From the NCBI GenBank assembly GCA_045803545.1, contig JBJMOW010000004.1, positions 608,001 to 672,000 on the forward strand: a stretch of 64,000 nucleotides of DNA. The letters are read 5' to 3'. This DNA comes from Gemmatimonadaceae bacterium (lineage in GTDB: Bacteria; Gemmatimonadota; Gemmatimonadetes; Gemmatimonadales; Gemmatimonadaceae). The notes under the pieces were generated by a model that saw only the letters and a program-made list of their open reading frames with translations, had not been told where the DNA came from and searched no databases. The position numbers and the translations under genes are program-made. Of the stretch, positions 1 to 64,000 are shown one piece after another (the stretch's first letter is position 1; every line of letters begins with the position of its first letter).

Positions 1-228
1 CATCTCACTAGTGATCTCATAAGACTCAATAAAGAGCGTCGCATCCTCTAGGCCCGGTTCTGGCGCCGCGCCTTAGCTGCGAACGCCGTACCAGTCATCG
101 TGCGACGGAGATGCTGACCCGGCGACAGCGGTTTACTTATCATCGGGGATCTGTGTCGACGCCATCCATAACTAGAAACTAAGTTAAGCGGTATCCCGTA
201 GTGACCGTCTCTGGCTTTAGGAGATTCG

Positions 229-942
229 GTGGAGAAGGTCACGATCGCGACGTCGTCTGGTTTCCTCTGGCTCGGCCTCGTTTCGCATTTCGGCAGCGCG
301 CTGATCGCCCTCGTCGCGGGCACGATCGCTCTGCTCGTCGCCAAGGGCGGCAAGCTACACAAGAAAAGTGGAATGGTGTTCACAATCGCGATGGGTGCCG
401 CCGGTGCGCTCGCCGTTCCGATCGCTGCCTACGAAGGGAACATCGGCAGCGTCGTCGCCGGGATTCTGGTGATCTATTTCGTCTACACCGCGATGACTGC
501 CGTCAAGCCAATGCCAGGCAGCGGCGGCATTGTCGATGTCACGCTGATGACATTCGCGTTCGCCATCGCAGCAGTCAGCTACTGGTACGGACTCGTCGCG
601 TGGAGTAGACCGGGACACGCGCTCAACGGAGTTCCGGCAGCGATGCGGCTGTTCCTCGCGACCATCTGCCTGCTCGCGGCGATCGGTGACCTGAGAACGA
701 TTCGCGAAGGCGGCCTTCGCGGCCCGCGCCGCCTCGCTCGGCATCTATGGCGGATGTGTTTCGCGCTGTTCATCGCGACCGGCTCGTTCTTCATCGGCCA
801 GATGAAGTTCATTCCGGCGCCAGTCCGAATCATGCCGGTGCTGATTGTGCTGGGAGTGGGGCCGCTCTTCTTTCTACTCTATTGGATGTGGCGCGTGCGA
901 CTGCGTCGTCGGCTGGCAGGATTGATCATCGCGGCGCCGTAG
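229..942 (+). CDS. Membrane protein, DUF2306-like
   Basis: Multiple TM segments with conserved His motifs (KGGxLHKKSG, RHLWRM). Confidence 0.7.
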   Translation: MEKVTIATSSGFLWLGLVSHFGSALIALVAGTIALLVAKGGKLHKKSGMVFTIAMGAAGALAVPIAAYEGNIGSVVAGILVIYFVYTAMTAVKPMPGSGGIVDVTLMTFAFAIAAVSYWYGLVAWSRPGHALNGVPAAMRLFLATICLLAAIGDLRTIREGGLRGPRRLARHLWRMCFALFIATGSFFIGQMKFIPAPVRIMPVLIVLGVGPLFFLLYWMWRVRLRRRLAGLIIAAP

Positions 943-1033
943 ACCACGACGAGAGCTGACACCGCGAACGAGAACCGAAACTCGTTCAACGTGAGTGCGT
1001 CTGAAAGGTGAACGTCTCCGCAGAGAAATCGAC

Positions 1034-1891
1034 ATGCCAAGGTGGCTGAAGCTGTCGCAGCTGTATGAATTCATTGTGTTCGGGGTTTTCGGGTTTCTAC
1101 CGCTGCTGCTCGTGGCGTGGAAGAACGCGCGAGCGCTACCGGTCGGCCTGCTCGCCTTTCTTTCGCTGGTGACCGTCACGTTTGGCTTCGTCGTCTTCGT
1201 GATGAGCAAGCCCGGTAACCGTGCCATCCCCCTTCTTGCGGGCGTTGTCTTATTGGTGCTGACTGTTTTCGCTTTTCGAATCGCAGCGCACGACTTAGGC
1301 TCGAGAATCGGCTGGTCCGTCGTGAGTCTCGTGGCCTGGATGATGGCGATCAATTTCGGCGGAAACCTCATCGACAATATCAAGAGAGACGCAGGGTTCG
1401 CCAAATCCCGGGTCGAGCGCATCGCGGAGGAGGCGGAAATCGCGCGGAAACGCGCCGAGCTGGAAGCCGATCCAACGAAGCGACGCGCTGTGGTTGCGGC
1501 GCAATTGGCAAAGTATGTAGAGAGCTGGAAGCCTTTCCTGAATCATGCGCGCTACATCACGTGCGGAGATCCAGCAACCGATCCGGAGCAAGTCACGGTC
1601 TGGGCCATTCTCACCCTCACGGAGCATCAGCGTTTCGACGTCTTCAACCACGAGCTAAAGAAACTTTTTGCCGATTTGAACTACTCGCTCCGCAAGGAGG
1701 GGTACCCGTGGGCGGTCGCTGCGGGCGCAGTCGATGCGCGCGACGTCGCCGCTGCAGGAGGCGACGCGAGGTTTTTCGGCGCCGACGGTTCCAGTGTCAG
1801 TCCGCAATGGCCGGCCACAACGACGCAAGCCAAGCTTGCCGAGCCGCTCGTGCCTCCGCTGCAACCGCCCGAGCGGCGGACCAGTCTCTGA
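1034..1891 (+). CDS. Hypothetical membrane protein
   Basis: N-terminal 4 TM segments plus soluble C-terminus; ORF open from 995. Confidence 0.55.
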   Translation: MPRWLKLSQLYEFIVFGVFGFLPLLLVAWKNARALPVGLLAFLSLVTVTFGFVVFVMSKPGNRAIPLLAGVVLLVLTVFAFRIAAHDLGSRIGWSVVSLVAWMMAINFGGNLIDNIKRDAGFAKSRVERIAEEAEIARKRAELEADPTKRRAVVAAQLAKYVESWKPFLNHARYITCGDPATDPEQVTVWAILTLTEHQRFDVFNHELKKLFADLNYSLRKEGYPWAVAAGAVDARDVAAAGGDARFFGADGSSVSPQWPATTTQAKLAEPLVPPLQPPERRTSL

Positions 1892-1971
1892 CTATTCCGG
1901 CCGTTCCATCGTAACGGATGTAGGGTGGCGACTGCGCCGTCGGCTGACTGGGTCGCGACTGCAAATCCGCA

Positions 1972-2367
1972 CTAGACGGGAGCCTCCTCCCACTCGACTC
2001 GATCGCCGAGACTGATGATCCCGCCCGCAATTACTTGCGCGAACACACCGCCGCGCCACTCAGGCCGCATTGCCGCGCGAAGTCCTGGAATCGCTTCGTC
2101 CATGCGCTCACAAGGAGTCACCTCGCCACCAACCGCGAGTCGCGTATCACCAATGACCAAGGTTCGGCCGCGTGTGTGCGCGAGCCTGATCCCGCTGACA
2201 AGGATATTCGCTCGCCGCGAAGAAGGATCTCCTTCGACACCGAGCTCCTCCATGCATGCGTTCCACGACTCGGACTCGAGCAGCGTGACCTGTCGCCGCC
2301 GACTGCGATCAACGCTACCCGCAACGCCCTGGCCCTCGACCAGGGTCGCCTGAGCCACACTGTCCAT
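1972..2367 (-). CDS. MOSC domain protein (true start probably slightly upstream, near 2420)
   Basis: RQVTL, RRANILVSG, PCERM and GGVFAQV motifs; frame continues upstream as VEAIWLKRAHRGP. Confidence 0.8.
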   Translation of the reverse strand: MDSVAQATLVEGQGVAGSVDRSRRRQVTLLESESWNACMEELGVEGDPSSRRANILVSGIRLAHTRGRTLVIGDTRLAVGGEVTPCERMDEAIPGLRAAMRPEWRGGVFAQVIAGGIISLGDRVEWEEAPV

Positions 2368-2437
2368 CGGCCCGCGATGCGCGCGCTTGAGCCAGATTGC
2401 TTCTACTTTCCCAGGAATTGTCGACAGCCTCGGCTAG

Positions 2438-2473
2438 AAAATAAAAAAGCCCGCGCTCTTTGGAGCGCGGGCT
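2438..2473 (-). terminator. Intrinsic terminator-like hairpin
   Basis: AGCCCGCGCTC-TTTG-GAGCGCGGGCT stem preceded by an A-tract (U-tract on minus strand). Confidence 0.65.
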
Positions 2474-2504
2474 AATCTCGCCACTTCAGAATACTAATCA
2501 ACAG

Positions 2505-2523
2505 GGGACTTGTAGCAAGACCG
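2505..2523 (+). promoter_or_regulatory. RAE-like (rifamycin-associated element) inverted repeat
   Basis: GGGACTTGTAGCAAGACCG, CTTG-N3-CAAG core, 46 bp upstream of a Rox-like gene. Confidence 0.5.
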
Positions 2524-2569
2524 GGTGCTACCGTTATAGTCGGCGGCTCATTCCGAATCGAGTGCACTG

Positions 2570-4024
2570 ATGACCGAACATGAGGTAGTGATTGCCGGCG
2601 GGGGTCCGACAGGACTGATGCTGGCCGCCGAGCTGAAGCTGGCGGGAGTCGACGCCGCCATCGTCGAACGCCGAGTGAATCAAGAGCTCGCGGGCTCGCG
2701 CGCGGGCGGGCTCCACTCGCGCACGATCGAAGTCTTCGACATGCGGGGAATCGCCGAGCGCTTCCTCTCTCAGGGTCAAACGGCGCAGATCGTCGGCTTC
2801 GGCATGAATCGAATCGATATGAGTGACTTTCCGAGCCGGCACCCATATGGTCTCGCGCTCTTTCAAAACCGTATCGAGCGCATTCTCGCCGATTGGGTCG
2901 AAGAGCTCGGCGTTTTGATCTATCGCGGGCGCCATGTCACCGGCTTCACCCAGGACGACACCGGAGTTAACGTCGCCATCTCAGACGGCAACTCGTTGCG
3001 CGCGCACTATCTCGTCGGCTGCGACGGCGGTCGAAGTGTCGTGCGCAAGACAGCGGGCATCGACTTCACCGGATCGGACGCGACGACGAGCTGGATCATC
3101 GCCGAAGTGGAATGGAGGGAGGAGCCGGCGTGGGGATTCCAGGACAGTCCCACTGGCGGTCATGCGATCGGCAAAGGAGACGCTGGTCACGCCCGCATGG
3201 TGCTGAGCGATCGCGAAGTGCAATCCGGCGACCCGACATTGCGCGATCTCAGCGACGCGCTGATCGACGTCTACGGAACCGACTTCGGCGTACACAGCCC
3301 AATCTGGCTGTCACGATTCACCGATATGACTCGGCAGGCTGTCGCGTATCGTGATCGACGCGTTCTGCTCGCCGGTGATGCGGCGCACATTCATCCGCCG
3401 ATCGGCGGGCAGGGGCTCAACATTGGCGTGCAAGACGCGGTGAACCTGGGATGGAAGCTGGCGCAGGCGGTGAAACGGATATCGCCCGACACTCTTCTCG
3501 ATAGCTATCACGCCGAGCGTCACCCTGTTGCGGCGCGCGTGCTCAAGAGCACGATGGCGCAGACCACTCTACGTCGTTCGGATGATCGCGCCAAAGCGCT
3601 CAACGGATACGTCGCCGAGTTTCTCAGCATGGACGAACCGCGCAAGCGAATGGCAGCGGAGATGTCTGGACTCGGTGTTCACTACGATTTCGGCGATGGA
3701 CATCCTTTGCTCGGTCGACGGATGCCGGACCTCGATCTCATCACCGGCGGCGGATCGCGGCGCGTAGTCACACTGCTGCATGATGCGCGGCCAGTGGTGA
3801 TCAACTTCGCTGAGCCCGGCAGCGTCGACATTACTGGATGGTCGGATCGCGTTCAGTTGGTCGACGCCAGGTACGACGGTAAGTGGGAGCTCCCGGCAAT
3901 CGGACCTGTCGCTGCTCCGACAGCAGTATTGATTCGACCGGACGGGTATGTCGCCTGGGTTGGAGATCGCACCCAAGCTGGTCTTGTGGACGCGCTGTCG
4001 ACCTGGTTCGGAAAATCGCCCTGA
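2570..4024 (+). CDS. FAD-dependent monooxygenase, rifampin monooxygenase (Rox)-like
   Basis: GGGPTG, CDGGRS, GDAAHIHPPxGGQG, GTDFGVHSPxWLSRF and RPDGYVAW motifs. Confidence 0.85.
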   Translation: MTEHEVVIAGGGPTGLMLAAELKLAGVDAAIVERRVNQELAGSRAGGLHSRTIEVFDMRGIAERFLSQGQTAQIVGFGMNRIDMSDFPSRHPYGLALFQNRIERILADWVEELGVLIYRGRHVTGFTQDDTGVNVAISDGNSLRAHYLVGCDGGRSVVRKTAGIDFTGSDATTSWIIAEVEWREEPAWGFQDSPTGGHAIGKGDAGHARMVLSDREVQSGDPTLRDLSDALIDVYGTDFGVHSPIWLSRFTDMTRQAVAYRDRRVLLAGDAAHIHPPIGGQGLNIGVQDAVNLGWKLAQAVKRISPDTLLDSYHAERHPVAARVLKSTMAQTTLRRSDDRAKALNGYVAEFLSMDEPRKRMAAEMSGLGVHYDFGDGHPLLGRRMPDLDLITGGGSRRVVTLLHDARPVVINFAEPGSVDITGWSDRVQLVDARYDGKWELPAIGPVAAPTAVLIRPDGYVAWVGDRTQAGLVDALSTWFGKSP

Positions 4025-4026
4025 CC

Positions 4027-5517
4027 TTATTGAGTTCCAGCGCCCGCAAGTTTCGCAATCCATGCACGGATGCCCTGGTCATCATCCATCGCACCAGGCC
4101 AGGGAATGTCCGGCGCGAGACCGCCCAGCGAACTTCGCGGCTGCCTGATGATGGAGACAGGAATGCGATACCAGCCCAGACTCGACGGAAGATTGAATGG
4201 GCCGACCGATTCTCCGTAGACCTCGTTCTGCCCCGATGCTTCGCCCACCTGAATCGCTCCCATCCTCTTGAGCGTGTTCATCACCACGACGCACGAGCTG
4301 AAGCACCCGGCATCAGTCAACACGAACACTTTCCCTTTGTACGTCGGCGCGGGAACGACTGACGGGATTGGCTTCGGCCGACAGCATTCGTCCTGATACA
4401 GGCCATCTTCCTTCGCGGCGGCGATAGTGTCGCCCAGGTCACGCCAATACTTCGCGATATCCGCGAAGTCCGGTCCCTCGGTGGCGTACGCGTCGCCCGC
4501 TGCACGCATTTTCGCCGCGGCAGTCTTTGATTGCCGCCAATACTTGCCATAGTCCGCAGGATTCGAGGATTGTGAGGCGAGACGACGACCCTCGACGGCA
4601 TCGTTGCCCCAGAGGATTGATGCGAATCGAGCGCCCCAGGTGGAATTGCCGCCGCCATTCCCGCGCAGGTCGAACACCACATAAGACGCAGATCTCAGCA
4701 AATCCTGTTTGGCGAGAAGCTCAGACTCGGCTGCCTTGAGCGCCGTCTCGTCCTGAAAGTTGCCGAGCTGAATCCAGGCGTGATGATCGGGTGCGAAGGT
4801 GAAAGTGATGGGACGCCGCGAAGCTCCGCGTCTCAGGTAAGGTGCGAGCAGTGGCTGCATCGCCACGGTGGAAATGGTCTGCCATTCCAAGGGAACATCA
4901 ACGGCCTTTCCATACTGACGGAACTGACACTGCCTTGCCGGCGGCGGACCGCCCACACGGTAAGTAGTGAAAGCTCGAAACGCCTGCCGGATACGCTCCG
5001 GCTCCTTCGACCAGTCAACGGTTTTCTGATCGACGCGTTGCTCGAGAAATTTTGCCGCCGGCTGCCCATCACAACTGACAAGCTCGGCGCCGTCCGGAGG
5101 GTTGGTATTCGGCGCCGGACTATTTGGTGGACGCCGCACTACCCATCGACCGCCTTGCCCGTCGATCAGGAATCCCGGCCAGCGCAATTGAGTGGGGACT
5201 ACGGTGAAGGTGATGCCGGTGTGCCCGTCTCTGAAACTCGTGACGAGCGACTGCATGATCTCCATCCAGTCGAGAAACGAGGTTGCATTCCGGGATGACT
5301 CGGCGGCTACCGCGCACGCTCGATCGACCTGCTTTGCAAACGTCGGCGACAGGGGATCGACCATTCCCGGGTGCACGCCTCGAATGTCAGCGCAGTAAGC
5401 CGCGACATCGTTTGCAGCGAGGGCCGCCCACGGCGATGACGTACTGTCCGGAGTCGAAGCGGCGGCGCTAACCGCGAAAAGAAGTAAAGCGGGGAAACTG
5501 TGGGCGATCATAATCAT
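4027..5517 (-). CDS. S41-family peptidase, secreted
   Basis: Signal peptide, DGHT, DLRGNGGG and CFSS motifs. Confidence 0.8.
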   Translation of the reverse strand: MIMIAHSFPALLLFAVSAAASTPDSTSSPWAALAANDVAAYCADIRGVHPGMVDPLSPTFAKQVDRACAVAAESSRNATSFLDWMEIMQSLVTSFRDGHTGITFTVVPTQLRWPGFLIDGQGGRWVVRRPPNSPAPNTNPPDGAELVSCDGQPAAKFLEQRVDQKTVDWSKEPERIRQAFRAFTTYRVGGPPPARQCQFRQYGKAVDVPLEWQTISTVAMQPLLAPYLRRGASRRPITFTFAPDHHAWIQLGNFQDETALKAAESELLAKQDLLRSASYVVFDLRGNGGGNSTWGARFASILWGNDAVEGRRLASQSSNPADYGKYWRQSKTAAAKMRAAGDAYATEGPDFADIAKYWRDLGDTIAAAKEDGLYQDECCRPKPIPSVVPAPTYKGKVFVLTDAGCFSSCVVVMNTLKRMGAIQVGEASGQNEVYGESVGPFNLPSSLGWYRIPVSIIRQPRSSLGGLAPDIPWPGAMDDDQGIRAWIAKLAGAGTQ

Positions 5518-5534
5518 CCTCCGTTGTGCTAGTA

Positions 5535-5552
5535 TTCTAGCATATGCTAGAA
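5535..5552. promoter_or_regulatory. Perfect 18-bp palindrome, putative operator
   Basis: TTCTAGCATATGCTAGAA just upstream of the S41 peptidase start. Confidence 0.5.
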
Positions 5553-5605
5553 ATATAGCAACAGGCAGAGGAACTGAAACCGTGCCTAACGAGGTCCCCG
5601 TTGCG

Positions 5606-6280
5606 CTAGTCGCCTGATAGGCCGGAAGTGATCGGAGTGGGTCTGAATCCGAAGAATGTCAGGTAGACACCCAGCGAAAATTCCCAGACGGCGATCGGCA
5701 GCGTCGCGACCGCTGCGGCAGGGCTTATCGCCTTGATCATCCCGGTCAGAACGCCAAACCACGCCACGACCAGCAGTACTGCTCCAATCAATCCCAGTGT
5801 CGGAAGCCACCGCGGTACCAGTCGCGACTGATACAATAGAGATCCCAGCAACACACCGTTCACTGCAGGAATAAAGCTTTGGGCAAAAAAGAACGTGTAC
5901 TGGTATTGAGCGGCGAGGCCCTGGGCAGCGCCAAGGGCGCTCGCTCCCGCGCCGGACTGATGCAACGACACGATCGACATCAGGCTGACGATGCCAACGT
6001 ACATCGTCGCTGCCTCGAGGGTGCGTGACGCGACGAAACCCATCGCACGCGCCTGGCCTACTCGCTTGACGACGGGGTACAAAGCGACAGCGGTTCCGAT
6101 ATTTGCGAGTGCCACAATCATCTCCAGCAACACACCGATAATCACCGGCGTGTCCGGAGCCGAGCTCGTGAGGAAGTTCGGACCTCGCACTGATTTGTAG
6201 AGTGCGAGTGTCGGGATCGATACGAAGGTGAGCAGGTAAAAGATCCCGCCGGCCAATGAGTATTTGCGCAACGAATTCAT
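5606..6280 (-). CDS. DUF4386 family membrane protein
   Basis: 6-TM pattern, TAVALYP, LVPRW, WEFSLG. Confidence 0.75.
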   Translation of the reverse strand: MNSLRKYSLAGGIFYLLTFVSIPTLALYKSVRGPNFLTSSAPDTPVIIGVLLEMIVALANIGTAVALYPVVKRVGQARAMGFVASRTLEAATMYVGIVSLMSIVSLHQSGAGASALGAAQGLAAQYQYTFFFAQSFIPAVNGVLLGSLLYQSRLVPRWLPTLGLIGAVLLVVAWFGVLTGMIKAISPAAAVATLPIAVWEFSLGVYLTFFGFRPTPITSGLSGD

Positions 6281-6304
6281 ATCAAATCCCTTTGTGCATC
6301 ACGG

Positions 6305-6772
6305 TTATCCAGAGTGCGGTGATGGAGGGCGGAGAAATTCTATAGCAGGCTGGCCTGTGACGCGCTTCGCCGTTGCGCCCGACACCTGTACGTACTTTGC
6401 GTCGGCGATGTGCAGACCGTTCGCGTCGATCGACCACCGTCGAGGCTGGGCCACCTTGATGTGCGTAGACGATGCGCCATTCAGCGTCACGACATGGAAA
6501 TGCAGTCCGGCGCCCAAAGCCCACACTCGCTTGATGATTACATCGGCATCGCCGAAATCTTTCGGAGCGTTGCCCCAAATGCGCACGGTCGTGGCTTGAC
6601 CTTTTAACCGTTCGCATTGGGTAGCAATCTGGCTCGAACCAGCGGCGGACGTCGCAGCGAGGAGCAGCGACAAAATTGCGACCAGACCCGGCGCAAGATT
6701 CCTGAGTTCAATCGCAAGCCAGGCCGCGCCGACACCGACTAGCACGAGCAAAATATTAATTACTCGAGTCAC
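6305..6772 (-). CDS. Hypothetical membrane-anchored protein
   Basis: 155-aa ORF with 2 N-terminal TM segments, same strand as neighbours. Confidence 0.5.
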   Translation of the reverse strand: MTRVINILLVLVGVGAAWLAIELRNLAPGLVAILSLLLAATSAAGSSQIATQCERLKGQATTVRIWGNAPKDFGDADVIIKRVWALGAGLHFHVVTLNGASSTHIKVAQPRRWSIDANGLHIADAKYVQVSGATAKRVTGQPAIEFLRPPSPHSG

Positions 6773-6845
6773 ATGATTCGGTGCATTCTATTGGTAGCGC
6801 GTGAGCAACGAATCGACCTCGCGGCTGCCGCTCGGATACTTAACG

Positions 6846-7316
6846 TCAGGCGCCATCGGCAGACTGCCAGCCTCCACCCGGTGCAGGGAGCCAGCGCCGG
6901 ACGGCACCGTCCATCCACTCGCCCATCGGCTCGCCGTCCAGAAGATCTGCACCGAATCGCAGCACGTGTCCGTCGGGGTCACTGATCTGGCATTCGCGCG
7001 AGCCCCACGGATAGTTCGCTGGTGCATGGCGGAGATGAGCACCGCGAACTTCAAACTCGGCGTAGAGCGCATCGACATCGCTGGCGCTGATCCACAGCCA
7101 CGTACCCGCATGGCCCTGGTCGCCGGCGCAAAGCAGGACGGCTGTTCGGTCTCGCCGCACGGACGCCATCCCTTCGCTCCGCCATTCGAGCGAGAAACCC
7201 AGTTGCCGCAGATAGTATTCGATGCTGGCGTCAAAGTTTGTCACTCGGAGAATCGGGATTGCTCCCCCGGTTGTCGCGCGCGGTGTTGCGAGCTCTGTGT
7301 CGGTCGTCTCGATCAT
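6846..7316 (-). CDS. Glyoxalase/bleomycin-resistance (VOC) family protein
   Basis: PILRV, YxxxLGF, PWGSRE and DPDGHVLRF motifs. Confidence 0.8.
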   Translation of the reverse strand: MIETTDTELATPRATTGGAIPILRVTNFDASIEYYLRQLGFSLEWRSEGMASVRRDRTAVLLCAGDQGHAGTWLWISASDVDALYAEFEVRGAHLRHAPANYPWGSRECQISDPDGHVLRFGADLLDGEPMGEWMDGAVRRWLPAPGGGWQSADGA

Positions 7317-7335
7317 TTGGCACCTCTTTGTCGCG

Positions 7336-7356
7336 GTCTAACGCCTTCGGTCAGCT
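7336..7356 (-). repeat. attC remnant (R' half)
   Basis: GTCTAACGCCTTCGGTCAGCT resembles the left arm of the array attCs; 20 bp upstream of a gene start. Confidence 0.45.
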
Positions 7357-7418
7357 CCGTGATTCTACCATATGATACCGATCCAACGAACTGATCGCTC
7401 CGCCTGCTGGAACTTTCG

Positions 7419-8225
7419 TCAAGCGGACGCGGAATACCGCCTGCTCTCGTGCATGATGGCCTTCACGAGCTGTAGCGTCATCTCGAAGTCAGCGGCGTCG
7501 GGCGGCTCGCGAACTGCGACGGCCGGGTCCGGACGTGAATTCCACGCCCGTTCAATGAGCGCGGACCACTTCGGATCGAGAGCCGTCTTTGCCCACGTCG
7601 CGCCCGCGAGCTTCGAACCCGGGTATCCCTCGACGAGGTCATGCAGCATGCGGCAGTAGTTCAAAACGATGAAGCCCTGATAGAAGCGATTCCGATACTG
7701 ATCCGGCTCAGCAAGTAGCTGCTCGCCCCACGTTCGAATTGTCTCGCCCATCTCCTTACGGAGCGCGTCGACGGATATTGGATCGACGAGTGTTGTCGGA
7801 TCTGGTCCCGCGAGCTGAACACCGCGCTCGCGGACCACCCACCGCACGACGAGTGTGTTGCAGTGGTCGGACTTCACCAGTGACCGGCTGCCGTGGTCCA
7901 GATACCAAAGCGGTTTGGCGCGCTGGCGGTAGTCCCGAAGGATCGCCGCGGGGAAGTACGAACCCTCCAGGTGCTTCGCCCACTCGGGGCCGAGGGCGTA
8001 GATGCGTTCGTGCAGCGCCTGGAGCGCGACGACCTTGTGGTCCGATAGCTCATCGCTCATGGCGATGACGAAGTCGACATCGCTGTCGCGATCAAAATCG
8101 CCGACCGCGAACGAGCCTTGGAGGTAGGCACCCACGAACGCGTCGCCCAGGGCGGCTTGAACGCCTGTCACCAGTTCGCGGAGGACGGCATTCAGTTCGG
8201 GATACGGTGTTGCCACAGCTGTCAT
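7419..8225 (-). CDS. Nucleotidyltransferase, aminoglycoside adenylyltransferase (DUF4111)-like
   Basis: YLQGS..GDF..SDVDF, VLNYCR and SKxxGA motifs. Confidence 0.75.
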   Translation of the reverse strand: MTAVATPYPELNAVLRELVTGVQAALGDAFVGAYLQGSFAVGDFDRDSDVDFVIAMSDELSDHKVVALQALHERIYALGPEWAKHLEGSYFPAAILRDYRQRAKPLWYLDHGSRSLVKSDHCNTLVVRWVVRERGVQLAGPDPTTLVDPISVDALRKEMGETIRTWGEQLLAEPDQYRNRFYQGFIVLNYCRMLHDLVEGYPGSKLAGATWAKTALDPKWSALIERAWNSRPDPAVAVREPPDAADFEMTLQLVKAIMHESRRYSASA

Positions 8226-8932
8226 TTTGCTTCATTGAGCAGTTCTTCGACCCATGCGCCCGATACGCTGGCGGCAACAGTCCGTCCACGAGAACCTCGA
8301 TCCGTTGCGCGCGCGCCGTGCGCAATGAGCAGTCGGATAATCTCCGCCTGCTGTTGGCGCGCTTCGGCGCTCCCGCTGCCACCGCGACCAGTCGTCTGAA
8401 CGGCGAGATGCAACGGCGTCGATCCGCGGCCGTTGGTTTGAAGCGCGTTCGCACCGTGCTCGAGGAGAATGCGCGCGGCCGCAGCGCAGCGTGTGCGAAC
8501 GGCGCGATGCAGAGGCGTGACACCGTCACCATCGACGGCATTCGGATTCGCTCCGGCTTGCAGCAAGCACTGAACGGTCGCCGCCTGAGCAACCGGATCC
8601 CAGCGCGTTGATCCCGGACTCCCGTCGCACGCGTAGTAAAGTGGTTCGGCGCGGCGGCGATTCTTCGCACCCACGGAAGCTCCACGCCCAACGAGATCAC
8701 GCACCATTCCCGCTTGATACGCTGCGGCGCCAATATGAAGCGCGGAATCGCCCGTGTAGACGTAGTGCGCGATTCTCTTCAGGAAGAACGGCGCGGCTGC
8801 GGACCGACTCGCGCCGGTTGCAACTTGTTCTGAAGCCAGGCGAGGAGATGCGTCGAGTAGATGCGAGACGCGCTCAACATCACCATCCGCGATGGCGCGA
8901 AAGAGCGCGGGGAATGAGGCCTCAAACGCCAT
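8222..8932 (-). CDS. Ankyrin repeat protein
   Basis: GDSALH, GVTPLH and GSTPLH repeats. Confidence 0.85.
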   Translation of the reverse strand: MAFEASFPALFRAIADGDVERVSHLLDASPRLASEQVATGASRSAAAPFFLKRIAHYVYTGDSALHIGAAAYQAGMVRDLVGRGASVGAKNRRRAEPLYYACDGSPGSTRWDPVAQAATVQCLLQAGANPNAVDGDGVTPLHRAVRTRCAAAARILLEHGANALQTNGRGSTPLHLAVQTTGRGGSGSAEARQQQAEIIRLLIAHGARATDRGSRGRTVAASVSGAWVEELLNEAK

Positions 8933-8948
8933 CTTTCTAAGCGCTGAG

Positions 8949-9320
8949 CTATACGATGGGGCTCACGACTGAACGGCCGTAGGCGATGAATACCATGACG
9001 ATGCCGAGCACGGCACTCATGATAATGGGCGTCATCTCGCGGTATTTGACGTGGACGCCGATGAACACGACGCTCTCGATCGCCAGGATCGTAGCAGCGA
9101 GTACGGTCAGCGACGGATGCCAGTGAAGCGCATCGGGGATAATGAGGCCGATCGCGCAGATCAGCTCGAGGACGCCGAGTGCCGTCCACGCATTGCGCGG
9201 CAACGCACCGAAGGAGGGAACGTCCACGCTCACCTTGTCTAACATGAAGACCTTCATCACGCCCGAGGATAAATACAGGAGCGCGCCGAGGATCTGCAGG
9301 ACCCACAACACCATATTCAT
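8949..9320 (-). CDS. DoxX family membrane protein
   Basis: LWVLQILxA...GxMK and GVLEL motifs. Confidence 0.8.
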   Translation of the reverse strand: MNMVLWVLQILGALLYLSSGVMKVFMLDKVSVDVPSFGALPRNAWTALGVLELICAIGLIIPDALHWHPSLTVLAATILAIESVVFIGVHVKYREMTPIIMSAVLGIVMVFIAYGRSVVSPIV

Positions 9321-9357
9321 CGAGTGCCTCCTCCCGCGCGATTCTCTTGCAGCGCGC

Positions 9358-9876
9358 TCAGTAACAGTTGCTCGGACGGTACCAATCCTTTTTCTGAGTC
9401 ACGTTAAGCGGGATTGATAAGTGCGACTGCGAGGAAATATCGGTATCGAGTTCGATCGCGGCGAGTCCGCCCGCAACGATCTCGAATAGACCGTTGAGAT
9501 TGGGCGATGCGTCTGCGGGGTGCTGAACGAAACCGCCGCTCGATATCAGTGGCGAGATCGGATCATCGAGTGGGAGGTCGAGCAGCGATACTCCTGGGTG
9601 GTCAGATCGGACAAGTCTTGCCGCCAGGACGTGACCCTTGAGCGACGGGCCGGCGATGGTGCGATTAAAGTCCTTCCATTCAAGCGAGCCTTTATTTGCG
9701 CCGACGGTTATGTCCGCGCGCACCAATTGTGAGCCATTCTCGATGATTGCGCCGTTGGCCGTCACGTATCTCGTTTCATAAGTGCAGCTGAGTAGGCGGC
9801 AACCGGAAAGAGATGACGCGATCCCCAGCGTGAACGCCAATCGCAGGATTCGTTGATGTGCTATCGTCACTGGCAT
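9358..9876 (-). CDS. Hypothetical lipoprotein
   Basis: Lipobox LSGC after a hydrophobic N-terminus. Confidence 0.55.
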   Translation of the reverse strand: MPVTIAHQRILRLAFTLGIASSLSGCRLLSCTYETRYVTANGAIIENGSQLVRADITVGANKGSLEWKDFNRTIAGPSLKGHVLAARLVRSDHPGVSLLDLPLDDPISPLISSGGFVQHPADASPNLNGLFEIVAGGLAAIELDTDISSQSHLSIPLNVTQKKDWYRPSNCY

Positions 9877-9899
9877 CTCCTACACGTCGGCGACCGTCG

Positions 9900-10463
9900 T
9901 CAGTGCTGGTTTCTCCTCGTCGGCTCATACTGCATCGCCATGATTCCTGAAGCGAGCTCGAGCCGCCTCACAAGATTCAAATCGACGATCTTCGATAGTC
10001 CAGCCAACAACGTCGGACCATGGCCGACTACTCGGGGATGGACGACGAATTCGTATTCATCGATTAATCCCAGCTCCGCCAGCGCCAGCGGGAGCGTCAC
10101 GCCTCCCGTGAGCAGGCCCTTGCCCGGCTGCGACTTCAGCTGCCGGACGGAGTTGCCCAAATCACCCCGGAGGAGCTCAGCGTTCCAATCAACGCGATCG
10201 AGAGTACTCGACACCACGTATTTCTTTTTTGCCGCGATCGTTTGCGCGAAATCTTTCTCGTAATCCTCCCACGTACCCGGCGGCGGTTGCTGGCGCCAAC
10301 CTGCCTCCATCATCTCGTAGGTTACTCTGCCGAACAGCAGCGCATCGGCCCGCTCGAAGTTCTCCATCGCGTGACGATGGATGTCTTCGTTAGGAATACC
10401 CACCCGATGGTCGCAGCAGCCGTCCAGTGTGACATTGATGGAGTAGCGAAGCGGTCGCGTCAT
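9900..10463 (-). CDS. Dihydrofolate reductase family (RibD C-terminal) protein
   Basis: TLDG, GRVTYE and GLIDEY motifs. Confidence 0.85.
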   Translation of the reverse strand: MTRPLRYSINVTLDGCCDHRVGIPNEDIHRHAMENFERADALLFGRVTYEMMEAGWRQQPPPGTWEDYEKDFAQTIAAKKKYVVSSTLDRVDWNAELLRGDLGNSVRQLKSQPGKGLLTGGVTLPLALAELGLIDEYEFVVHPRVVGHGPTLLAGLSKIVDLNLVRRLELASGIMAMQYEPTRRNQH

Positions 10464-10930
10464 TTGATTGGGCTGTAGTCGGTCGCCACCATGAAGGTAT
10501 TATCGACCTGGACGTTCACCGGAATCTCAGTGCGTGTTTTCACCCACTCAGGATCGGCGCTGAACGCCGCCCATGCGGAATCCCTCGCCGCCGCATCACG
10601 GTAGGCGAGTACGTACACCAGCTGATCGAGTCGCCCGACAGGCTGCCAGAATCCGATGACGGTCATCCCGTGCTTCTGGAACAGCGCGATGGTGTGGTCA
10701 CGAAAACGGCCGTGCAGCGCGTCCGCCGAACTGCCTCCTTGTACCGTGTACGTGCGGAGCTCGAAGCACCGGGAATCTCTCGCCGTGTTCTTGATGTCCA
10801 GTCCGGGACCGCACGGTGGTGTCGTGGCCCGCGCCGCCAAGGCGCGTGGAGCGGGAATCTGGTACGAAGCGGGAGCGGCGGTACAGGCGAGCATGGTGAT
10901 GATCAGGCAGATGATCCGTGTATTCACTGA
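10460..10930 (-). CDS. NIPSNAP family protein with signal peptide
   Basis: FELRTY, RF..HT..LF.KHGM, DPEW and TDYSP motifs. Confidence 0.75.
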   Translation of the reverse strand, partial: SVNTRIICLIITMLACTAAPASYQIPAPRALAARATTPPCGPGLDIKNTARDSRCFELRTYTVQGGSSADALHGRFRDHTIALFQKHGMTVIGFWQPVGRLDQLVYVLAYRDAAARDSAWAAFSADPEWVKTRTEIPVNVQVDNTFMVATDYSPIK

Positions 10931-11002
10931 GCCTCCCTTGATGACGGCGCCCAAAGCGCATGCGCATATTAGTCCACCCACTTCAACCCATCCAGCACCG
11001 CG

Positions 11003-14000
11003 ATGAACACGAAACACGCTGTCGTCCTGACCGTAGCCATTATCGTCGCCGCCATCTCCGTCGCAGCGACACCCGTCAAACCTGAATTGCTCACCGGGCT
11101 TGTCTGGCGCAATGTCGGTCCGTTCCGGGCAGGCCGCATCTCCGCCGTTTCCGGCGTGATCGGCGAACCGGGAACGTTCTACATCGGTTTGCCCGCCGGC
11201 GGTGTGTGGAAGACAACGAACGCGGGCGCTACCTGGTGGCCCATCTTCGACGCTGTCAGGGACGCGGAGGTGATTGGCGCGGTGGAAGTGTCACCGTCGA
11301 ATGGCAACACCATCTATGTCGGTACCGGCGATTTGATCGCCGGCGGTGGAATCGCCGAAGGCAACGGCATGTACAAGAGCACCGATGCCGGCGCGACGTG
11401 GACTCACATCGGCCTCGAGAAGACGAAGCAGATCCCCAGCATCGTCGTCGACCCGCGGGACGCGAACGTGGTGCTCGTCGCAGCGCAAGGCGACGTCCGC
11501 CATAAGAGCGAGGACCGCGGCGTTTTTCGCTCAACAAACGGCGGGAGCAACTGGGCGCGCACGTTGTTCGTCGACGACTCGACGGGCGTCCAGAAGCTGG
11601 CGATCGCTTTCGACCGCCCGGACGTTGTGTTCGCGACGACGGTACGCCACTACGCGGCTGCGCCAATCGGTCCACCCATCGTCCCGCCTGGCGGACTGGG
11701 TGGCGGTGGGGGCCCCGCGGGTGGCCAACGCTCACAGGGCCCAACCGGGACTTCCATTTACAAATCCGTCGACGGGGGCATCACCTGGAAAGAGCTGACC
11801 GGCGGTGGATTGCCGCGCATTTCCGGTCGCACATCAATCGCTGTCGCTATTGGCACCAACGCGCAGCGCGTGTACTTCACCACCAACATCGGGTTCTTCC
11901 GTTCGGATGACGGCGGCGCCACGTGGAAGCAGATGGATGCGGCCGACACGCGCATTCGTAACGGACAGGGCGGCTACAACTGCGGCGTCTACATCGACCC
12001 GAAGAATCCGGACGTCGTCTACGTCTTCAACACGTCGTCGTACATCTCACGCGATGGCGGCAACACCTTCACCGGTTTCAGGGGCGCGCCGGGCGGCGAC
12101 GATCCGCAGCAAGGTTGGATCGATCCAACCAATGGCAAGCGCATCATACTCGGCTACGATCAGGGCGCGATCGTTTCGCTCGACGGCGGCGCCACCTGGA
12201 GCTCGTGGTATAACCAATCCACCGAGCAGGTCTATCACGTCTCGGCGGACAATTCCTTTCCGTACTGGATCTACGCATCCCAACAGGATGCCGGCGCAGT
12301 GCGCACGCGCGCCCGCGGCATCCTCGGCGCGGTAACACCGCTCGATTGGAATCCAGTGAACGGATGGGAGTGGGGCACTGTTCTGCCCGACCCGCTCGAC
12401 CCGAATTCCGTGTACGCAACCGGTAACGGCGTCATCAGGATTTCGTATCCGAGCGAGCAGTGGGTGAACGTCAGCCCGGCACAGGACGCGTCGCTTCACC
12501 TCCGCGTCAACATCGACGCCCCGCTGCTGTTCGATCCCTTCGATCCACACCGGTTGTTCGCAGGCTACCAGTACCTGATGTCGACGACGGACGGAGGAGC
12601 GCATTGGACGAAGATGAGTCCGAATCTCGGCTATCCAGCAAGCTTCAAGGTTCCGGAAGACACTGCGACGCCCAAACCAGGCGAGCCGATTCCGGGCACC
12701 ATCATGTCGATCGGCGCATCCACGGTCGCGCGTGGACTGATCTGGGTGGGTGTGAACACCGGGCTGGTGAAAGTGACGCGCGACAACGGGCGGACGTGGA
12801 CCGATGTGTCCGGCTTCTCGATGCCCGGCCAAATCCATTCGGTGGAACCGTCGCACTCGAATGCGGCGGAGGCGTACGTGACAGCTGATCGACGCGGAAG
12901 CGCCGACTACAACCCGTACGTCTACCGTACTCGCGATTACGGCAAGACGTGGACTTTGATTACCAATGGGCTCGCCACCGGTGAATCCAACGGCAGCTAC
13001 GCGCGCATCCTCCGCGAGGATCCGAAGCGACCCGGGCTCGTCTTCCTCGGCACGGAGAGCGCGATGTACGTGTCGTTCGACGACGGCGATTCATGGCAGT
13101 CGCTGATGCTCAATCTGCCGACGACGTCGTTCCGTGATATCGCGATCAAGGGCAACGATCTCATCGTCGGCACGTACGGACGCGGGATCTTCGTGCTCGA
13201 CGACTACGCCGTGTTGCGGCAATTCAGCGACGGAGTGGCAAACGAGGATGCGCACCTCTTCAAGCCGGACGGCGCAGTGCGTGTGCGCCGCAATGTCGGT
13301 GCGGACACGCCGTTCCCGCTCGAGGTGCCGCATGCGCTGAATCCGCCCGATGGCGCCATTATCTATTACTGGCTGGGGAACGCCGCGAACAGCCGCGTCA
13401 CGATGGAGGTTCTGGATTCATCGGGTGTGGTCGTGCGCCACTATTCGAGCGATCCTATCCCGCCAGTTCCTGAAGCGGCGCGTCCGCCGCATCCGAACTT
13501 CTGGGTGAAACTCGAGCAGCCCCTCCCCACGGATGCAGGAATGCACCGCGTGAATTGGAATTTGCGCTACGACGCACCACCGGCATTCGCGCACACGTTC
13601 GAAATCAACGCGAATCCCGGCGAGACGCCGGCGTCACCCGAAGGTTCACTTGTGCCACCCGGGACATACACGGTGCGTCTTACGGTGAATGGAAAGGCGC
13701 ACTCCGAAAGAGTGGTCGTCACCAGCGACCCGCGCTCGCCGGCGAATCTCGCAGCGCTCAAAGCCCAGGATGCGTTGATCAGGAAGCTGAACGCGGCGGA
13801 ACGGGTGGCGTGGGAAGCCTTCCGGCAGACGGACACGACGCGCGCCCAGCTTCGCACGCTGACGGCATCCGACTCCACGAGCGCCGCCGTGAAGGCGATT
13901 CGGGAATACATAGCGAAGCTCGACACGCTGGGCGGCGCAGCGGCGGGCGGCGGCTTTAGCTTCGGTGGCGCTGGCTTCGGTGCCAACGCACGTCCAACGC

Positions 14001-14242
14001 TCGTGCAACTGGTCAACCAATTTCTGAGTCAGCTCGGAACGTTCGAAAACGGCGACGTCGCGCCGACCGCGGCGATGTACGCGGCCTACAAGTCGACGTG
14101 CAACGATCTGGTAAAGTCGATCACTGCGTGGGCCGCACTCAATGGCGCCGATTTCAGCGCATTGAATGCCGCGCTCGCCGCGGCTGGAAAGACTCCATTG
14201 ACGAAGGCTCTCGGAGTGCAGGCGCCGGCGTGTGGAGCATAG
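11003..14242 (+). CDS. Secreted BNR/VPS10 beta-propeller glycosyl-hydrolase-like protein
   Basis: Signal peptide, WRNVGP and many SxDxGxTW Asp-box repeats. Confidence 0.85.
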   Translation: MNTKHAVVLTVAIIVAAISVAATPVKPELLTGLVWRNVGPFRAGRISAVSGVIGEPGTFYIGLPAGGVWKTTNAGATWWPIFDAVRDAEVIGAVEVSPSNGNTIYVGTGDLIAGGGIAEGNGMYKSTDAGATWTHIGLEKTKQIPSIVVDPRDANVVLVAAQGDVRHKSEDRGVFRSTNGGSNWARTLFVDDSTGVQKLAIAFDRPDVVFATTVRHYAAAPIGPPIVPPGGLGGGGGPAGGQRSQGPTGTSIYKSVDGGITWKELTGGGLPRISGRTSIAVAIGTNAQRVYFTTNIGFFRSDDGGATWKQMDAADTRIRNGQGGYNCGVYIDPKNPDVVYVFNTSSYISRDGGNTFTGFRGAPGGDDPQQGWIDPTNGKRIILGYDQGAIVSLDGGATWSSWYNQSTEQVYHVSADNSFPYWIYASQQDAGAVRTRARGILGAVTPLDWNPVNGWEWGTVLPDPLDPNSVYATGNGVIRISYPSEQWVNVSPAQDASLHLRVNIDAPLLFDPFDPHRLFAGYQYLMSTTDGGAHWTKMSPNLGYPASFKVPEDTATPKPGEPIPGTIMSIGASTVARGLIWVGVNTGLVKVTRDNGRTWTDVSGFSMPGQIHSVEPSHSNAAEAYVTADRRGSADYNPYVYRTRDYGKTWTLITNGLATGESNGSYARILREDPKRPGLVFLGTESAMYVSFDDGDSWQSLMLNLPTTSFRDIAIKGNDLIVGTYGRGIFVLDDYAVLRQFSDGVANEDAHLFKPDGAVRVRRNVGADTPFPLEVPHALNPPDGAIIYYWLGNAANSRVTMEVLDSSGVVVRHYSSDPIPPVPEAARPPHPNFWVKLEQPLPTDAGMHRVNWNLRYDAPPAFAHTFEINANPGETPASPEGSLVPPGTYTVRLTVNGKAHSERVVVTSDPRSPANLAALKAQDALIRKLNAAERVAWEAFRQTDTTRAQLRTLTASDSTSAAVKAIREYIAKLDTLGGAAAGGGFSFGGAGFGANARPTLVQLVNQFLSQLGTFENGDVAPTAAMYAAYKSTCNDLVKSITAWAALNGADFSALNAALAAAGKTPLTKALGVQAPACGA

Positions 14243-14284
14243 ACCGACTAGCTGATGCGGCTTAGTTCGCTGTTTGCTGCCGGC

Positions 14285-14683
14285 TCATGCAGTCTGGTGG
14301 AGCAGCATCCATGATGCGCCGAATCGGTCGCGTAGCATCGCAAAGCGATTCGCGAACGGCGTTTTCTCCAGCTTCATGAAGATCTCGCCGCCATCGCCGA
14401 GCACGGAATAAGTGCGCTCCGCTTCCGCCTCACTGTCAACGGTAAGAGTGAGATACGCACTCCGCATCGTCTCCGCCTGCGGGATGTCGGCACCCATCAG
14501 CACAATCGTGCCGATCTCGATGCGCGCGTGAAGGATCTTGTCTTTCCAGTCCGCGGGTGTAGCGGGATTAGGCATGTCGCGATGGCGGACTATTTGGGTG
14601 ATCTTGCCGCCAAGGTGTTGTTCGTAGAACCGAAACGCTTCCTCGCAGCTGCCACGATAGTTCACATAGACATCAAGTCTCAT
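14285..14683 (-). CDS. VOC/PhnB family protein
   Basis: GxCEEAFRFY and DRFGxxW motifs; start at MRLDVY. Confidence 0.8.
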   Translation of the reverse strand: MRLDVYVNYRGSCEEAFRFYEQHLGGKITQIVRHRDMPNPATPADWKDKILHARIEIGTIVLMGADIPQAETMRSAYLTLTVDSEAEAERTYSVLGDGGEIFMKLEKTPFANRFAMLRDRFGASWMLLHQTA

Positions 14684-14684
14684 T

Positions 14685-15287
14685 TCACTTCCTCCCCTTC
14701 TGTACCGCATAGCGCAGGTGTGTAACTCCAACGCCCTGAATCGCAGTTGGATTGCCGAGGACGACTGGCGTGCCAGCGAGGTGATCAAAGAGTCGAATTC
14801 CGGAGCCAAGAAGAACCGCCGCGACGTCGACGGCGATTTCGTCGATGAGCCCGGCATTCAGAAGTTGCTGGATGGTGTCAGCGCCGTGCACTGCAACGGA
14901 CTTCCTTCCGGCGGCGGCTTTCGCTTGCTTCACTGCGCTCTCGAGTCCGTCTGTTACGAAATGGACAGTGGAATTGGGCCGCGGCCATCCGTCCGGGACT
15001 TGATGAGTCAGCACGAACGCCGGCCCCCACGCGTGGTTTCCGCCCCAGCCTTCGGCCTTGTCGAAAGTGCGTCGACCCGTGAGCACTGCACCGAGCTCAG
15101 ACCAGAGATTGCGAAGGTGCTCGGCGCTCGGCGCCGACACGTTGAAGGTCATCGGATCCGACCCTCCGGTGTTGAATTCGACGTTACCCGAGTGCATGTA
15201 CCAGTCGAACACCTCGGCAACGCCATCGTTGGGATCGGCGACGAAACCGTCGAGCGACACCGACATGAGTGCGACAAGCTTCGACAT
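14685..15287 (-). CDS. Dihydrofolate reductase family protein
   Basis: SLDGF, GRRTF and GLIDE motifs. Confidence 0.85.
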   Translation of the reverse strand: MSKLVALMSVSLDGFVADPNDGVAEVFDWYMHSGNVEFNTGGSDPMTFNVSAPSAEHLRNLWSELGAVLTGRRTFDKAEGWGGNHAWGPAFVLTHQVPDGWPRPNSTVHFVTDGLESAVKQAKAAAGRKSVAVHGADTIQQLLNAGLIDEIAVDVAAVLLGSGIRLFDHLAGTPVVLGNPTAIQGVGVTHLRYAVQKGRK

Positions 15288-15340
15288 TGAGGGTTTCCTT
15301 TCGATGAATGGAGACTGCGTTCAGTGGACCCTACTGTTAC

Positions 15341-15367
15341 TACGAACGAGTACCACTCGAATCGACA
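15341..15367 (-). promoter_or_regulatory. ECF42-like promoter motif
   Basis: TGTCGA-N17-CGTA on minus strand, upstream of a DHFR-like gene. Confidence 0.5.
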
Positions 15368-15407
15368 CTCCGACGCATATAGGCGGTAGGCATTGGTCGG
15401 ATCGATG

Positions 15408-15845
15408 TCAGGGACCACGCGCGCGGATGGCTCGGACGTCTCGAAACCGCGTGTTATCAGGAAGCCGCAATTCCCCGGTCAGGCTATTGCCGCGCACGGT
15501 GAAGCGCCAGACACCCTGCGGAATACTGCAAGTGATTTGGCCACTCGGCGGCAGCAGGCGACAGCCGAGGACACCCATATCCAGTTCCTCGCCGCGGACG
15601 ATCCTGAATGCGTCAATCGACAGGCTGTCTGCTGCTTTCATCGGCGTGATCCGATACACGACGATCTCGTCGTGGCATCCCGACGGGCGCACCAGGCAAG
15701 ATGACGTGCCACGCCAGGTGCCGATGGGAGTTGTGAGTGCCGCCGGATGGACGGCGCCTTGCGCGATCGCCGTATGCGCGGGCGCGCCAGCGAGTGCGGC
15801 GCCCACCAGGTGAATCGCCAAAGCCACGACGATTCGACGGTTCAT
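15408..15845 (-). CDS. Hypothetical secreted protein
   Basis: Signal peptide; GTWRGTSSC..CHDE..Y motif. Confidence 0.6.
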   Translation of the reverse strand: MNRRIVVALAIHLVGAALAGAPAHTAIAQGAVHPAALTTPIGTWRGTSSCLVRPSGCHDEIVVYRITPMKAADSLSIDAFRIVRGEELDMGVLGCRLLPPSGQITCSIPQGVWRFTVRGNSLTGELRLPDNTRFRDVRAIRARGP

Positions 15846-16040
15846 CGCACAGGGGTTCCGGCGGTCGAGTCGAATCCTTGTCGAAAGGCGTTCCTGGTAC
15901 CCTGTCGATCTCGTATGAACTCGATTGCAAGCAGTACGAGAATAACCACGACGATAACTGAGACGATCTGTTTGGTCCTGGGGTTCACGTATCCTCCTCA
16001 CGTACCTTTCTTATTGCGCCGCCAGGCGCCGCGATGATCT

Positions 16041-16409
16041 TCAATGCTGTACCGGTTCGACGCGAACGGCTGTCCCGTAACACAGCACTTCTGTCACGCC
16101 TTTCATCAACTCGTTCGCGTCATAGCGGATGCCGATCACTGCGTCCGCCCCCGCCATATGCGCTTGAACCAACATCGTGTCGAAAGCCTGCTTGCGCGTT
16201 CGCTCAGCGAGCTCTGTGAAGAGCGAGATGTTGCCGCCAAGCATCGTCTGTAGCGCAGCGCCAGCCGTCCCGAAAACCGATCGCGATCGGACCACAACAC
16301 CACGTACGACACCAAGGTTATCGACGATGCGGAACCCGGGCACGTCGAAGCCGGTCGTCGTCATGTTGGCCGGAATGTCTGCTACCTGCGAATTGATGAT
16401 CGAAGACAT
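16041..16409 (-). CDS. YbjQ/UPF0145 family protein
   Basis: GADAVIGIRYD and YGTAV motifs. Confidence 0.85.
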   Translation of the reverse strand: MSSIINSQVADIPANMTTTGFDVPGFRIVDNLGVVRGVVVRSRSVFGTAGAALQTMLGGNISLFTELAERTRKQAFDTMLVQAHMAGADAVIGIRYDANELMKGVTEVLCYGTAVRVEPVQH

Positions 16410-16445
16410 GAGTGAAGTTTCGCGTTGAGTTGTCAGCTGTCGAAA

Positions 16446-17024
16446 CTACCCTGTCTTGAGAGGCCCCGCGACCTTGTAACTGTTGAGGACGATGCCGGAC
16501 GGAAATGCTTTCGTGCCGACGAGCTCGAATGAGCGTGCCGGGGTTCCCTCCGCGAAGAAGCGCTTCCCGGTGCCTATCACGGTCGGATAAACGGCGAGCA
16601 GAACTTCATCGGCCAGCCCGTGTTCGAGCACCGGCGATGTCAGCGTGGAGCTTCCCGAGAGGATCAAGGCCGGGCCGTCCTGCGACTTGATGCGGCGAAT
16701 GCCCTCGACGAGGTCCGGTCCAACGGCCGCGAAAGGTCCCCATTCAAGACTCTCAGGCCGATGGGTCACGACGAACTTTGTTGCCGCATTGAGTCTGTCC
16801 GCGAACGGGTTGTTCGGCGACTTTGGCCAGAAGCCCGACCACATATCGTAGGTGCGACGGCCAAGCAGTAAATCGAAGTGCTCGCCATGCTCGGCGAGCA
16901 AGGCGTCACGACCGGCCGGTGTCCGATAGGGCGCAGTCCAGTTTTCGTACGGGAAGCCGTCTTCGCCGGACGACTGCATCACGCCATCCAGCGAGATGTG
17001 TTCAATGATCTTGAGTTTTCTCAT
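16446..17024 (-). CDS. Dihydrofolate reductase family protein
   Basis: SLDGV, GRRTYD and GLADE motifs. Confidence 0.85.
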   Translation of the reverse strand: MRKLKIIEHISLDGVMQSSGEDGFPYENWTAPYRTPAGRDALLAEHGEHFDLLLGRRTYDMWSGFWPKSPNNPFADRLNAATKFVVTHRPESLEWGPFAAVGPDLVEGIRRIKSQDGPALILSGSSTLTSPVLEHGLADEVLLAVYPTVIGTGKRFFAEGTPARSFELVGTKAFPSGIVLNSYKVAGPLKTG

Positions 17025-17116
17025 TTGAACTTCTGCATCTCGACGAACGCTTCTGGCTTCGGCGGAGGGCCAGGTTCCGATTCTTTCGTCATCATGCCCA
17101 TGACTATGAAACGCAT
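17021..17116 (-). pseudogene. Truncated YciI/DGPF-family N-terminus
   Basis: MRFIVMGMMTKESEPGPPPKPEAFVEMQKFK*; stop overlaps the DHFR ATG (ATGA). Confidence 0.55.
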
Positions 17117-17176
17117 CGTTCTCCCTGAATTCGGTTCGTGTCGCCTAGCGCGCTTCGTTCGCGGCCTCACTTACAC

Positions 17177-17203
17177 GTCGAACGAGCCCGGTCAAAATCG
17201 ACA
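17177..17203 (-). promoter_or_regulatory. ECF42-like promoter motif
   Basis: TGTCGA-N17-CGAC upstream of the YciI remnant. Confidence 0.55.
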
Positions 17204-17327
17204 CAGCTGTTACATGTCGTGAATGCGCGCTCTTGAATCCGCACCCCATCGCTCATACTTTACATCACAAAGCACTTGACACTCCCCATAATCAGCAGTG
17301 CCACGGTGCAGCGATGGGCGGAGGGAT

Positions 17328-17793
17328 CATGCAGAAATTGCTGCGTCGCATTCGCGGCGCAATCGGGATGGGCTTCGCGTGGGGAGCAGCATGGTCTCTT
17401 GCAGGCTCAGCGCCGCGTTGGTTGTTTGGCTTCAATGCCGACGTTCCGTTCCCGCTCGTATTCGGTGTACTGGGCTTCATTGCCGGCATCATCTTTTTCG
17501 CGCTCCTCGTGTTGACCGAGCGCCGTCGCACATTTGACCAGCTGTCGCTTCCGCGATTTGCAGCGTGGGGTGGCGTGGGCGGCCTTCTGCTATCGGCCAT
17601 CTTCACGAGGATCGCATCCCTCGGTGCGGGAGACGTGTTAGTGCTCGCCCCGACGTTCGTCGTTGCGTGCGCGGCCTGCGCCTCTGGTTCGCTCGCTTTG
17701 GCCAGACGTGCGGAAAGACTGAAATTGCCCGATGGCCGTGGGGATACCGCCGACGCCGAACTCACACACCATGAGAAGCGGAGACTGCGTTGA
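17328..17793 (+). CDS. Hypothetical membrane protein
   Basis: 4 TM segments; GGAGG SD before the ATG. Confidence 0.65.
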
Positions 17794-18217
17794 CAGGGGC
17801 AACGTATTTCGTTGACATCCACGCGGCGGCAGTCAAACAAATCGTAATCGCGATTGAAAACGCGAGTGGTATAAGAAACAGGTACTTCCAGCTCACGACA
17901 GTGATGGCGGCAAACGAAAGAGCGAAGCCCCACACAGTGCCGCGCATGAGCGCCAGCGTCGCTACCGGCAGGCCACCTAGCTGCCAGGCCAATATTGCAG
18001 CGAAGAGATAAAACACGCCGACAGACAAGCCGGCTGCTATAAAGAAATCCCAAAAGGTGCGGTTGAATCCCAGCACGTCGAAGTGAATCGACTGCATTGA
18101 CCTAAGCAGCGCATCAACTCCCCATTTGGGATCAGTCTGGCTAAAGGCGAGAGTATGGATCACGGAGAAAAGGAGAAGAAGAACAGCAGCGATTCGATAA
18201 AACGTGGATGCTCTCAT
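17762..18217 (-). CDS. Hypothetical 4-TM membrane protein
   Basis: Hydrophobic ORF with GGAGG SD upstream. Confidence 0.65.
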   Translation of the reverse strand: MRASTFYRIAAVLLLLFSVIHTLAFSQTDPKWGVDALLRSMQSIHFDVLGFNRTFWDFFIAAGLSVGVFYLFAAILAWQLGGLPVATLALMRGTVWGFALSFAAITVVSWKYLFLIPLAFSIAITICLTAAAWMSTKYVAPVNAVSASHGV

Positions 18218-18290
18218 TGCTGCCTCCAGAGATACGGATCATTGGCGCGCAGAGACTCGGTAGCGCAGGTGTTTCTGGAATTCACTCCAG

Positions 18291-18878
18291 TTAGCGTCTC
18301 TCGAGGAACCCTCTGCCTTCGAATATCGCGGGCCTCGCCTTTTCGATGCGCGCCGCCCGCGTCGCCGACTGCTTGGCTGCGGCAAAGTGGTAGAGGTAAC
18401 CCCTCTGCCGCCCCGGCGTCAGCGCTTCGAAGGCGCGCTTGAAGCGCGAGTCTCTTCGGAATTCCTCGGTCAGTTCCTCGGGCACCGGAAGATCTGAGGT
18501 CCTCCTCTGCTTCATCCGCAGCCCGGCCTTCTCGACTGCGATGGCCTCGCGCGCGTACGCCTTGATGATCGTCGCCTTCGCCTTGATCTCCTTTGCGCTG
18601 GTGAACTTCATCACGCGTCCGGCGTGCGTTTGGCCAAGCTGCGCCAGCATCTTTTTGGGATCCTTCAGCAGGGCGCCCTGAAAGAAGCCCAGCGCGAAGT
18701 AGTCTTTGAAGCCCTGCATGATGACGATGTTCTTTCCATTCACTGTGTAAGTGGGCTTACCCCACTTACAGTCCTCCTTCATCGCAAAGCCAGCGAGCAC
18801 CCGCCGCATCTCCGCGATCTCTGCCTCCCACCGGTCTCGATACGCCATCTCCATGCGAGCATCACCCTCCACAATCAT
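18291..18878 (-). CDS. YdeI/OmpD-associated (DUF1801) protein
   Basis: KWGKPTY, FFQGALL, LTPGRQRGY and AKQSATR motifs. Confidence 0.85.
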   Translation of the reverse strand: MIVEGDARMEMAYRDRWEAEIAEMRRVLAGFAMKEDCKWGKPTYTVNGKNIVIMQGFKDYFALGFFQGALLKDPKKMLAQLGQTHAGRVMKFTSAKEIKAKATIIKAYAREAIAVEKAGLRMKQRRTSDLPVPEELTEEFRRDSRFKRAFEALTPGRQRGYLYHFAAAKQSATRAARIEKARPAIFEGRGFLERR

Positions 18879-18919
18879 TTAGGTCAACACTGAAGTGGGA
18901 TGTGTCAGGCAGTCGTGAT

Positions 18920-19177
18920 TTACAACTCGTTGTTCGGTGGCCGACGCGACAGATCATTAAAACGTTTCCGGATGCGTGGAGGCCAGAGCGCAATGACGGC
19001 GCCGAGCACCAAAAGGGCCAGGCAGACAAACCATGCCAGGTACTGATAGGCCGCGCGCTCAAACGCGAATGAGTCTTCCGATGAAAGCCGGGTGAAGCCG
19101 GGATAACGCCAGACACCCGAGACACGCAGGCCGACTATCCCAATGACCATTAAAACGCCGGAAATTATTTTTCGCAT
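18920..19177 (-). CDS. Small hypothetical membrane protein (cassette-like)
   Basis: MRKIISG start about 10 bp after an attC remnant; 2 TM segments. Confidence 0.45.
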   Translation of the reverse strand: MRKIISGVLMVIGIVGLRVSGVWRYPGFTRLSSEDSFAFERAAYQYLAWFVCLALLVLGAVIALWPPRIRKRFNDLSRRPPNNEL

Positions 19178-19186
19178 TCTGTTCGC

Positions 19187-19209
19187 GCCTAATGCCTTAA
19201 GGTGCAGCG
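19187..19209 (-). repeat. Degenerate attC remnant
   Basis: GCCTAATGCCTTAAGGTGCAGCG resembles GCCTAACGCCTTAGGTCAGC. Confidence 0.35.
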
Positions 19210-19226
19210 CATACTCACAGTCGTCA

Positions 19227-19790
19227 CTACGACCATACCCACACCGCGACAAACAACAGCATGATACCGAGCCCTCGCAGTAACCAGGCGACCGGCCGCG
19301 AGCTGGGCGCATGTCGACGCATCCAAATCAGTACGGCTACGCCTAGTCCCGCGGCAACGAGAGCGTCGAGTGCGTTGCTATCAAAAAGGTACCCGCCGTT
19401 AAAAGCAACGTAGCGAGAGTTTACGGCGATACTCGCCATCAGAATACCGGGTATGACGGCAAGAAGCTCCCACGCGCCGAGTATCGGTCGAGCAATCGAC
19501 GCAGCCGACAGATCGTCCCCCGGCGCATCGTGTTGCTCTGCGAACCGCGTCAGCCAGGAGTAGGTCTCCCAAATGACCGCATAGCTGACGAGAAGGTCCA
19601 GCACTCCGCCGAGCCGTTGCGCAAGGCTGGGTTGACCGAATGCAACGATGCCTAGACTGAGTGAGACATCCGATACGCCCTGGGCCACGATCTCCCAGAT
19701 CGATGCGCCGCGCAGCACCGCTCTCCGAGCAATAATGGCCGCAGCCACAATGCGGACGGTGGCGTACACGAAGGAGAGCACAGAAATCAT
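19227..19790 (-). CDS. Hypothetical membrane protein
   Basis: Multi-TM ORF of 187 aa. Confidence 0.5.
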   Translation of the reverse strand: MISVLSFVYATVRIVAAAIIARRAVLRGASIWEIVAQGVSDVSLSLGIVAFGQPSLAQRLGGVLDLLVSYAVIWETYSWLTRFAEQHDAPGDDLSAASIARPILGAWELLAVIPGILMASIAVNSRYVAFNGGYLFDSNALDALVAAGLGVAVLIWMRRHAPSSRPVAWLLRGLGIMLLFVAVWVWS

Positions 19791-19818
19791 GAACTCGCGC
19801 TCGCGTGGAGAGTCTGCC

Positions 19819-20847
19819 CTACTTCGAGATCACGCCGATAGTTCCCAGCCAACTCTCCACCAACTGCGGCCATTCCGTAATCGGAAAAATCGTGCGCCGC
19901 AGTCCGAAGGCATGTCCGCCCTTCGCATACAAATGCATCTCCACCGGAACGCCAGCCTTCCTCAGGGCGGCGTGATAGACGATCGAGTTCTCCACAGGAT
20001 CGACGGGATCATTCTCCGCCTGGATCAGTAACGTCGGCGGAATTCGGCTGGTGACGCGGAGATCGGGATTCAACACAAAGCCCTTTTCGCGTACCGCCAG
20101 ATGCCCCGGATAGAGAGCGATCGCGAAATCGGGGCGGCAACTCACAGAGTCAGCTGCGTCTACCATCCGGTACAGACGCTGGTCGAAATGCGTGCTGATC
20201 GCCGCCACCATATGTCCGCCGGCAGAAAAGCCGAGTACTCCGATTTTGTGGGGATCGATATGCCACCGCGCTGCCTGGGAGCGGAGGAGTCCCACGGTCC
20301 GTTGCGCATCCAGCAATGCTGTTCGACAATCCCGATATGGCCCGACTCTGTAGCACGGTACGCGGTACTTCAACAACACGCAGGTGATGCCCTTCGACGT
20401 CAACCAGTCGCAGGCTTCCGTGCCTTCGAGATCGATTGCAAGAATGAAATAACCACCGCCCGGAAACACGACGACCGCTGTGCCAGTGTTCCTTCCCACG
20501 GGCGAATACACAGTCATCGTTGGTTGCGAGACACTGTCGACATAAGTCCACGGCCTGCCGCCAACGGGCTTGGGCTTACCGGTGGAGTCTACGACTGTTC
20601 CTGCGACCTCAGGTCCTTTGTGCGGCTCTGCTCCCGGAGCGACACCGGGCCAGATTCGGATCTGCGTGTGGCCCGGCGATGGCTGCCATACAGTTTGCGC
20701 TGCGGTACGCCTTGGCGCTCCCGCTGCGAGCGCCAGCAATATGAGTAGAGCTCTGCGGACGCAGTATTGCACTCTCAAATGAGGTCGCGGGTTGCGCGCG
20801 CTCTCTTGCTGCAGCCTAGTGGCTTGTTTCACTTCGGGTGCCGTCAC
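19819..20847 (-). CDS. Alpha/beta hydrolase (acetyl-xylan esterase-like)
   Basis: PGGGY, GFSAGG nucleophile, DPV and GGHAFG motifs; start uncertain. Confidence 0.85.
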   Translation of the reverse strand: MTAPEVKQATRLQQESARNPRPHLRVQYCVRRALLILLALAAGAPRRTAAQTVWQPSPGHTQIRIWPGVAPGAEPHKGPEVAGTVVDSTGKPKPVGGRPWTYVDSVSQPTMTVYSPVGRNTGTAVVVFPGGGYFILAIDLEGTEACDWLTSKGITCVLLKYRVPCYRVGPYRDCRTALLDAQRTVGLLRSQAARWHIDPHKIGVLGFSAGGHMVAAISTHFDQRLYRMVDAADSVSCRPDFAIALYPGHLAVREKGFVLNPDLRVTSRIPPTLLIQAENDPVDPVENSIVYHAALRKAGVPVEMHLYAKGGHAFGLRRTIFPITEWPQLVESWLGTIGVISK

Positions 20848-21482
20848 TGACGCACATAGCGCAAGTGCGTGGCAGCAGGACCATCAAGAACCTTGTCGAT
20901 TCGAAACTGCGGTCCGGGCTCGCGTAGGTTCTCGAAGAGTCGCCGCCCGCCGCCAAACAACACGGGTACCAAGGCGATTTCCAGCTCGTCGACGACACCC
21001 AGGTTCAGGTACTGCTGGATCACATCGGCTCCGCCCGAGATCCGAACATCACCACTGCCTGCGGATTTCCGAGCCAGCTCCAGCGCACGCTCCGGCCCGT
21101 CATTTATGAAATAAAATGTCGTCCCACCGGCGCGCAGCCAGGGTTCGCGTTTTTCATGGGTGAGAACGTATACCGGTGTGTGAAACGGAGCCTCCTCTGG
21201 CCAGGAGGCTTCGCCCTGGTCGAACATTCGCTTGCCCATGATGTTGGCACCGATGCGCTGCATAGTGCTGCGAACGAAGTCATTGACCGGGCCGGTCTCT
21301 CCGCCCGGTCCGAACTTGAGGTTCTCGCGGAAGTATTGCTGCTTCATGAGCCACGTCATCAGCGCACCCCACTTGGCACCCCAGTTCTTGTATGCAGGGT
21401 CCTCCCAATGCTCCATGGTCATTCCTTCCGGTGACGTGTAGCCATCGAGGCTAAGCCCGATGTTGACGAATACTTTGCTCAA
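20844..21482 (-). CDS. Dihydrofolate reductase family protein
   Basis: SLDGY, GKRMF and GVVDE motifs. Confidence 0.85.
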   Translation of the reverse strand: MSKVFVNIGLSLDGYTSPEGMTMEHWEDPAYKNWGAKWGALMTWLMKQQYFRENLKFGPGGETGPVNDFVRSTMQRIGANIMGKRMFDQGEASWPEEAPFHTPVYVLTHEKREPWLRAGGTTFYFINDGPERALELARKSAGSGDVRISGGADVIQQYLNLGVVDELEIALVPVLFGGGRRLFENLREPGPQFRIDKVLDGPAATHLRYVRQ

Positions 21483-21510
21483 GATTCTCCTCTCTCATGT
21501 TCGGATGTCG

Positions 21511-21537
21511 GCCTAACGCCCATATCAGTTGCGAGCA
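21511..21537 (-). repeat. attC remnant (R' half)
   Basis: GCCTAACGCCCATATCAGTTGCGAGC; other arm absent. Confidence 0.55.
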
Positions 21538-21568
21538 ACATAAGTGCGCGAAGATAGTGCCGTGTTGC

Positions 21569-22300
21569 TCAGACCGGCCGAACTTCGGCGAGCCGCTTGA
21601 CCGCGTAATCGTCGTCCCAGCAGACGGCCGCTTCCCACGCGGCCGAGGCTTGCGCGGCGATGTCGTGCGCGTCGTCGTCAAGACCGGCGGCGTTGCCGGG
21701 CAGTACCAGGTCGAGGTCGGGGACGTCGACGTGCGACTCGTCCCAGTCGATCAGCGCGACCCGATCAGCCGTCATTCGAACGTTCGCGGGGCTGTTGGGA
21801 TTGCCGTGGACGACGCATGTCCGACGTCCGACGAGCCGCGCCCACGCAGCGCGACATCGAGCAACGCCTTCAGGCGGCATCGCGCCGAGGTCGATCTTCG
21901 TCGCGGTCTCGGCGTGCAGAAGGTCGATCGACGATCGCCAGCCGGGGCGCTGCGGCCAGCCCTGCGTCAGCCGATGCAGCGGGCGCAGAGTGTCGGCCAC
22001 GCGACGCCAGTCGGCGTCCGTCTCGGGCGGTCCGCCCTCTATGTAGGTCATCACCACCACACCGTTGGCGAAGAGCCGGCCGTCCGTGGTCGGGATCGGC
22101 ACTGGCACGGTCAGACCTTCACGGTGAAGGTATTGGACGAGCTCGGTCTCCCACGCGAGATCAGCATTGCTCCTGGCGCCGAGACGACCAACCGCAAAGC
22201 GTCCGTTGACGCGCACGCTCCACACGTCGTTTGCAACTCCGCCAGCGAGCCGTTCGATGCGAGCGACGTCACCCCACTGCTCGAGTGCCTCCCATCCCAT
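21569..22300 (-). CDS. Phosphotransferase, APH/choline kinase-like
   Basis: GGxxN, HGNxxxxxN (catalytic Asp replaced by Asn) and IDWDE motifs. Confidence 0.7.
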   Translation of the reverse strand: MGWEALEQWGDVARIERLAGGVANDVWSVRVNGRFAVGRLGARSNADLAWETELVQYLHREGLTVPVPIPTTDGRLFANGVVVMTYIEGGPPETDADWRRVADTLRPLHRLTQGWPQRPGWRSSIDLLHAETATKIDLGAMPPEGVARCRAAWARLVGRRTCVVHGNPNSPANVRMTADRVALIDWDESHVDVPDLDLVLPGNAAGLDDDAHDIAAQASAAWEAAVCWDDDYAVKRLAEVRPV

Positions 22301-22412
22301 CGGCTGCGCGGCTCCTGTCCTTCGGTCCACTCATTGTGAGAGCGCGACCGGGATCGTCAGTGTAGTCGTCGGGTCGAACACTTCCAACAATTCTGTGCGC
22401 GAAGTACACCGA

Positions 22413-22913
22413 TTACGGTGGACTCGACTTACTCGAGTTTCGAATATGTCGTGAGATAAGCCAGTGTCCATTCGGCTGACGGCGGAGAATGTCGAGATGT
22501 CGTACTACTTGGTTGCTAATCTGTCCGGTGCGACGATTTCGGAAACGCGACGTCGAGGTACCTCGCGAATACGCAAGGTCGCCGGCAACGACAATTTCGC
22601 CTGGATCGAGCTCGAATACTTCGAGAGAGTCAGCAGCTTCGCGCGATGTCCACCAAGCGCGTAATGCGGCCTTCCCGACAACGTCTGGTATTCCAGGCGG
22701 CGTGTACACGGCATCATCCGTGACGAAGCTCAATTCCCTTTCAACGTCCCGGGCAAGCTTCGCCGCGACAAAAGCCGGGTACATCTGGCGGATGGCATCC
22801 GCGTCTGTAGCCGAACTCGTTGAAGTCGTCGCGGGTTTTTGTTGCGTCTCCCGGGAGCAGGCAAAGCAAACAAGCATTAGCGTCACGTGGATTCGACGAC
22901 TCACTGTCCGCAC
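22413..22913 (-). CDS. SnoaL/DUF4440 (NTF2-like) lipoprotein
   Basis: Lipobox FAC, DAVYxPP, GDLAY and RRQxxGxW motifs. Confidence 0.75.
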   Translation of the reverse strand: MRTVSRRIHVTLMLVCFACSRETQQKPATTSTSSATDADAIRQMYPAFVAAKLARDVERELSFVTDDAVYTPPGIPDVVGKAALRAWWTSREAADSLEVFELDPGEIVVAGDLAYSRGTSTSRFRNRRTGQISNQVVRHLDILRRQPNGHWLISRHIRNSSKSSPP

Positions 22914-22967
22914 TCTCCTCTTGGGCGCAGCCCGCTATCGGAACAGCAAAAATGACCTTGATGCGCG

Positions 22968-23603
22968 TCATTTATTCAGTTGATGCACAACCGAGAGTGG
23001 TTCTTCTCGCTCGGCCTCCCGCCGGATTGCTCCAAGCATCGAGCGACGTATGAGTCCACTTCCCGGTCGCACCACCAGCCAGTACGCGCGGAACTTGACC
23101 CGTGCATCCTCCGCGCACCAGACGCGCGTTTCCGTCGCGAGTTCGGTGAGACCGTCCGGGCGCGCGGCGACCGTGAAGTTCCAGCCCGCGAGCGCGTAAC
23201 CGTTCGGCGGACCCTTATGGAAGTCGTCTATACTGAGCGTAGCGCGCAGTGCGCCCCTCGGCGTCCAAAATTTTCCAAGCAGACCGATGACGATTTCTTC
23301 GGGAACCCGCTCGGCCACAACATGGAACCCTGCCCGCTCGAAGTCCGCAAGACGGATTGCGCGCGGACGCTGCGCTCGCGGCTTGCGAGCCGCGCGGAGC
23401 TCTACGAACGCGCTGCCAGGCGAACGGAACGACGCGATTAGCGCGCTCGGGATCGCACGAACAGCAAGGAGTAATTTCGCGAGCGGCCCACTCGCGAGAT
23501 CAGCCCTTCGGAGGGCTGCATAAACCGTATCCGTCCCAGCCGCGACGACCGCCCGATGGCGCTCGATGACGTCATACTTTGGCATGAGCTCGTCAAGCAG
23601 CAC
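22968..23603 (-). CDS. Hypothetical protein (DUF2867-like)
   Basis: PxYDxxERH, GKFW, LxTETRV and FRAYW motifs. Confidence 0.6.
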   Translation of the reverse strand: MLLDELMPKYDVIERHRAVVAAGTDTVYAALRRADLASGPLAKLLLAVRAIPSALIASFRSPGSAFVELRAARKPRAQRPRAIRLADFERAGFHVVAERVPEEIVIGLLGKFWTPRGALRATLSIDDFHKGPPNGYALAGWNFTVAARPDGLTELATETRVWCAEDARVKFRAYWLVVRPGSGLIRRSMLGAIRREAEREEPLSVVHQLNK

Positions 23604-23635
23604 CGAAGAACATCCTATCGAGAGTTTCAGCGTTA

Positions 23636-24082
23636 TCACGTCGCAGAACGGAGCTCCTCGGCGAGCCCGATGAGAATTCCTTCGGGCCCGCGGATGTAGC
23701 AGAGGCGATACACGTCTTCGTACTGAACCACTTCGCCGACGAGCTGCGCGCCACGCTTGCGGAGCCTGGCGAGCGTGTCGTCGATGTTGTCCACGGCGAA
23801 CATGACGCGCAGGTAGCCGAGAGCGTTCACCGGAGCGTTGCGGTGATCGGCGACTACGGGCGGGCTGAGGAATCGCGAAAGCTCGAGCCGACTGTGACCG
23901 TCCGGGGTGACCATCATGGCGATCTCGACGTGTTGGGTTCCCAATCCGGTGACGCGTCCGGCCCACTCTCCTTCGATCGTGGCTCGCCCTTCGAGTGTGA
24001 GGCCAAGCTCGGCGAAGAATGAGATGGCGGAATCGAGGGATTCTACCACGATGCCTATGTTGTCCATCCGCTTCAGAGTCAT
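23636..24082 (-). CDS. VOC family protein
   Basis: MDNIGIVV and YRLCYIRGPEGI motifs. Confidence 0.85.
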   Translation of the reverse strand: MTLKRMDNIGIVVESLDSAISFFAELGLTLEGRATIEGEWAGRVTGLGTQHVEIAMMVTPDGHSRLELSRFLSPPVVADHRNAPVNALGYLRVMFAVDNIDDTLARLRKRGAQLVGEVVQYEDVYRLCYIRGPEGILIGLAEELRSAT

Positions 24083-24128
24083 ATCATCTGGTCTCGTTCT
24101 TCGCGATCAACGAACGAAGCTGCCCGGG

Positions 24129-24629
24129 CTACGCGAGTCCTTTCACGCGCTTGTAGTACGCGAGGTACTCTTTCGGAGTCGACATAGCGATTACGGTCGC
24201 GACTGAGGTGAGCTCGAGATCATTGAGCTCTTTGAAGTGCAGACAGCACTTGCCCATGTCGAGGCGCTTTCCCGCTTTCTTGAATGCGTCGACGAGAAGC
24301 TTTTCGGGGAACGGCGATGTGTACTCGCCGTTCGAGCTGTCATACGCGCCCATTAGGTAGAGCGAGTTGTAACTCTTGTGCGCCGCGAGGCCCACGTAGC
24401 AGAGCGGCTGACCGTTGTACGTGTTTGAGAACTCTTCGAGCGGGATCCCCCAGTTGATCACGCCCCAGTTCATGAACTCTGCGTACCCATTGGGGATGTG
24501 CTCGAGAACAAAAGCGCGGGCCGCTTCGATCACCGTCCGTTTTTCCGGAGTGAGCGAGGCCAGGTAGGCGGCCACGGTGGTTGGCCGAGCCGCCTTCGCC
24601 TTCAAGGGTGATGATTTCTTGCCAGGCAT
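24129..24629 (-). CDS. DUF1801 domain protein
   Basis: TYNGQPL, SLYLM and DMGKxC motifs. Confidence 0.8.
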   Translation of the reverse strand: MPGKKSSPLKAKAARPTTVAAYLASLTPEKRTVIEAARAFVLEHIPNGYAEFMNWGVINWGIPLEEFSNTYNGQPLCYVGLAAHKSYNSLYLMGAYDSSNGEYTSPFPEKLLVDAFKKAGKRLDMGKCCLHFKELNDLELTSVATVIAMSTPKEYLAYYKRVKGLA

Positions 24630-24810
24630 CGATCTGTTCCTCGCGCTCAGGTGCTCCGACCGGAGTTCAGATGCGGACGCACTACTCATAAAACGAAACT
24701 AGTCTGCCCTTAGCCAAAGTCTACAATAGCTCTCAGAATCTCCGTGAGCTGCGCTCCATTGCGGCAAGAAAAAACTCCCTGCCGACTGCTGCCGTGTATA
24801 AAATTGGGCG

Positions 24811-25731
24811 ATGAACACGCGGCTGCCAAAGTCTTCACAGCGAACTCGAATCATTGGGTACGCCTGCGGCCTCGGCGCAGGCGCAATCTGGGGCACTACC
24901 GGACCGTTGAGCACTGCGTTGTACGCGGAGGGCGCGGCAATTTCAGCGGTGGGATTCTGGCGACTACTGCTGGCAGTACTCGGCCTTACAGTCTACGGAT
25001 TCTTCGCGCGTGATCTCTTCAGGATCGATAGACGTGGAATCTGGCTCATCACGGTACTTGGAGGTGCGCTAGTCGCACTGTTCGAGGTACCCTTCCAGTA
25101 TGCGATCGCGGGGCTCGGTGTCGCCCCCGCCGTCGCTCTCCTCTACACCGCGCCGGTTACAGTTGCCATCGCCGGACACTTTATCCTCAAGGAGAAGCTG
25201 ACGCCGGTTCGCATTGCGCTCGCGGTCGGTGTCATGATCGGCGTTTGGTTGACAGTGAACGGTGAAGCTGCTGACCAGTCGCAACCCACAGCCTCGCGAC
25301 TTGTCGGGATACTCGGCGGGCTGATTGCGGCGGCGTCGTACGCGGCGACAGCGATCCTCGCGCGCTACGTGGTACCGCGGTACGGATCAAAAAAGATGTT
25401 GTACTGGGAGCTTGTCGGCGGCCTGATATTCCTCGCCATCCTGTTGCCAATGTTTGGGAAAACGCCGAATGCGCCGCGCAACATCGCAGGCTGGGTATAC
25501 GTCGCGGCGTTGGGCATCGGAGCCGTCGTTGCGGCGAATTTCCTGTTCTTTGGCGCCATGAAGCGAATAGATGCGGCACCGGCAAGTGTCGCCGCGAGCG
25601 TCGAGCCGCTGGTTGGAGCGCTGCTCAGCCTGCTCCTTTTCAATCAGCAGCTGCGTTGGTTTGGGTGGCTCGGTTTACTGATGGTTGTTGGAGGAGTTGC
25701 TGGCGGGTACGCCGAGGAGGCAGAGACTTAG
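24811..25731 (+). CDS. EamA/DMT family transporter
   Basis: 10-TM duplicated pattern; LKEKL and VEPL motifs. Confidence 0.85.
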   Translation: MNTRLPKSSQRTRIIGYACGLGAGAIWGTTGPLSTALYAEGAAISAVGFWRLLLAVLGLTVYGFFARDLFRIDRRGIWLITVLGGALVALFEVPFQYAIAGLGVAPAVALLYTAPVTVAIAGHFILKEKLTPVRIALAVGVMIGVWLTVNGEAADQSQPTASRLVGILGGLIAAASYAATAILARYVVPRYGSKKMLYWELVGGLIFLAILLPMFGKTPNAPRNIAGWVYVAALGIGAVVAANFLFFGAMKRIDAAPASVAASVEPLVGALLSLLLFNQQLRWFGWLGLLMVVGGVAGGYAEEAET

Positions 25732-25786
25732 CGGAGCAGCCCCACTATCTGAGCAGACACCCAGGTCGTTCAAGTGAGTGAGATCC

Positions 25787-25878
25787 GCCTAACGCCTTAG
25801 TTCAGATGCGGGCGATTCCTCTTTGCGATCTACAACCCAGCGACTTGGCCGCGCTGTCTGCTGCAACGTTCGTTAGGC
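25787..25878 (-). repeat. attC site
   Basis: GCCTAAC...GTTAGGC imperfect inverted repeat. Confidence 0.8.
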
Positions 25879-25907
25879 TGCGGCTGGGGCGAGCAATCCA
25901 GGTGGTG

Positions 25908-26393
25908 TCAGACGTACCGCCGCACGCGTGAGCGGTAGTCGCGATACGCTTCGCCAAACTTAGCCTCTAGGTAGCGCTCCTCACGCCGAACAACTCCGTA
26001 ATGCATCAGCACCAACACCGGTATAATCAAGACCAATACCCACAGAGCGTTGGCGAGAAGGGACAGCCCTACGTACATGAGAGTCAGCGCGACATAAAGG
26101 GGATTGCGGGAGAAGCGGAACGGGCCGGTCGCCACCAAAGCAGTGGATGGCAAAGTCGGATTGACGTTCGTTCCGGCGCTCTCCATAACGCGACGGCCCC
26201 GCATCGCGAGAAAAAGACCAGACGCGAGCAAAATACCACCAATCCAATAACGGGCATTCGACGGCATGATCGTGCGCGGAGCGATCCACTGCAGCAGAAA
26301 CCCGATCGCGAGCGCGACTGCGTAAAGCAGGGGCGGCAAGATGAGAACGTTAGGAACGTCGGATCGAGAGTGGATCGAACTAGGCTCTGTCAT
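25908..26393 (-). CDS. Isoprenylcysteine carboxylmethyltransferase family protein (cassette)
   Basis: TGPFRFSRNPLY and REERYL..FG..Y motifs. Confidence 0.85.
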   Translation of the reverse strand: MTEPSSIHSRSDVPNVLILPPLLYAVALAIGFLLQWIAPRTIMPSNARYWIGGILLASGLFLAMRGRRVMESAGTNVNPTLPSTALVATGPFRFSRNPLYVALTLMYVGLSLLANALWVLVLIIPVLVLMHYGVVRREERYLEAKFGEAYRDYRSRVRRYV

Positions 26394-26415
26394 TGAGTGA
26401 GGTCATCTGTTCGGT

Positions 26416-26514
26416 GCCTAACGCCCAAGTTCACTTGCAAGCGAGTTAATAAGAGCGCGTGGCAAGCCACGCGCAACCACTAGATCGCTTGTCAGCTGCA
26501 ACGTTGCGTTAGGT
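26416..26514 (-). repeat. attC site
   Basis: GCCTAACGCCCAAGTTCA...CTGCAACGTTGCGTTAGGT. Confidence 0.8.
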
Positions 26515-26595
26515 AGCAAGCAAGAGATTCAGACTTACGTGGACTAAGCTGGCCCCCTTGCCAAGCCGCAATGCTTGCGTTAAATACTGAACCAT

Positions 26596-26961
26596 ATGGT
26601 TCAGTATGTGACGACGCGCCTTGACACTTCGTTCGCCGCGCTCTCGGACGCCACGCGGCGTGGCGTTCTGGGGCAGCTCGGACGAGCCGACGCTTCGATC
26701 ACGGACCTCGCCGAGAAGTTCCACATGACGCTCACAGGCATGAAGAAGCACGTCGGCGTTCTGGAGCAGGCCGGGCTCGTCACCACGAAGAAGATCGGGC
26801 GCGTGCGGACGTGCCAGTTGGGCCCGCGCCGATTGGAGGAAGAGACGGCGTGGCTCGAGAAGTACCGCCAGCGCTGGGACGAACGCTTTGACGAGTTGGA
26901 CAAGGTTGTCGAGGAACTCACACGAAAGGAGAAGAGCAATGAACGCAAGAATCGAAAGTAA
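26596..26961 (+). CDS. ArsR/SmtB family regulator
   Basis: FAALSDxTRR and KHVxVLExAGLV motifs. Confidence 0.9.
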   Translation: MVQYVTTRLDTSFAALSDATRRGVLGQLGRADASITDLAEKFHMTLTGMKKHVGVLEQAGLVTTKKIGRVRTCQLGPRRLEEETAWLEKYRQRWDERFDELDKVVEELTRKEKSNERKNRK

Positions 26962-27453
26962 GCCCGGCCCCGTGAAGAACCGCACCACGGTGGAACGGAA
27001 GTCCGACCGCGAGGTGGTTGTCACGCGGACCATCAACGGCCCGGCGCGCATCGTGTTCGAGGCATTTACGAAGGCCGAGCTGTTCAAGCGCTGGTGGGTG
27101 CCCAGGTCGATGCCAATGACCCTGCTGGCCTGCGAGGTGGATGCTCGTGTCGGAGGCAAGTACCGATTGGTATTCGACCACAGCCCCGAGCCTGTCGCGT
27201 TTTTCGGCATATATGTCGAAGTGAAGCCGTATTCGCGTCTTGCGTGGACCAATGACGAAGGTGGCGAGGGCGGGTCTGTCACCACGGTGACCTTCGAGGA
27301 AAGGGCGGCAAGACGCTGGTGGTCTTGCGCGAGAGCTATCCTTCTAAGGAAGCGCTCGACGCTGCCGGCACCGGAGCAGCCGATGCAATGGTCGAGACGT
27401 TCGATCAGCTGGACGAGCTTCTCGTCGCCCTGGGTGAGAGCTCGGGACAGTAA
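26939..27453 (+). pseudogene. SRPBCC/AHSA1 protein with a frameshift near 27300
   Basis: TVTFEE continues as KGGKTL..YPSKEALDAA..FDQLDELL in a shifted frame. Confidence 0.75.
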
Positions 27454-27513
27454 CAGCAATAGCCGGGAGCGCTCTCGGACGCAGGCTCGTTCTCGCCGCG
27501 AACAATTTGGGCG

Positions 27514-28707
27514 TCACGCGGACTGCTCGAGGATGTCCAGCCCTCGTGACGCGGTCCGGCGATCGATGTTGAGCGCCGGCAAGAGCAGCACAGCATCCGA
27601 CTGACTCGCCACCAGGAGACCGTTTCTGCGGCAACGGTCAGCCAGGGCGTCCCCATACTCGTCGTCCTCGAAATGCAAACCGATCGCGAGGCCGAGCATG
27701 TTGAGGGTCAGCTTCGATCCGAACCCGATCTCGCCGATGCGCTCCCGGAAGTAGTCGCTGGTCGCGGCGACCTGGGCCAGCAGCTTTCGGTTGTCGCGCA
27801 TGATGCGCCGTATGCTGGCGATCGCCACATCCGTACTCCGCGGATGCCATCCGTACGTCGAGTAGAACTCTCCCTTCGCCTCCATCGTCTCGCCAACCGC
27901 GGCCGTTGCAAGCATGGCGCCCATGCCGGCCACGCCGCCGGAAATCGCCTTGGCGATGCAAATGACGTCAGGCTCGACGTCGAAGTGCTCGGTCGCGAAG
28001 ATTCTTCCAGTGCGGCCGAAACCGCAGGCCACTTCATCGAGAATGAGCAGGGTGCGATAGCGCGTACACAGCGCTCGAAGTCCTTCCATGAACCCGGGCT
28101 GCGGTATGCAGACGCCGAGGTTGATGCTCACCGGCTCCATGATGAATGCCGCGACGTCCCGCCGCTTGAGCCGCGTCTCGATGCGGTCGAGCGCATCCTC
28201 GTCCAACGGCGGCGTGATCTTGTGGCAGTTTGGAAGGAGACGCGGAAACTTCTCGCGATACTCCGAGCCGGCGACGCTCATCGCGCCGAACGTGTTCCCG
28301 TGATAACTCTCCTCGAGTGACACAAATGCGTGGCGCTTCGTGTGCAGCATCGCCGCCTGGATCGCGAGCTCCACCGCCTCCGAGCCTCCGGTCGCGCGGA
28401 AGCACTTGGTCAGGTCGCCCGGAGCAAGTCGCGCGAGGAGCGTGGCGAGCTCCTCCCAGGGGCGATAGCGGTAGTCCGGATATACGTAGTCGGGGCCGCG
28501 GAAGCGCTCGATGCTTCGCTCGAGCTCCGCATCGCCCCACCCGAAGTTGCCGACGCACCAGCCCATCACGAAATCGACGTAGCGTTTACCACGCGTGTCG
28601 AAGAGATAGCTGCCCGCGGCACGAGCTACGTAGAGGTCGCCGTCTCCCTGTTCGCCGAGATGGCGCTGGCCCCGCTTTCTTGCCGGCACGTTGACGACTC
28701 CGCCCAA
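27514..28707 (-). CDS. Class III aminotransferase
   Basis: GGSEAVE, YHG, DEVACGFGRTG and AKAI (PLP lysine) motifs. Confidence 0.9.
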   Translation of the reverse strand: MGGVVNVPARKRGQRHLGEQGDGDLYVARAAGSYLFDTRGKRYVDFVMGWCVGNFGWGDAELERSIERFRGPDYVYPDYRYRPWEELATLLARLAPGDLTKCFRATGGSEAVELAIQAAMLHTKRHAFVSLEESYHGNTFGAMSVAGSEYREKFPRLLPNCHKITPPLDEDALDRIETRLKRRDVAAFIMEPVSINLGVCIPQPGFMEGLRALCTRYRTLLILDEVACGFGRTGRIFATEHFDVEPDVICIAKAISGGVAGMGAMLATAAVGETMEAKGEFYSTYGWHPRSTDVAIASIRRIMRDNRKLLAQVAATSDYFRERIGEIGFGSKLTLNMLGLAIGLHFEDDEYGDALADRCRRNGLLVASQSDAVLLLPALNIDRRTASRGLDILEQSA

Positions 28708-28859
28708 GAGTCCGTCGAGGCTCGCAGATAGCAGGCCACAAAGCCGCGACGGCCGGCGATGCGAAGCGGCGGCATTAGTGAGTCCACGGACGGTCCACGT
28801 GATAACCGCACCGTTCCGGCCCGAGGGTGCGGATCACCATGATAGCTCCTGCTTTTGTA

Positions 28860-29504
28860 TCAGATACGGAGGCCGTTCGCCTGCCCGGTATCGTTCTCCA
28901 CCATTCTGTTTTGGCTGCGGAGCACGCGATATAGCAAGAGGGACGCGACTGCGCCCAGTGTGTCCATCAGCATGTCCTTCTGCGCGTCCCAGATGTCACC
29001 CTGGCTGCCCAGAAAGTCCGCCCCCGCTTCGGCGTTGCCGCCATAGGCCGCATATATCCATTCGATCAGCTCGTATGACATCGCGACGAAGCTGATCGCG
29101 AACAGGGCGAACAGAGACGCCATCACCACACTCATGCCTTTTTTGACAATCAGGTATTCGGCGATGCCGAACGCGTAGAATCCGACGCTGAAGTGGCCGA
29201 TCCGGTCGTACATATTCCGCTCGAACCCGAAGGCGCGGCTGAACCAGTCGAATGGTACCCGCTCGAATGTGTAGTGGCCTCCGATGGTGTGCCAATACGG
29301 AAGGATCGACATCAGAATGTAGGCAAGGGCGGAGAACCTCACGCCGCGCGTGTACAGAACAACGAGGGTGACCACCACCAGGACGATGGGCACGTTCTCC
29401 ACCCACCATACAGTACGGTCGTACGGAGCTATCGCGCCCCAGATGAAAAGAACCACGTAGGCAGCGAGCAGGGCGTGCGGAATCCGATCACTGAATCTTT
29501 TCAT
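28860..29504 (-). CDS. DUF2238/YjdF membrane protein
   Basis: RNxYDRIGHF, YELIEW and GSQGDIWDAQKDM motifs. Confidence 0.85.
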   Translation of the reverse strand: MKRFSDRIPHALLAAYVVLFIWGAIAPYDRTVWWVENVPIVLVVVTLVVLYTRGVRFSALAYILMSILPYWHTIGGHYTFERVPFDWFSRAFGFERNMYDRIGHFSVGFYAFGIAEYLIVKKGMSVVMASLFALFAISFVAMSYELIEWIYAAYGGNAEAGADFLGSQGDIWDAQKDMLMDTLGAVASLLLYRVLRSQNRMVENDTGQANGLRI

Positions 29505-29988
29505 TCGCTGGTGGAATAATGGACGCTCTCTGGAAGCTGCCTAACGCTGTGTCCGAGTCTGAATAAAGTGCTGCAACAGTTTCTAGACAGAGCCAGATAA
29601 AATGGAATGCAATAGCCGCTCGGACAATTCCGAGCGCGTTCATTGACTTGAAAACAGCTAATGACGAGAGAGCCGCGATTAGGGGAGGGCAGTGAGCGAG
29701 CGCTCCAACCACATTCCACTTCCTTGCATTCACTTGACCCGAGCCAAGTATCAGCAATACGGCAATGATCGTCATCAAGAGATAAGCCTGGATCAGTCCG
29801 ACCCACACCATGGGATTCTGCCGCATGAACCCAAATGGTCCGGCTCCCGTTCTCCAGCCGATGGTCGTTGCGAGAGCGCTTCCCAGCGCGACCAGAGTCA
29901 AGATCGTACCGTGGATCCGCAGTAGCGTTCGCCTATACGCCGGAACGCGCGAATTGGGTTTGGAACTTGTCACGGGCTTGGCGTCCAT
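29488..29988 (-). CDS. Hypothetical membrane protein (cassette)
   Basis: 4 TM segments; starts 17 bp after an attC. Confidence 0.6.
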   Translation of the reverse strand: MDAKPVTSSKPNSRVPAYRRTLLRIHGTILTLVALGSALATTIGWRTGAGPFGFMRQNPMVWVGLIQAYLLMTIIAVLLILGSGQVNARKWNVVGALAHCPPLIAALSSLAVFKSMNALGIVRAAIAFHFIWLCLETVAALYSDSDTALGSFQRASIIPPANEKIQ

Positions 29989-30004
29989 CGGCCTTTCCCC
30001 GTAT

Positions 30005-30071
30005 GCCTAACGCCCAAGTTCGGCTGCGAGCAACTCTGTAACACCCGTCGTCTGCTGCAACTCCGTTGGGC
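30005..30071 (-). repeat. attC site (short, degenerate)
   Basis: GCCTAACGCCCAAGTTCGGCTGCGAG...CTGCTGCAACTCCGTTGGGC. Confidence 0.7.
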
Positions 30072-30079
30072 CGCAGTGC

Positions 30080-30646
30080 TCATGGAGCATGACATCCACG
30101 AACCGCAACAGCAGCGCCAATTCCTGACAAGAACGGCGCACCCGCGATAAATATCGAGCGCGACGGCGGATACTTCCCCGTTCGTTGTGCCACAATCGCT
30201 ATTCCGGGTGCCGCTCCGAATGCAGATCCAACGGCTGCGCGAAAGATCGCAACTTTGCGCGCGCACCCTCGCTTCTCCGCGACTCGAGCAGCTCCGAAAG
30301 TTGCGCCCAAAACTGCACCTCCAAACCATCCTGTCCCGAACCCTTCATTTGCGTAGAAAGTACAGGGACCGAATAGAAAGCTTCGCTCCTTGCCGTGGTG
30401 GCGTTCGCAGTATGCCTGATCAACAGCCAAGCCAGCTGCTCCACCAACAACGGAGCCCAACGCTGACCAACCGGCACTTTTTGCAACCAACACGAAGCCG
30501 GAGCGCAGTTTATGGTCAATTTGATCGGACTTTGGAGATTGAATCCCGCCCTCAATCTGCTGCACTTGTTGACTGCCGGCTGCTCGTTCTGATACGAGGA
30601 GAGCGCTTATGGCGAGCGTGATGATCTGTATTTGTCCTAACGTCAT
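30080..30646 (-). CDS. Hypothetical secreted Gly-rich protein (cassette)
   Basis: Signal-like N-terminus and Gly-rich hydrophobic helices. Confidence 0.55.
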   Translation of the reverse strand: MTLGQIQIITLAISALLVSERAAGSQQVQQIEGGIQSPKSDQIDHKLRSGFVLVAKSAGWSALGSVVGGAAGLAVDQAYCERHHGKERSFLFGPCTFYANEGFGTGWFGGAVLGATFGAARVAEKRGCARKVAIFRAAVGSAFGAAPGIAIVAQRTGKYPPSRSIFIAGAPFLSGIGAAVAVRGCHAP

Positions 30647-30730
30647 CGATTTTCTCCCGCAATCGTCACAGGAGATGTTGGCGCGACGAGACTGTGAATG
30701 GGATACGCCAAATGACGTAGACGCCTGGTC

Positions 30731-30746
30731 CAACTACTCTTAGAGC
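30731..30746 (-). repeat. attC remnant (R'' half)
   Basis: CAACTACTCTTAGAG; TTAGAG matches the CTCTAAC end of the same cassette. Confidence 0.4.
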
Positions 30747-30763
30747 GCGAGAGTCGGAGATGC

Positions 30764-31264
30764 CTAATAACTCGGAGCACCGCGTGCGTTCTGCACGCAT
30801 CGAACAATTTTCTGGGTCTCTAAGGCGAGATAAGCGCCGAAACCCATATCGTCGGCTGATCCCGTGGAATATCCACGGCAGTTGTCTGGGGTCCTCACCT
30901 TTGCACCCGCCATACTTCGGTCAATCCGATAATTCCCCGCTGCATCTCGGGTCAGGTTCATAACAGCGAAGAACGCTGAATCTGCCGCCGTTGCGTTGTT
31001 TGGAGTGAGAGCGAAGACGCCACCGGCGATGGAGCCCACGTCAATAATTGAACGCAGCGCCGGCGATGGCTCGGAGCCATTCATTGTGACGACGATTAAC
31101 AAACGTCGATCTTGTGCGCACTCAGGCCCCCCGCCTCGGAGCCCGCTCGAGCATCTTGAGATAGACCTTGGTGGGCTCGGCGCAGTTGACTGTGCGACGA
31201 GATCGGAAGACACGGCGTGCGATGAGAGAAGTATCAAGCCTGCAGCAAGAAATGCTTTTCTCAT
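30764..31264 (-). CDS. Hypothetical secreted protein (cassette)
   Basis: Signal peptide; AGGAGG SD. Confidence 0.65.
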   Translation of the reverse strand: MRKAFLAAGLILLSSHAVSSDLVAQSTAPSPPRSISRCSSGLRGGGPECAQDRRLLIVVTMNGSEPSPALRSIIDVGSIAGGVFALTPNNATAADSAFFAVMNLTRDAAGNYRIDRSMAGAKVRTPDNCRGYSTGSADDMGFGAYLALETQKIVRCVQNARGAPSY

Positions 31265-31283
31265 TTTCCCTCCTGTACTCGCT

Positions 31284-31372
31284 CTCTAACGCCCAAGTTC
31301 TGCAAGCACGTTACAACCATTGCAACGAAGTCGCATCCGAAACGTGCCTGACTGCTGCAACGTTCGTTCGGG
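31284..31372 (-). repeat. attC site (degenerate)
   Basis: CTCTAACGCCCAAGTTC...CTGCAACGTTCGTTCGGG. Confidence 0.65.
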
Positions 31373-31397
31373 CACGCGCGCGCAAGACGCGTGGCGG

Positions 31398-31871
31398 TCA
31401 ATAGCCATAGCAGCGGTAAGCACGCATCCGTAGAGAAAGAGTGTCGATTCGTCCCGGCGCGGGTCGAATTGTATCGATGCCAGCCACCTCGCCGACTCTT
31501 CTAACCCGAAGTCTGTAGGTTGCTGGTTTCACGCTATCAAAGCTGAACCCACCCTTCGAATTTGTGTAGCGCGAGACCGGCGCGACGCCTGGCGCAGGAT
31601 CAATAACTGTAAGGTCAACCACGGCTCCTTCGATCGCGTCACCCGTCTCGTCCTGTAGGACTGCGCCGGTGACTACTCCTAAATCTGCGCGGCGATGCAT
31701 TTCCGGAATTTCAACAACTCGTCCGAGTGGCCTCATTGGCGTGGCATCGCATACGGGAGCCGCATGCATGGGGTCCAGTGCAGGGCCAGGCTTCCGCACA
31801 CACGAGAGCATCGAGAAGAGTGCCGCGCCGGCAATTAGACTGTACTGACAACGGATGAAAAACACATTCAT
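31398..31871 (-). CDS. Lipoprotein with carboxypeptidase regulatory-like domain (cassette)
   Basis: GxVxxxxTGxAIEGA, TxxxGxF and PxxYxL motifs. Confidence 0.7.
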   Translation of the reverse strand: MNVFFIRCQYSLIAGAALFSMLSCVRKPGPALDPMHAAPVCDATPMRPLGRVVEIPEMHRRADLGVVTGAVLQDETGDAIEGAVVDLTVIDPAPGVAPVSRYTNSKGGFSFDSVKPATYRLRVRRVGEVAGIDTIRPAPGRIDTLSLRMRAYRCYGY

Positions 31872-31881
31872 TGATTAAGCG

Positions 31882-32010
31882 ACCTAACGGCCAAGTTCAG
31901 CTGCGGGCGCGCGACTCAACATGCGCGATGGAATTCGTGCGACGCAAGATCTCGAGAGGCGAGAAGCGTCAAGACTTGGTCGCGCTCGTCTGCTGCAACT
32001 ACCGTTAGCT
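31882..32010 (-). repeat. attC site
   Basis: ACCTAAC...GTTAGCT, 129 bp. Confidence 0.85.
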
Positions 32011-32487
32011 AGCGTGTGCCCGGACCCTCGCTTGGCGAAAAGTCCAAAACGTCGAACGAGAACTCGTCGTCAATAACGTTCGTTCTCCAGTCCAACTGCG
32101 CCGACGCCGGGAAGTGGTACTTAGGATCATACTTTACATCCACTCTGTCGGATTTGCGATCGTATGCAGCGGAGATCCACGCGAAAAGTGAGTCAATCGT
32201 TGGGCGTCGAAACTCCTCACTCTTTCGACCGTTTGGCAGCTCTGATCGAAGTATTTCCGCGTTTGAGACTGTCGAATGAACGACGGTAAGGCGCACCCAC
32301 TGGAACGCTCTCCGGCGCAAAAGCAGCGGTCGCGGTAGGTGAAGGAGTAGTTCTTGATGTGTAACGCCTTCCACGCAGCAAGTTGCGAGTCGACCTCGCG
32401 CGGCATACTCGGCGTGGGGATGGAGGTCGCTGGTTGACGAGCGCAGGCGGAGATTATGATGAAGCAAGCTGTTAATCGCGCTAACAT
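32009..32487 (-). pseudogene. Frameshifted lipoprotein (DUF6174-like)
   Basis: W..xIxNYSF..xCFC in one frame; TIDSLF..YDPxYHFP..DDE in another; shift near 32310. Confidence 0.65.
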
Positions 32488-32501
32488 GACTATGGACGGC
32501 T

Positions 32502-32572
32502 AGCTAACGCCTTAGTTCAGCTGGAAGCACACTACCACCATTGCGGCGAAGTCGCATCCGATACCGTTAACC
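32502..32572 (-). repeat. attC site with internal deletion
   Basis: Left arm intact, then GCATCCGA joined directly to TACCGTTAAC. Confidence 0.6.
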
Positions 32573-32587
32573 AGAATGGCGAGACGG

Positions 32588-33223
32588 TCAATCGCCGGTG
32601 ACGACTTTCACGAATTCCTTTCCATTCCAGTAGTACAACACACCTGCCTCGTTGCCGTAGAGGACGTTGATCGCTGCGTATGGTAGCGTTTCCGGCGGCC
32701 TCGGCTCGAGTGTTTTCTTAAACTCCGGTGGTATGTCGAGGGGTCCGGGTGGTTCTGTGTTTATGTAGACGTACACGCCACTTTGAAACGCCTCAAGCTT
32801 TCGATCCTCAATGGGAACAACTCGGTAAGCGGAGTCCGGCGCAGAAAGCAAAACTAAGAGTAGCTCCCGATTCTTGTCATGTCCGTAAAGAGCGACATCG
32901 GGAATGTTATCACCATTGAAGTCACCATCAGCACGATAAGTCGTGTCGACGCGTGGAGCGTACTCAGTTGAAGGAAATCTCTGGAAACCCGGTGCGTACG
33001 CTTCGAGGGCACGAGCCATGGCAGGTACGAGGTCTGGCTCGATGCGAGTGGTGGAAGATTTTGTCGTACTCGCAGTAATGCCTCTCTTGGTATGGACTAC
33101 TTGAGCGCTATCAGGTTCCTTCTCGTTGCGTGAACATGCCAGCACCACGACGAGCGTTACCACGCCTCCGCGGAGGATCCCGGAGCAGAAGGGACTCGTG
33201 CATGTTCGCAAATCGATGGTCAT
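32588..33223 (-). CDS. Hypothetical lipoprotein with an FG-GAP-like motif (cassette)
   Basis: LAC lipobox; GDFNGDNIPD; YYWNG. Confidence 0.65.
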   Translation of the reverse strand: MTIDLRTCTSPFCSGILRGGVVTLVVVLACSRNEKEPDSAQVVHTKRGITASTTKSSTTRIEPDLVPAMARALEAYAPGFQRFPSTEYAPRVDTTYRADGDFNGDNIPDVALYGHDKNRELLLVLLSAPDSAYRVVPIEDRKLEAFQSGVYVYINTEPPGPLDIPPEFKKTLEPRPPETLPYAAINVLYGNEAGVLYYWNGKEFVKVVTGD

Positions 33224-33227
33224 GATT

Positions 33228-33271
33228 GCCTAACGCGCATGTCGCGCCCGCCTGCTGCACGTTCGTTAGGC
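33228..33271 (-). repeat. attC site, internally deleted (44 bp)
   Basis: GCCTAACG...CCTGCTGCACGTTCGTTAGGC. Confidence 0.6.
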
Positions 33272-33367
33272 CGAATCACAGTTCGCCGCTTCGGAAAATA
33301 TTGCGAATGGACATGATCCCACGCCGGAGGTCGATCCGAACACCCGTCAAATGGTAGCGCCAGAAAG

Positions 33368-33769
33368 TCAGTTCCTTCTCTCGCGCAGGCCGCGCAGTTT
33401 TTGCCCGGTTAGTGATCCAATTACTACTATCGCTGCCATAATCGCATAGGCCATAAATTCGAACGGCCAAAGATTGTGGCTTGTGCCGTCTTTGATCATT
33501 TCGATTACGGCAAGAATCGGAAGAAGGATGACTGACAGGCAGCCGGCAAGTCCCTCTCGTTGAAAACCGAAAAAGCCAAGCAACACACCGAGAAAGAATA
33601 AGAGAACCCCATTCGGCCAGCCGAGTGTGTAGCTGGCATCGGTGTAAGTCTGAAAAAGCACAGTGGCGTAGTGTCGCGGAAGTGGCGACACGAGTACCGG
33701 CAGAACGAACGCCAGGTAGCCGAGTGGCGGCACTATCACCCACTTAAGAGACCGGACGTTGACTCTCAT
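33368..33769 (-). CDS. Membrane protein (cassette)
   Basis: 4 TM segments; DxTSHNLWPFE motif. Confidence 0.7.
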   Translation of the reverse strand: MRVNVRSLKWVIVPPLGYLAFVLPVLVSPLPRHYATVLFQTYTDASYTLGWPNGVLLFFLGVLLGFFGFQREGLAGCLSVILLPILAVIEMIKDGTSHNLWPFEFMAYAIMAAIVVIGSLTGQKLRGLRERRN

Positions 33770-33834
33770 AGGATCAGCCTTTACTTGCCGGATAGAGTTG
33801 ACCTACCGATCAGCGTTTGTCAGCTGGCGGGTCG

Positions 33835-33853
33835 GTCTAACGCCCAGGATCAG
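33835..33853 (-). repeat. attC remnant (R' half)
   Basis: GTCTAACGCCCAGGATCAG. Confidence 0.5.
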
Positions 33854-33854
33854 A

Positions 33855-34499
33855 TCAGCGAAAACGAGCATCGTTATCGATCCTGCGGAATAGGTCCCAC
33901 ATTGCCTTTTCGTAAACGCCGCGTGCGGGTGAGCCAGGTCCGCAGAAACCGGTTGAGTCGCGACGAACCTCTGAACCGGAGCGTTCAGTGAGGGTCCAAC
34001 CCGGATAATCTGAGCAAACCAGATTGGGATCTTGAGGTGGCAGCACAGGAGGTGCCGATGCGCGAAGCGAGTCTAGAGTTCTAAGCACTCGCGCCCAATT
34101 TGGTTCAGAACGAAAGGGGACGCGACAGATTGCTTAGTCCTTCGTTCTCACAAATGATCGACAATGATATTCTGCCCGTTGTCTTGCCTCGATTTCTTCC
34201 ACCACGCTCAGCCCAGCAGAATCGTCGGCTTCCACCAAGTAGTGGGAGATGTAGGACTCACCACGAACTCCGGCCGAGTCTACTATGATGCGAACGGTCG
34301 GGCCTGGGCCAGCCAGACCGAAATCCTGATGAATGCGGATCTCACGACCAACATTGCTTGCGATCGAAGACCCGATGTCTGGCAGCGGCCACTCGAATTC
34401 TGCCGATCTCATTGGACGTCGTGGCGCGCACGTGAGAAGTGCAGATGAACAGAGCACGGCGATCATCCGCACGATTCTAAAGTCTTTCACTCGAGACAC
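33855..34499 (-). pseudogene. Interrupted hypothetical lipoprotein cassette gene
   Basis: Two consecutive minus-strand ORFs (34134-34499, 33855-34088) in one cassette slot. Confidence 0.4.
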
Positions 34500-34514
34500 G
34501 ACCAGTGTTTTACT

Positions 34515-34606
34515 ACCTAACGCCCTAGGTCAGCTGCACGCACGGTATCAGCATTGCGGCGTAGCGGCATCCGAAAAGTGCCTGTCAGCTGCAACGTTCG
34601 TTAGGT
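34515..34606 (-). repeat. attC site
   Basis: ACCTAAC...GTTAGGT, 92-bp class. Confidence 0.85.
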
Positions 34607-34963
34607 AGCGTCGTCGTCGACGTTGTTGACCGGTGGCGAGCGGTATCCGCCAAGAACCGCGCCCGCGCCGATCAAGAGCGTGCTCATAATTGGACCAATT
34701 GGACTGGACAATGTGTTCACGACAACGACGCACGCCATCAAGAACCCGATGACCGTTCCGAGTACCGTCGGCCAGTACTGGGATTGGGCGATCCAACGCC
34801 GCCAGAGGGCAATCCGTGCGACGAGCATCGACGCGAGGATCCCACCGAGAATCCCGCCCGCCCAGAGTCCTGTTTTGCCGAACGCATGTCCGACCATCGA
34901 TCCGAGTGCGCCGCCAGCACCACCGAGCACGCAAGCCAGAAAGAAGAGAGCAGCGCGGTTCAT
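34601..34963 (-). CDS. Small membrane protein (cassette)
   Basis: 4 TM segments; AGGAGG SD; stop TAA in R''. Confidence 0.7.
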   Translation of the reverse strand: MNRAALFFLACVLGGAGGALGSMVGHAFGKTGLWAGGILGGILASMLVARIALWRRWIAQSQYWPTVLGTVIGFLMACVVVVNTLSSPIGPIMSTLLIGAGAVLGGYRSPPVNNVDDDAT

Positions 34964-35084
34964 GGAATCCTCCTCACGGCACCAGCCGCTAACGGATTAT
35001 CAAACGCTTGTCGCGCGGAGTGCATTTCGGAGGAATCACTTGTCAGTTTCGGGAGCGTGTCTGTCTCCGCGCTGAAAGATCTTG

Positions 35085-35140
35085 CCAGGCGACAAACCCA
35101 ACCACTATCGAGGGCTCGTCTGCAGCAACTACCGTTAGAT
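35085..35140 (-). repeat. attC partial (R'' half)
   Basis: AACCCAAC..GCTCGTCTGCAGCAACTACCGTTAGAT; left arm degenerate. Confidence 0.6.
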
Positions 35141-35554
35141 AGTGCGTGCGTCGGGTGCGAGTGATTCATTGCCTGTGATTTTCGGATCGCCGGTCCACCA
35201 AGTTCTGTTCTTTCGTCTTTGTAGTTCCTCCGGCCAAGGCTCCGTACTCAACAGGCGCATTGTGTCGCCAAGATCTGGCCGATAACTCGGCGCTCGGAGT
35301 AACCATACCCCGATCGCAATAGCGGCGGCGAAGACGCCAACCAAAACGATGACTCCGCTAGTCGGTGTCTTCTCATCAAACGCAGCTGGCCAAATCGTGG
35401 CGACTATCTCGACGAGTATCGCCAAGGTTCCGAGCGACACGAACCAGAGGCCGGCGACTCTGCGCAAAAGATTAGTAAAGCGTGCGTGGCCCAACTTCCT
35501 CAAGAGAAAGAAGAACGAACCGACGAACAAAATCCCTACGACTACGCTGCGCAT
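35135..35554 (-). CDS. Membrane protein (cassette)
   Basis: 3 TM segments; C-terminal RTWWTGDP; stop in R''. Confidence 0.65.
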   Translation of the reverse strand: MRSVVVGILFVGSFFFLLRKLGHARFTNLLRRVAGLWFVSLGTLAILVEIVATIWPAAFDEKTPTSGVIVLVGVFAAAIAIGVWLLRAPSYRPDLGDTMRLLSTEPWPEELQRRKNRTWWTGDPKITGNESLAPDARTI

Positions 35555-35560
35555 TGTGTC

Positions 35561-35591
35561 TCGTGCTTGCCTGCTGCAACGTTCGTTAGAC
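35561..35591 (-). repeat. attC partial (R'' half only)
   Basis: GTGCTTGCCTGCTGCAACGTTCGTTAGAC abutting the next gene start. Confidence 0.6.
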
Positions 35592-35647
35592 GGTCAGGGA
35601 GGCGGCGGCCGCTCCTTTGGAGAGCGTCGGCGTGTGTCACCATCTTC

Positions 35648-36640
35648 CTAGTACACGTCAAGGTCCCGACCGATGACAAACTGCCCGGTGTATCGCGAGC
35701 TGATTTCGTCCCGGAGCACTTCTTCCGCGGAGCCCAATGCGGCACCACCAGCTGCAGCGGACAGAAACTTCGGAGGTGCAATCCCGGGACGGAATCCTAG
35801 GGTGTGATAGATCACCAGTAATTTCGGCTTTGCCCGCATCGCGAGGGCAGCCAGCTGTTCGGTCGTCGTATGGTACTTGGTGACAAAGGAGTGGAGACGT
35901 TCGGGCATCTTCGCATACAACTCCATCGGCTGCGCCTCGTGGACCAGAACGTCACATCCGTGACAAGCCTTGATTGTCTCGTCGGTTGGACCGGTATCGC
36001 CCGAGATCACGATACTGCGGTCCGTGGTATCGAACCGAAATCCGTAACTCTCCATCGCGTGTTGGGTGACGAACGCGGTTACGGTTACCAGTGAGTCCTT
36101 GTAGACGATCCCCGGCTTGATTTCATGCGCGTTCACTTTCCAGCCATCAGCGATAGCGCGTTGGTTTCCCTGCGGGTTGGTGCGCGTCTCGATGTCGATG
36201 CGATAAGCCTGCAGAATGTGATCTGTCATCGACTTCAATCCGGTCGGGCCATAGACCTCGAGCGGAGTGCTGCGCCCCGACGTCCATCCAGTGAAGATCA
36301 GATCCGGGTAACCAGCCGTGTGATCGGAGTGCAGGTGCGTAACGAAAGCAACTTTGAGGTTGGCGGGCTCGAGTGCCGTGACACCTCGTTGGAGAACAGC
36401 GGCTTCCGCACGACGTACGACTCCGGGTCCAAAATCGACCAGATAGGCATTGTCCCCAACAATGATTGCGGTCGCAGGACCGGACCGGTCCGGATCGGGA
36501 ACAGGTGTGCCCGTTCCGAGCAGCACCACGCGCGTCCGCGGTAGATTGTCCACAGGCCGCTCTACGAGAAGTTGTCTATGAGGAGCGACGACCGTTGTTA
36601 GGAGTGCAGCAAAATGGCAGACGACCTGAGGGATAATCAT
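35648..36640 (-). CDS. MBL-fold metallo-hydrolase (RNase Z/AtsA-like), secreted (cassette)
   Basis: LGTG, THLHSDH, SGDT, HEA and YHTT motifs. Confidence 0.85.
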   Translation of the reverse strand: MIIPQVVCHFAALLTTVVAPHRQLLVERPVDNLPRTRVVLLGTGTPVPDPDRSGPATAIIVGDNAYLVDFGPGVVRRAEAAVLQRGVTALEPANLKVAFVTHLHSDHTAGYPDLIFTGWTSGRSTPLEVYGPTGLKSMTDHILQAYRIDIETRTNPQGNQRAIADGWKVNAHEIKPGIVYKDSLVTVTAFVTQHAMESYGFRFDTTDRSIVISGDTGPTDETIKACHGCDVLVHEAQPMELYAKMPERLHSFVTKYHTTTEQLAALAMRAKPKLLVIYHTLGFRPGIAPPKFLSAAAGGAALGSAEEVLRDEISSRYTGQFVIGRDLDVY

Positions 36641-36689
36641 CGGTAACCTCTGTGAATCAGCATTACGAAGCGAGCGCCTGGTGGGATCC

Positions 36690-36783
36690 GTCTAAGGCCC
36701 AAGTTCAGCTGCGGGCGAATCAAATAAAAAGCGAGCGAACCGAGCATCCAAAAATCGCCCGACTGGTGCAGCGTTCGTTAGAC
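36690..36783 (-). repeat. attC site with mutated crossover base
   Basis: GTCTAAG instead of GTCTAAC ... GTTAGAC. Confidence 0.7.
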
Positions 36784-36996
36784 CGGCGGCGCGAACGCCT
36801 TGAGGTACCCGCACTTGGGACAGCGATAGCTGACCACCGGAAAGAGCTCCTTCCCACGCGTCTTGATTCCGGTCAACCGCCTCTCTTCCACCGGACCGCG
36901 AAGCCACGTCTGCGTACGACGGCTTTCCAAGTCGAGCGTAACTCCCTCTTCCATCGAAGCGTTGCATTCTGGACACGTCTGGGGCTTGGGCGTCAT
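36778..36996 (-). CDS. Small zinc-ribbon protein (cassette)
   Basis: CPEC..MEEG and YRCPKCGYL motifs. Confidence 0.75.
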   Translation of the reverse strand: MTPKPQTCPECNASMEEGVTLDLESRRTQTWLRGPVEERRLTGIKTRGKELFPVVSYRCPKCGYLKAFAPPV

Positions 36997-37030
36997 TGCG
37001 AATCCTTGAACGCGAGGCAGGTCGTGCTCG

Positions 37031-37121
37031 GTCTAACCCCTAGTTCAGTTGCAAGCACACTACCAGCATTGCCGCGTAGCCGCATCCGAAACGTGCTTGT
37101 CTGCTGCAATGTTCGTTAGGT
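37031..37121 (-). repeat. attC site
   Basis: GTCTAAC...GTTAGGT, 91 bp. Confidence 0.85.
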
Positions 37122-37760
37122 AGCCGGCGATGCGGCAGTCTTTGATTTTTTCCTTGCATTAATCTTAGCCTTGAGCTTGGCTTGAAATCCTCTTCGCTGT
37201 TTGGTTACCTCGTAGAGCACAATTCCTGACGACGTACCAAGATTCAAGCTTTCGATAATTCCAAACATCGGAATGTTCACACACAACTCGCTTCGCTGCA
37301 GTGCGAGGTCACTAATCCCTATGCCTTCGTTTCCAAACCAAACCGCGAGTTTCTTGAACCTGGTGTAATCTGCTTCGTGCAGCACCACGTTTTTGCACCC
37401 CTTAGTGTGTGGAGACGTGACAACCGAAACGAACCTATTTCGTTCGAGATGTTCGAGACAGCTTGCGGTGTCATGGAATTTCTTGACGAAGCTCCACTTG
37501 ATTGCAGAAGCCGAGATGGCACTCAACGTTTTTCTAGTGCGCATTTCCTGCCAGTCGTCCGGCAAGAAAGTCTGGTCAGTGACGATGTAGGTCTTCTCGA
37601 CGCCGAGTGCGTTCACATTTCTAATAATCGTTCCAATATTTCTTAGATCGCTCGGGTTCTCGATCACCGCGATCAGGTTTTTGCAGCGGAACTCCTTGAT
37701 CTTATCGGCTTTCGCGCGGAGCGATGGTTTCGATTTCTTGATCTCTTCCATAAGTGCCAT
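37116..37760 (-). CDS. SpoU/TrmH family RNA methyltransferase (cassette)
   Basis: NIGTIIR, FGNExxGIS and IPMxGxxESLN motifs. Confidence 0.9.
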   Translation of the reverse strand: MALMEEIKKSKPSLRAKADKIKEFRCKNLIAVIENPSDLRNIGTIIRNVNALGVEKTYIVTDQTFLPDDWQEMRTRKTLSAISASAIKWSFVKKFHDTASCLEHLERNRFVSVVTSPHTKGCKNVVLHEADYTRFKKLAVWFGNEGIGISDLALQRSELCVNIPMFGIIESLNLGTSSGIVLYEVTKQRRGFQAKLKAKINARKKSKTAASPAT

Positions 37761-37769
37761 CTGAGGCGT

Positions 37770-37900
37770 ACCTAACGCCCAAGTTCTGCCGCGAGCGCCC
37801 AACCGAGTGAGCGCGACAAGCTAAACGTCGTTAAGACTCGAAGGGAGATCAACCTTAATTCCTCGAAGCGAGCGCTCGTCTGCTGCAACTATCGTTAGAT
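37770..37900 (-). repeat. attC site
   Basis: ACCTAAC...GTTAGAT, 131 bp. Confidence 0.85.
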
Positions 37901-37918
37901 GGCAGCGATGGAACCTTG

Positions 37919-38233
37919 CTAGCTTGCTCTGGGAAGTGGAGAGAGCTTAGCAATCCGCTCAGCGTCTTTGGAGCTGAGCGCGTGCCAAAGATCCCAGTCC
38001 AACTGCAGGCCGAGCCAGAAATCCGCGCTCATTCCTGTTACCTGGGCGAAACGGAGTGCCGTATCTGGTGTGACGCCTCGTTTCTGACGAATGATCTCAT
38101 TGAGCCGAGGGAGGGAGACGCCGAGGCGGATGGCGAAGGCAGACTGTGAGACTCCGAGTGGCTTCAGGAACTCCTCCAGAAGCATCTCACCCGGGTGTAC
38201 CGGTGGAATCGCTGTTGGCAAGCGACGGCGCAC
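37919..38233 (-). CDS. higA: HigA family antitoxin
   Basis: PVHPGEMLLEEFLKP, KRGVTPDTALR and FWLGLQ motifs. Confidence 0.9.
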   Translation of the reverse strand: MRRRLPTAIPPVHPGEMLLEEFLKPLGVSQSAFAIRLGVSLPRLNEIIRQKRGVTPDTALRFAQVTGMSADFWLGLQLDWDLWHALSSKDAERIAKLSPLPRAS

Positions 38234-38258
38234 CAGCCGCGGGATGCTCGATGAGCGC

Positions 38259-38371
38259 TTAGTGGTAGTCCGTGACTTCGACTTCGTCGGCATAAGTCCC
38301 CTCCCAGCGGAAACAGACCCGGTACTGATTATTGATGTGGATACTGTGTTGACCGCGTCGATTTCCTTCGA
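38259..38371 (-). pseudogene. higB: 5'-truncated HigB (RelE-family) toxin
   Basis: EGNRRGQHSIHINNQYRVCFRWEGTYADEVEVTDYH* fused to an attC half. Confidence 0.8.
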
Positions 38372-38414
38372 AGCGCATCCGAAAAGTGCTTGTCTGCTGC
38401 AACGTTGGTTAGAC
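38368..38414 (-). repeat. attC partial (R'' half)
   Basis: GCATCCGAAAAGTGCTTGTCTGCTGCAACGTTGGTTAGAC. Confidence 0.7.
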
Positions 38415-38888
38415 CGCCGACGTCCCGATTTCCAACTCATAAAACAGTGTGTCGCCAAATTCCACTGCGCGATATGGTGCGATCGCTCGGAAGCCCAGGC
38501 TCGCGTAGAGGTGCTGCGCCGCGTACATCGTCGTGAGGGTGCCCAGCCTTAGGCGCTCGTACCCCATCGATCGAGCCTCGAGAATCGCGTGTTGCGCGAG
38601 GGCGCGGGCGATCCCGCGGCCACGGCTAGCCGGCCGGACGTACATGCGTTTTAGTTCGGCGATTCTGGGAGTCAGCTTGTGTAAGGCAACGCATCCCGCA
38701 GCTTCGGCTCCGTCCCACGCGAGCCATAACCCGCCCGCTGGCGCGACATACGGCGTTGGGAGTGCGGCCAGGAGAATGACCGTGGCCGCCGAATCGTGTG
38801 CCTCAGAATGGGCTTCGATATGTGCTTGAATAAGAGCTCGCGCCGCGGCGAGGGCGTGCGCGGTATCGACGCGATTGATCTCAACCAT
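38409..38888 (-). CDS. GNAT family acetyltransferase (cassette)
   Basis: ELKRMYV..RGRGIA and LYxSLGF motifs. Confidence 0.9.
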   Translation of the reverse strand: MVEINRVDTAHALAAARALIQAHIEAHSEAHDSAATVILLAALPTPYVAPAGGLWLAWDGAEAAGCVALHKLTPRIAELKRMYVRPASRGRGIARALAQHAILEARSMGYERLRLGTLTTMYAAQHLYASLGFRAIAPYRAVEFGDTLFYELEIGTSAV

Positions 38889-38906
38889 GAGCGAAGCCCG
38901 GTGGCT

Positions 38907-39034
38907 GTCTAACGCCCAAGTTCAGCTGCAAGCGATTCTACTAAACCAGCGCGATGGATTCGCACGGACGAAATACGCGAAAGGCGCACAACCAACGACT
39001 ATCACGCGCTCGTCTGCTGCAACTATCGTTAGCC
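38907..39034 (-). repeat. attC site
   Basis: GTCTAAC...GTTAGCC. Confidence 0.9.
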
Positions 39035-39046
39035 AGCGGTGATCCG

Positions 39047-39523
39047 TTAATCAGTTCGACCAATAGGTTGGGCAGCACTGCGCAGCAAATACGAATTATT
39101 GCTCAGATCCCTGAGCTGCACCACGCCCACAACAAAATCGCCAACCGGCCACGGGGGTCCCTGTCGTGATACGTACTCGATTTGAGTCGGCGTTGAAATC
39201 TGCGGCTGGTAGCCGGGCACGGACACCCATGCTTCGTCACCTCGTACAAGCCAGGCTTTCTCAGCTCGCAAGCCTACTGGAAAAGTCCCCGCGCTGACGA
39301 TGAGGCGAAATCCAGTTATCAGGCGAGTGTCCACTGCAGTGCCAGGCTGAAAATCACGGTAAGGATAGATGTCCAGTCGAAGAGTGGCACTCTCGACGAC
39401 AAGTTGATTTGGGGAATTCAGCAGGTCGGGGGAAACTCGTTCAATAGGGGCAAAAGGGGCGGAGTTACACGCTGCTAGCACGCCGACCAAGAACGTTATC
39501 AAAAGGTTGCCATTCCTTGCCAC
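39047..39523 (-). CDS. Hypothetical lipoprotein (cassette)
   Basis: GAGGAGG SD plus GTG; LAAC lipobox; RDFQP and GPxW motifs. Confidence 0.7.
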   Translation of the reverse strand: MARNGNLLITFLVGVLAACNSAPFAPIERVSPDLLNSPNQLVVESATLRLDIYPYRDFQPGTAVDTRLITGFRLIVSAGTFPVGLRAEKAWLVRGDEAWVSVPGYQPQISTPTQIEYVSRQGPPWPVGDFVVGVVQLRDLSNNSYLLRSAAQPIGRTD

Positions 39524-39538
39524 AGTTCCTCCTCGTCT

Positions 39539-39668
39539 GGCTAACGCCCAGTTCAGCTGCGAGCGCTGTCCCATTTGAGCGAGACAAACTAAACCTCGTT
39601 AAGGGTCGAAGAGCGATCAACCCTAATTCCTTGAAGCGAGCGCTCGTCTGCTGCAACTACCGTTAGGA
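39539..39668 (-). repeat. attC site
   Basis: GGCTAAC...GTTAGGA. Confidence 0.9.
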
Positions 39669-40169
39669 AGCGTGGTCACCGATGCGTCGGGGTGGCTCCC
39701 CTTTCTTGCGGAATGCCACGCCAATAATACTCCCGAAGAAAATGCTCAACGCTGCGAGGAAAACGTAATCGACTTTATCCATCGCCTGGAACAGTGCGTG
39801 CGACTTCCGGTTCGTATCGAGGTGAAAAATCACCCACAGATACGGCGCTGCCGTAACTATCCCAGCGAGGTAAGGACCGGGTGTTCCAGCTCGTTTCACG
39901 TAGCGGCCGATCAGAGTATATGACACACCGGCAAGCGCGCCGGCAGCGATGGCCGTGAGCAAAAACCCGGCGCCGTTAGTCAGGTCAGCCAGTGGCGTAC
40001 TACTCGTCAACAGGACATAGACGATCGCTATAGGAATTATGATGAGAGCGCCGCGCGCGCCCATAAAGAGGAGTATTACCGCGGCGCCGTACGCGATCGG
40101 CTGGAAAAATTCCGGCAGCGTCTTAATTCGGCGCTCGAGCGCTTCTCCGAACGAAATGATGTCAGCCAT
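39663..40169 (-). CDS. Membrane protein (cassette)
   Basis: Multi-TM; stop in R''. Confidence 0.65.
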   Translation of the reverse strand: MADIISFGEALERRIKTLPEFFQPIAYGAAVILLFMGARGALIIIPIAIVYVLLTSSTPLADLTNGAGFLLTAIAAGALAGVSYTLIGRYVKRAGTPGPYLAGIVTAAPYLWVIFHLDTNRKSHALFQAMDKVDYVFLAALSIFFGSIIGVAFRKKGEPPRRIGDHAS

Positions 40170-40190
40170 ACATGAATGCCCGTTGACGCT

Positions 40191-40319
40191 ACCTAACGCC
40201 CCTGTTCTGCTGCGAGCGATCTGCTCAACATGCGCGATGGAATTTGTGCCGCGCAAGATCTCGACAGCCGCACAACCCAACGATTATCACGCGCTCGTCT
40301 GCAGCAACTACCGTTAGCC
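40191..40319 (-). repeat. attC site
   Basis: ACCTAAC...GTTAGCC. Confidence 0.9.
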
Positions 40320-40595
40320 AGCGGCGAGAACCGCTCGACGTAGCGACTGTGGAAGTGCGATAGAAGCAAACAGCGAAGCTGGATACAGGTAATCCTCGCC
40401 GGATTCGTCGATTACTCGAAGCTGGTTGTGCGATGCAGCATCAGAATCAGGCAGCACCTCGTAGATCTTTCGCGGCTCGAGAGATACTTCGTAGCCATCG
40501 TTTCGCAGACAAAGCACAATGCTGCGAGAGCGCGTTGATGCCGACTTCTTCCGGCGACGCGGTTTAGTCGAGGTAGCGTTTGATTTTGTACTCAT
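40314..40595 (-). CDS. Hypothetical protein, putative antitoxin/immunity (two-gene cassette)
   Basis: SLExRKIY and RVIDESGEDYLYP; overlaps the upstream basic ORF. Confidence 0.7.
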   Translation of the reverse strand: MSTKSNATSTKPRRRKKSASTRSRSIVLCLRNDGYEVSLEPRKIYEVLPDSDAASHNQLRVIDESGEDYLYPASLFASIALPQSLRRAVLAAG

Positions 40596-40797
40596 GTCTG
40601 CCGATGCCGGTGGCTTCGTACCAGTGAAGTTCTGCTCGGCGCACCGAGCCATCCTCGAGTCTTACCCTAGCAGTACCTTTGCGTTTCCGCCAGCGTCCGC
40701 GACCGTAGGCACGTTGTAAGCGCCTTAGCTCTCTGATTCGGTTGCCGACGGCGATCGTTTCTATATTTGAGAGACGATCTAGGATCTCAAAGTCCAC
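40564..40797 (-). CDS. Small basic protein, putative toxin (two-gene cassette)
   Basis: 77 aa, Arg-rich; WRKRKG and AELHWYE..GIG motifs. Confidence 0.7.
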   Translation of the reverse strand: MDFEILDRLSNIETIAVGNRIRELRRLQRAYGRGRWRKRKGTARVRLEDGSVRRAELHWYEATGIGRHEYKIKRYLD

Positions 40798-40831
40798 AAC
40801 TAAAGCTATTCTGGCCGGCTCTATTTCGTCT

Positions 40832-40959
40832 GGCTAACGCCCCAGTTCTGCTGCGAGCGATCTGCCTTCAACGCGCATTAAGAGCTCCAAAGCAGCATAC
40901 TTGCTAGCCGAGAAACCCAACGACTATCAAGCGCTCGTCTGCTGCAACTACCGTTAGGT
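40832..40959 (-). repeat. attC site
   Basis: GGCTAAC...GTTAGGT. Confidence 0.9.
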
Positions 40960-40968
40960 GGTGCGCGG

Positions 40969-41517
40969 TTAGTGGCCGATCGTATCACAGTGGGGCAACG
41001 GTTCAAGCTTAGCTATTGTTGCCTCGATGGGCTGGTTAAGAAACTCATTTTCCATTCGTGCGCGAAATGCAGATGCTGCGGGTTCGCCTGCAGCGTCCGA
41101 ACCTCCATTTCCGACAAATACGTGAACCTGCGTGATAAGCGCGCGGCGCTTCGCCCCTTGGATGGCGATCGGCGCGTATCTCACTTTTTGCAGCGACGCG
41201 CAAACGGAACGCTCGAACTCCGGCCTGTCCGTCTGAAGAAAAGATGCAGTGCCAAGTTCTACATGCCCGGTTGTGTCGACGACGAACGCTTCCACGACTG
41301 CGCCGTTGATCAAACTTCCGTCAAAGCCGCGGGGATACTTCGGAAAGGCCGGTTCTAATAAACCAGACGTGTCAGCCTTAGCTGCGACAATCGATGTGGG
41401 GTCGCGAAAACGTAGCTGCCCTGGTCCAGGCGCCGCAAATACTTCTATGCGCTGGTTCGCGCATGCGTTACTAGCAAGGAGGAATGAGAGAAGGACCCAT
41501 CGGTGAGATCTGTTCAT
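40969..41517 (-). CDS. Secreted TonB C-terminal-like domain protein (cassette)
   Basis: PKYP..GxV..FVVDTTGxV..RYxP pattern. Confidence 0.7.
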   Translation of the reverse strand: MNRSHRWVLLSFLLASNACANQRIEVFAAPGPGQLRFRDPTSIVAAKADTSGLLEPAFPKYPRGFDGSLINGAVVEAFVVDTTGHVELGTASFLQTDRPEFERSVCASLQKVRYAPIAIQGAKRRALITQVHVFVGNGGSDAAGEPAASAFRARMENEFLNQPIEATIAKLEPLPHCDTIGH

Positions 41518-41540
41518 AACGTCGATTTCCAGTTGCAACC

Positions 41541-41632
41541 ACTTAACGCCTTAGGTCAGCTGCAAGTACGTTACAACCATTGCGACGAAGTCGCATTCGA
41601 GAAGTGCTTGTCCGCTGCAACGATCGTTAGGC
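41541..41632 (-). repeat. attC site
   Basis: ACTTAAC...GTTAGGC, 92-bp class. Confidence 0.85.
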
Positions 41633-41705
41633 GGCGTGGCACGATCACTCGCTTGTGCATTGCTAAGCCACGCAAAGTCCATATTGGCGCCTGTTGAGAG
41701 CGAAT

Positions 41706-42263
41706 CTACAGATTCACGGACTTGAACCGTCGTCGATAACTGAGGTTGCGTCCCGAGACCATGAACACTCCATCGCCGCGATAGTGGACCGTCTGGGGAT
41801 AGCGCGGTGACGTCGCGACGTGAGCCTTCACTACCTCGAAGATGAATAGGCTGTATCGGTTGATCCGACTCCCGTCAACCAATTTGCACTCGAAATTCGC
41901 GTAGCACTCAGCGATAAGCGGCGCCTTTACTTTTGATGCCTTGACGGGTGTAAGGCCAAACGCCTCAAACTTGTCGCCTTTGCCTCCGTGAATGTTACCA
42001 ACACCGATGACCGTGTCGATGAGATCAAACGTCGGAATGTTGATCACGCATTCCTTACTCCGGCGGATTAGCGAAAAGCTGTGGTTTTCGTCCCATATGA
42101 AACAACCGAAGAGCGCGGGCTCAAATCCGAGCATCATGTGCCAGCCCAGAGTCATGACGTTCCGCTCGCCTCGATGGGCGGAGCTGATGAGCACAATAGG
42201 CCCCGGCTCAATGAAGCGCCGGATCTTCGTGAGGGGCAAGCTCCTCTTTTTGTACCTTCTCAT
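41706..42263 (-). CDS. Flavin reductase-like family protein (cassette)
   Basis: PGPIVLIS, ECVINIP, DKF and APLIAEC..FEC motifs. Confidence 0.85.
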   Translation of the reverse strand: MRRYKKRSLPLTKIRRFIEPGPIVLISSAHRGERNVMTLGWHMMLGFEPALFGCFIWDENHSFSLIRRSKECVINIPTFDLIDTVIGVGNIHGGKGDKFEAFGLTPVKASKVKAPLIAECYANFECKLVDGSRINRYSLFIFEVVKAHVATSPRYPQTVHYRGDGVFMVSGRNLSYRRRFKSVNL

Positions 42264-42288
42264 TCTTCCGTCCAAGTCCGGGCAGTCC

Positions 42289-42383
42289 GCCTAACGCCTG
42301 AGTTCAGCTGCGAGCGACCGATCGAACGGCGCTCACATGTGTTCAATAGCACGCGCGCTCGTCTGCTGCAACGTTCGTTAGCT
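42289..42383 (-). repeat. attC site
   Basis: GCCTAAC...GTTAGCT. Confidence 0.9.
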
Positions 42384-42953
42384 AGCGGTGCGATCACATC
42401 CGACAACGAGCACTCGGTCAACAACCGTCGATTTGGGCAAGCCAGCCAAGGCAGCACGATCCCATTTCTCCGGAGGTGCGTCCGATCCACTCTCAGATAA
42501 TTGAAAGCTTAAGCCACAATGCTCAGGGCTCAGCAAAAACACGGCGCCTTCACCGCCCAGCCCTGTTGGCTCTTTCAGCTGCAGAAGGCGTTCGATGGAA
42601 GTACCAACGCCAATTGAATCAGCTGTCTTGAGACTGCGCGACGCAACTTCGATCCTCCAAACGCGTGAGCTATCGATTTCGGCTTCCACAGTATCGTGGC
42701 TAAATGCCACTCTCAGTATTCGTGTTGGCATGCCTTCGCCGCCGAGTTCTGTGTCATCGCTGATAACTCGACATACGCGTTTGATTGAGTCGACGTTACG
42801 GCCAACCACCAATTCACCAATTCCGCGTCCACTCAACACCTCGTTCCCGCACGGCAACGCGAGGGAGGAGCTCGCGGGCAAATTCGCTTGCTCATTCTTC
42901 CCGCTGCACGCGGAGAGGGCCACGACAAAGAGAACGTTGAGAATTCTATTCAT
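42378..42953 (-). CDS. Hypothetical lipoprotein (cassette)
   Basis: LSAC lipobox; TxDSIGVGT motif. Confidence 0.7.
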   Translation of the reverse strand: MNRILNVLFVVALSACSGKNEQANLPASSSLALPCGNEVLSGRGIGELVVGRNVDSIKRVCRVISDDTELGGEGMPTRILRVAFSHDTVEAEIDSSRVWRIEVASRSLKTADSIGVGTSIERLLQLKEPTGLGGEGAVFLLSPEHCGLSFQLSESGSDAPPEKWDRAALAGLPKSTVVDRVLVVGCDRTAS

Positions 42954-42974
42954 CAAGCGGAGGTCCGTCTGGCT

Positions 42975-43072
42975 AGCTAACGCCCAAGTTCAGCTGCGAG
43001 CGACTCTGATGTAGCTGCGATCATATCTAATTCCTTAAAGCGAGCGCTCGCCTGCTGCAACGTTCGTTAGAC
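42975..43072 (-). repeat. attC site
   Basis: AGCTAAC...GTTAGAC, 98-bp class. Confidence 0.9.
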
Positions 43073-43078
43073 GGCGAG

Positions 43079-43762
43079 TCACGACGAAGGTTGGCTAAGG
43101 AGTCGTATCTGGCCCGAAACCTCGAGCCTCACCAGGCGGCAAGGGATTCCTCTCCCGACAAGCCACCGAGACATTATCGGAACCATCTCGGGAGTTTCGA
43201 CTCCGAAAACAAGTCGACCTTCCAGAGCGTCAATAGCCCACATAGTTACATTCACTCCCTGAGCTCGGCCAGGTCGACCGAGAAATTCCATCCAATCGTA
43301 CAACTCGGCATAATCCCATCGTACCTGGTACGGCAGGACCGAGTCCGGATAGCTGGTTGGATAGCGGGACACAGAAAAAGGACCGTGTGGCGCGAGCGTA
43401 TCCAATGCCGCGAGCGCTGCTCGCTTCTGACTCGTGTCACGCATCCACAGCAGTGTCCTGTGTTGGATCGAATCCACCATTGGCCCGAACGTCCATCCTC
43501 CCGGAACTCGGCGCGCGAGCCACACACTGACTTGCTCCGAATCAGAACTATCATGAGGGGCGGCTACAGCATCTGAAGCTCTGACCTTCGGAAGAAATCT
43601 TGGCGACGTTGGACTGCAGTCAGCTGAGGGGTTTACCCAGACGGATGTGTCCTGGTAGGGAGCAGTCGCCTGCTTTGAGTGGCGCGATGCGCAACTCATT
43701 GTAGCGCAAAGCATGGTCGGTAGACCAATGACGCGCATCGCCTCATGTACGTGTCTTCGCAT
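43079..43762 (-). CDS. Hypothetical lipoprotein (cassette)
   Basis: Signal plus Cys; RWDYAELYDW motif. Confidence 0.65.
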   Translation of the reverse strand: MRRHVHEAMRVIGLPTMLCATMSCASRHSKQATAPYQDTSVWVNPSADCSPTSPRFLPKVRASDAVAAPHDSSDSEQVSVWLARRVPGGWTFGPMVDSIQHRTLLWMRDTSQKRAALAALDTLAPHGPFSVSRYPTSYPDSVLPYQVRWDYAELYDWMEFLGRPGRAQGVNVTMWAIDALEGRLVFGVETPEMVPIMSRWLVGRGIPCRLVRLEVSGQIRLLSQPSS

Positions 43763-43779
43763 CAATGCTAGTTCTCGCC

Positions 43780-43907
43780 GTCTAACGCCCAAGTTCTGCT
43801 GCGAGCGACTCTACTATCATAGCGCGAAAGACTCGATCACACGAACACCCGAAGAGGATTCAACCCAACAACTATCAAGCGCTCGTCTGCAGCAACTACC
43901 GTTAGAT
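43780..43907 (-). repeat. attC site
   Basis: GTCTAAC...GTTAGAT. Confidence 0.9.
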
Positions 43908-43925
43908 AGTGAGGCGCGAGATCTC

Positions 43926-44357
43926 TCAATAGCATTCGATGCCACCCTTGCATGGCGGAGCCATTTTCATTCTCACTACAAGAGTGTCTATCGCGCTCGC
44001 GGTCAGATTTCGTTGCTCGGTTTGCGCCATGTAACCGATCCGACGGACTAATACCCTGTAGGAGCCGGGTTCAACGCGACGGATGATGAAACTCCCGCGT
44101 TTATCTGTATAGGCAAAATAGGATCTACCGCTGCTGCTCGGTTGCAGAAGTATTTGCGTCGTTTCAAGCGGAGATCCCGCCGCAGAGTCGAGGACTGCGC
44201 CCACGAGGGCAGCAACGCGTCTTCCGGTGGAATCCCGCGCAATAGAATCCGGATCAACGTGTGGTATGAAGATGTTTGGCGCGAAGAGCGGCGTCGGTCT
44301 GTGCGCACAGGCGGCGACGACGATGAGGATGCCTACAGCTGTAGGGTGATGCCGCAT
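43926..44357 (-). CDS. Lipoprotein with carboxypeptidase regulatory-like domain (cassette)
   Basis: AAC lipobox; GxVLDS and EPGSY..RRIGY motifs. Confidence 0.75.
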   Translation of the reverse strand: MRHHPTAVGILIVVAACAHRPTPLFAPNIFIPHVDPDSIARDSTGRRVAALVGAVLDSAAGSPLETTQILLQPSSSGRSYFAYTDKRGSFIIRRVEPGSYRVLVRRIGYMAQTEQRNLTASAIDTLVVRMKMAPPCKGGIECY

Positions 44358-44393
44358 GAATCTTACAGTTTGTAGAAAGAGCTGCTTCTCACT

Positions 44394-44522
44394 ATCTAAC
44401 GCCCAAGTTCAGCTGCGAGCGATTCTACTATCATAGCGCGAAGACCCTGCACATATGAGCGCTCGAAGGGCGCACAACCCAACGATTTAACCCGCGCTCG
44501 TCTGCTGCAACTACCGTTAGGA
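44394..44522 (-). repeat. attC site
   Basis: ATCTAAC...GTTAGGA. Confidence 0.9.
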
Positions 44523-44524
44523 AG

Positions 44525-45106
44525 CTACTCACGAGATGCTGACTGACTAGCAAGAAACTCCCGAAGTCCTTCAAAGTCCGCGAGCATCCTGAGCTTCCAT
44601 TGTCCATTCACTCTGCGCAGCTCCATAGCCTGCACTCCACGTATTGGTCGCTCGCTAGCTGGCAATCGCCACTGGTACACAACGTACGCTCGGTCGGGTT
44701 CGGGTTGAGCGACACCGTAGATGTTGATGCCTTGAAAGCGATCGAGTGCGGATCCCTGTGAACTTGTCGCGACGAAGAAGGAAAAGAGCCTGGCGTTGAA
44801 GTCGGCGTCTGAGAGAGTACTCAGAACGAGTTGCGTCGGCGTCCCGAGGACACGCACGGCAAGACGGTGCGTGGAATCTTTCTCGAAGATCGGCAGGAAT
44901 GCTGCCTTTGTTCTCGCCAGTTCTTCGGGGTCTGTAAGGCTTGCTGATGTTCTCCAGTCCTTGGCTAGCAGCGCATCGGAGTATCGTTGCACGACCTCCG
45001 ACGGGGTGAGACTCGCCGCTCCAGCGGCTCTGTTTTGCGCAGGTGTTTCACTCGGCGAAATCAACGCGATTGTACTTGCGAGAAGAACTAGACGGCCGCG
45101 TACCAT
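44525..45106 (-). CDS. Hypothetical secreted protein, NTF2-like (cassette)
   Basis: Signal peptide; TPSEVV..Y and LRRVNGQWKL motifs. Confidence 0.65.
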   Translation of the reverse strand: MVRGRLVLLASTIALISPSETPAQNRAAGAASLTPSEVVQRYSDALLAKDWRTSASLTDPEELARTKAAFLPIFEKDSTHRLAVRVLGTPTQLVLSTLSDADFNARLFSFFVATSSQGSALDRFQGINIYGVAQPEPDRAYVVYQWRLPASERPIRGVQAMELRRVNGQWKLRMLADFEGLREFLASQSASRE

Positions 45107-45132
45107 AGGCAAAGAGAATGTGTAGGTAGGCT

Positions 45133-45266
45133 TCCTAACGCCTTGTTCAGCTGCGAGCGACTCTAGCATCTAAGCAGAATAGTATTTCCGCGCCGCAGGC
45201 CAAACGCCTGAAGAGCGATCAACCAAACGACTTTGGCGCGCTCGTCTGCTGCAACTCTCGTTAGGT
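45133..45266 (-). repeat. attC site
   Basis: TCCTAAC...GTTAGGT. Confidence 0.9.
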
Positions 45267-46040
45267 AGCAAAGTGCGGAAGGGTAGAATCTGGCCAATGG
45301 AAATCAATGAAGTGCGAAGGCGAGTTAATGACGACGTGATTGATTCTGTTCGGGTGGTATGACAGAGTTGCGCCTGCCCACACCTCAACGCCTCCTGGCA
45401 TTGTTGGCAGCACCTGCGGTAACGGACTGTCTACGAGATTGAAGAAAAACTTATATCCCCTCCATTCGAAGAGCCCGCCGGCAAGGCCGTGTCCCTCCCA
45501 GATTAGCGGCATGAAGACCAGCCCGCTCAATGGTTTGATCGTGTCGCCAACGCTCGCAGCGGAGTAAAGCCCCATGGGTCTTACGATGGGCGCTTGGCCA
45601 AACGCCGCGGCAACCAGCGACCGCGGCGGCCGATCTCCGTCGTTCCCAAGCGCCCATTGGATATTCCAATCATTAACTAGCGCGAGATTGATTGCCGTTT
45701 TCAGGAACCATCGCTCGAGGAGACTGGCATCAACGCCGAAGCAATGAAGAAACCATTGACGGGATCCCAAGCGACGGCGCGATTCAGTAAGCTTCTCGGC
45801 TGCTTCAAATTCCTCAAATGCGCGTGCGCCGGCTTCATCGACTGGCGACAGGGCGCTGTTGTGATCTCGACAAAGAAACTTGGAGACAATCGCTGCTGTC
45901 CCCACCTCTTTAGGCGTGGTCTTGCACCAAGGGAAGCCGACAACGGAGATCTTGTTGGTTCGCCAAAATGCTTCGGTAACCAGATGCTCTCGGGAGATTT
46001 TTCCACCACAGCCGCCTAGACGGCTCGCCCAACAATTCAT
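45261..46040 (-). CDS. HNH-like zinc-binding nuclease domain protein (cassette)
   Basis: C..C..SREH ... LCxxHNxxLS..D pattern. Confidence 0.65.
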   Translation of the reverse strand: MNCWASRLGGCGGKISREHLVTEAFWRTNKISVVGFPWCKTTPKEVGTAAIVSKFLCRDHNSALSPVDEAGARAFEEFEAAEKLTESRRRLGSRQWFLHCFGVDASLLERWFLKTAINLALVNDWNIQWALGNDGDRPPRSLVAAAFGQAPIVRPMGLYSAASVGDTIKPLSGLVFMPLIWEGHGLAGGLFEWRGYKFFFNLVDSPLPQVLPTMPGGVEVWAGATLSYHPNRINHVVINSPSHFIDFHWPDSTLPHFAT

Positions 46041-46063
46041 TTCTTAACTAATCTGTGTATGCT

Positions 46064-46192
46064 ACCTAACGCCCAAGTTCTGCTGCGAGCGACTCTACTA
46101 TAGTAGCGCGATTCACTTGCATACATGAAACGCCCGAAAGGCGTTCAACCCAATGACTATCAAGCGCTTGTCTGCCGCAACTACCGTTAGGC
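46064..46192 (-). repeat. attC site
   Basis: ACCTAAC...GTTAGGC. Confidence 0.9.
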
Positions 46193-46528
46193 AGTGTGGG
46201 CGTCTTGCGCTTTCCATATGACACCGATCATAGAGGAGCACTGGCGTGCATATGCCACAGCATTGTCTCGCTCGACGGGACCGGCGCTATGAGCTACAGA
46301 GTTCCGGACCCGTCTGAGATCTCCGATCTCTGTTGCGATTTGAGAGCCGAGCAACCGATCGTTACCGATAACTGCTTCGGCTGATCGTCCTACTCTGCAC
46401 TCGATACCTCGTGCGGCGAGATAGTCTCGAACCGTCAGCTCCAAGCGACGGTACCAATCCAGAACGAGCGCGTGTGGCGCTTCGTCAGCCATCACCGAGA
46501 CGTAGTCATCGAAATTGGTTGCGGTCAT
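46187..46528 (-). CDS. HEPN-like protein (cassette)
   Basis: Helical; LRxxRNSVAH (RxxxxH) motif. Confidence 0.65.
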   Translation of the reverse strand: MTATNFDDYVSVMADEAPHALVLDWYRRLELTVRDYLAARGIECRVGRSAEAVIGNDRLLGSQIATEIGDLRRVRNSVAHSAGPVERDNAVAYARQCSSMIGVIWKAQDAHTA

Positions 46529-46547
46529 ACAAACTCCGTGAACAACT

Positions 46548-46676
46548 GTCTAACGCCCAAGTTCAGCTGCGAGCGATCTACTATCAAGCCGCATTGCGAT
46601 TCGTGCTTCAGAAAAACTTGAAAGGCGAGAAACCCAACGACTATCACGCGTTCGTCTGCTGCAACTACCGTTAGGC
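46548..46676 (-). repeat. attC site
   Basis: GTCTAAC...GTTAGGC. Confidence 0.9.
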
Positions 46677-46713
46677 CGCAGTGCGAGCGCAGTTGGTTTT
46701 CGCATGTGTGACT

Positions 46714-47148
46714 TCAATTGCGGAACAAGTTCTCCTGTTGAAATCGCTGCATTGCAGACGAAAGGTTTTGTTCGAGAGCCCAGTAGTTATCAATCGCTCG
46801 ATTCAGCATGTCCACTGCTTCTTCGCGCGCATCGAAGGACACCACACGCGGCTGCTTCTTCACATTCCAATGCTTTAATGCATTCTTGGCAAGGTTTGCC
46901 CGATGAGCGATTTCGCTGCCTTCGATAGACTCGCCTGTGAGATGTTTATGAATCTCGACAGCTGCCTTCTTGATTGTCTCGACTGAGTTCTTCACTCCAT
47001 TTGCGGTGAGAAGCTGGCCGAAAATCTCGTCAGCAGCGCCGCTAAGAGAGATTACAGAGTAATAGTCCTGCCCCTCAAAGTAGAGTCGGAGCGCAGTTTC
47101 GAGTTGAACGAGCGCCATCCCCATTCGGTCATGTTGTGCCAGCGCCAT
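46714..47148 (-). CDS. Hypothetical helical protein, HEPN-like (cassette)
   Basis: QLETALRLYF, LSGAADEI and KNALKH motifs. Confidence 0.65.
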   Translation of the reverse strand: MALAQHDRMGMALVQLETALRLYFEGQDYYSVISLSGAADEIFGQLLTANGVKNSVETIKKAAVEIHKHLTGESIEGSEIAHRANLAKNALKHWNVKKQPRVVSFDAREEAVDMLNRAIDNYWALEQNLSSAMQRFQQENLFRN

Positions 47149-47160
47149 TCCTGTCTGTCG

Positions 47161-47289
47161 GCCTAACGCCCAAGTTCTGCTGCGAGCGATCGACCAGCAA
47201 CGCGCATTATCATTTCTCCACGCACTGCAATCGACAGGCGCACAACCCAACGACTATCAAGCGCTCGTCTGCAGCAACTACAGTTAGGC
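47161..47289 (-). repeat. attC site
   Basis: GCCTAAC...GTTAGGC. Confidence 0.9.
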
Positions 47290-47733
47290 AGGCTGCGGAC
47301 GATGCTTCCTTTCCGCTGTGCCACGACGCTCGTGTAGAATCAGTCGCGTAAAAGCGCCTCCGATAACAGCCGTTGCTGGGATCGCGACAAAAGCGAATAT
47401 TGCAGAGTTGACTACTTGGATGCGGTCGAGAGCGGACAGCCCTCGAGGACTAAGCCTCGGCCAACTTTCTGGCGATATCTGACCCAGGGCGTAAAGTGTT
47501 CCCATACCTGGAAGAAAGAAAAACACTCCAGAGACAACACCCACGCCAAGCGCCAGTGCGAGTGCTGCGGGCCATTCGTGTTTCCTGCGGTCACCCAAGT
47601 AAACCGCAAGCGCTCCGCCTAATACCGGCCATACGAGTGGGTACAAATAGCTTCTTGGGTAAAGAGCGTTGAGGTAGAACAACAATCCGCTAACGGCGCC
47701 TATCAATGCGGCGTCTCTAAAGTTCGATTGCAT
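47284..47733 (-). CDS. Membrane protein (cassette)
   Basis: 4 TM segments; GGAGG SD; stop in R''. Confidence 0.7.
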   Translation of the reverse strand: MQSNFRDAALIGAVSGLLFYLNALYPRSYLYPLVWPVLGGALAVYLGDRRKHEWPAALALALGVGVVSGVFFFLPGMGTLYALGQISPESWPRLSPRGLSALDRIQVVNSAIFAFVAIPATAVIGGAFTRLILHERRGTAERKHRPQPA

Positions 47734-47792
47734 AAAGCCTCCGCGGATCTGTATTAACGTAAAGGCGCCCCGAGAATACCTGCATATGCGCT

Positions 47793-47920
47793 GCCTAACG
47801 CCCCAGTTCTGCTGCGAGCGATCTATTCACCATGCGCGATGGACTCGCCGACGGCAAGATCTCGACAGGCGAACAACCCAACAATTGTCACGCGCTCGTC
47901 TGCAGCAACTATCGTTAGGC
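47793..47920 (-). repeat. attC site
   Basis: GCCTAAC...GTTAGGC. Confidence 0.9.
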
Positions 47921-48178
47921 AGTGGCGCGGACTTCCATCATCGGAAGGTCATTAGGTAACGCACTCCACCGATTAAAGTCTACGTCCGTCGCTTGAGAGA
48001 TTCTCTCGTCGCTTTCGTCTCGCGAGTTCCACGCAGTATTGATGTGGTGGTAGACATGCTGCATGTCGACCCAGTACTCACCGTAGTCGTAGTCCGCAGT
48101 ACTCTCGATTGACTTAATCATTTCGTCCAGAGCTTCGCTGGCTTCCTTTAGTTGCGAAAGAACTTGATTCCGGTTCAT
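47915..48178 (-). CDS. Small acidic hypothetical protein (cassette)
   Basis: 87 aa; HVYHHINTAWNSR; GAGG SD. Confidence 0.7.
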   Translation of the reverse strand: MNRNQVLSQLKEASEALDEMIKSIESTADYDYGEYWVDMQHVYHHINTAWNSRDESDERISQATDVDFNRWSALPNDLPMMEVRATA

Positions 48179-48209
48179 TGGTGCCTCACACGAAATCTCG
48201 ATTTCATCT

Positions 48210-48307
48210 GCCTAACGCCCCAGTTCTGCTGCGAGCGACTCTAATGTAGCTGCGATCATAACTAATTCCTTAAAGCGAGCGCTCGTCTGCAGCAACTACC
48301 GTTAGAC
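48210..48307 (-). repeat. attC site
   Basis: GCCTAAC...GTTAGAC, 98-bp class. Confidence 0.9.
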
Positions 48308-48952
48308 AGCGCGTGTGACGGGACGCTTGTATTGCGGCAGCTCCGGCGGTGCCAACAAGTAGCTGTTCCACAAAAAAGGTTCACGCATCTGTTCGGCTAA
48401 AAATTCATCTAGCACGAGCGAGTGCATTCGCACTCTGTGATCTTGCGCGCGATTGTGCCGGCGAATGAGTTCCTCGAGATATTCTTCACTCGGTAGAACG
48501 ATTGTCGCGACCGTGGGATCCAAGCGCAGGTCCTCAGTTCGGATGCGCCACTCCCGCTCCCAGCAAAAATCAATTGGCGGCTCACTTGTCGGTTCGTACC
48601 GTACGTGCCGATAGCGAAGCGATTCCGGTAACTCTGAGAACTCAGACTCTGGCTGGTAAATCACCGGCCGTCCTCCTCTCTCAAAGAGCCATTTCTTAGG
48701 AAGCAGGACTCCGAATGGCATGTAACGAAGCCGTTGGGCCGCGGTCCGCGCGAAAACGTCAGTCAGATGCGCGAGGGGCGCTTCCGTGAAACAAACGCAA
48801 GTGTAATTGCCTTTGATGAAACCCGTGCCGCCGAGGAGTCGCGAGTCACCGACGATATGCGAAAGGACCTCGAACGCTTCAGTGGGGGAATCGCCCTTAG
48901 TGAAGTGAATAACATCATTCGCTATGTCGTCGCGCCTCTGAAATGGATTCAT
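48302..48952 (-). CDS. AbiGi-like / ADP-ribosyltransferase-fold hypothetical protein (cassette)
   Basis: IHFT, VCFTEAP, Y.PFG..KxWL..GGRPVIY and EREWR motifs. Confidence 0.65.
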   Translation of the reverse strand: MNPFQRRDDIANDVIHFTKGDSPTEAFEVLSHIVGDSRLLGGTGFIKGNYTCVCFTEAPLAHLTDVFARTAAQRLRYMPFGVLLPKKWLFERGGRPVIYQPESEFSELPESLRYRHVRYEPTSEPPIDFCWEREWRIRTEDLRLDPTVATIVLPSEEYLEELIRRHNRAQDHRVRMHSLVLDEFLAEQMREPFLWNSYLLAPPELPQYKRPVTRAV

Positions 48953-48967
48953 AGCGTGTTAGCGGCT

Positions 48968-49102
48968 GTCTAACGCCCCAGTTCTGCTGCGAGCGACTCT
49001 AACATAGTTGCACGATGGCAGTTCCGCGCCGCAGGCGATGCGCTCGAAGAGCGTTCAACCCAACGACTAACAAGCGCTCGTCTGCAGCAACTAACGTTAG
49101 GT
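48968..49102 (-). repeat. attC site
   Basis: GTCTAAC...GTTAGGT. Confidence 0.9.
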
Positions 49103-49318
49103 GGTGCCTTTGGTAGCGCGGATTTTCTCACGCGATTCCCACCAGCGTGAAAACAACATCCAAAGACTTACTGCCAGAGATAAGAACGTAGATATCCATT
49201 CGCGTCTTTGAAAACTGTCCCATGCGAGCCAGAAGAAGACTAGAGCAAACGCGATGTCTACGAAGGCGACCACGCGATCCTTTGAAGGGAGCGGTGCTTT
49301 TATCATAGATGCATCCAC
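49097..49318 (-). CDS. Small 2-TM protein (cassette)
   Basis: Fills the cassette from R' to R''. Confidence 0.6.
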   Translation of the reverse strand: MDASMIKAPLPSKDRVVAFVDIAFALVFFWLAWDSFQRREWISTFLSLAVSLWMLFSRWWESREKIRATKGTT

Positions 49319-49451
49319 CTAACGCCCCAGTTCTGCTGCGAGCGATTCTAACATAGCTGCGAAAAGATTGCGACGCACCGCAGGCAAAACGCCGGAAAAG
49401 CGAGAAACCCAACGACTAACACGCGCTCGTCTGCAGCAACTACGGTTAGAT
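49317..49451 (-). repeat. attC site
   Basis: ACCTAAC...GTTAGAT. Confidence 0.9.
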
Positions 49452-49920
49452 AGTGAGGCGCGCGAAGTTGTCGGGTCGCAGTCGATATCGATGAAAGAGT
49501 TGCGTTTGAAACAGCTATTCTCAGTATGACCGTATCGACCACACCCGCACGAAGGTCGCGGCGACCAATCGAAGGCAGGTAGCCAAGGCGACGAGCCAAT
49601 ACGTTGTAACTGCCAGGCTCAATTTTTCCGATGACGAAGCCACCGCTTTTATTGGTATAAGCAGCGCGCCGGTTTGTCCCGTCGGGAGACCTAAGAAGCA
49701 CCTGCGCGCCTTCTATGCCCGAACCTGAAGCAGAATCCAGAACGACCCCAGCCAAGGCTCCCAGCTTTCTGCCCGTCGAGTCTCGGGTGACAGAATCCTG
49801 CGGAAAACCTGGGATTCCAGTTGTGAGTACGTTGTTAGTTCGGGACGTGACGCATCCAATGGCAGCAACTAACGATGTGGCCGTGAAAACTGTTCTGCGC
49901 ATAGCAGCGAGGTTGATCAC
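49348..49920 (-). CDS. Lipoprotein with carboxypeptidase regulatory-like domain; frame reads into its attC
   Basis: Paralog of 43926-44357 (RDSTGR, EPGSY, RRLGY). Confidence 0.7.
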   Translation of the reverse strand: MINLAAMRRTVFTATSLVAAIGCVTSRTNNVLTTGIPGFPQDSVTRDSTGRKLGALAGVVLDSASGSGIEGAQVLLRSPDGTNRRAAYTNKSGGFVIGKIEPGSYNVLARRLGYLPSIGRRDLRAGVVDTVILRIAVSNATLSSISTATRQLRAPHYLTVVAADERVLVVGFLAFPAFCLRCVAIFSQLC

Positions 49921-49949
49921 CTTAAGTGCGGAAGAATGTGTGTCTCACT

Positions 49950-50041
49950 ATCTAACGCCTTAGTTCAGCTGCAAGCACACTACCACCATGGCGGCGAAGC
50001 CGCATCCGAAAAGTGCTTGTCAGCTGCAACGTTCGTTAGGC
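49950..50041 (-). repeat. attC site
   Basis: ATCTAAC...GTTAGGC, 92-bp class. Confidence 0.9.
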
Positions 50042-50464
50042 GGTGGGTGCGTGATCTTCATCGGTCAAAATGCGGTAGGAACCGTCGGTATTACGTGCCG
50101 CGCGAAGGCCACCAATCGGCGCGACGGGCACATTGAGCCGCTCGCAAACCCAATGACGCTTGTGTACCCAAAGGGGATGCCGAGTGTGGAAAGGGCACGT
50201 CGGCCATGTGGTATCAATATGCGAATCCAAAAACTCTTGTTGGACGTACTCTGCAACGCGCTGCTCGTAGTCCTCCGCATCGACGCGTACGTGGTTAGGG
50301 CCGTTTACGGACTCTCTTTGCGAGCGCGCTTGCTGGCGAATGAATTTGGCGTAGGCGCCGCCTAGGGTTACACCGATATCGTTGTCGAGGGCGGAAATTA
50401 CGCGAGCCTCATCGTCTGATGTGATCTCGTTACGCGGTTCTAAAACGCCTGAGTGGTTTATCAT
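50036..50464 (-). CDS. Hypothetical protein with a putative Zn-binding motif (cassette)
   Basis: WPxCPxHxxHPL..WxC..APIGGL. Confidence 0.7.
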   Translation of the reverse strand: MINHSGVLEPRNEITSDDEARVISALDNDIGVTLGGAYAKFIRQQARSQRESVNGPNHVRVDAEDYEQRVAEYVQQEFLDSHIDTTWPTCPFHTRHPLWVHKRHWVCERLNVPVAPIGGLRAARNTDGSYRILTDEDHAPTA

Positions 50465-50466
50465 CC

Positions 50467-50564
50467 GCCTAACGCCCCAGTTCAGCTGCGAGCGACTCTA
50501 CTCTAGATCCAATCATATGCAATTCCTTAAAGCGGGCGCTCGTCTGCTGCAACTACCGTTAGGT
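50467..50564 (-). repeat. attC site (first cassette)
   Basis: GCCTAAC...GTTAGGT, 98-bp class. Confidence 0.9.
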
Positions 50565-50614
50565 GGCGTCGCGTAAGTGCGCACCTGATACGGCAAAGGA
50601 GATTGACCACGCGT

Positions 50615-51037
50615 CTACCGGTTAGATCCGATAGGGTGGCTCGATAACCAATAGCCGCCGAAGGTGCCTAATAGCAGAGCGCAACCTGCAATCGACTCCC
50701 ACTCTGTTATGCGCCATTGCCATGGCATACCATCGGAGGCAACGGCGGCGCCAAAGAAAACAAAGACGGCTGCCGTTATGCCGACTAGAATTGCGACGAG
50801 TCTTATGTGAAGGAACGGCCGCATCGCACCTACAACGGTGCCGCTTGCTAGCCCTCCGATAACATAGGCCGCGATTACCGCCGCAAGCGTTGTGTGCAGC
50901 TTGTCGAATGGTCGGGAGCCTTCAGCCAGATACAACACGACGACATAAAGTGAGTATAGCGCGGCGAAAGCGAGTCCGAACCCTACGCCCCAAACCACAT
51001 TACTCAAGAACGAACGTTCAGATCGGTGCATGCCCAT
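50615..51037 (-). CDS. 4-TM membrane protein (first cassette)
   Basis: Between attI and the first attC. Confidence 0.7.
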   Translation of the reverse strand: MGMHRSERSFLSNVVWGVGFGLAFAALYSLYVVVLYLAEGSRPFDKLHTTLAAVIAAYVIGGLASGTVVGAMRPFLHIRLVAILVGITAAVFVFFGAAVASDGMPWQWRITEWESIAGCALLLGTFGGYWLSSHPIGSNR

Positions 51038-51117
51038 CGGTGCTCGCAGCTGTCGGGAAGAGAAATCGAACTAAGCGGTTTTGTTAGTCACGTCCACGTA
51101 TAAGGACGAGTGAAGCC

Positions 51118-51136
51118 ACCTAACGCCTTATTAGGC
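51118..51136 (-). other. attI: attI recombination site
   Basis: Minus strand GCCTAAT-AAGGC-GTTAGGT (L box, 5-bp spacer, R box); no attC hairpin; TTAGGTGGC matches R'' of cassette 1. Confidence 0.75.
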
Positions 51137-51306
51137 TCATGGAAAAAAAGAACTGCTGCAAAGAAAGCTGCAAAACATGTACTCTCGGCGCCGGGTGAAC
51201 GACCGGTAAGTCCCGAGAAGGCCCTGTCTGCGAAATTGTACGTCACACAGGTGATGGATGTTAGACTGCGAGGGGCGCTGTGATTCCTGCGCACGCTGTG
51301 TTTGCG

Positions 51307-52305
51307 TCAAAGGGCGTCGATCGGGCTTCTAACGCCCCGGCCACCTGTGTTCAGCACGTGGGTGTAGATCATCGTCGTCCGTACATCGGTGTGGCCGAGG
51401 AGCTCCTGAATGGTGCGGAGGTCGTAGCCATCCTCTAGCAGGTGCGTCGCGAAGGAGTGGCGGAAGGTGTGACAGGTGGCGCGCTTCATCAGACCGGCCG
51501 CGCGAACGGCGTCCGCGACGGCGCGCTGGATGACGGTCGGGTGAAGATGGTGGCGGCGGAGCTCGCGAGTCACAAGGTCGATGTGGGTCCGCGTGGCAGG
51601 GAAGACGTACTGCCAACGGAACTCCGTCGACGCTTTTGGATATTTCCGCACCAAGGCGCCGGGAATATCCACGCGACCGCCACCGCGCCTCAGATCACGC
51701 GCGTGAGTGACCCGCACTTCGTCCAAATGCTCGCGCAGCCGCGACTCGGCAGCGGTCGGGAGCATCGTGATCCGATCCTTGTTGCCCTTGCCGCCACGAA
51801 CGAGGATCTGGTGGCTGCCGAAATCGATGTCCTTTACACGCAGCTGCAGACACTCCAGGACCCGCATGCCCGCGCCGTACAAGAGGATCACCGCCAGCTG
51901 CGGTACGCCGTCCATCTCAGCGATTAGCCGCCTCGTCTCCTCGCGGGTAAGAACGACGGGCAGTCGCACCGGACGCTTGGCTCGCGCGAGGCGCTCGGCG
52001 TCTTCGAGCGGAATGTTGAGAACGTCGCGGTACAAAAAACCCACCGCAGCCAACGCCTGGTTCTGGGTCGAGGCGCTGACGTTCGACTGGATTGCCAACG
52101 ATGTCAGAAACTCTTCGACTTGGTCGCGGCCGAGATCGCGAGGATGTCGCTTACCGTGGAAGCGGATGTAACGGACCACCCAGCTTAGATAGGTGCTGAC
52201 CGTTCGGTCGCTGTAGTGGCGAAGCCGCAGCTGCTCGACCAACTGCGAGAGTAAGGGCGACCTTCCGGCAACCGCCGGCGCGGTCGCATCTGCAGTTTGA
52301 CGCAT
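51307..52305 (-). CDS. intI: Integron integrase
   Basis: [12 protein letters not shown], GKGxKDR, IntI-specific insert (PGALxRKYP..WQYVFP), [13 protein letters not shown] and IYTH. Confidence 0.97.
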
Positions 52306-52376
52306 GTCGATTTGGTAGTCTATCCGGGATTATGCGCGACATCTTTGGGATTCGCAGCCAACCAGAATTCGGAACG

Positions 52377-53468
52377 CTATCTCCCGGTTGCGAAAATCTC
52401 GGTCAGCTCCTGCGGCGGGACGACCTCGAGTTGCTCATAGGTGCAATCCTTCGGCTTCTTGTCCGATCGCCAGCGACGGAACTGCGCAGTGTGACGGAAA
52501 CGATCGCCCTGCATGTGATCGTAGGCGACCTCGAGCACGAGCTCGGGACGCACTGGCTCCCACGACAGATCCTTCCCGCCGCTCCAGCGACTCTGACCAC
52601 CAGGCATCCGATGCGGTGCGTCGTCATTTTGTGCGAAGTCGGCCCAATCGCCCCACGGATGATTCTTTAACGCGTTCTTGCGATAGGGCTCGAGCATCTC
52701 GACGAGCTCTTTGCGCTTCGCATCGGTGAAGCTCGCGCACACACCAACATGCTCGAGCTGTCCATCGTCGTTGTACAAGCCAAGTAGCAGAGACCCGACC
52801 TTGGTCTTGCCGCCCGTCTTGTGCCAGCGAAATCCGGCGACGACGCAATCGCACTCGCGCTCATGCTTCACCTTGAGCATTACACGCTTGTTGGGCTCGT
52901 AAGTACCATCAAGCGCTTTGGCGACGACACCGTCGAGGCCGGCGCCCTCGAATCGGTTGAACCAGTCCTGTGCCTCGTTCCGATCGCGCGTCGCTGGTGT
53001 GCAATGCAACGGTGCCTCGAGCTTCGCGCAAATTTTCTCCAGTCGCTCGCGCCGCTTCTCGAACGGCGTGTCGCACAGACTGCGATCGCCTTCGCAGAGC
53101 AAATCAAAGAACACGATCGACGCCGGTATCTCCGCGGCCAGCTTCTTCACCCGAGATTCGGCGGGATGCAGTCGGAGCTGCAGGGTGTCGAACTCCAGCG
53201 CGCCGTCGACGGGCATCACGATCTCGCCGTCGAGCACACACCGCTTCGGCAATTGCTTCCTGATTGGTTCGATCAGCTCGGGAAAGTAGCGATTGAACGG
53301 CCGCTCGTCGCGACTCTGTATAAAGACTTCATCGCCGTCGCGAAAGATCAGCGTGCGAAATCCGTCCCACTTGGGCTCGAAGATCCAGCCTTCGCCCGGC
53401 GGAAGCGCACTCACGCGCTTGGCGAGCATCGGCAACACCGGCGGATTTACCGGGAGGTCTATCGCCAC
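52377..53468 (-). CDS. ATP-dependent DNA ligase (LigC-like)
   Basis: EPKWDGFR, DGEIV, FDLL, DGVVAK, KVKH and RWRxDK motifs. Confidence 0.9.
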   Translation of the reverse strand: MAIDLPVNPPVLPMLAKRVSALPPGEGWIFEPKWDGFRTLIFRDGDEVFIQSRDERPFNRYFPELIEPIRKQLPKRCVLDGEIVMPVDGALEFDTLQLRLHPAESRVKKLAAEIPASIVFFDLLCEGDRSLCDTPFEKRRERLEKICAKLEAPLHCTPATRDRNEAQDWFNRFEGAGLDGVVAKALDGTYEPNKRVMLKVKHERECDCVVAGFRWHKTGGKTKVGSLLLGLYNDDGQLEHVGVCASFTDAKRKELVEMLEPYRKNALKNHPWGDWADFAQNDDAPHRMPGGQSRWSGGKDLSWEPVRPELVLEVAYDHMQGDRFRHTAQFRRWRSDKKPKDCTYEQLEVVPPQELTEIFATGR

Positions 53469-53469
53469 A

Positions 53470-54585
53470 CTATAACCTGCAGCTGTAGCTCGCCGCGCTG
53501 TCGCGGTTGCCGGCTCCGGCGAAGCGCGCCTGCTGCGGATACGGACAAAGTGGGCGCGTGCGCACGATGCCGCTCGCGGTGTCCCCGTCGATCCGCCACT
53601 GCGTCGCGATGATGTCGGTCGGCGCCGAGCCGGTCTCGACCCAGCGCTCGAGCGCGATCAACATGCTGTGCTCTGGATCTGCGTTCGGACGAAGCCACTG
53701 TCCAAAATCATTGGGGACGTCACCGCTGCCACAGTGGCCCATTCCCGGCACGATGTAAAGACGCGCGAAATCATCGGCGTTCTTGCGACCCATCTTCGAG
53801 ATCAGGCGATCGTAGTAATCAATCGTCGCGCCAGGTGCGTCCTTGCTGCCGTGATAGATGACGAGCTTGCCGCCGCGAGCGGCGAACGCATCGAGATTTC
53901 CCTGCAGAAAACTTTCGAATCCCCAACGGAACGCCGGCGCGCCCGCAATCACGCCGTCATAGTCCGCCGGATATCGCTCGGCTTCCATCAAGCCCTGCCG
54001 GCCGCCATTGGAGCAGCTGGCGAAATAGGAGCGAGTGGGCGCCTTGCCGTAGAACGACTCGATCGCCGCCCTCGCCATCAACGTCATCTCGTGGATCGCG
54101 CGGTAATCGAAATCGGTTTGCTTTTCAGGGTGCCCTTTTGCCCAGCCAATGTCGGTCGATTTGCCCTCGTGGCCGGTGTCGGTCGACGCGCTCGCGTAGC
54201 CGGTGTTGAGCGCTTCGCCCAGTCGCGGATACGCAATCGAGCCAGCGTAGCCGCCGTTGCCGACGCCGAGGTATTTGCCGTTCCAGCCGGTGATTGGGAG
54301 CCACACTTCGACCTGGATACGAGAGTCGCTCGACGGCGCGACCGTCGCTTGCAGCCGACAAAACGCGGGCAGCCGATCGTAGCCGTTGAAGATCTCGGGC
54401 GAAGGTCGAGTGCGAATCGGGGAACGAAATGTCCCGGCAGGTACTACGCGAGCACTCGTAATCGTTGTGTTGAGTCGATTGAGCCTGGCGAGACTGTCGC
54501 ACGGATCGGCGCGCGTCGGAGCCGGCGCGCAGGCGACGATGCCTGCGATGAGCGCGAAAGCGAATCTCGAGCTAGCGATCTTCAT
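53470..54585 (-). CDS. Tannase/feruloyl esterase family hydrolase lacking most of the lid domain
   Basis: WNGK..GNGG, TDTGH, CSNGGRQG, GMGHC and RPLCPYP; only 371 aa. Confidence 0.85.
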   Translation of the reverse strand: MKIASSRFAFALIAGIVACAPAPTRADPCDSLARLNRLNTTITSARVVPAGTFRSPIRTRPSPEIFNGYDRLPAFCRLQATVAPSSDSRIQVEVWLPITGWNGKYLGVGNGGYAGSIAYPRLGEALNTGYASASTDTGHEGKSTDIGWAKGHPEKQTDFDYRAIHEMTLMARAAIESFYGKAPTRSYFASCSNGGRQGLMEAERYPADYDGVIAGAPAFRWGFESFLQGNLDAFAARGGKLVIYHGSKDAPGATIDYYDRLISKMGRKNADDFARLYIVPGMGHCGSGDVPNDFGQWLRPNADPEHSMLIALERWVETGSAPTDIIATQWRIDGDTASGIVRTRPLCPYPQQARFAGAGNRDSAASYSCRL

Positions 54586-55282
54586 CGCGTCTCCAGACCA
54601 TGGCAAAGCTCGTGGGGCGATCGCGGTATTTCTCCCACTTGGGCTTCGATGCGATCCACGCATCGTCGACAATTCGCTCGTGCATTTCGACGAGCGTGAA
54701 TCCCGCAGTCAGCGCTGCTGCAACGTGATCGCTGAAGAAATGAACGTAGCTGCGGATGGTGACAGGCTCGTCGTTGGACGCGCGATGGTAATGCGTCGGC
54801 TGGCCGCTGAGCAGAAAATACGGATGATAGCCGACGAGGACGAAGTGTCCCCGGCGGCGCAGCAATCGCGCCGTCTCGTTGTAGAGCGGAGTGATGCTTT
54901 GCAGATGCTCGTCGGCCAGCGATTGGGTCGCCAGATCGTATGACTCAGAGGGCAAGCCAGTGTCGCCAACATCGGCGATGCGCAGCGAACGATAGATATT
55001 TCGCTCCCGCGCCCGATCGAGCATCTCCGGCGTGAGGTCGACGCCGTCTATTTCCTTCACACCGTGCGCCCGCAACCAGGTGCCGATCCGACCGGTGCCG
55101 CAGGCGAGATCGGCTGCAGTGTTCACTGTAGTCCACTCCACGGTCTCGACGCGATCGAGCAGCGCGATGTCCATCTCGTCGTGAACGGTCTGCTCGTAAT
55201 GAGCGGACCAGTCACCATAGCCGTCGGTTACCGAGACAATGGGATAGCGACGTGTGTCGTAGCGCGAGAAGTCGAGCGTCAT
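54572..55282 (-). CDS. Class I SAM-dependent methyltransferase
   Basis: DLACGTG and GVDLTPEML motifs. Confidence 0.85.
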   Translation of the reverse strand: MTLDFSRYDTRRYPIVSVTDGYGDWSAHYEQTVHDEMDIALLDRVETVEWTTVNTAADLACGTGRIGTWLRAHGVKEIDGVDLTPEMLDRARERNIYRSLRIADVGDTGLPSESYDLATQSLADEHLQSITPLYNETARLLRRRGHFVLVGYHPYFLLSGQPTHYHRASNDEPVTIRSYVHFFSDHVAAALTAGFTLVEMHERIVDDAWIASKPKWEKYRDRPTSFAMVWRRDEDR

Positions 55283-55292
55283 GTACTGAAAT

Positions 55293-55784
55293 CTACGCGA
55301 GGTGGCTCAGATCTTTCTCGTAGCGCCAGACTTCCAGAGTCATTTCGCCATTAATGGTCTGGAACCGGCCAGGCATATTCCCAACTCTGCGCCAGCCCTG
55401 CTTCTCGTAGAAGCGCGCGGCGCGGTCGTTGCCGATTGCGCAGCCGAGCCACGCCGTCCTGAAGCCGTAATCTGCCAATCGCTCTTCGGCATCGGCGATC
55501 AGCGCCGCGGCGACACCGGTTCCACGCGCGGCAGCAGCCACGAAGAGCTGATAGAGCTCGTCGTCCTTCACCAACGCAAATCCAACTGGATTGCCACTCT
55601 CACCGACGACGCGCAACTCGTCGAGCGAAGCCTCTACCCGATCGCGCAAGCTCTCGAGTGTGCGCGTAGCGGTGAGATTAGCCGGCACAATCTGCTCGTG
55701 CGCATCGCGCCAGCTGTCGAACCACACCCTGGCGATCTGATCTATCTCGTCCGCCTCGGCGTCACGAACGGTGATCCGCGTCAC
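55293..55784 (-). CDS. GNAT family acetyltransferase
   Basis: RGTGVA and NDRAARFYEKQGW motifs. Confidence 0.85.
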   Translation of the reverse strand: MTRITVRDAEADEIDQIARVWFDSWRDAHEQIVPANLTATRTLESLRDRVEASLDELRVVGESGNPVGFALVKDDELYQLFVAAAARGTGVAAALIADAEERLADYGFRTAWLGCAIGNDRAARFYEKQGWRRVGNMPGRFQTINGEMTLEVWRYEKDLSHLA

Positions 55785-57286
55785 GGAAGTTGGATCGACA
55801 GCGCGTGCCGGAAGATGTCGCGCGGATCCCAGCGCGCTTTGACGCGTCGCAGTCGCCGATAATTATCGTGATAGTAGAGTGTCGACCACGGCACGCCTGA
55901 CGTGTTCAGTGCCAGGTCGAGCAGATCGGTGTCGGGATGATTGATGAACGTGCCGTCGTAACGATCGTTCGGAACCGGGACACCACCTGTATCCGCGAAA
56001 AGCTCGCGATAGAACGAGCGCACCCAGCGCAGACTCTCGGTTTCCTCACTCTGATTGAGCCAGCCGGCGTTGCAAGCCATGTCGAAGATCGAGCTCCGCT
56101 GAGCGGAAGCCGTCGCATCCTCCGCGACCGTGTTCACATGTCCGCCGTAACTGGCGAAGCCGAAAGCGCCGCCCATCACGTCGTACTCGGTGCGATTCAT
56201 GTAATCGTAGACGAATTCGAACTGTCGCTCGGTGAGCGGCCTCCTTAGCATCGCGTCCTTCACCTTGGTGCTGACTCCGCCCGGCGGCATCGCGAACAGA
56301 TCCGGAAACGGATTCAGAGCAAAGTCCAGCCACGACATCTGCTTCACCTCGAGCGCGCTCGAGGGTTTGGTTCCGTCGTTCAACGCGGCCAGGTAACCAT
56401 CGATCTGTCGATCCGCGCGCGCTTCGTCGACGGTCAATCCGCGAATGAAGATTTTGCCGACCTGCCAGCGATGCACCATCAACAGCGACCACAGTGAGAT
56501 GTCGGGCGAGCTCGCGTGGCTATTGTGTTCACCCCACGCGCCGTGATTCCGCAGCAATCGCACGAACGACTGCTTATCGAGATCCGTCCAATTCCACTCG
56601 GCGCGGAATGTCGTGATCGATTCGGGGGCGCGCGGGAGAATTCTGCCCGGCTCGTTGCCGGTTGCGTCCGCTGAGCGAAACCAGTAGCGGGTGACGACTC
56701 CGAAATTGCCCGCGCCACCGCCGGTGTGCGCCCACCACAACTCGCGATTCGGATCGTCGGCTTCTCTGGTCGCCATCACGGCATTCGCTCGACCGTCGTT
56801 GTCGACGACTACTACTTCGACGCCGTAGAGATAATCGGCAGCGAGGCCAAGTGTTCGGCAGAGGAATCCGAAAGCGCCGCCGCTGACGTGACCGCCGATG
56901 CCGATGGCAGGATACTCGCCGAGTGGAACGACAACGCGCCAGTTATCGTGGAGCGAGCGAAAGGTGTCGCCGACGGTCGCGCCAGCCTCGACCGCGATCG
57001 CGCGCATTTTGTCGTCATAGTAGATGCGTTTCATCGGCGAGCAATCGATGATCACGCGCACGTCGGGATCGGAAACGAAGCCTTCGAGGCAATGGCCGCC
57101 ACTGGTGACGACGACGCGCTGGCCTTCGTCGACCGCGTCCTGCACGGCGTTGACGACGGCTTCTGTCGAATCGGCGAGACGAACATAGTCCGGCTCCGCC
57201 GTGAATCGCTTATTGAATCTTTTGTCGACGACGGTGCGATAGCGTGGATCGTCGGGCGTGATACGCTCGGTTGGGATGGTGCTCAC
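55781..57286 (-). CDS. FAD-linked oxidoreductase, berberine-bridge-enzyme family
   Basis: SGGHC, GGGAGNFGVVT and N..RL..VK..WDP motifs. Confidence 0.9.
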   Translation of the reverse strand: MSTIPTERITPDDPRYRTVVDKRFNKRFTAEPDYVRLADSTEAVVNAVQDAVDEGQRVVVTSGGHCLEGFVSDPDVRVIIDCSPMKRIYYDDKMRAIAVEAGATVGDTFRSLHDNWRVVVPLGEYPAIGIGGHVSGGAFGFLCRTLGLAADYLYGVEVVVVDNDGRANAVMATREADDPNRELWWAHTGGGAGNFGVVTRYWFRSADATGNEPGRILPRAPESITTFRAEWNWTDLDKQSFVRLLRNHGAWGEHNSHASSPDISLWSLLMVHRWQVGKIFIRGLTVDEARADRQIDGYLAALNDGTKPSSALEVKQMSWLDFALNPFPDLFAMPPGGVSTKVKDAMLRRPLTERQFEFVYDYMNRTEYDVMGGAFGFASYGGHVNTVAEDATASAQRSSIFDMACNAGWLNQSEETESLRWVRSFYRELFADTGGVPVPNDRYDGTFINHPDTDLLDLALNTSGVPWSTLYYHDNYRRLRRVKARWDPRDIFRHALSIQLP

Positions 57287-57666
57287 TTTGTCGGTGCCTT
57301 GATCGCTGCGACGCGTGATTTTACGAGACGTTTGATGAGTGAAACGGGAATGGGGTCGTCGAGCGGAAACTGCACTGTGCCCTTCGATGTCTTGAATCCC
57401 TTTTGCTCCGCGAACTTTCTGTCAGCGACGCTGAGCGGGTACATGCTGAGATGATCGGTCCAGGCGGCGTACCAGACGAGAATCTTGCCGTTGTAGCGAA
57501 ACGCCGGGATCTGGTAGCTGAAGGCATCGACCGCGCCCGGCGCCGCTTTGCGGATGGTGTCCGCTAGCTCCTTCAAGCGCCGTCGCGTCGACGGCTGAAG
57601 TTTCGCGGTGTATGCGCGTATCTGCGCGCGAGATTCTTTTTCGTTCGGTGCTTTGGTTGTCGGCAT
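57283..57666 (-). CDS. YdhG/DUF1801 family protein
   Basis: SYQIPAF, HLSMYP and SKGTVQFP motifs. Confidence 0.85.
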   Translation of the reverse strand: MPTTKAPNEKESRAQIRAYTAKLQPSTRRRLKELADTIRKAAPGAVDAFSYQIPAFRYNGKILVWYAAWTDHLSMYPLSVADRKFAEQKGFKTSKGTVQFPLDDPIPVSLIKRLVKSRVAAIKAPTK

Positions 57667-57712
57667 ATGCGTGTTGGTCCCGGTCCGGTTGCAGATGAGT
57701 GCCCACCTGTCC

Positions 57713-57739
57713 GACGAACCGGGACCTGCAATATCGACA
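57713..57739 (-). promoter_or_regulatory. ECF42-like promoter motif
   Basis: TGTCGA-N17-CGTC upstream of the DUF1801 gene. Confidence 0.55.
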
Positions 57740-57888
57740 TTTGAGTGGTCAGTGTGCTACCACGCGACACTGTCTGATCTCGCTCACACTTCAAAATAAG
57801 AGCTCGGCGCTATCAAACTGTCAAAGCTGGGAGCTCCCGGCTTTTGTATTCTGGATGCAAACCCCCGCTCGCGATCTCTACGCCGAGA

Positions 57889-60800
57889 CTAGAAACGCCA
57901 CTCTTTAATGAGGAATGCCCCAAACGCCGACGTCGTGTAAATGTTCTGATCCCGCTGCAAACTCGGCTCGCGCAGGATATAGCGTGTGTCGACGCCGGTC
58001 TCCAGCCGGTAACCCTGCAGCCCGCCGAAGCGATGCACGACTTGCACGCCAGGACGCTTCAGCGCTGATGGATCGAACGGAGATTTCAGCAGCACGAAGG
58101 TGTGCGATCTGATGTACTTGCCGAACTCGAACTGCGTCCCGCGCAGGAAATTCCCGACGTCGGTCTGCACATCGGCAGGTGTGATCGTAAAGACGTCGGC
58201 GCCAAGTGAGCGTGCCGCACTGCCGGCGACTTGATCCGCGACGACACCGAGCGCGATCCCGGCGAGCTGGCGGCTCGCCAGCGCTGCACCGGCGCCGACC
58301 AGATTCTGGCCGCTACCGCCGCTGCTCAGACCCGATCCCTCGAGCTGCAACAGCGAGCTCGACGACTGGCCAAACGCGAGATAACTCAGCAAGTCGCTCT
58401 GGGGTATAGGCGGCTGGGCGTCACTGGTCAACGAAATCGCCGGCGTGCGCAGCGTTCCGCCGACTATAATTTGGATGTTGAGCGCTTCGCGATTCGGCTG
58501 CTGCACGGTGTAGCCGGCGGTTCCCTGCAGCGTCGGATTGAGCTCGGTCGAATTGATGAAGGTTGCCGAACCGCGCTGGATTTTGAAGCGGCGCGTCAGG
58601 AACGCATACTCGCCGCGCTCGCTCAGCAGGACACCGTCGATCACCAGTGTCTGCTTGGCGCGATTGACGTGCACGCCCATCGGATCTTCGGTGTAGACCT
58701 CGATGTTGTATTCGCGCGAGCGCACGAAGACGTCACGATCGACACTGAGATTCACGTCCATCCGCAGCTTTGCGAACAACGGCGACTGGGCGGGGAATAT
58801 CTCACGATCTGCCATCACCGCGGTGTCCATCACATTGAACAGCGCTGGATCGCCGGCGCCAACGAGATTCTTGTTGGTCGAGGGCGGGATAGACAACACG
58901 CCGCCGCGCACTCTCACATCGCCCGTGACGTGCGCATCGTTGAACGGCCCCACCATCGCCAGGTTGGCGCGCAACACTATATTGCCACGCTCGTTGTGGA
59001 GCACCTCCGCGCCTGTGGTGACCAGGTGCAAATCGAAACTTGGCTGCGTCAGTGAGCCGAGCCCGATGCCGCCGGTGAGCAGGATCCGGCCCTTGCTGTT
59101 CGCGGCGATGGAATCGACGACGATGGTGTCGCCGAGCAGGCGCACTGACGCTTCGATCTGATTGAGATTGATTCCAGCCTGCACGACGTGCGCGTGACCC
59201 TCGTGCATCGCGAACTGCCCGGTGAGCTGCGGCTTGTTCAGAGTGCCGCTCACCTTGAAGTTGCTGGTCATCTTGCCCCGCAGATCGCTGACGAAATTGC
59301 CGAAGTACGACGGCAGCAGCTCCATCGGCAGACTGTCGGCAGTTACGTTGAGCGCGATCTGTCGATTGGTTGGGAAGCGCGATCCAGTTACGCCGGTGAG
59401 CGCGAGATTGATCGGGACCGTCCCTTCTGCAGTCAAAAATGGCTGGCCACCCGCGCGCATCGCCTCGGCGCGCCCGCTCAGCGTCTGATTCGCGTACTGC
59501 AGGGTGCCGTGCACTTCGGGCAATTCAGTGCCGTTGTAGAGAAGGTCAGTGGCGCCAAATGCGCCGCTGAATTGCGGATTCGCCAGCGTGCCTGTGCCGT
59601 GAACATTGAACGAAACCAGACCCGCGGCGTTGATGTCGCTCTGCGTCAGCGAGATGATGTCTTCGACGTTCACGTTGTCGACGGCGAGATCGAAGTTGGC
59701 GCTGCCCTGCTTGGGCAGGAATCCATTGACAAAGATCCGGCCGTTGCGTCCGTTGCGCAGCTCGAGACTGTCGACGTCGACGCCTGCCTGACCCCAGTGC
59801 AGCGCAGCAGCGTGAGTGCTGGCCCAGGTGCTGGTGTCGAACTGCAGACGAAGATCGTTGAGCTTCAGAGTGTTCCGAACCTTGTCGAGGGTGAACGCAG
59901 CATCAGCGGCATAGGTTCGCCCGTTGCTCTGGTCGACGGTCAGCGACAGCGTACCGTTCGGTTTGCCGTAGGTGAGCTTCCCGCGGACGCTGTCGAGATC
60001 GAAGCCCGCCGCGCGCACCGATAGCGCGCTCGCGTTCACTGATATCTGTGACTGTGGCGTGCGCGCGTTGATCCAGTCGTAGTCGGCCGTGAAGGACGCG
60101 ACGCTGTTGCCGCGCGCAATTACGTTGGTGCCGGACGCGGTTCCTTTCAGGCTGAAATTCTTGATGTTGCCAGTCGCGACGCCGTCGGCGCGTACCGATC
60201 CGGCGACGAGATCCTTCGGAATTCCCTGTGGTGTGTCGACCGCCGCGGTCGGATACGCGAGGCCGGTCACCGCTCTCTCAACTTCGGTCGCCTTCGCCTT
60301 GCGCGAAGAATCAGCGCGTGCCTGGGCGACTCTCGTCGACAAAATCCCTGGCCTCGGCTTCACCACGCCGGTGTCCTTTTGGCCAATCAGGCCGGCGAAG
60401 TTCTGGAGCGAGTCTACCGCGACGTGATAGCTCAAAGTGCCCGAGCGCTCGGGCGAAAGTCCGAACGTCCCTTTCGCTTCGACGATTCCCTGCGGCAGAT
60501 CGACCGCCAGCGTGTCGAACCGGGCGAGCCCGTTCGCCATCGTCACGTTGACGTTGGCGCGATCGACGCGAATGGTGTCGATCGTCGACGGAGCAACAGT
60601 CGCGATGAGCTGGGACTGCATCGTCGCTGGGTTGAAGCCGCGGCCGCGGAATGATCCAACCGCCGTCAAACGTGTTTGGGGGAATTTGGCGACGACGTAG
60701 TTCGCGTTGAATCCGCGCGTATCGAAGGTGAGGTTGTAGCCGGTCTCCCGACTGTACAGATCCATCGTGCCGCGCAGGTCGAGGTAACCGCCGTCGGCGA

Positions 60801-62472
60801 AAGTGAGCTGGGTGTTGAGCGCGAGATTGTTGGTATTCCCACGCGCTTTCAAAGGTCCGCTCGCAACGCCACGCAGGCCAACCGTCGGCATGAAGCGACC
60901 GAGCGTTGCCAGCGCCAGCGGATGCATTCGAGCGTCGATGTCCCAATAGCCGACGGCGCCGTTGCGGAATGATGCGCGACCAGTCGCACGCGTTAGAGCA
61001 CCGCGATCGACGTGGGTTACATCACCGACGGCCGTCATGATCGCCGTGCTCGACCCGTTGAGCGTCATCGTGCCGGACAGCGTTCCCTGGAGCTGTCGCG
61101 GTATCGTCGGAATGATCGCGCGCGCGAGATTGATCTCGAGCGGCTTCATCGTCACGTGGAGATTGCTGGCGGTGAACACAGTGCCGAAGAGGCCCATCAC
61201 GCCGTTGCCGACAAGGTGGCTGCGCCCCGACTGCGCGTCGTCGACCACGACATCTCCATTGATGCGCAGGGCGTGTTGCCCGCCATCAAACGCCGCTCGG
61301 CCGGTGAGAATCAGCGGCCGAGGGAAAGTCAGAGCAGGGAACATCCTGTGGAGCAGGCGGGTGTCGAGATTTGCGAAGCTGAGATTCGCATCCTTGTACG
61401 AGATCGTATCGCCGATCGTCGCCTGGATCTTACCGGCGACGTGCGATCGCTCGACGTTCATGTCCATGTTGGCAATGGTGTAGACGCTCTTCTTGCCGGT
61501 CCAATCGAGACCCAAATCGAGCTTGCCGTTGCCACTCTCCGGGAGCGTCACCATCGCCCAGCGAATATCGGCCGGGTTCACCGGATCGCCGTGCAGCTTC
61601 AGATGCAGATCGCCGTTGGTGAGCAGGTATCTGCCATCGCCGGTGAGCTTGGTCTGCGGGAACGCGGCGCGCGCACCTTTCCACCACAATGAATCGCCCG
61701 TGAATAAGAAATTGCCGGTGAGGCCGCGCACATCGGCCAACGGTGGCCGGAATGGCGCCGCGATCATCTTCAGCGCAGAGACATCGACTTCGCGATAGCT
61801 GTAGGCGGGATCCTCGAGACGAACGAGCGGGAAAATCCCGTCGATCTTGTGGAACGCGAATTCCTTCTGATAACCGCCCGGCACCGCAAAAATCTTGAGT
61901 CTGCCTTCGGGGCCGAGTGCCTTGCGAGCTTCGTCCTTCTGCTTGGCGGCGGTGATGTTCGGATCGGGCTGCCACGGCGCGCGCACAGTCAAGTCGCCCT
62001 GCTGCACCGTCACATCGCTGAATTTGATCCAGGTGCCCCAGCCGGTTTTCCTGGGACCCGTCGGCGTCGTCGTGTCGCGTGGAAAAATTCTCTCGTAATT
62101 CCATTTCGTGTCGTTGGGCCGCTTCTCGAGCACGATGATCGGATTGACGAGTTTCACCTGGCGGAAATCGATGCGCTTGCCGCGAATCGTGCTGAGCGGA
62201 CTGTAGCGCGCCCACGCTTCTCCGACCTTGATGAAGGGACGGTGCGCGCTGTCGGTGATCACCACGTCGTGCAGCGTAAATCCCTTCAGCAGATTGCCCG
62301 TCACGCTGCCGATGTGCACGAGTCCGTGACTGTTTCGCTGAATCAATCCTTCGACGTAGCGACGGACCCGCTCGCGTCCCCAGTTGGTGTTGGTGACGAG
62401 GAAAACGCCACCGACGAGCAACAACACCACCACTACCAGGGCGGTGATTGCGATCAGGATCCGCCTACGCAT
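57889..62472 (-). CDS. tamB: Translocation and assembly module TamB-like protein
   Basis: 1527 aa, N-terminal TM anchor, beta-rich, C-terminal LTSD.P..SDLLSYLAFG (DUF490-like). Confidence 0.85.
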   Translation of the reverse strand: MRRRILIAITALVVVVLLLVGGVFLVTNTNWGRERVRRYVEGLIQRNSHGLVHIGSVTGNLLKGFTLHDVVITDSAHRPFIKVGEAWARYSPLSTIRGKRIDFRQVKLVNPIIVLEKRPNDTKWNYERIFPRDTTTPTGPRKTGWGTWIKFSDVTVQQGDLTVRAPWQPDPNITAAKQKDEARKALGPEGRLKIFAVPGGYQKEFAFHKIDGIFPLVRLEDPAYSYREVDVSALKMIAAPFRPPLADVRGLTGNFLFTGDSLWWKGARAAFPQTKLTGDGRYLLTNGDLHLKLHGDPVNPADIRWAMVTLPESGNGKLDLGLDWTGKKSVYTIANMDMNVERSHVAGKIQATIGDTISYKDANLSFANLDTRLLHRMFPALTFPRPLILTGRAAFDGGQHALRINGDVVVDDAQSGRSHLVGNGVMGLFGTVFTASNLHVTMKPLEINLARAIIPTIPRQLQGTLSGTMTLNGSSTAIMTAVGDVTHVDRGALTRATGRASFRNGAVGYWDIDARMHPLALATLGRFMPTVGLRGVASGPLKARGNTNNLALNTQLTFADGGYLDLRGTMDLYSRETGYNLTFDTRGFNANYVVAKFPQTRLTAVGSFRGRGFNPATMQSQLIATVAPSTIDTIRVDRANVNVTMANGLARFDTLAVDLPQGIVEAKGTFGLSPERSGTLSYHVAVDSLQNFAGLIGQKDTGVVKPRPGILSTRVAQARADSSRKAKATEVERAVTGLAYPTAAVDTPQGIPKDLVAGSVRADGVATGNIKNFSLKGTASGTNVIARGNSVASFTADYDWINARTPQSQISVNASALSVRAAGFDLDSVRGKLTYGKPNGTLSLTVDQSNGRTYAADAAFTLDKVRNTLKLNDLRLQFDTSTWASTHAAALHWGQAGVDVDSLELRNGRNGRIFVNGFLPKQGSANFDLAVDNVNVEDIISLTQSDINAAGLVSFNVHGTGTLANPQFSGAFGATDLLYNGTELPEVHGTLQYANQTLSGRAEAMRAGGQPFLTAEGTVPINLALTGVTGSRFPTNRQIALNVTADSLPMELLPSYFGNFVSDLRGKMTSNFKVSGTLNKPQLTGQFAMHEGHAHVVQAGINLNQIEASVRLLGDTIVVDSIAANSKGRILLTGGIGLGSLTQPSFDLHLVTTGAEVLHNERGNIVLRANLAMVGPFNDAHVTGDVRVRGGVLSIPPSTNKNLVGAGDPALFNVMDTAVMADREIFPAQSPLFAKLRMDVNLSVDRDVFVRSREYNIEVYTEDPMGVHVNRAKQTLVIDGVLLSERGEYAFLTRRFKIQRGSATFINSTELNPTLQGTAGYTVQQPNREALNIQIIVGGTLRTPAISLTSDAQPPIPQSDLLSYLAFGQSSSSLLQLEGSGLSSGGSGQNLVGAGAALASRQLAGIALGVVADQVAGSAARSLGADVFTITPADVQTDVGNFLRGTQFEFGKYIRSHTFVLLKSPFDPSALKRPGVQVVHRFGGLQGYRLETGVDTRYILREPSLQRDQNIYTTSAFGAFLIKEWRF

Positions 62473-64000
62473 TAGAACGCTTCGCCGATCGACAGGTGGA
62501 GCACCATCCGGTTGAGGATGCCGCCGCTGGTAGGCGAATAGGTGCGCCGCTGTTGTAGTCTGACGAGCGTCCTTTGGCCATTAACAATGCTTTCCGTGAT
62601 GACCGGCAGTGACTCACTGCGGCCCGGGTTGACCCCTATATCGGCACGGATTGGGCCTACCGGAGATTTGTACCTGAAGCCAAAACCCGGGGTTATGGCT
62701 GTCTTTCGGCGGGGAAGGTCGGCCGTCGTTCTTTGACTCACGATTCCAGCATCGACGAACGCAGCGCCGGCGAGATCGCGCCAAACCGGGAAGCGCGCCT
62801 CCACACTCCCTTCCACCACGAAATTTCCACCGAGTGGCCTCGGCTCGAAATCGCGATCCTTGAGATTTCCCGCCGTCGGATCGCACTGCGTCACGTCGGC
62901 GCCGCTGGTGCACGCGACGTTGAGCGAATCGTGCGCTTGCAGCGTTGCGATTGGAATGGTGAGCACGCGCGGGCCGAGCTGATTCTCGCCATACCCGCGT
63001 ACCGAGCTGGCGCCGCCGGCGTAAAAGCGTTTGCGGGGATGCAGCACGCCGTCGCCCAATCCGGCTGCGATGCCAACTGCTTGCGCGGTGCTGCCGAGTG
63101 GATGAACCCAGCCCGCGCGGATGTGTGCGGCGAACGAGCCGCGCTTCCGAATCTGAAAGTACGAAGCACCATCAGCCGTCGCGCGATTGTAGCGGAAATC
63201 GGATGCAGTGAAGCCCGACGCGTGCTCGATACTGCCGTTGGTGCGATAGCCGCGATTGGGCGAGAACGGATCGTTGCTGCGATCGAGACCGGCGGTGATC
63301 GTGATCGGTGACAGCTTCTGATTTCCGCGCAGCGCTTCGAGCGTCGGCGCATCGCAGACGCCGAAGTTGATGCAGAAGTAGACGTCGCCGGCGTCGACCT
63401 TGCTGATCTCGAATCGGTAGTTGATGCTGAGCGGCGCGCGCTCGGTCATCTCGCGCGTGAAGGTGAACGAGCTGCCGTAGCCGCGATCGATGTAGATGCC
63501 CGGAGCGCTGCGACGATGCGTGAAGATGCCCGCCGAGAGCGTGTTGTGCGGTGAGCCGAACCAGGGCTGGGTGAGGTCCGCGCTCGCGTTATAGGTCGGG
63601 ACGTAGTAGCGCGCGAGCGTTCCGGTGCTGCCGACGGTTGCGTTCCGAAAGACGCCGCGGCCGTTTAGCGATTTGGCGAACAGATTTCCGACGACTCCCA
63701 GAAGGTCGAGCCGTCGCGCCCCGCCGCGGAAATTGTAGCTGGTGAACTTCGTCTCGACCTGACCGAAATCAATGGTGTTGAAGCCCGCACTGATGCGCGC
63801 TTCGTGGAACGGCGCTTCGGTGAGATCGATCACGACGATCTTGGCCGAATCCGGGGCCGAGATGTCGATCGGCGGCCGCGGCTCGATCGATGCGCGCCGG
63901 AACAGGTTCGATTCGTAGAGCGCGCGCTGGCTGCGCAGCATCTCCGATCGTTTGAAGATGTCGCCGATGTGGAAGGTCAGCGATTTGAGAATGGTGCGCG
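62472..64000 (-). CDS. BamA/TamA (Omp85) outer-membrane protein, 5'-partial
   Basis: FYAGGASSVRGY, SPVGPIRxD and C-terminal LSIGEAF; runs off the window edge. Confidence 0.9.
   Translation of the reverse strand, partial: RTILKSLTFHIGDIFKRSEMLRSQRALYESNLFRRASIEPRPPIDISAPDSAKIVVIDLTEAPFHEARISAGFNTIDFGQVETKFTSYNFRGGARRLDLLGVVGNLFAKSLNGRGVFRNATVGSTGTLARYYVPTYNASADLTQPWFGSPHNTLSAGIFTHRRSAPGIYIDRGYGSSFTFTREMTERAPLSINYRFEISKVDAGDVYFCINFGVCDAPTLEALRGNQKLSPITITAGLDRSNDPFSPNRGYRTNGSIEHASGFTASDFRYNRATADGASYFQIRKRGSFAAHIRAGWVHPLGSTAQAVGIAAGLGDGVLHPRKRFYAGGASSVRGYGENQLGPRVLTIPIATLQAHDSLNVACTSGADVTQCDPTAGNLKDRDFEPRPLGGNFVVEGSVEARFPVWRDLAGAAFVDAGIVSQRTTADLPRRKTAITPGFGFRYKSPVGPIRADIGVNPGRSESLPVITESIVNGQRTLVRLQQRRTYSPTSGGILNRMVLHLSIGEAF

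Follow-up and report, generated by a model that had tools for sequence, protein, structure and literature searches.

Short reading frames ending on the attC core in a Gemmatimonadaceae chromosomal integron, and a candidate translation start in one attC class

An integron integrase gene and its attC array

The window analyzed here, a 64,000-nt stretch from the genome of a soil bacterium of the Gemmatimonadaceae, contains an intI gene at 51307..52305 on the minus strand. Its 332-aa product is an integron integrase with the Pfam domains PF00589 and PF13495, and it scores 440.9 bits against the NCBIfam model TIGR02249 'integron integrase' (cutoff, 265). Adjoining intI is an array in which ORFs and attCs alternate on one strand, all cassettes and attCs lying on the minus strand in the same orientation as intI. 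We delimited 28 complete attCs in the window, between 50564 and 25787, with lengths of 67-135 nt. In the alignment of these 28 sites, the ends read CTAAC ... GTTAG, with pairs 3-138 to 7-134 kept in 26-28 of the 28, and compensatory changes were found in the R''/R' pairing and, at four pairs, in the L''/L' pairing. The L''/L' helix has extrahelical bases, and the center of the sites varies. A covariance model with 20 pairs, built from the 28 sites, recovered all of them, and model R1 gave 29 sites on the minus strand of the window at E <= 3.1e-7. No second attC array was found in the genome. Taken together, the TIGR02249 match, the compensatory R''/R' and L''/L' pairing, the R1 matches and the single array indicate, as judged from sequence, that these repeats belong to the canonical attC type and form the array of a sedentary chromosomal integron with roughly 30 cassettes. 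On the attI side, a core GTTAGGT can be read at 51124-51118 (minus strand), and a 6-codon ATG-initiated ORF encoding MSLIRR runs from 51140 to 51120 on the same strand and ends on the TAG of this core. This ORF has no SD sequence, its leader is U-rich, and it could be a chance occurrence.

Mini-ORFs within the attC sites

Eighteen of the 28 window attCs contain an ATG-initiated mini-ORF of 11-18 codons, which is absent from the other 10, and all 18 mini-ORFs stop on TAG or TAA at positions 3-5 of the R' core. All coordinates below refer to the minus strand. In the 98-nt class, mini-ORFs are present in the attCs at 50467..50564 (50516->50469, MIGSRVESLAAELGR), 48210..48307 (48259->48212, MIAATLESLAAELGR) and 42975..43072 (43024->42977, MIAATSESLAAELGR), all three with TAAGGA-N7-ATG at the start codon. 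In the 92-nt class, they occur in 49950..50041 (50005->49952, MRLRRHGGSVLAAELRR; no SD, AUG in the apical stem), 41541..41632 (41596->41543, MRLRRNGCNVLAADLRR; the stop is TAA, in GTTAAGT), 34515..34606 (34570->34517, MPLRRNADTVRAADLGR) and 31284..31372, an 89-nt member with a 3-nt deletion (16 codons, 31336->31286, MRLRCNGCNVLAELGR). The remaining mini-ORFs lie in attCs of 128-135 nt. Two 135-nt sites, 49317..49451 (49354->49319) and 48968..49102 (49005->48970), both encode MLESLAAELGR. Those of 128 nt are 47793..47920 (47833->47795, MVNRSLAAELGR), 43780..43907 (43820->43782, MIVESLAAELGR) and 40832..40959 (40878->40834, MRVEGRSLAAELGR; GGAG-N6-ATG). Those of 129 nt are 47161..47289 (47213->47163, MIMRVAGRSLAAELGR; two in-frame ATGs, GGAG upstream), 46548..46676 (46594->46550, MRLDSRSLAAELGR), 46064..46192 (46122->46066, MQVNRATIVESLAAELGR), 44394..44522 (44434->44396, again MIVESLAAELGR), 40191..40319 (40231->40193, MLSRSLAAEQGR) and 31882..32010 (31922->31884, MLSRAPAAELGR).

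A sequence-only reading of this DNA had listed 17 of these attCs, and all 17 indeed carry an in-frame ATG that opens 11-18 codons with no intervening stop before the TAG/TAA in GTTAGNN or GTTAAGT. The three peptides it quoted are exact, and both SD-like arrangements it pointed out, TAAGGA-N7-ATG in the 98-nt class and GGAG-N6-ATG at 40832, are present. Its list of exceptions (42289, 38907 and 37770) is correct for all three but incomplete, as four more attCs within its range lack the ORF (45266-45133, 39668-39539, 37121-37031 and 36783-36690). Outside that range, 31372-31284 has the ORF, and 30071-30005, 26514-26416 and 25878-25787 do not.

Three window attCs without a mini-ORF retain an ATG that is out of frame. 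The 134-nt attC at 45133..45266 shares its ATG with the attCs starting at 49451 and 49102 but has lost 1 nt in the L'-R' spacer, which shifts that ATG out of frame; at 37031..37121 (91 nt, 92-nt class), a 1-nt deletion adjoining R' has the same effect; and the class ATG is out of frame at 36690..36783 (94 nt, R' = CTTAGAC), where a longer frame from upstream reads through to the R' TAG. The attC at 42289..42383 (95 nt) has no ORF because TGA directly follows its in-frame ATG. No in-frame ATG is present at 39539..39668 (130 nt), 37770..37900 (131 nt) or 38907..39034 (128 nt; CTGG where relatives have CATG). The short attC at 30005..30071 (67 nt) has no internal ATG, and none was found at 26416..26514 (99 nt) or at 25787..25878 (92 nt), the last attC found in the array.

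The common peptide tail follows from the recombination site. In the conserved 3' half of the attCs (L' GCAGCWGAAC, spacer, R' GTTAG), one frame is free of stops until the TAG at core positions 3-5, and because that frame stays open, any upstream in-frame ATG yields a peptide ending in LAAELGR. Thus, this tail is dictated by the L'-spacer-R' DNA and not by peptide function. The in-frame ATGs themselves lie within class-specific conserved attC sequence, and they are over-represented in the attC family of this genus.

In 23 of 28 cases, a longest-ORF heuristic places the start of the next cassette no more than 38 nt from the core TAG. The sequence-only reading had noted that downstream genes may start 0-4 nt past the stop, leaving no room for their own RBS. 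This stands for the cassette gene at 50464, whose ATG lies 4 nt past the stop and whose N-terminus is conserved in the six aligned of nine homologues found, but at 49318 the GTG directly past the stop is only one candidate start, with an ATG 12 nt further on. Moreover, the lack of room for an RBS is weak evidence, since the genome rarely uses SD sequences (about 19% of long ORFs vs 9% background). The 16S tail carries CCTCCT, which counts in favor of coupling.

Frequency of the mini-ORFs in the attC family and quality of their starts

Among the 28 window attCs, ATGs number 20, 3 and 9 in frames 0, 1 and 2, respectively. We extended the comparison to a family sample of 201 attCs from the window and about 30 genomes of the same genus. 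The mini-ORF occurs in 127 of the 201 (63%) compared with 21% in dinucleotide shuffles, leaving 37% of the sites without it, and on the opposite strand an ORF was found in 10 of 192 (5%). An in-frame ATG, GTG or TTG is present in 88% of family attCs vs 70% in shuffles. By cluster-weighted count, 76% of the sites keep frame 0 open over 20 codons or more, compared with 51 +/- 5% of shuffles. The two remaining frames are closed, at the median, 3 codons ahead of R', and 205 of 220 family members have a stop at core positions 3-5.

The ORF excess shrinks once relatedness is allowed for, and independent origins are few. With clustering at 80% identity, the ORF is found in 19.0 of 43 clusters vs 8.6 +/- 2.0 for shuffles, and with clustering at 70% there is no excess (1.6/6). 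The excess survives in long attCs, with 32 of 50 carrying the ORF vs 9.8 +/- 2.7 in shuffles and, cluster-weighted, 12.9 of 23 vs 4.2 +/- 1.4, a value reached by 0 of 200 shuffles. In these sites the in-frame ATGs lie 33 to 57 nt before the stop at several positions, each represented in 3-6 of the 80% clusters. After 80% clustering, neither attCs of <=97 nt nor those of 98-100 nt retain a significant excess (20/200 and 28/200 shuffles, respectively, reach the observed value). A single conserved motif in the 92-nt class accounts for 74 of the 141 frame-0 ATGs. Cluster-weighted ATG counts by frame are 22.9/3.6/21.3, with 15.6/12.4/15.4 expected, so that frame 2 ATGs are as numerous as those in frame 0 and frame 1 is depleted. 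The comparison of ATG frequency by frame with shuffled sequences, which had been put forward as a check of the coupling idea, does give an excess, but one that fades with clustering and is equalled in frame 2. Furthermore, no ORF excess was detected in sister genera (G112, 6/39; G135, 2/18; G107, 0/3; G103, 0/3) or in attCs near distant IntI relatives (5/29), and attC families other than that of this genus carry the ORF in 0-17% of sites.

The quality of the putative start sites differs sharply among classes. An SD-like 4-mer precedes the in-frame ATG in 10 of 140 cases overall: 7/9 in attCs of 98-100 nt, 3/42 in long attCs and 0/89 in those of <=97 nt. All 14 members of the 98-nt class have an in-frame [TA]AAGGA-N7-[AT]TG with no stop codon before that of R'. 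In the predicted RNA fold of attC 48307-48210, the apical loop contains the AUG, and an internal loop contains the GGA of the SD core. For the AUG, the unpaired probability averages 0.71 in the 98-nt class, 0.38 in attCs of <=97 nt and 0.46 in long attCs. In the commonest, 92-nt class, the ATG falls in a stem of the predicted fold, its motif belonging to the apical palindrome. Of 71 unique sequences of this class, 63 retain the frame-0 ATG and 62 an out-of-frame ATG, and flanking triplets are kept in 63-68; conservation of the ATG thus does not exceed that of its flanks or of the second, out-of-frame ATG. Of the indels located between ATG and stop, 4 have a length divisible by three and 15 do not, showing that frameshifts are tolerated. 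On these data, a proper initiation region seems confined to the 98-nt class, although constraints at the DNA level could account for the conservation of AAGGA and for the A/T exchange in the start codon of this class.

Possible roles of the mini-ORFs and relation to known systems

The mini-ORF is a real feature of a known kind, with a function that is plausible in the 98-nt class and hypothetical in the others. We tentatively favor, at a probability of roughly 45%, a joint reading in which the ORF of the 98-nt class is a working relay start and those of the other classes are mostly by-products. In the 98-nt class, the ORF would be a genuine initiation unit, in which AAGGA, a 7-nt spacer and an AUG or UUG are probably exposed in the loops of the mRNA hairpin. 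On transcripts of the array, a ribosome initiating in such an attC would melt the 3' arm of the hairpin and terminate on the core TAG, with the next cassette start anywhere from a few to some tens of nt downstream. It may then reinitiate there or leave that start unmasked. In the 92-nt and 128-135-nt classes, which have essentially no SD and a mostly paired AUG, the site most likely just tolerates the ORF as a by-product. Its translation would be weak if it occurs at all, perhaps only after a ribosome that ends the upstream cassette at the R'' TAA has unfolded the hairpin.

The sequence-only reading went further and took the mini-ORF for a portable coupling device, that is, a selected relay in all attC classes, with every site opening its hairpin and passing ribosomes on. 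The geometry of the mini-ORFs is compatible with a relay, and the over-representation of the ORF in the family relative to shuffles and the opposite strand, the surplus of in-frame start codons, the unusually open frame 0, the frame-1 depletion and the occurrence of long-attC ATGs at several positions in different clusters all argue for it. However, the SD is missing throughout the attCs of <=97 nt and from 39 of 42 long ones, the AUG is mostly paired, the ATG is conserved no more than its flanks, frameshifts are tolerated, more than a third of the sites have no ORF, frame 2 is equally enriched, and the excess is found neither in other attC families nor at deep clustering. So wide a role is unlikely. 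At the opposite extreme, the ORFs may be purely incidental, a few ancestral attCs having had an ATG in the open frame and then multiplied, never translated to any effect. The decay of the signal with clustering depth, the large share of frame-0 ATGs owed to a single motif within the apical palindrome of the 92-nt class, and a baseline in other families equal to the shuffle expectation are consistent with this, as is the general view that arrays of sedentary chromosomal integrons are poorly expressed far from the promoter. Set against it are the 98-nt class, with SD, correct spacing, open frame and a start codon in a loop in 14 of 14 members, the long-class excess that survives 80% clustering, and the strong strand asymmetry and frame-1 depletion, which chance alone would not lead one to expect; we consider it a possible but rather unlikely account. 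It is very improbable that the mini-ORFs encode a functional micropeptide with the conserved C-terminus SLAAELGR: the last 7-8 residues are nearly invariant, but this stretch is the L'-spacer-R' recombination sequence, conserved and base-paired as DNA with compensatory L''/L' changes, the N-terminal halves and lengths vary among classes, and the frame is often broken.

In operons, termination-reinitiation operates where a stop lies a few nt before the next start, the upstream ribosome unmasking a structured start. Compared with such general coupling, the upstream ORF here would ride on a mobile recombination site rather than on a neighbouring gene. Although the sequence-only reading treated the idea of an ORF within attC as new, reviews credit it to Jacquier et al. 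2009 (Mol Microbiol 72:1475), who are cited in section 3.2 of PMC8876359 and the introduction of PMC11511950 for a short ORF within a class 1 attC. In these sections, translation of that ORF is said to relieve the hairpin block and to favor the downstream cassette by termination-reinitiation. The published attC-ORF cases are described as 'anecdotal' in PMC11511950. As in the class 1 case, the short ORF here lies inside the attC stem-loop. The class 1 case concerns a few mobile resistance cassettes, whereas here 63% of one chromosomal attC family is involved across a genus; unlike the class 1 ORF, any function here is predicted from sequence, with an SD in one class only. A second precedent is ORF-11 of attI1 in class 1 integrons (as well as ORF-17 and ORF-18; Hanau-Bercot et al. 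2002, as described in section 3.1 of PMC8876359). It takes its stop, TAG, from positions 3-5 of the inserted cassette's GTTRRRY core and provides translational coupling onto cassettes without a translation initiation region (PMC8876359). The stop position of the attC mini-ORFs is identical to that described there for ORF-11, and the attI side here also has its 6-codon ORF on the core TAG. ORF-11, however, has a canonical GGAG-N8-ATG and, being located in attI, serves the first cassette only, whereas the ORFs here occur in attCs throughout the array, mostly without an SD.

How promoterless cassettes with very short leaders get translated behind an arbitrary neighbour is a practical question for integrons. 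It is doubtful that selection has moulded the whole attC family into a modular ribosome relay, with one frame kept free of stops between the R'' TAA and the R' TAG and the others closed just before R'. If it had, each attC would end the ribosomes of any frame and restart translation for the next cassette, and translation, beyond transcription, would become portable with the cassette. In any case, an attC family in which most sites carry the ORF, one class has an SD-preceded start and one cassette begins at +4 nt would offer a natural test series for the importance of attC-borne ORFs beyond clinical class 1 integrons. Should they prove unimportant there, the family would serve as a warning that a conserved recombination sequence can mimic a conserved peptide.

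The integron and its attC array

In the host genome (3.7 Mb, 60% G+C, 6 contigs), the ORF at 51307-52305 on the minus strand is the integron integrase gene intI, whose product contains Pfam domains PF00589 and PF13495 and scores 440.9 bits against NCBIfam TIGR02249 (cutoff 265). Its orientation is the same as that of the cassettes, not divergent, and every cassette lies on the minus strand below intI. Identity to IntI relatives in public genomes, which come from many phyla including many Gemmatimonadota, is at most 61%. Directly upstream of intI and on the same strand lies an ATP-dependent DNA ligase gene (52377-53468, minus; PF01068 and PF04679), which is followed by a tannase/feruloyl esterase gene.

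Direct-repeat families and inspection of the minus strand gave 28 complete attCs from 50564 to 25787. When aligned, they show R'' (xxCTAAC) and L'' on one side of a variable central part and L' (GCAGCWGAAC) and R' (GTTAGNN) on the other, with a spacer of 5-6 nt between L' and R'. Both helices, R''/R' and L''/L', are maintained among the 28 sites, with compensatory changes at four pairs. R1, the covariance model built from these sites (20 pairs), retrieved all 28 of them and a degenerate 29th at 35140-34999. A genome-wide pattern scan detected no second attC array, and an Rfam scan of the window yielded zero family matches. R1 scored 72.9 bits on attCs beside intI of a Gemmatimonadaceae MAG (L025), and near distant IntI relatives all of its hits were likewise on the IntI strand. 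The host itself probably belongs to the Gemmatimonadaceae as well. Half attCs lacking a partner were also observed (R'' halves around 38414, 35591 and 35140; R' halves around 33838 and 32505), which suggests decayed or fused cassettes within the array. As for cargo, the proteins of two cassettes (49348-49920 and 43926-44357, minus) contain PF13620, a carboxypeptidase-regulatory-like domain, and a flavin reductase-like protein is encoded by the cassette at 41706-42275; for most other cassette proteins tested, Pfam gave no match.

Mini-ORFs in the attCs of the window and of related genomes

The sequence-only reading had claimed that 17 attCs carry a mini-ORF, a short ATG-initiated frame that ends on the stop in the R' core GTTRRRY. 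With frame 0 defined as the frame in which R' positions 3-5 read TAG (TAA at 41541), each of the 17 indeed has an internal frame-0 ATG that is stop-free to R' over 11-18 codons, and the three peptides it had quoted are exact. Its three exceptions (42289, 38907 and 37770) were also correct, but the list was incomplete, lacking one positive (31372-31284) and seven attCs without a mini-ORF (45266, 39668, 37121, 36783, 30071, 26514 and 25878). The total in the window is therefore 18/28. Three of the negatives (45266, 37121 and 36783) retain the ATG typical of their class, thrown out of frame by downstream 1-2-nt indels. Across the 28 sites, ATGs in frames 0/1/2 number 20/3/9. The common C-terminal end of the translations, ...LAAELGR*, is the translated L'-spacer-R' DNA (...CTC GCA GCW GAA CTK GGG CGT TAG). 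Since this DNA is conserved and base-paired for recombination, the shared tail is uninformative on the peptide and is a DNA-level by-product. The mini-ORF as a functional micropeptide was rejected.

Matches to R1, ~545 in all, were found in 101 of 151 related genomes, among them 82 of the 90 congeneric ones, tallies that take in five unpublished genomes (G054, G087, G070, G069 and G039), from which no sequence entered the attC analyses. Arrays were taken from about 30 published relatives, where cmsearch at E <= 1e-5 gave 116 + 80 hits, and 192 full-length sites were extracted. Together with the 28 window sites these made 220, from which 15 rows were removed for having no stop at R' positions 3-5 or a length below 60 nt, and 4 rows for containing N. 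The remaining 201 attCs comprise 28 window sites and 173 from relatives. Before clustering, a frame-0 ATG ORF ending at R' was present in 127/201 (63%), against 21% (sd 2.7%, maximum 31%) in 300 dinucleotide shuffles confined to the central part. The opposite strand, which is also GTTAG-ended, has one in 10/192. Moreover, frame 0 is open for at least 20 codons in 76% of sites (cluster-weighted) versus 51 +/- 5% in shuffles, and frames 1 and 2 are closed at a median of 3 codons before R'. With ATG, GTG and TTG all allowed, an in-frame start occurs in 88% versus 70% in shuffles.

Because the attC sites are kin, the raw excess is overstated. After clustering at 80% identity (43 clusters), the mini-ORF weight was 19.0 versus 8.6 +/- 2.0, and none of 300 shuffles attained the observed value; at 70% identity (6 clusters), no excess was seen (1.6/6). 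By length, attCs of up to 97 nt have the mini-ORF in 86/130 versus 31.1 expected, which became 3.7/14.1 versus 2.3 +/- 1.1 when cluster-weighted, a value attained by 20/200 shuffles. Those of 98-100 nt have it in 9/21 versus 4.3, and 28/200 shuffles attained the weighted value. Among attCs above 100 nt (the long class) the count was 32/50 versus 9.8 expected, and the weighted value of 12.9/23 (versus 4.2 +/- 1.4) was attained by 0/200 shuffles. In-frame ATG-to-stop distances varied, with 33, 36, 42, 54 and 57 nt each represented by 3-6 clusters. A few conserved lineages account for most of the statistical weight.

Cluster-weighted ATGs in frames 0/1/2 across the window and its relatives were 22.9/3.6/21.3 versus 15.6/12.4/15.4 expected (sd 2.8), so that frame 1 is depleted about 3-fold and frame 2 is enriched as much as frame 0 overall. 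In the long class at 90% clustering, frame 0 is the highest (40/5.5/17.5 versus 21.8/18/21.1). Many attC 3' ends shut all three frames within ~16 nt, as in C-TGA-AC-TAA-GGCGT-TAG (e.g. 49950-49975, minus): frame 1 is stopped by the TGA in L' CTGAAC in 163/201 attCs, frame 2 by a spacer TAA/TAG or a TAGTAG ahead of L', and frame 0 by the R' TAG. Avoidance of ATG solely in the frame that reads into the next cassette was considered for the frame-1 depletion and rejected, because the L' TGA already shuts this frame in most sites and frame-2 ORFs do run out into the next cassette in 32/119. Read-out avoidance thus fails to explain the depletion.

Other attC families gave lower proportions. Near distant IntI relatives, a frame-0 ATG ORF was found in 5/29 attCs; the four further genera examined within this order had it in 6/39 (G112), 2/18 (G135), 0/3 (G107, where 3 of 5 hits have the R' stop) and 0/3 (G103). 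G112 (L200-L202) and G135 (L196-L199) contain large arrays of homogeneous attC families of their own, about 128-134 nt long and 66-73% G+C, in which no mini-ORF excess was detected. These data indicate that the mini-ORF is over-represented in the attC family of this genus and that the excess belongs to this family, not to attCs generally.

Sequence features bearing on possible translation in the three attC classes

A relay in which the attC mini-ORF would pass ribosomes to the following cassette by termination-reinitiation has precedents in class 1 integrons, namely ORF-11 of attI1 and a short ORF inside attC that PMC8876359 and PMC11511950 credit to Jacquier et al. 2009. Shine-Dalgarno (SD)-like 4-mers (GGAG, GAGG or AGGA, 4-18 nt upstream of the ATG; background at any position 3.4%) precede 10 of 140 frame-0 ATGs, distributed as 7/9 in attCs of 98-100 nt, 3/42 in the long class and 0/89 in those of up to 97 nt. 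The 16S tail of the genome is CCTCCT, and such 4-mers precede ~19% of long ORFs versus 9% of random 15-mers (by a crude first-ATG call). SD use is therefore low in the genome, and a mini-ORF without an SD is not unusual for the organism. The spacings reported by the sequence-only reading were reproduced, with TAAGGA-N7-ATG in three 98-nt attCs and GGAG-N6-ATG at attC 40959-40832.

In all 14 attCs of 96-98 nt with [TA]AAGGA, this motif is followed after exactly 7 nt by ATG (7) or TTG (7), from which frame 0 stays open as far as the R' stop. The predicted RNA fold of 48307-48210 places the SD GGA within an internal loop and the AUG within the apical one. The unpaired probability of the AUG averages 0.71 in the 98-nt class versus 0.38 and 0.46 in the others. 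The gene of the cassette behind the first 98-nt attC starts 4 nt past the mini-ORF stop, in agreement with the claim of closely spaced downstream starts, and its N-terminus is conserved in the 6 homologues aligned of 9 found. Across the array, a longest-ORF heuristic predicts the next cassette's start no more than 38 nt from the R' stop in 23/28 cases. The relay is well supported by sequence anatomy in the 98-nt class only, where the mini-ORF would be translated from its own SD.

The ATG of the 92-nt class, at position 36, is paired within an apical palindrome. Among 71 unique 92-nt sequences, the frame-0 ATG is intact in 63, the frame-2 ATG (position 52) in 62 and neighbouring triplets in 63-68, so no extra conservation of the in-frame ATG was detected. 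Frame-preserving indels were likewise unsupported: the ATG-to-stop distance is 51 nt in 72 sites, another multiple of three in 4 and a non-multiple in 15. Selection on the mini-ORF of this class is unlikely. For the long class, where the excess survives moderate clustering but SDs are few and the AUG is mostly paired, a relay is possible but unsupported. In long attCs (e.g. 43780-43907 and 46548-46676, minus), GCGCTTGATAGT is repeated in the two arms, immediately inside L'' and immediately ahead of L'; the repeat is direct rather than inverted, and its copies are unable to pair within the hairpin. Some long attCs also have a core-like GTTAGAG inside them, immediately after the ATG; in the RNA fold of 49102-48968 it is a competitor of R'. 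To see whether one cassette recurs downstream of different attCs, 13 window cassette proteins were compared by tblastn with all retrieved loci, and 3/13 gave matches (7 hits); the sole match from residue 1 was 31398-31871 to L137, with the start ~10 nt past an attC remnant.

Precedent for the proposed relay

The passages of PMC8876359 on ORF-11 place its stop at the TAG in positions 3-5 of GTTRRRY, and those of PMC8024014 and PMC4670013 that deal with ORF-11 and attC hairpins are in accord. A literature search for systematic surveys of small ORFs in chromosomal attCs returned class 1 work only. The proposed relay mechanism is already known. On the attI side of the present integron (51118-51140, minus), a 6-codon ATG ORF, MSLIRR*, takes its stop from the TAG in the core GTTAGGT; its geometry is like that of ORF-11, but its leader is U-rich and lacks an SD. 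The start of the first cassette gene (50615-51037) is 82 nt beyond this ORF. The mini-ORF is a real feature of these attCs.
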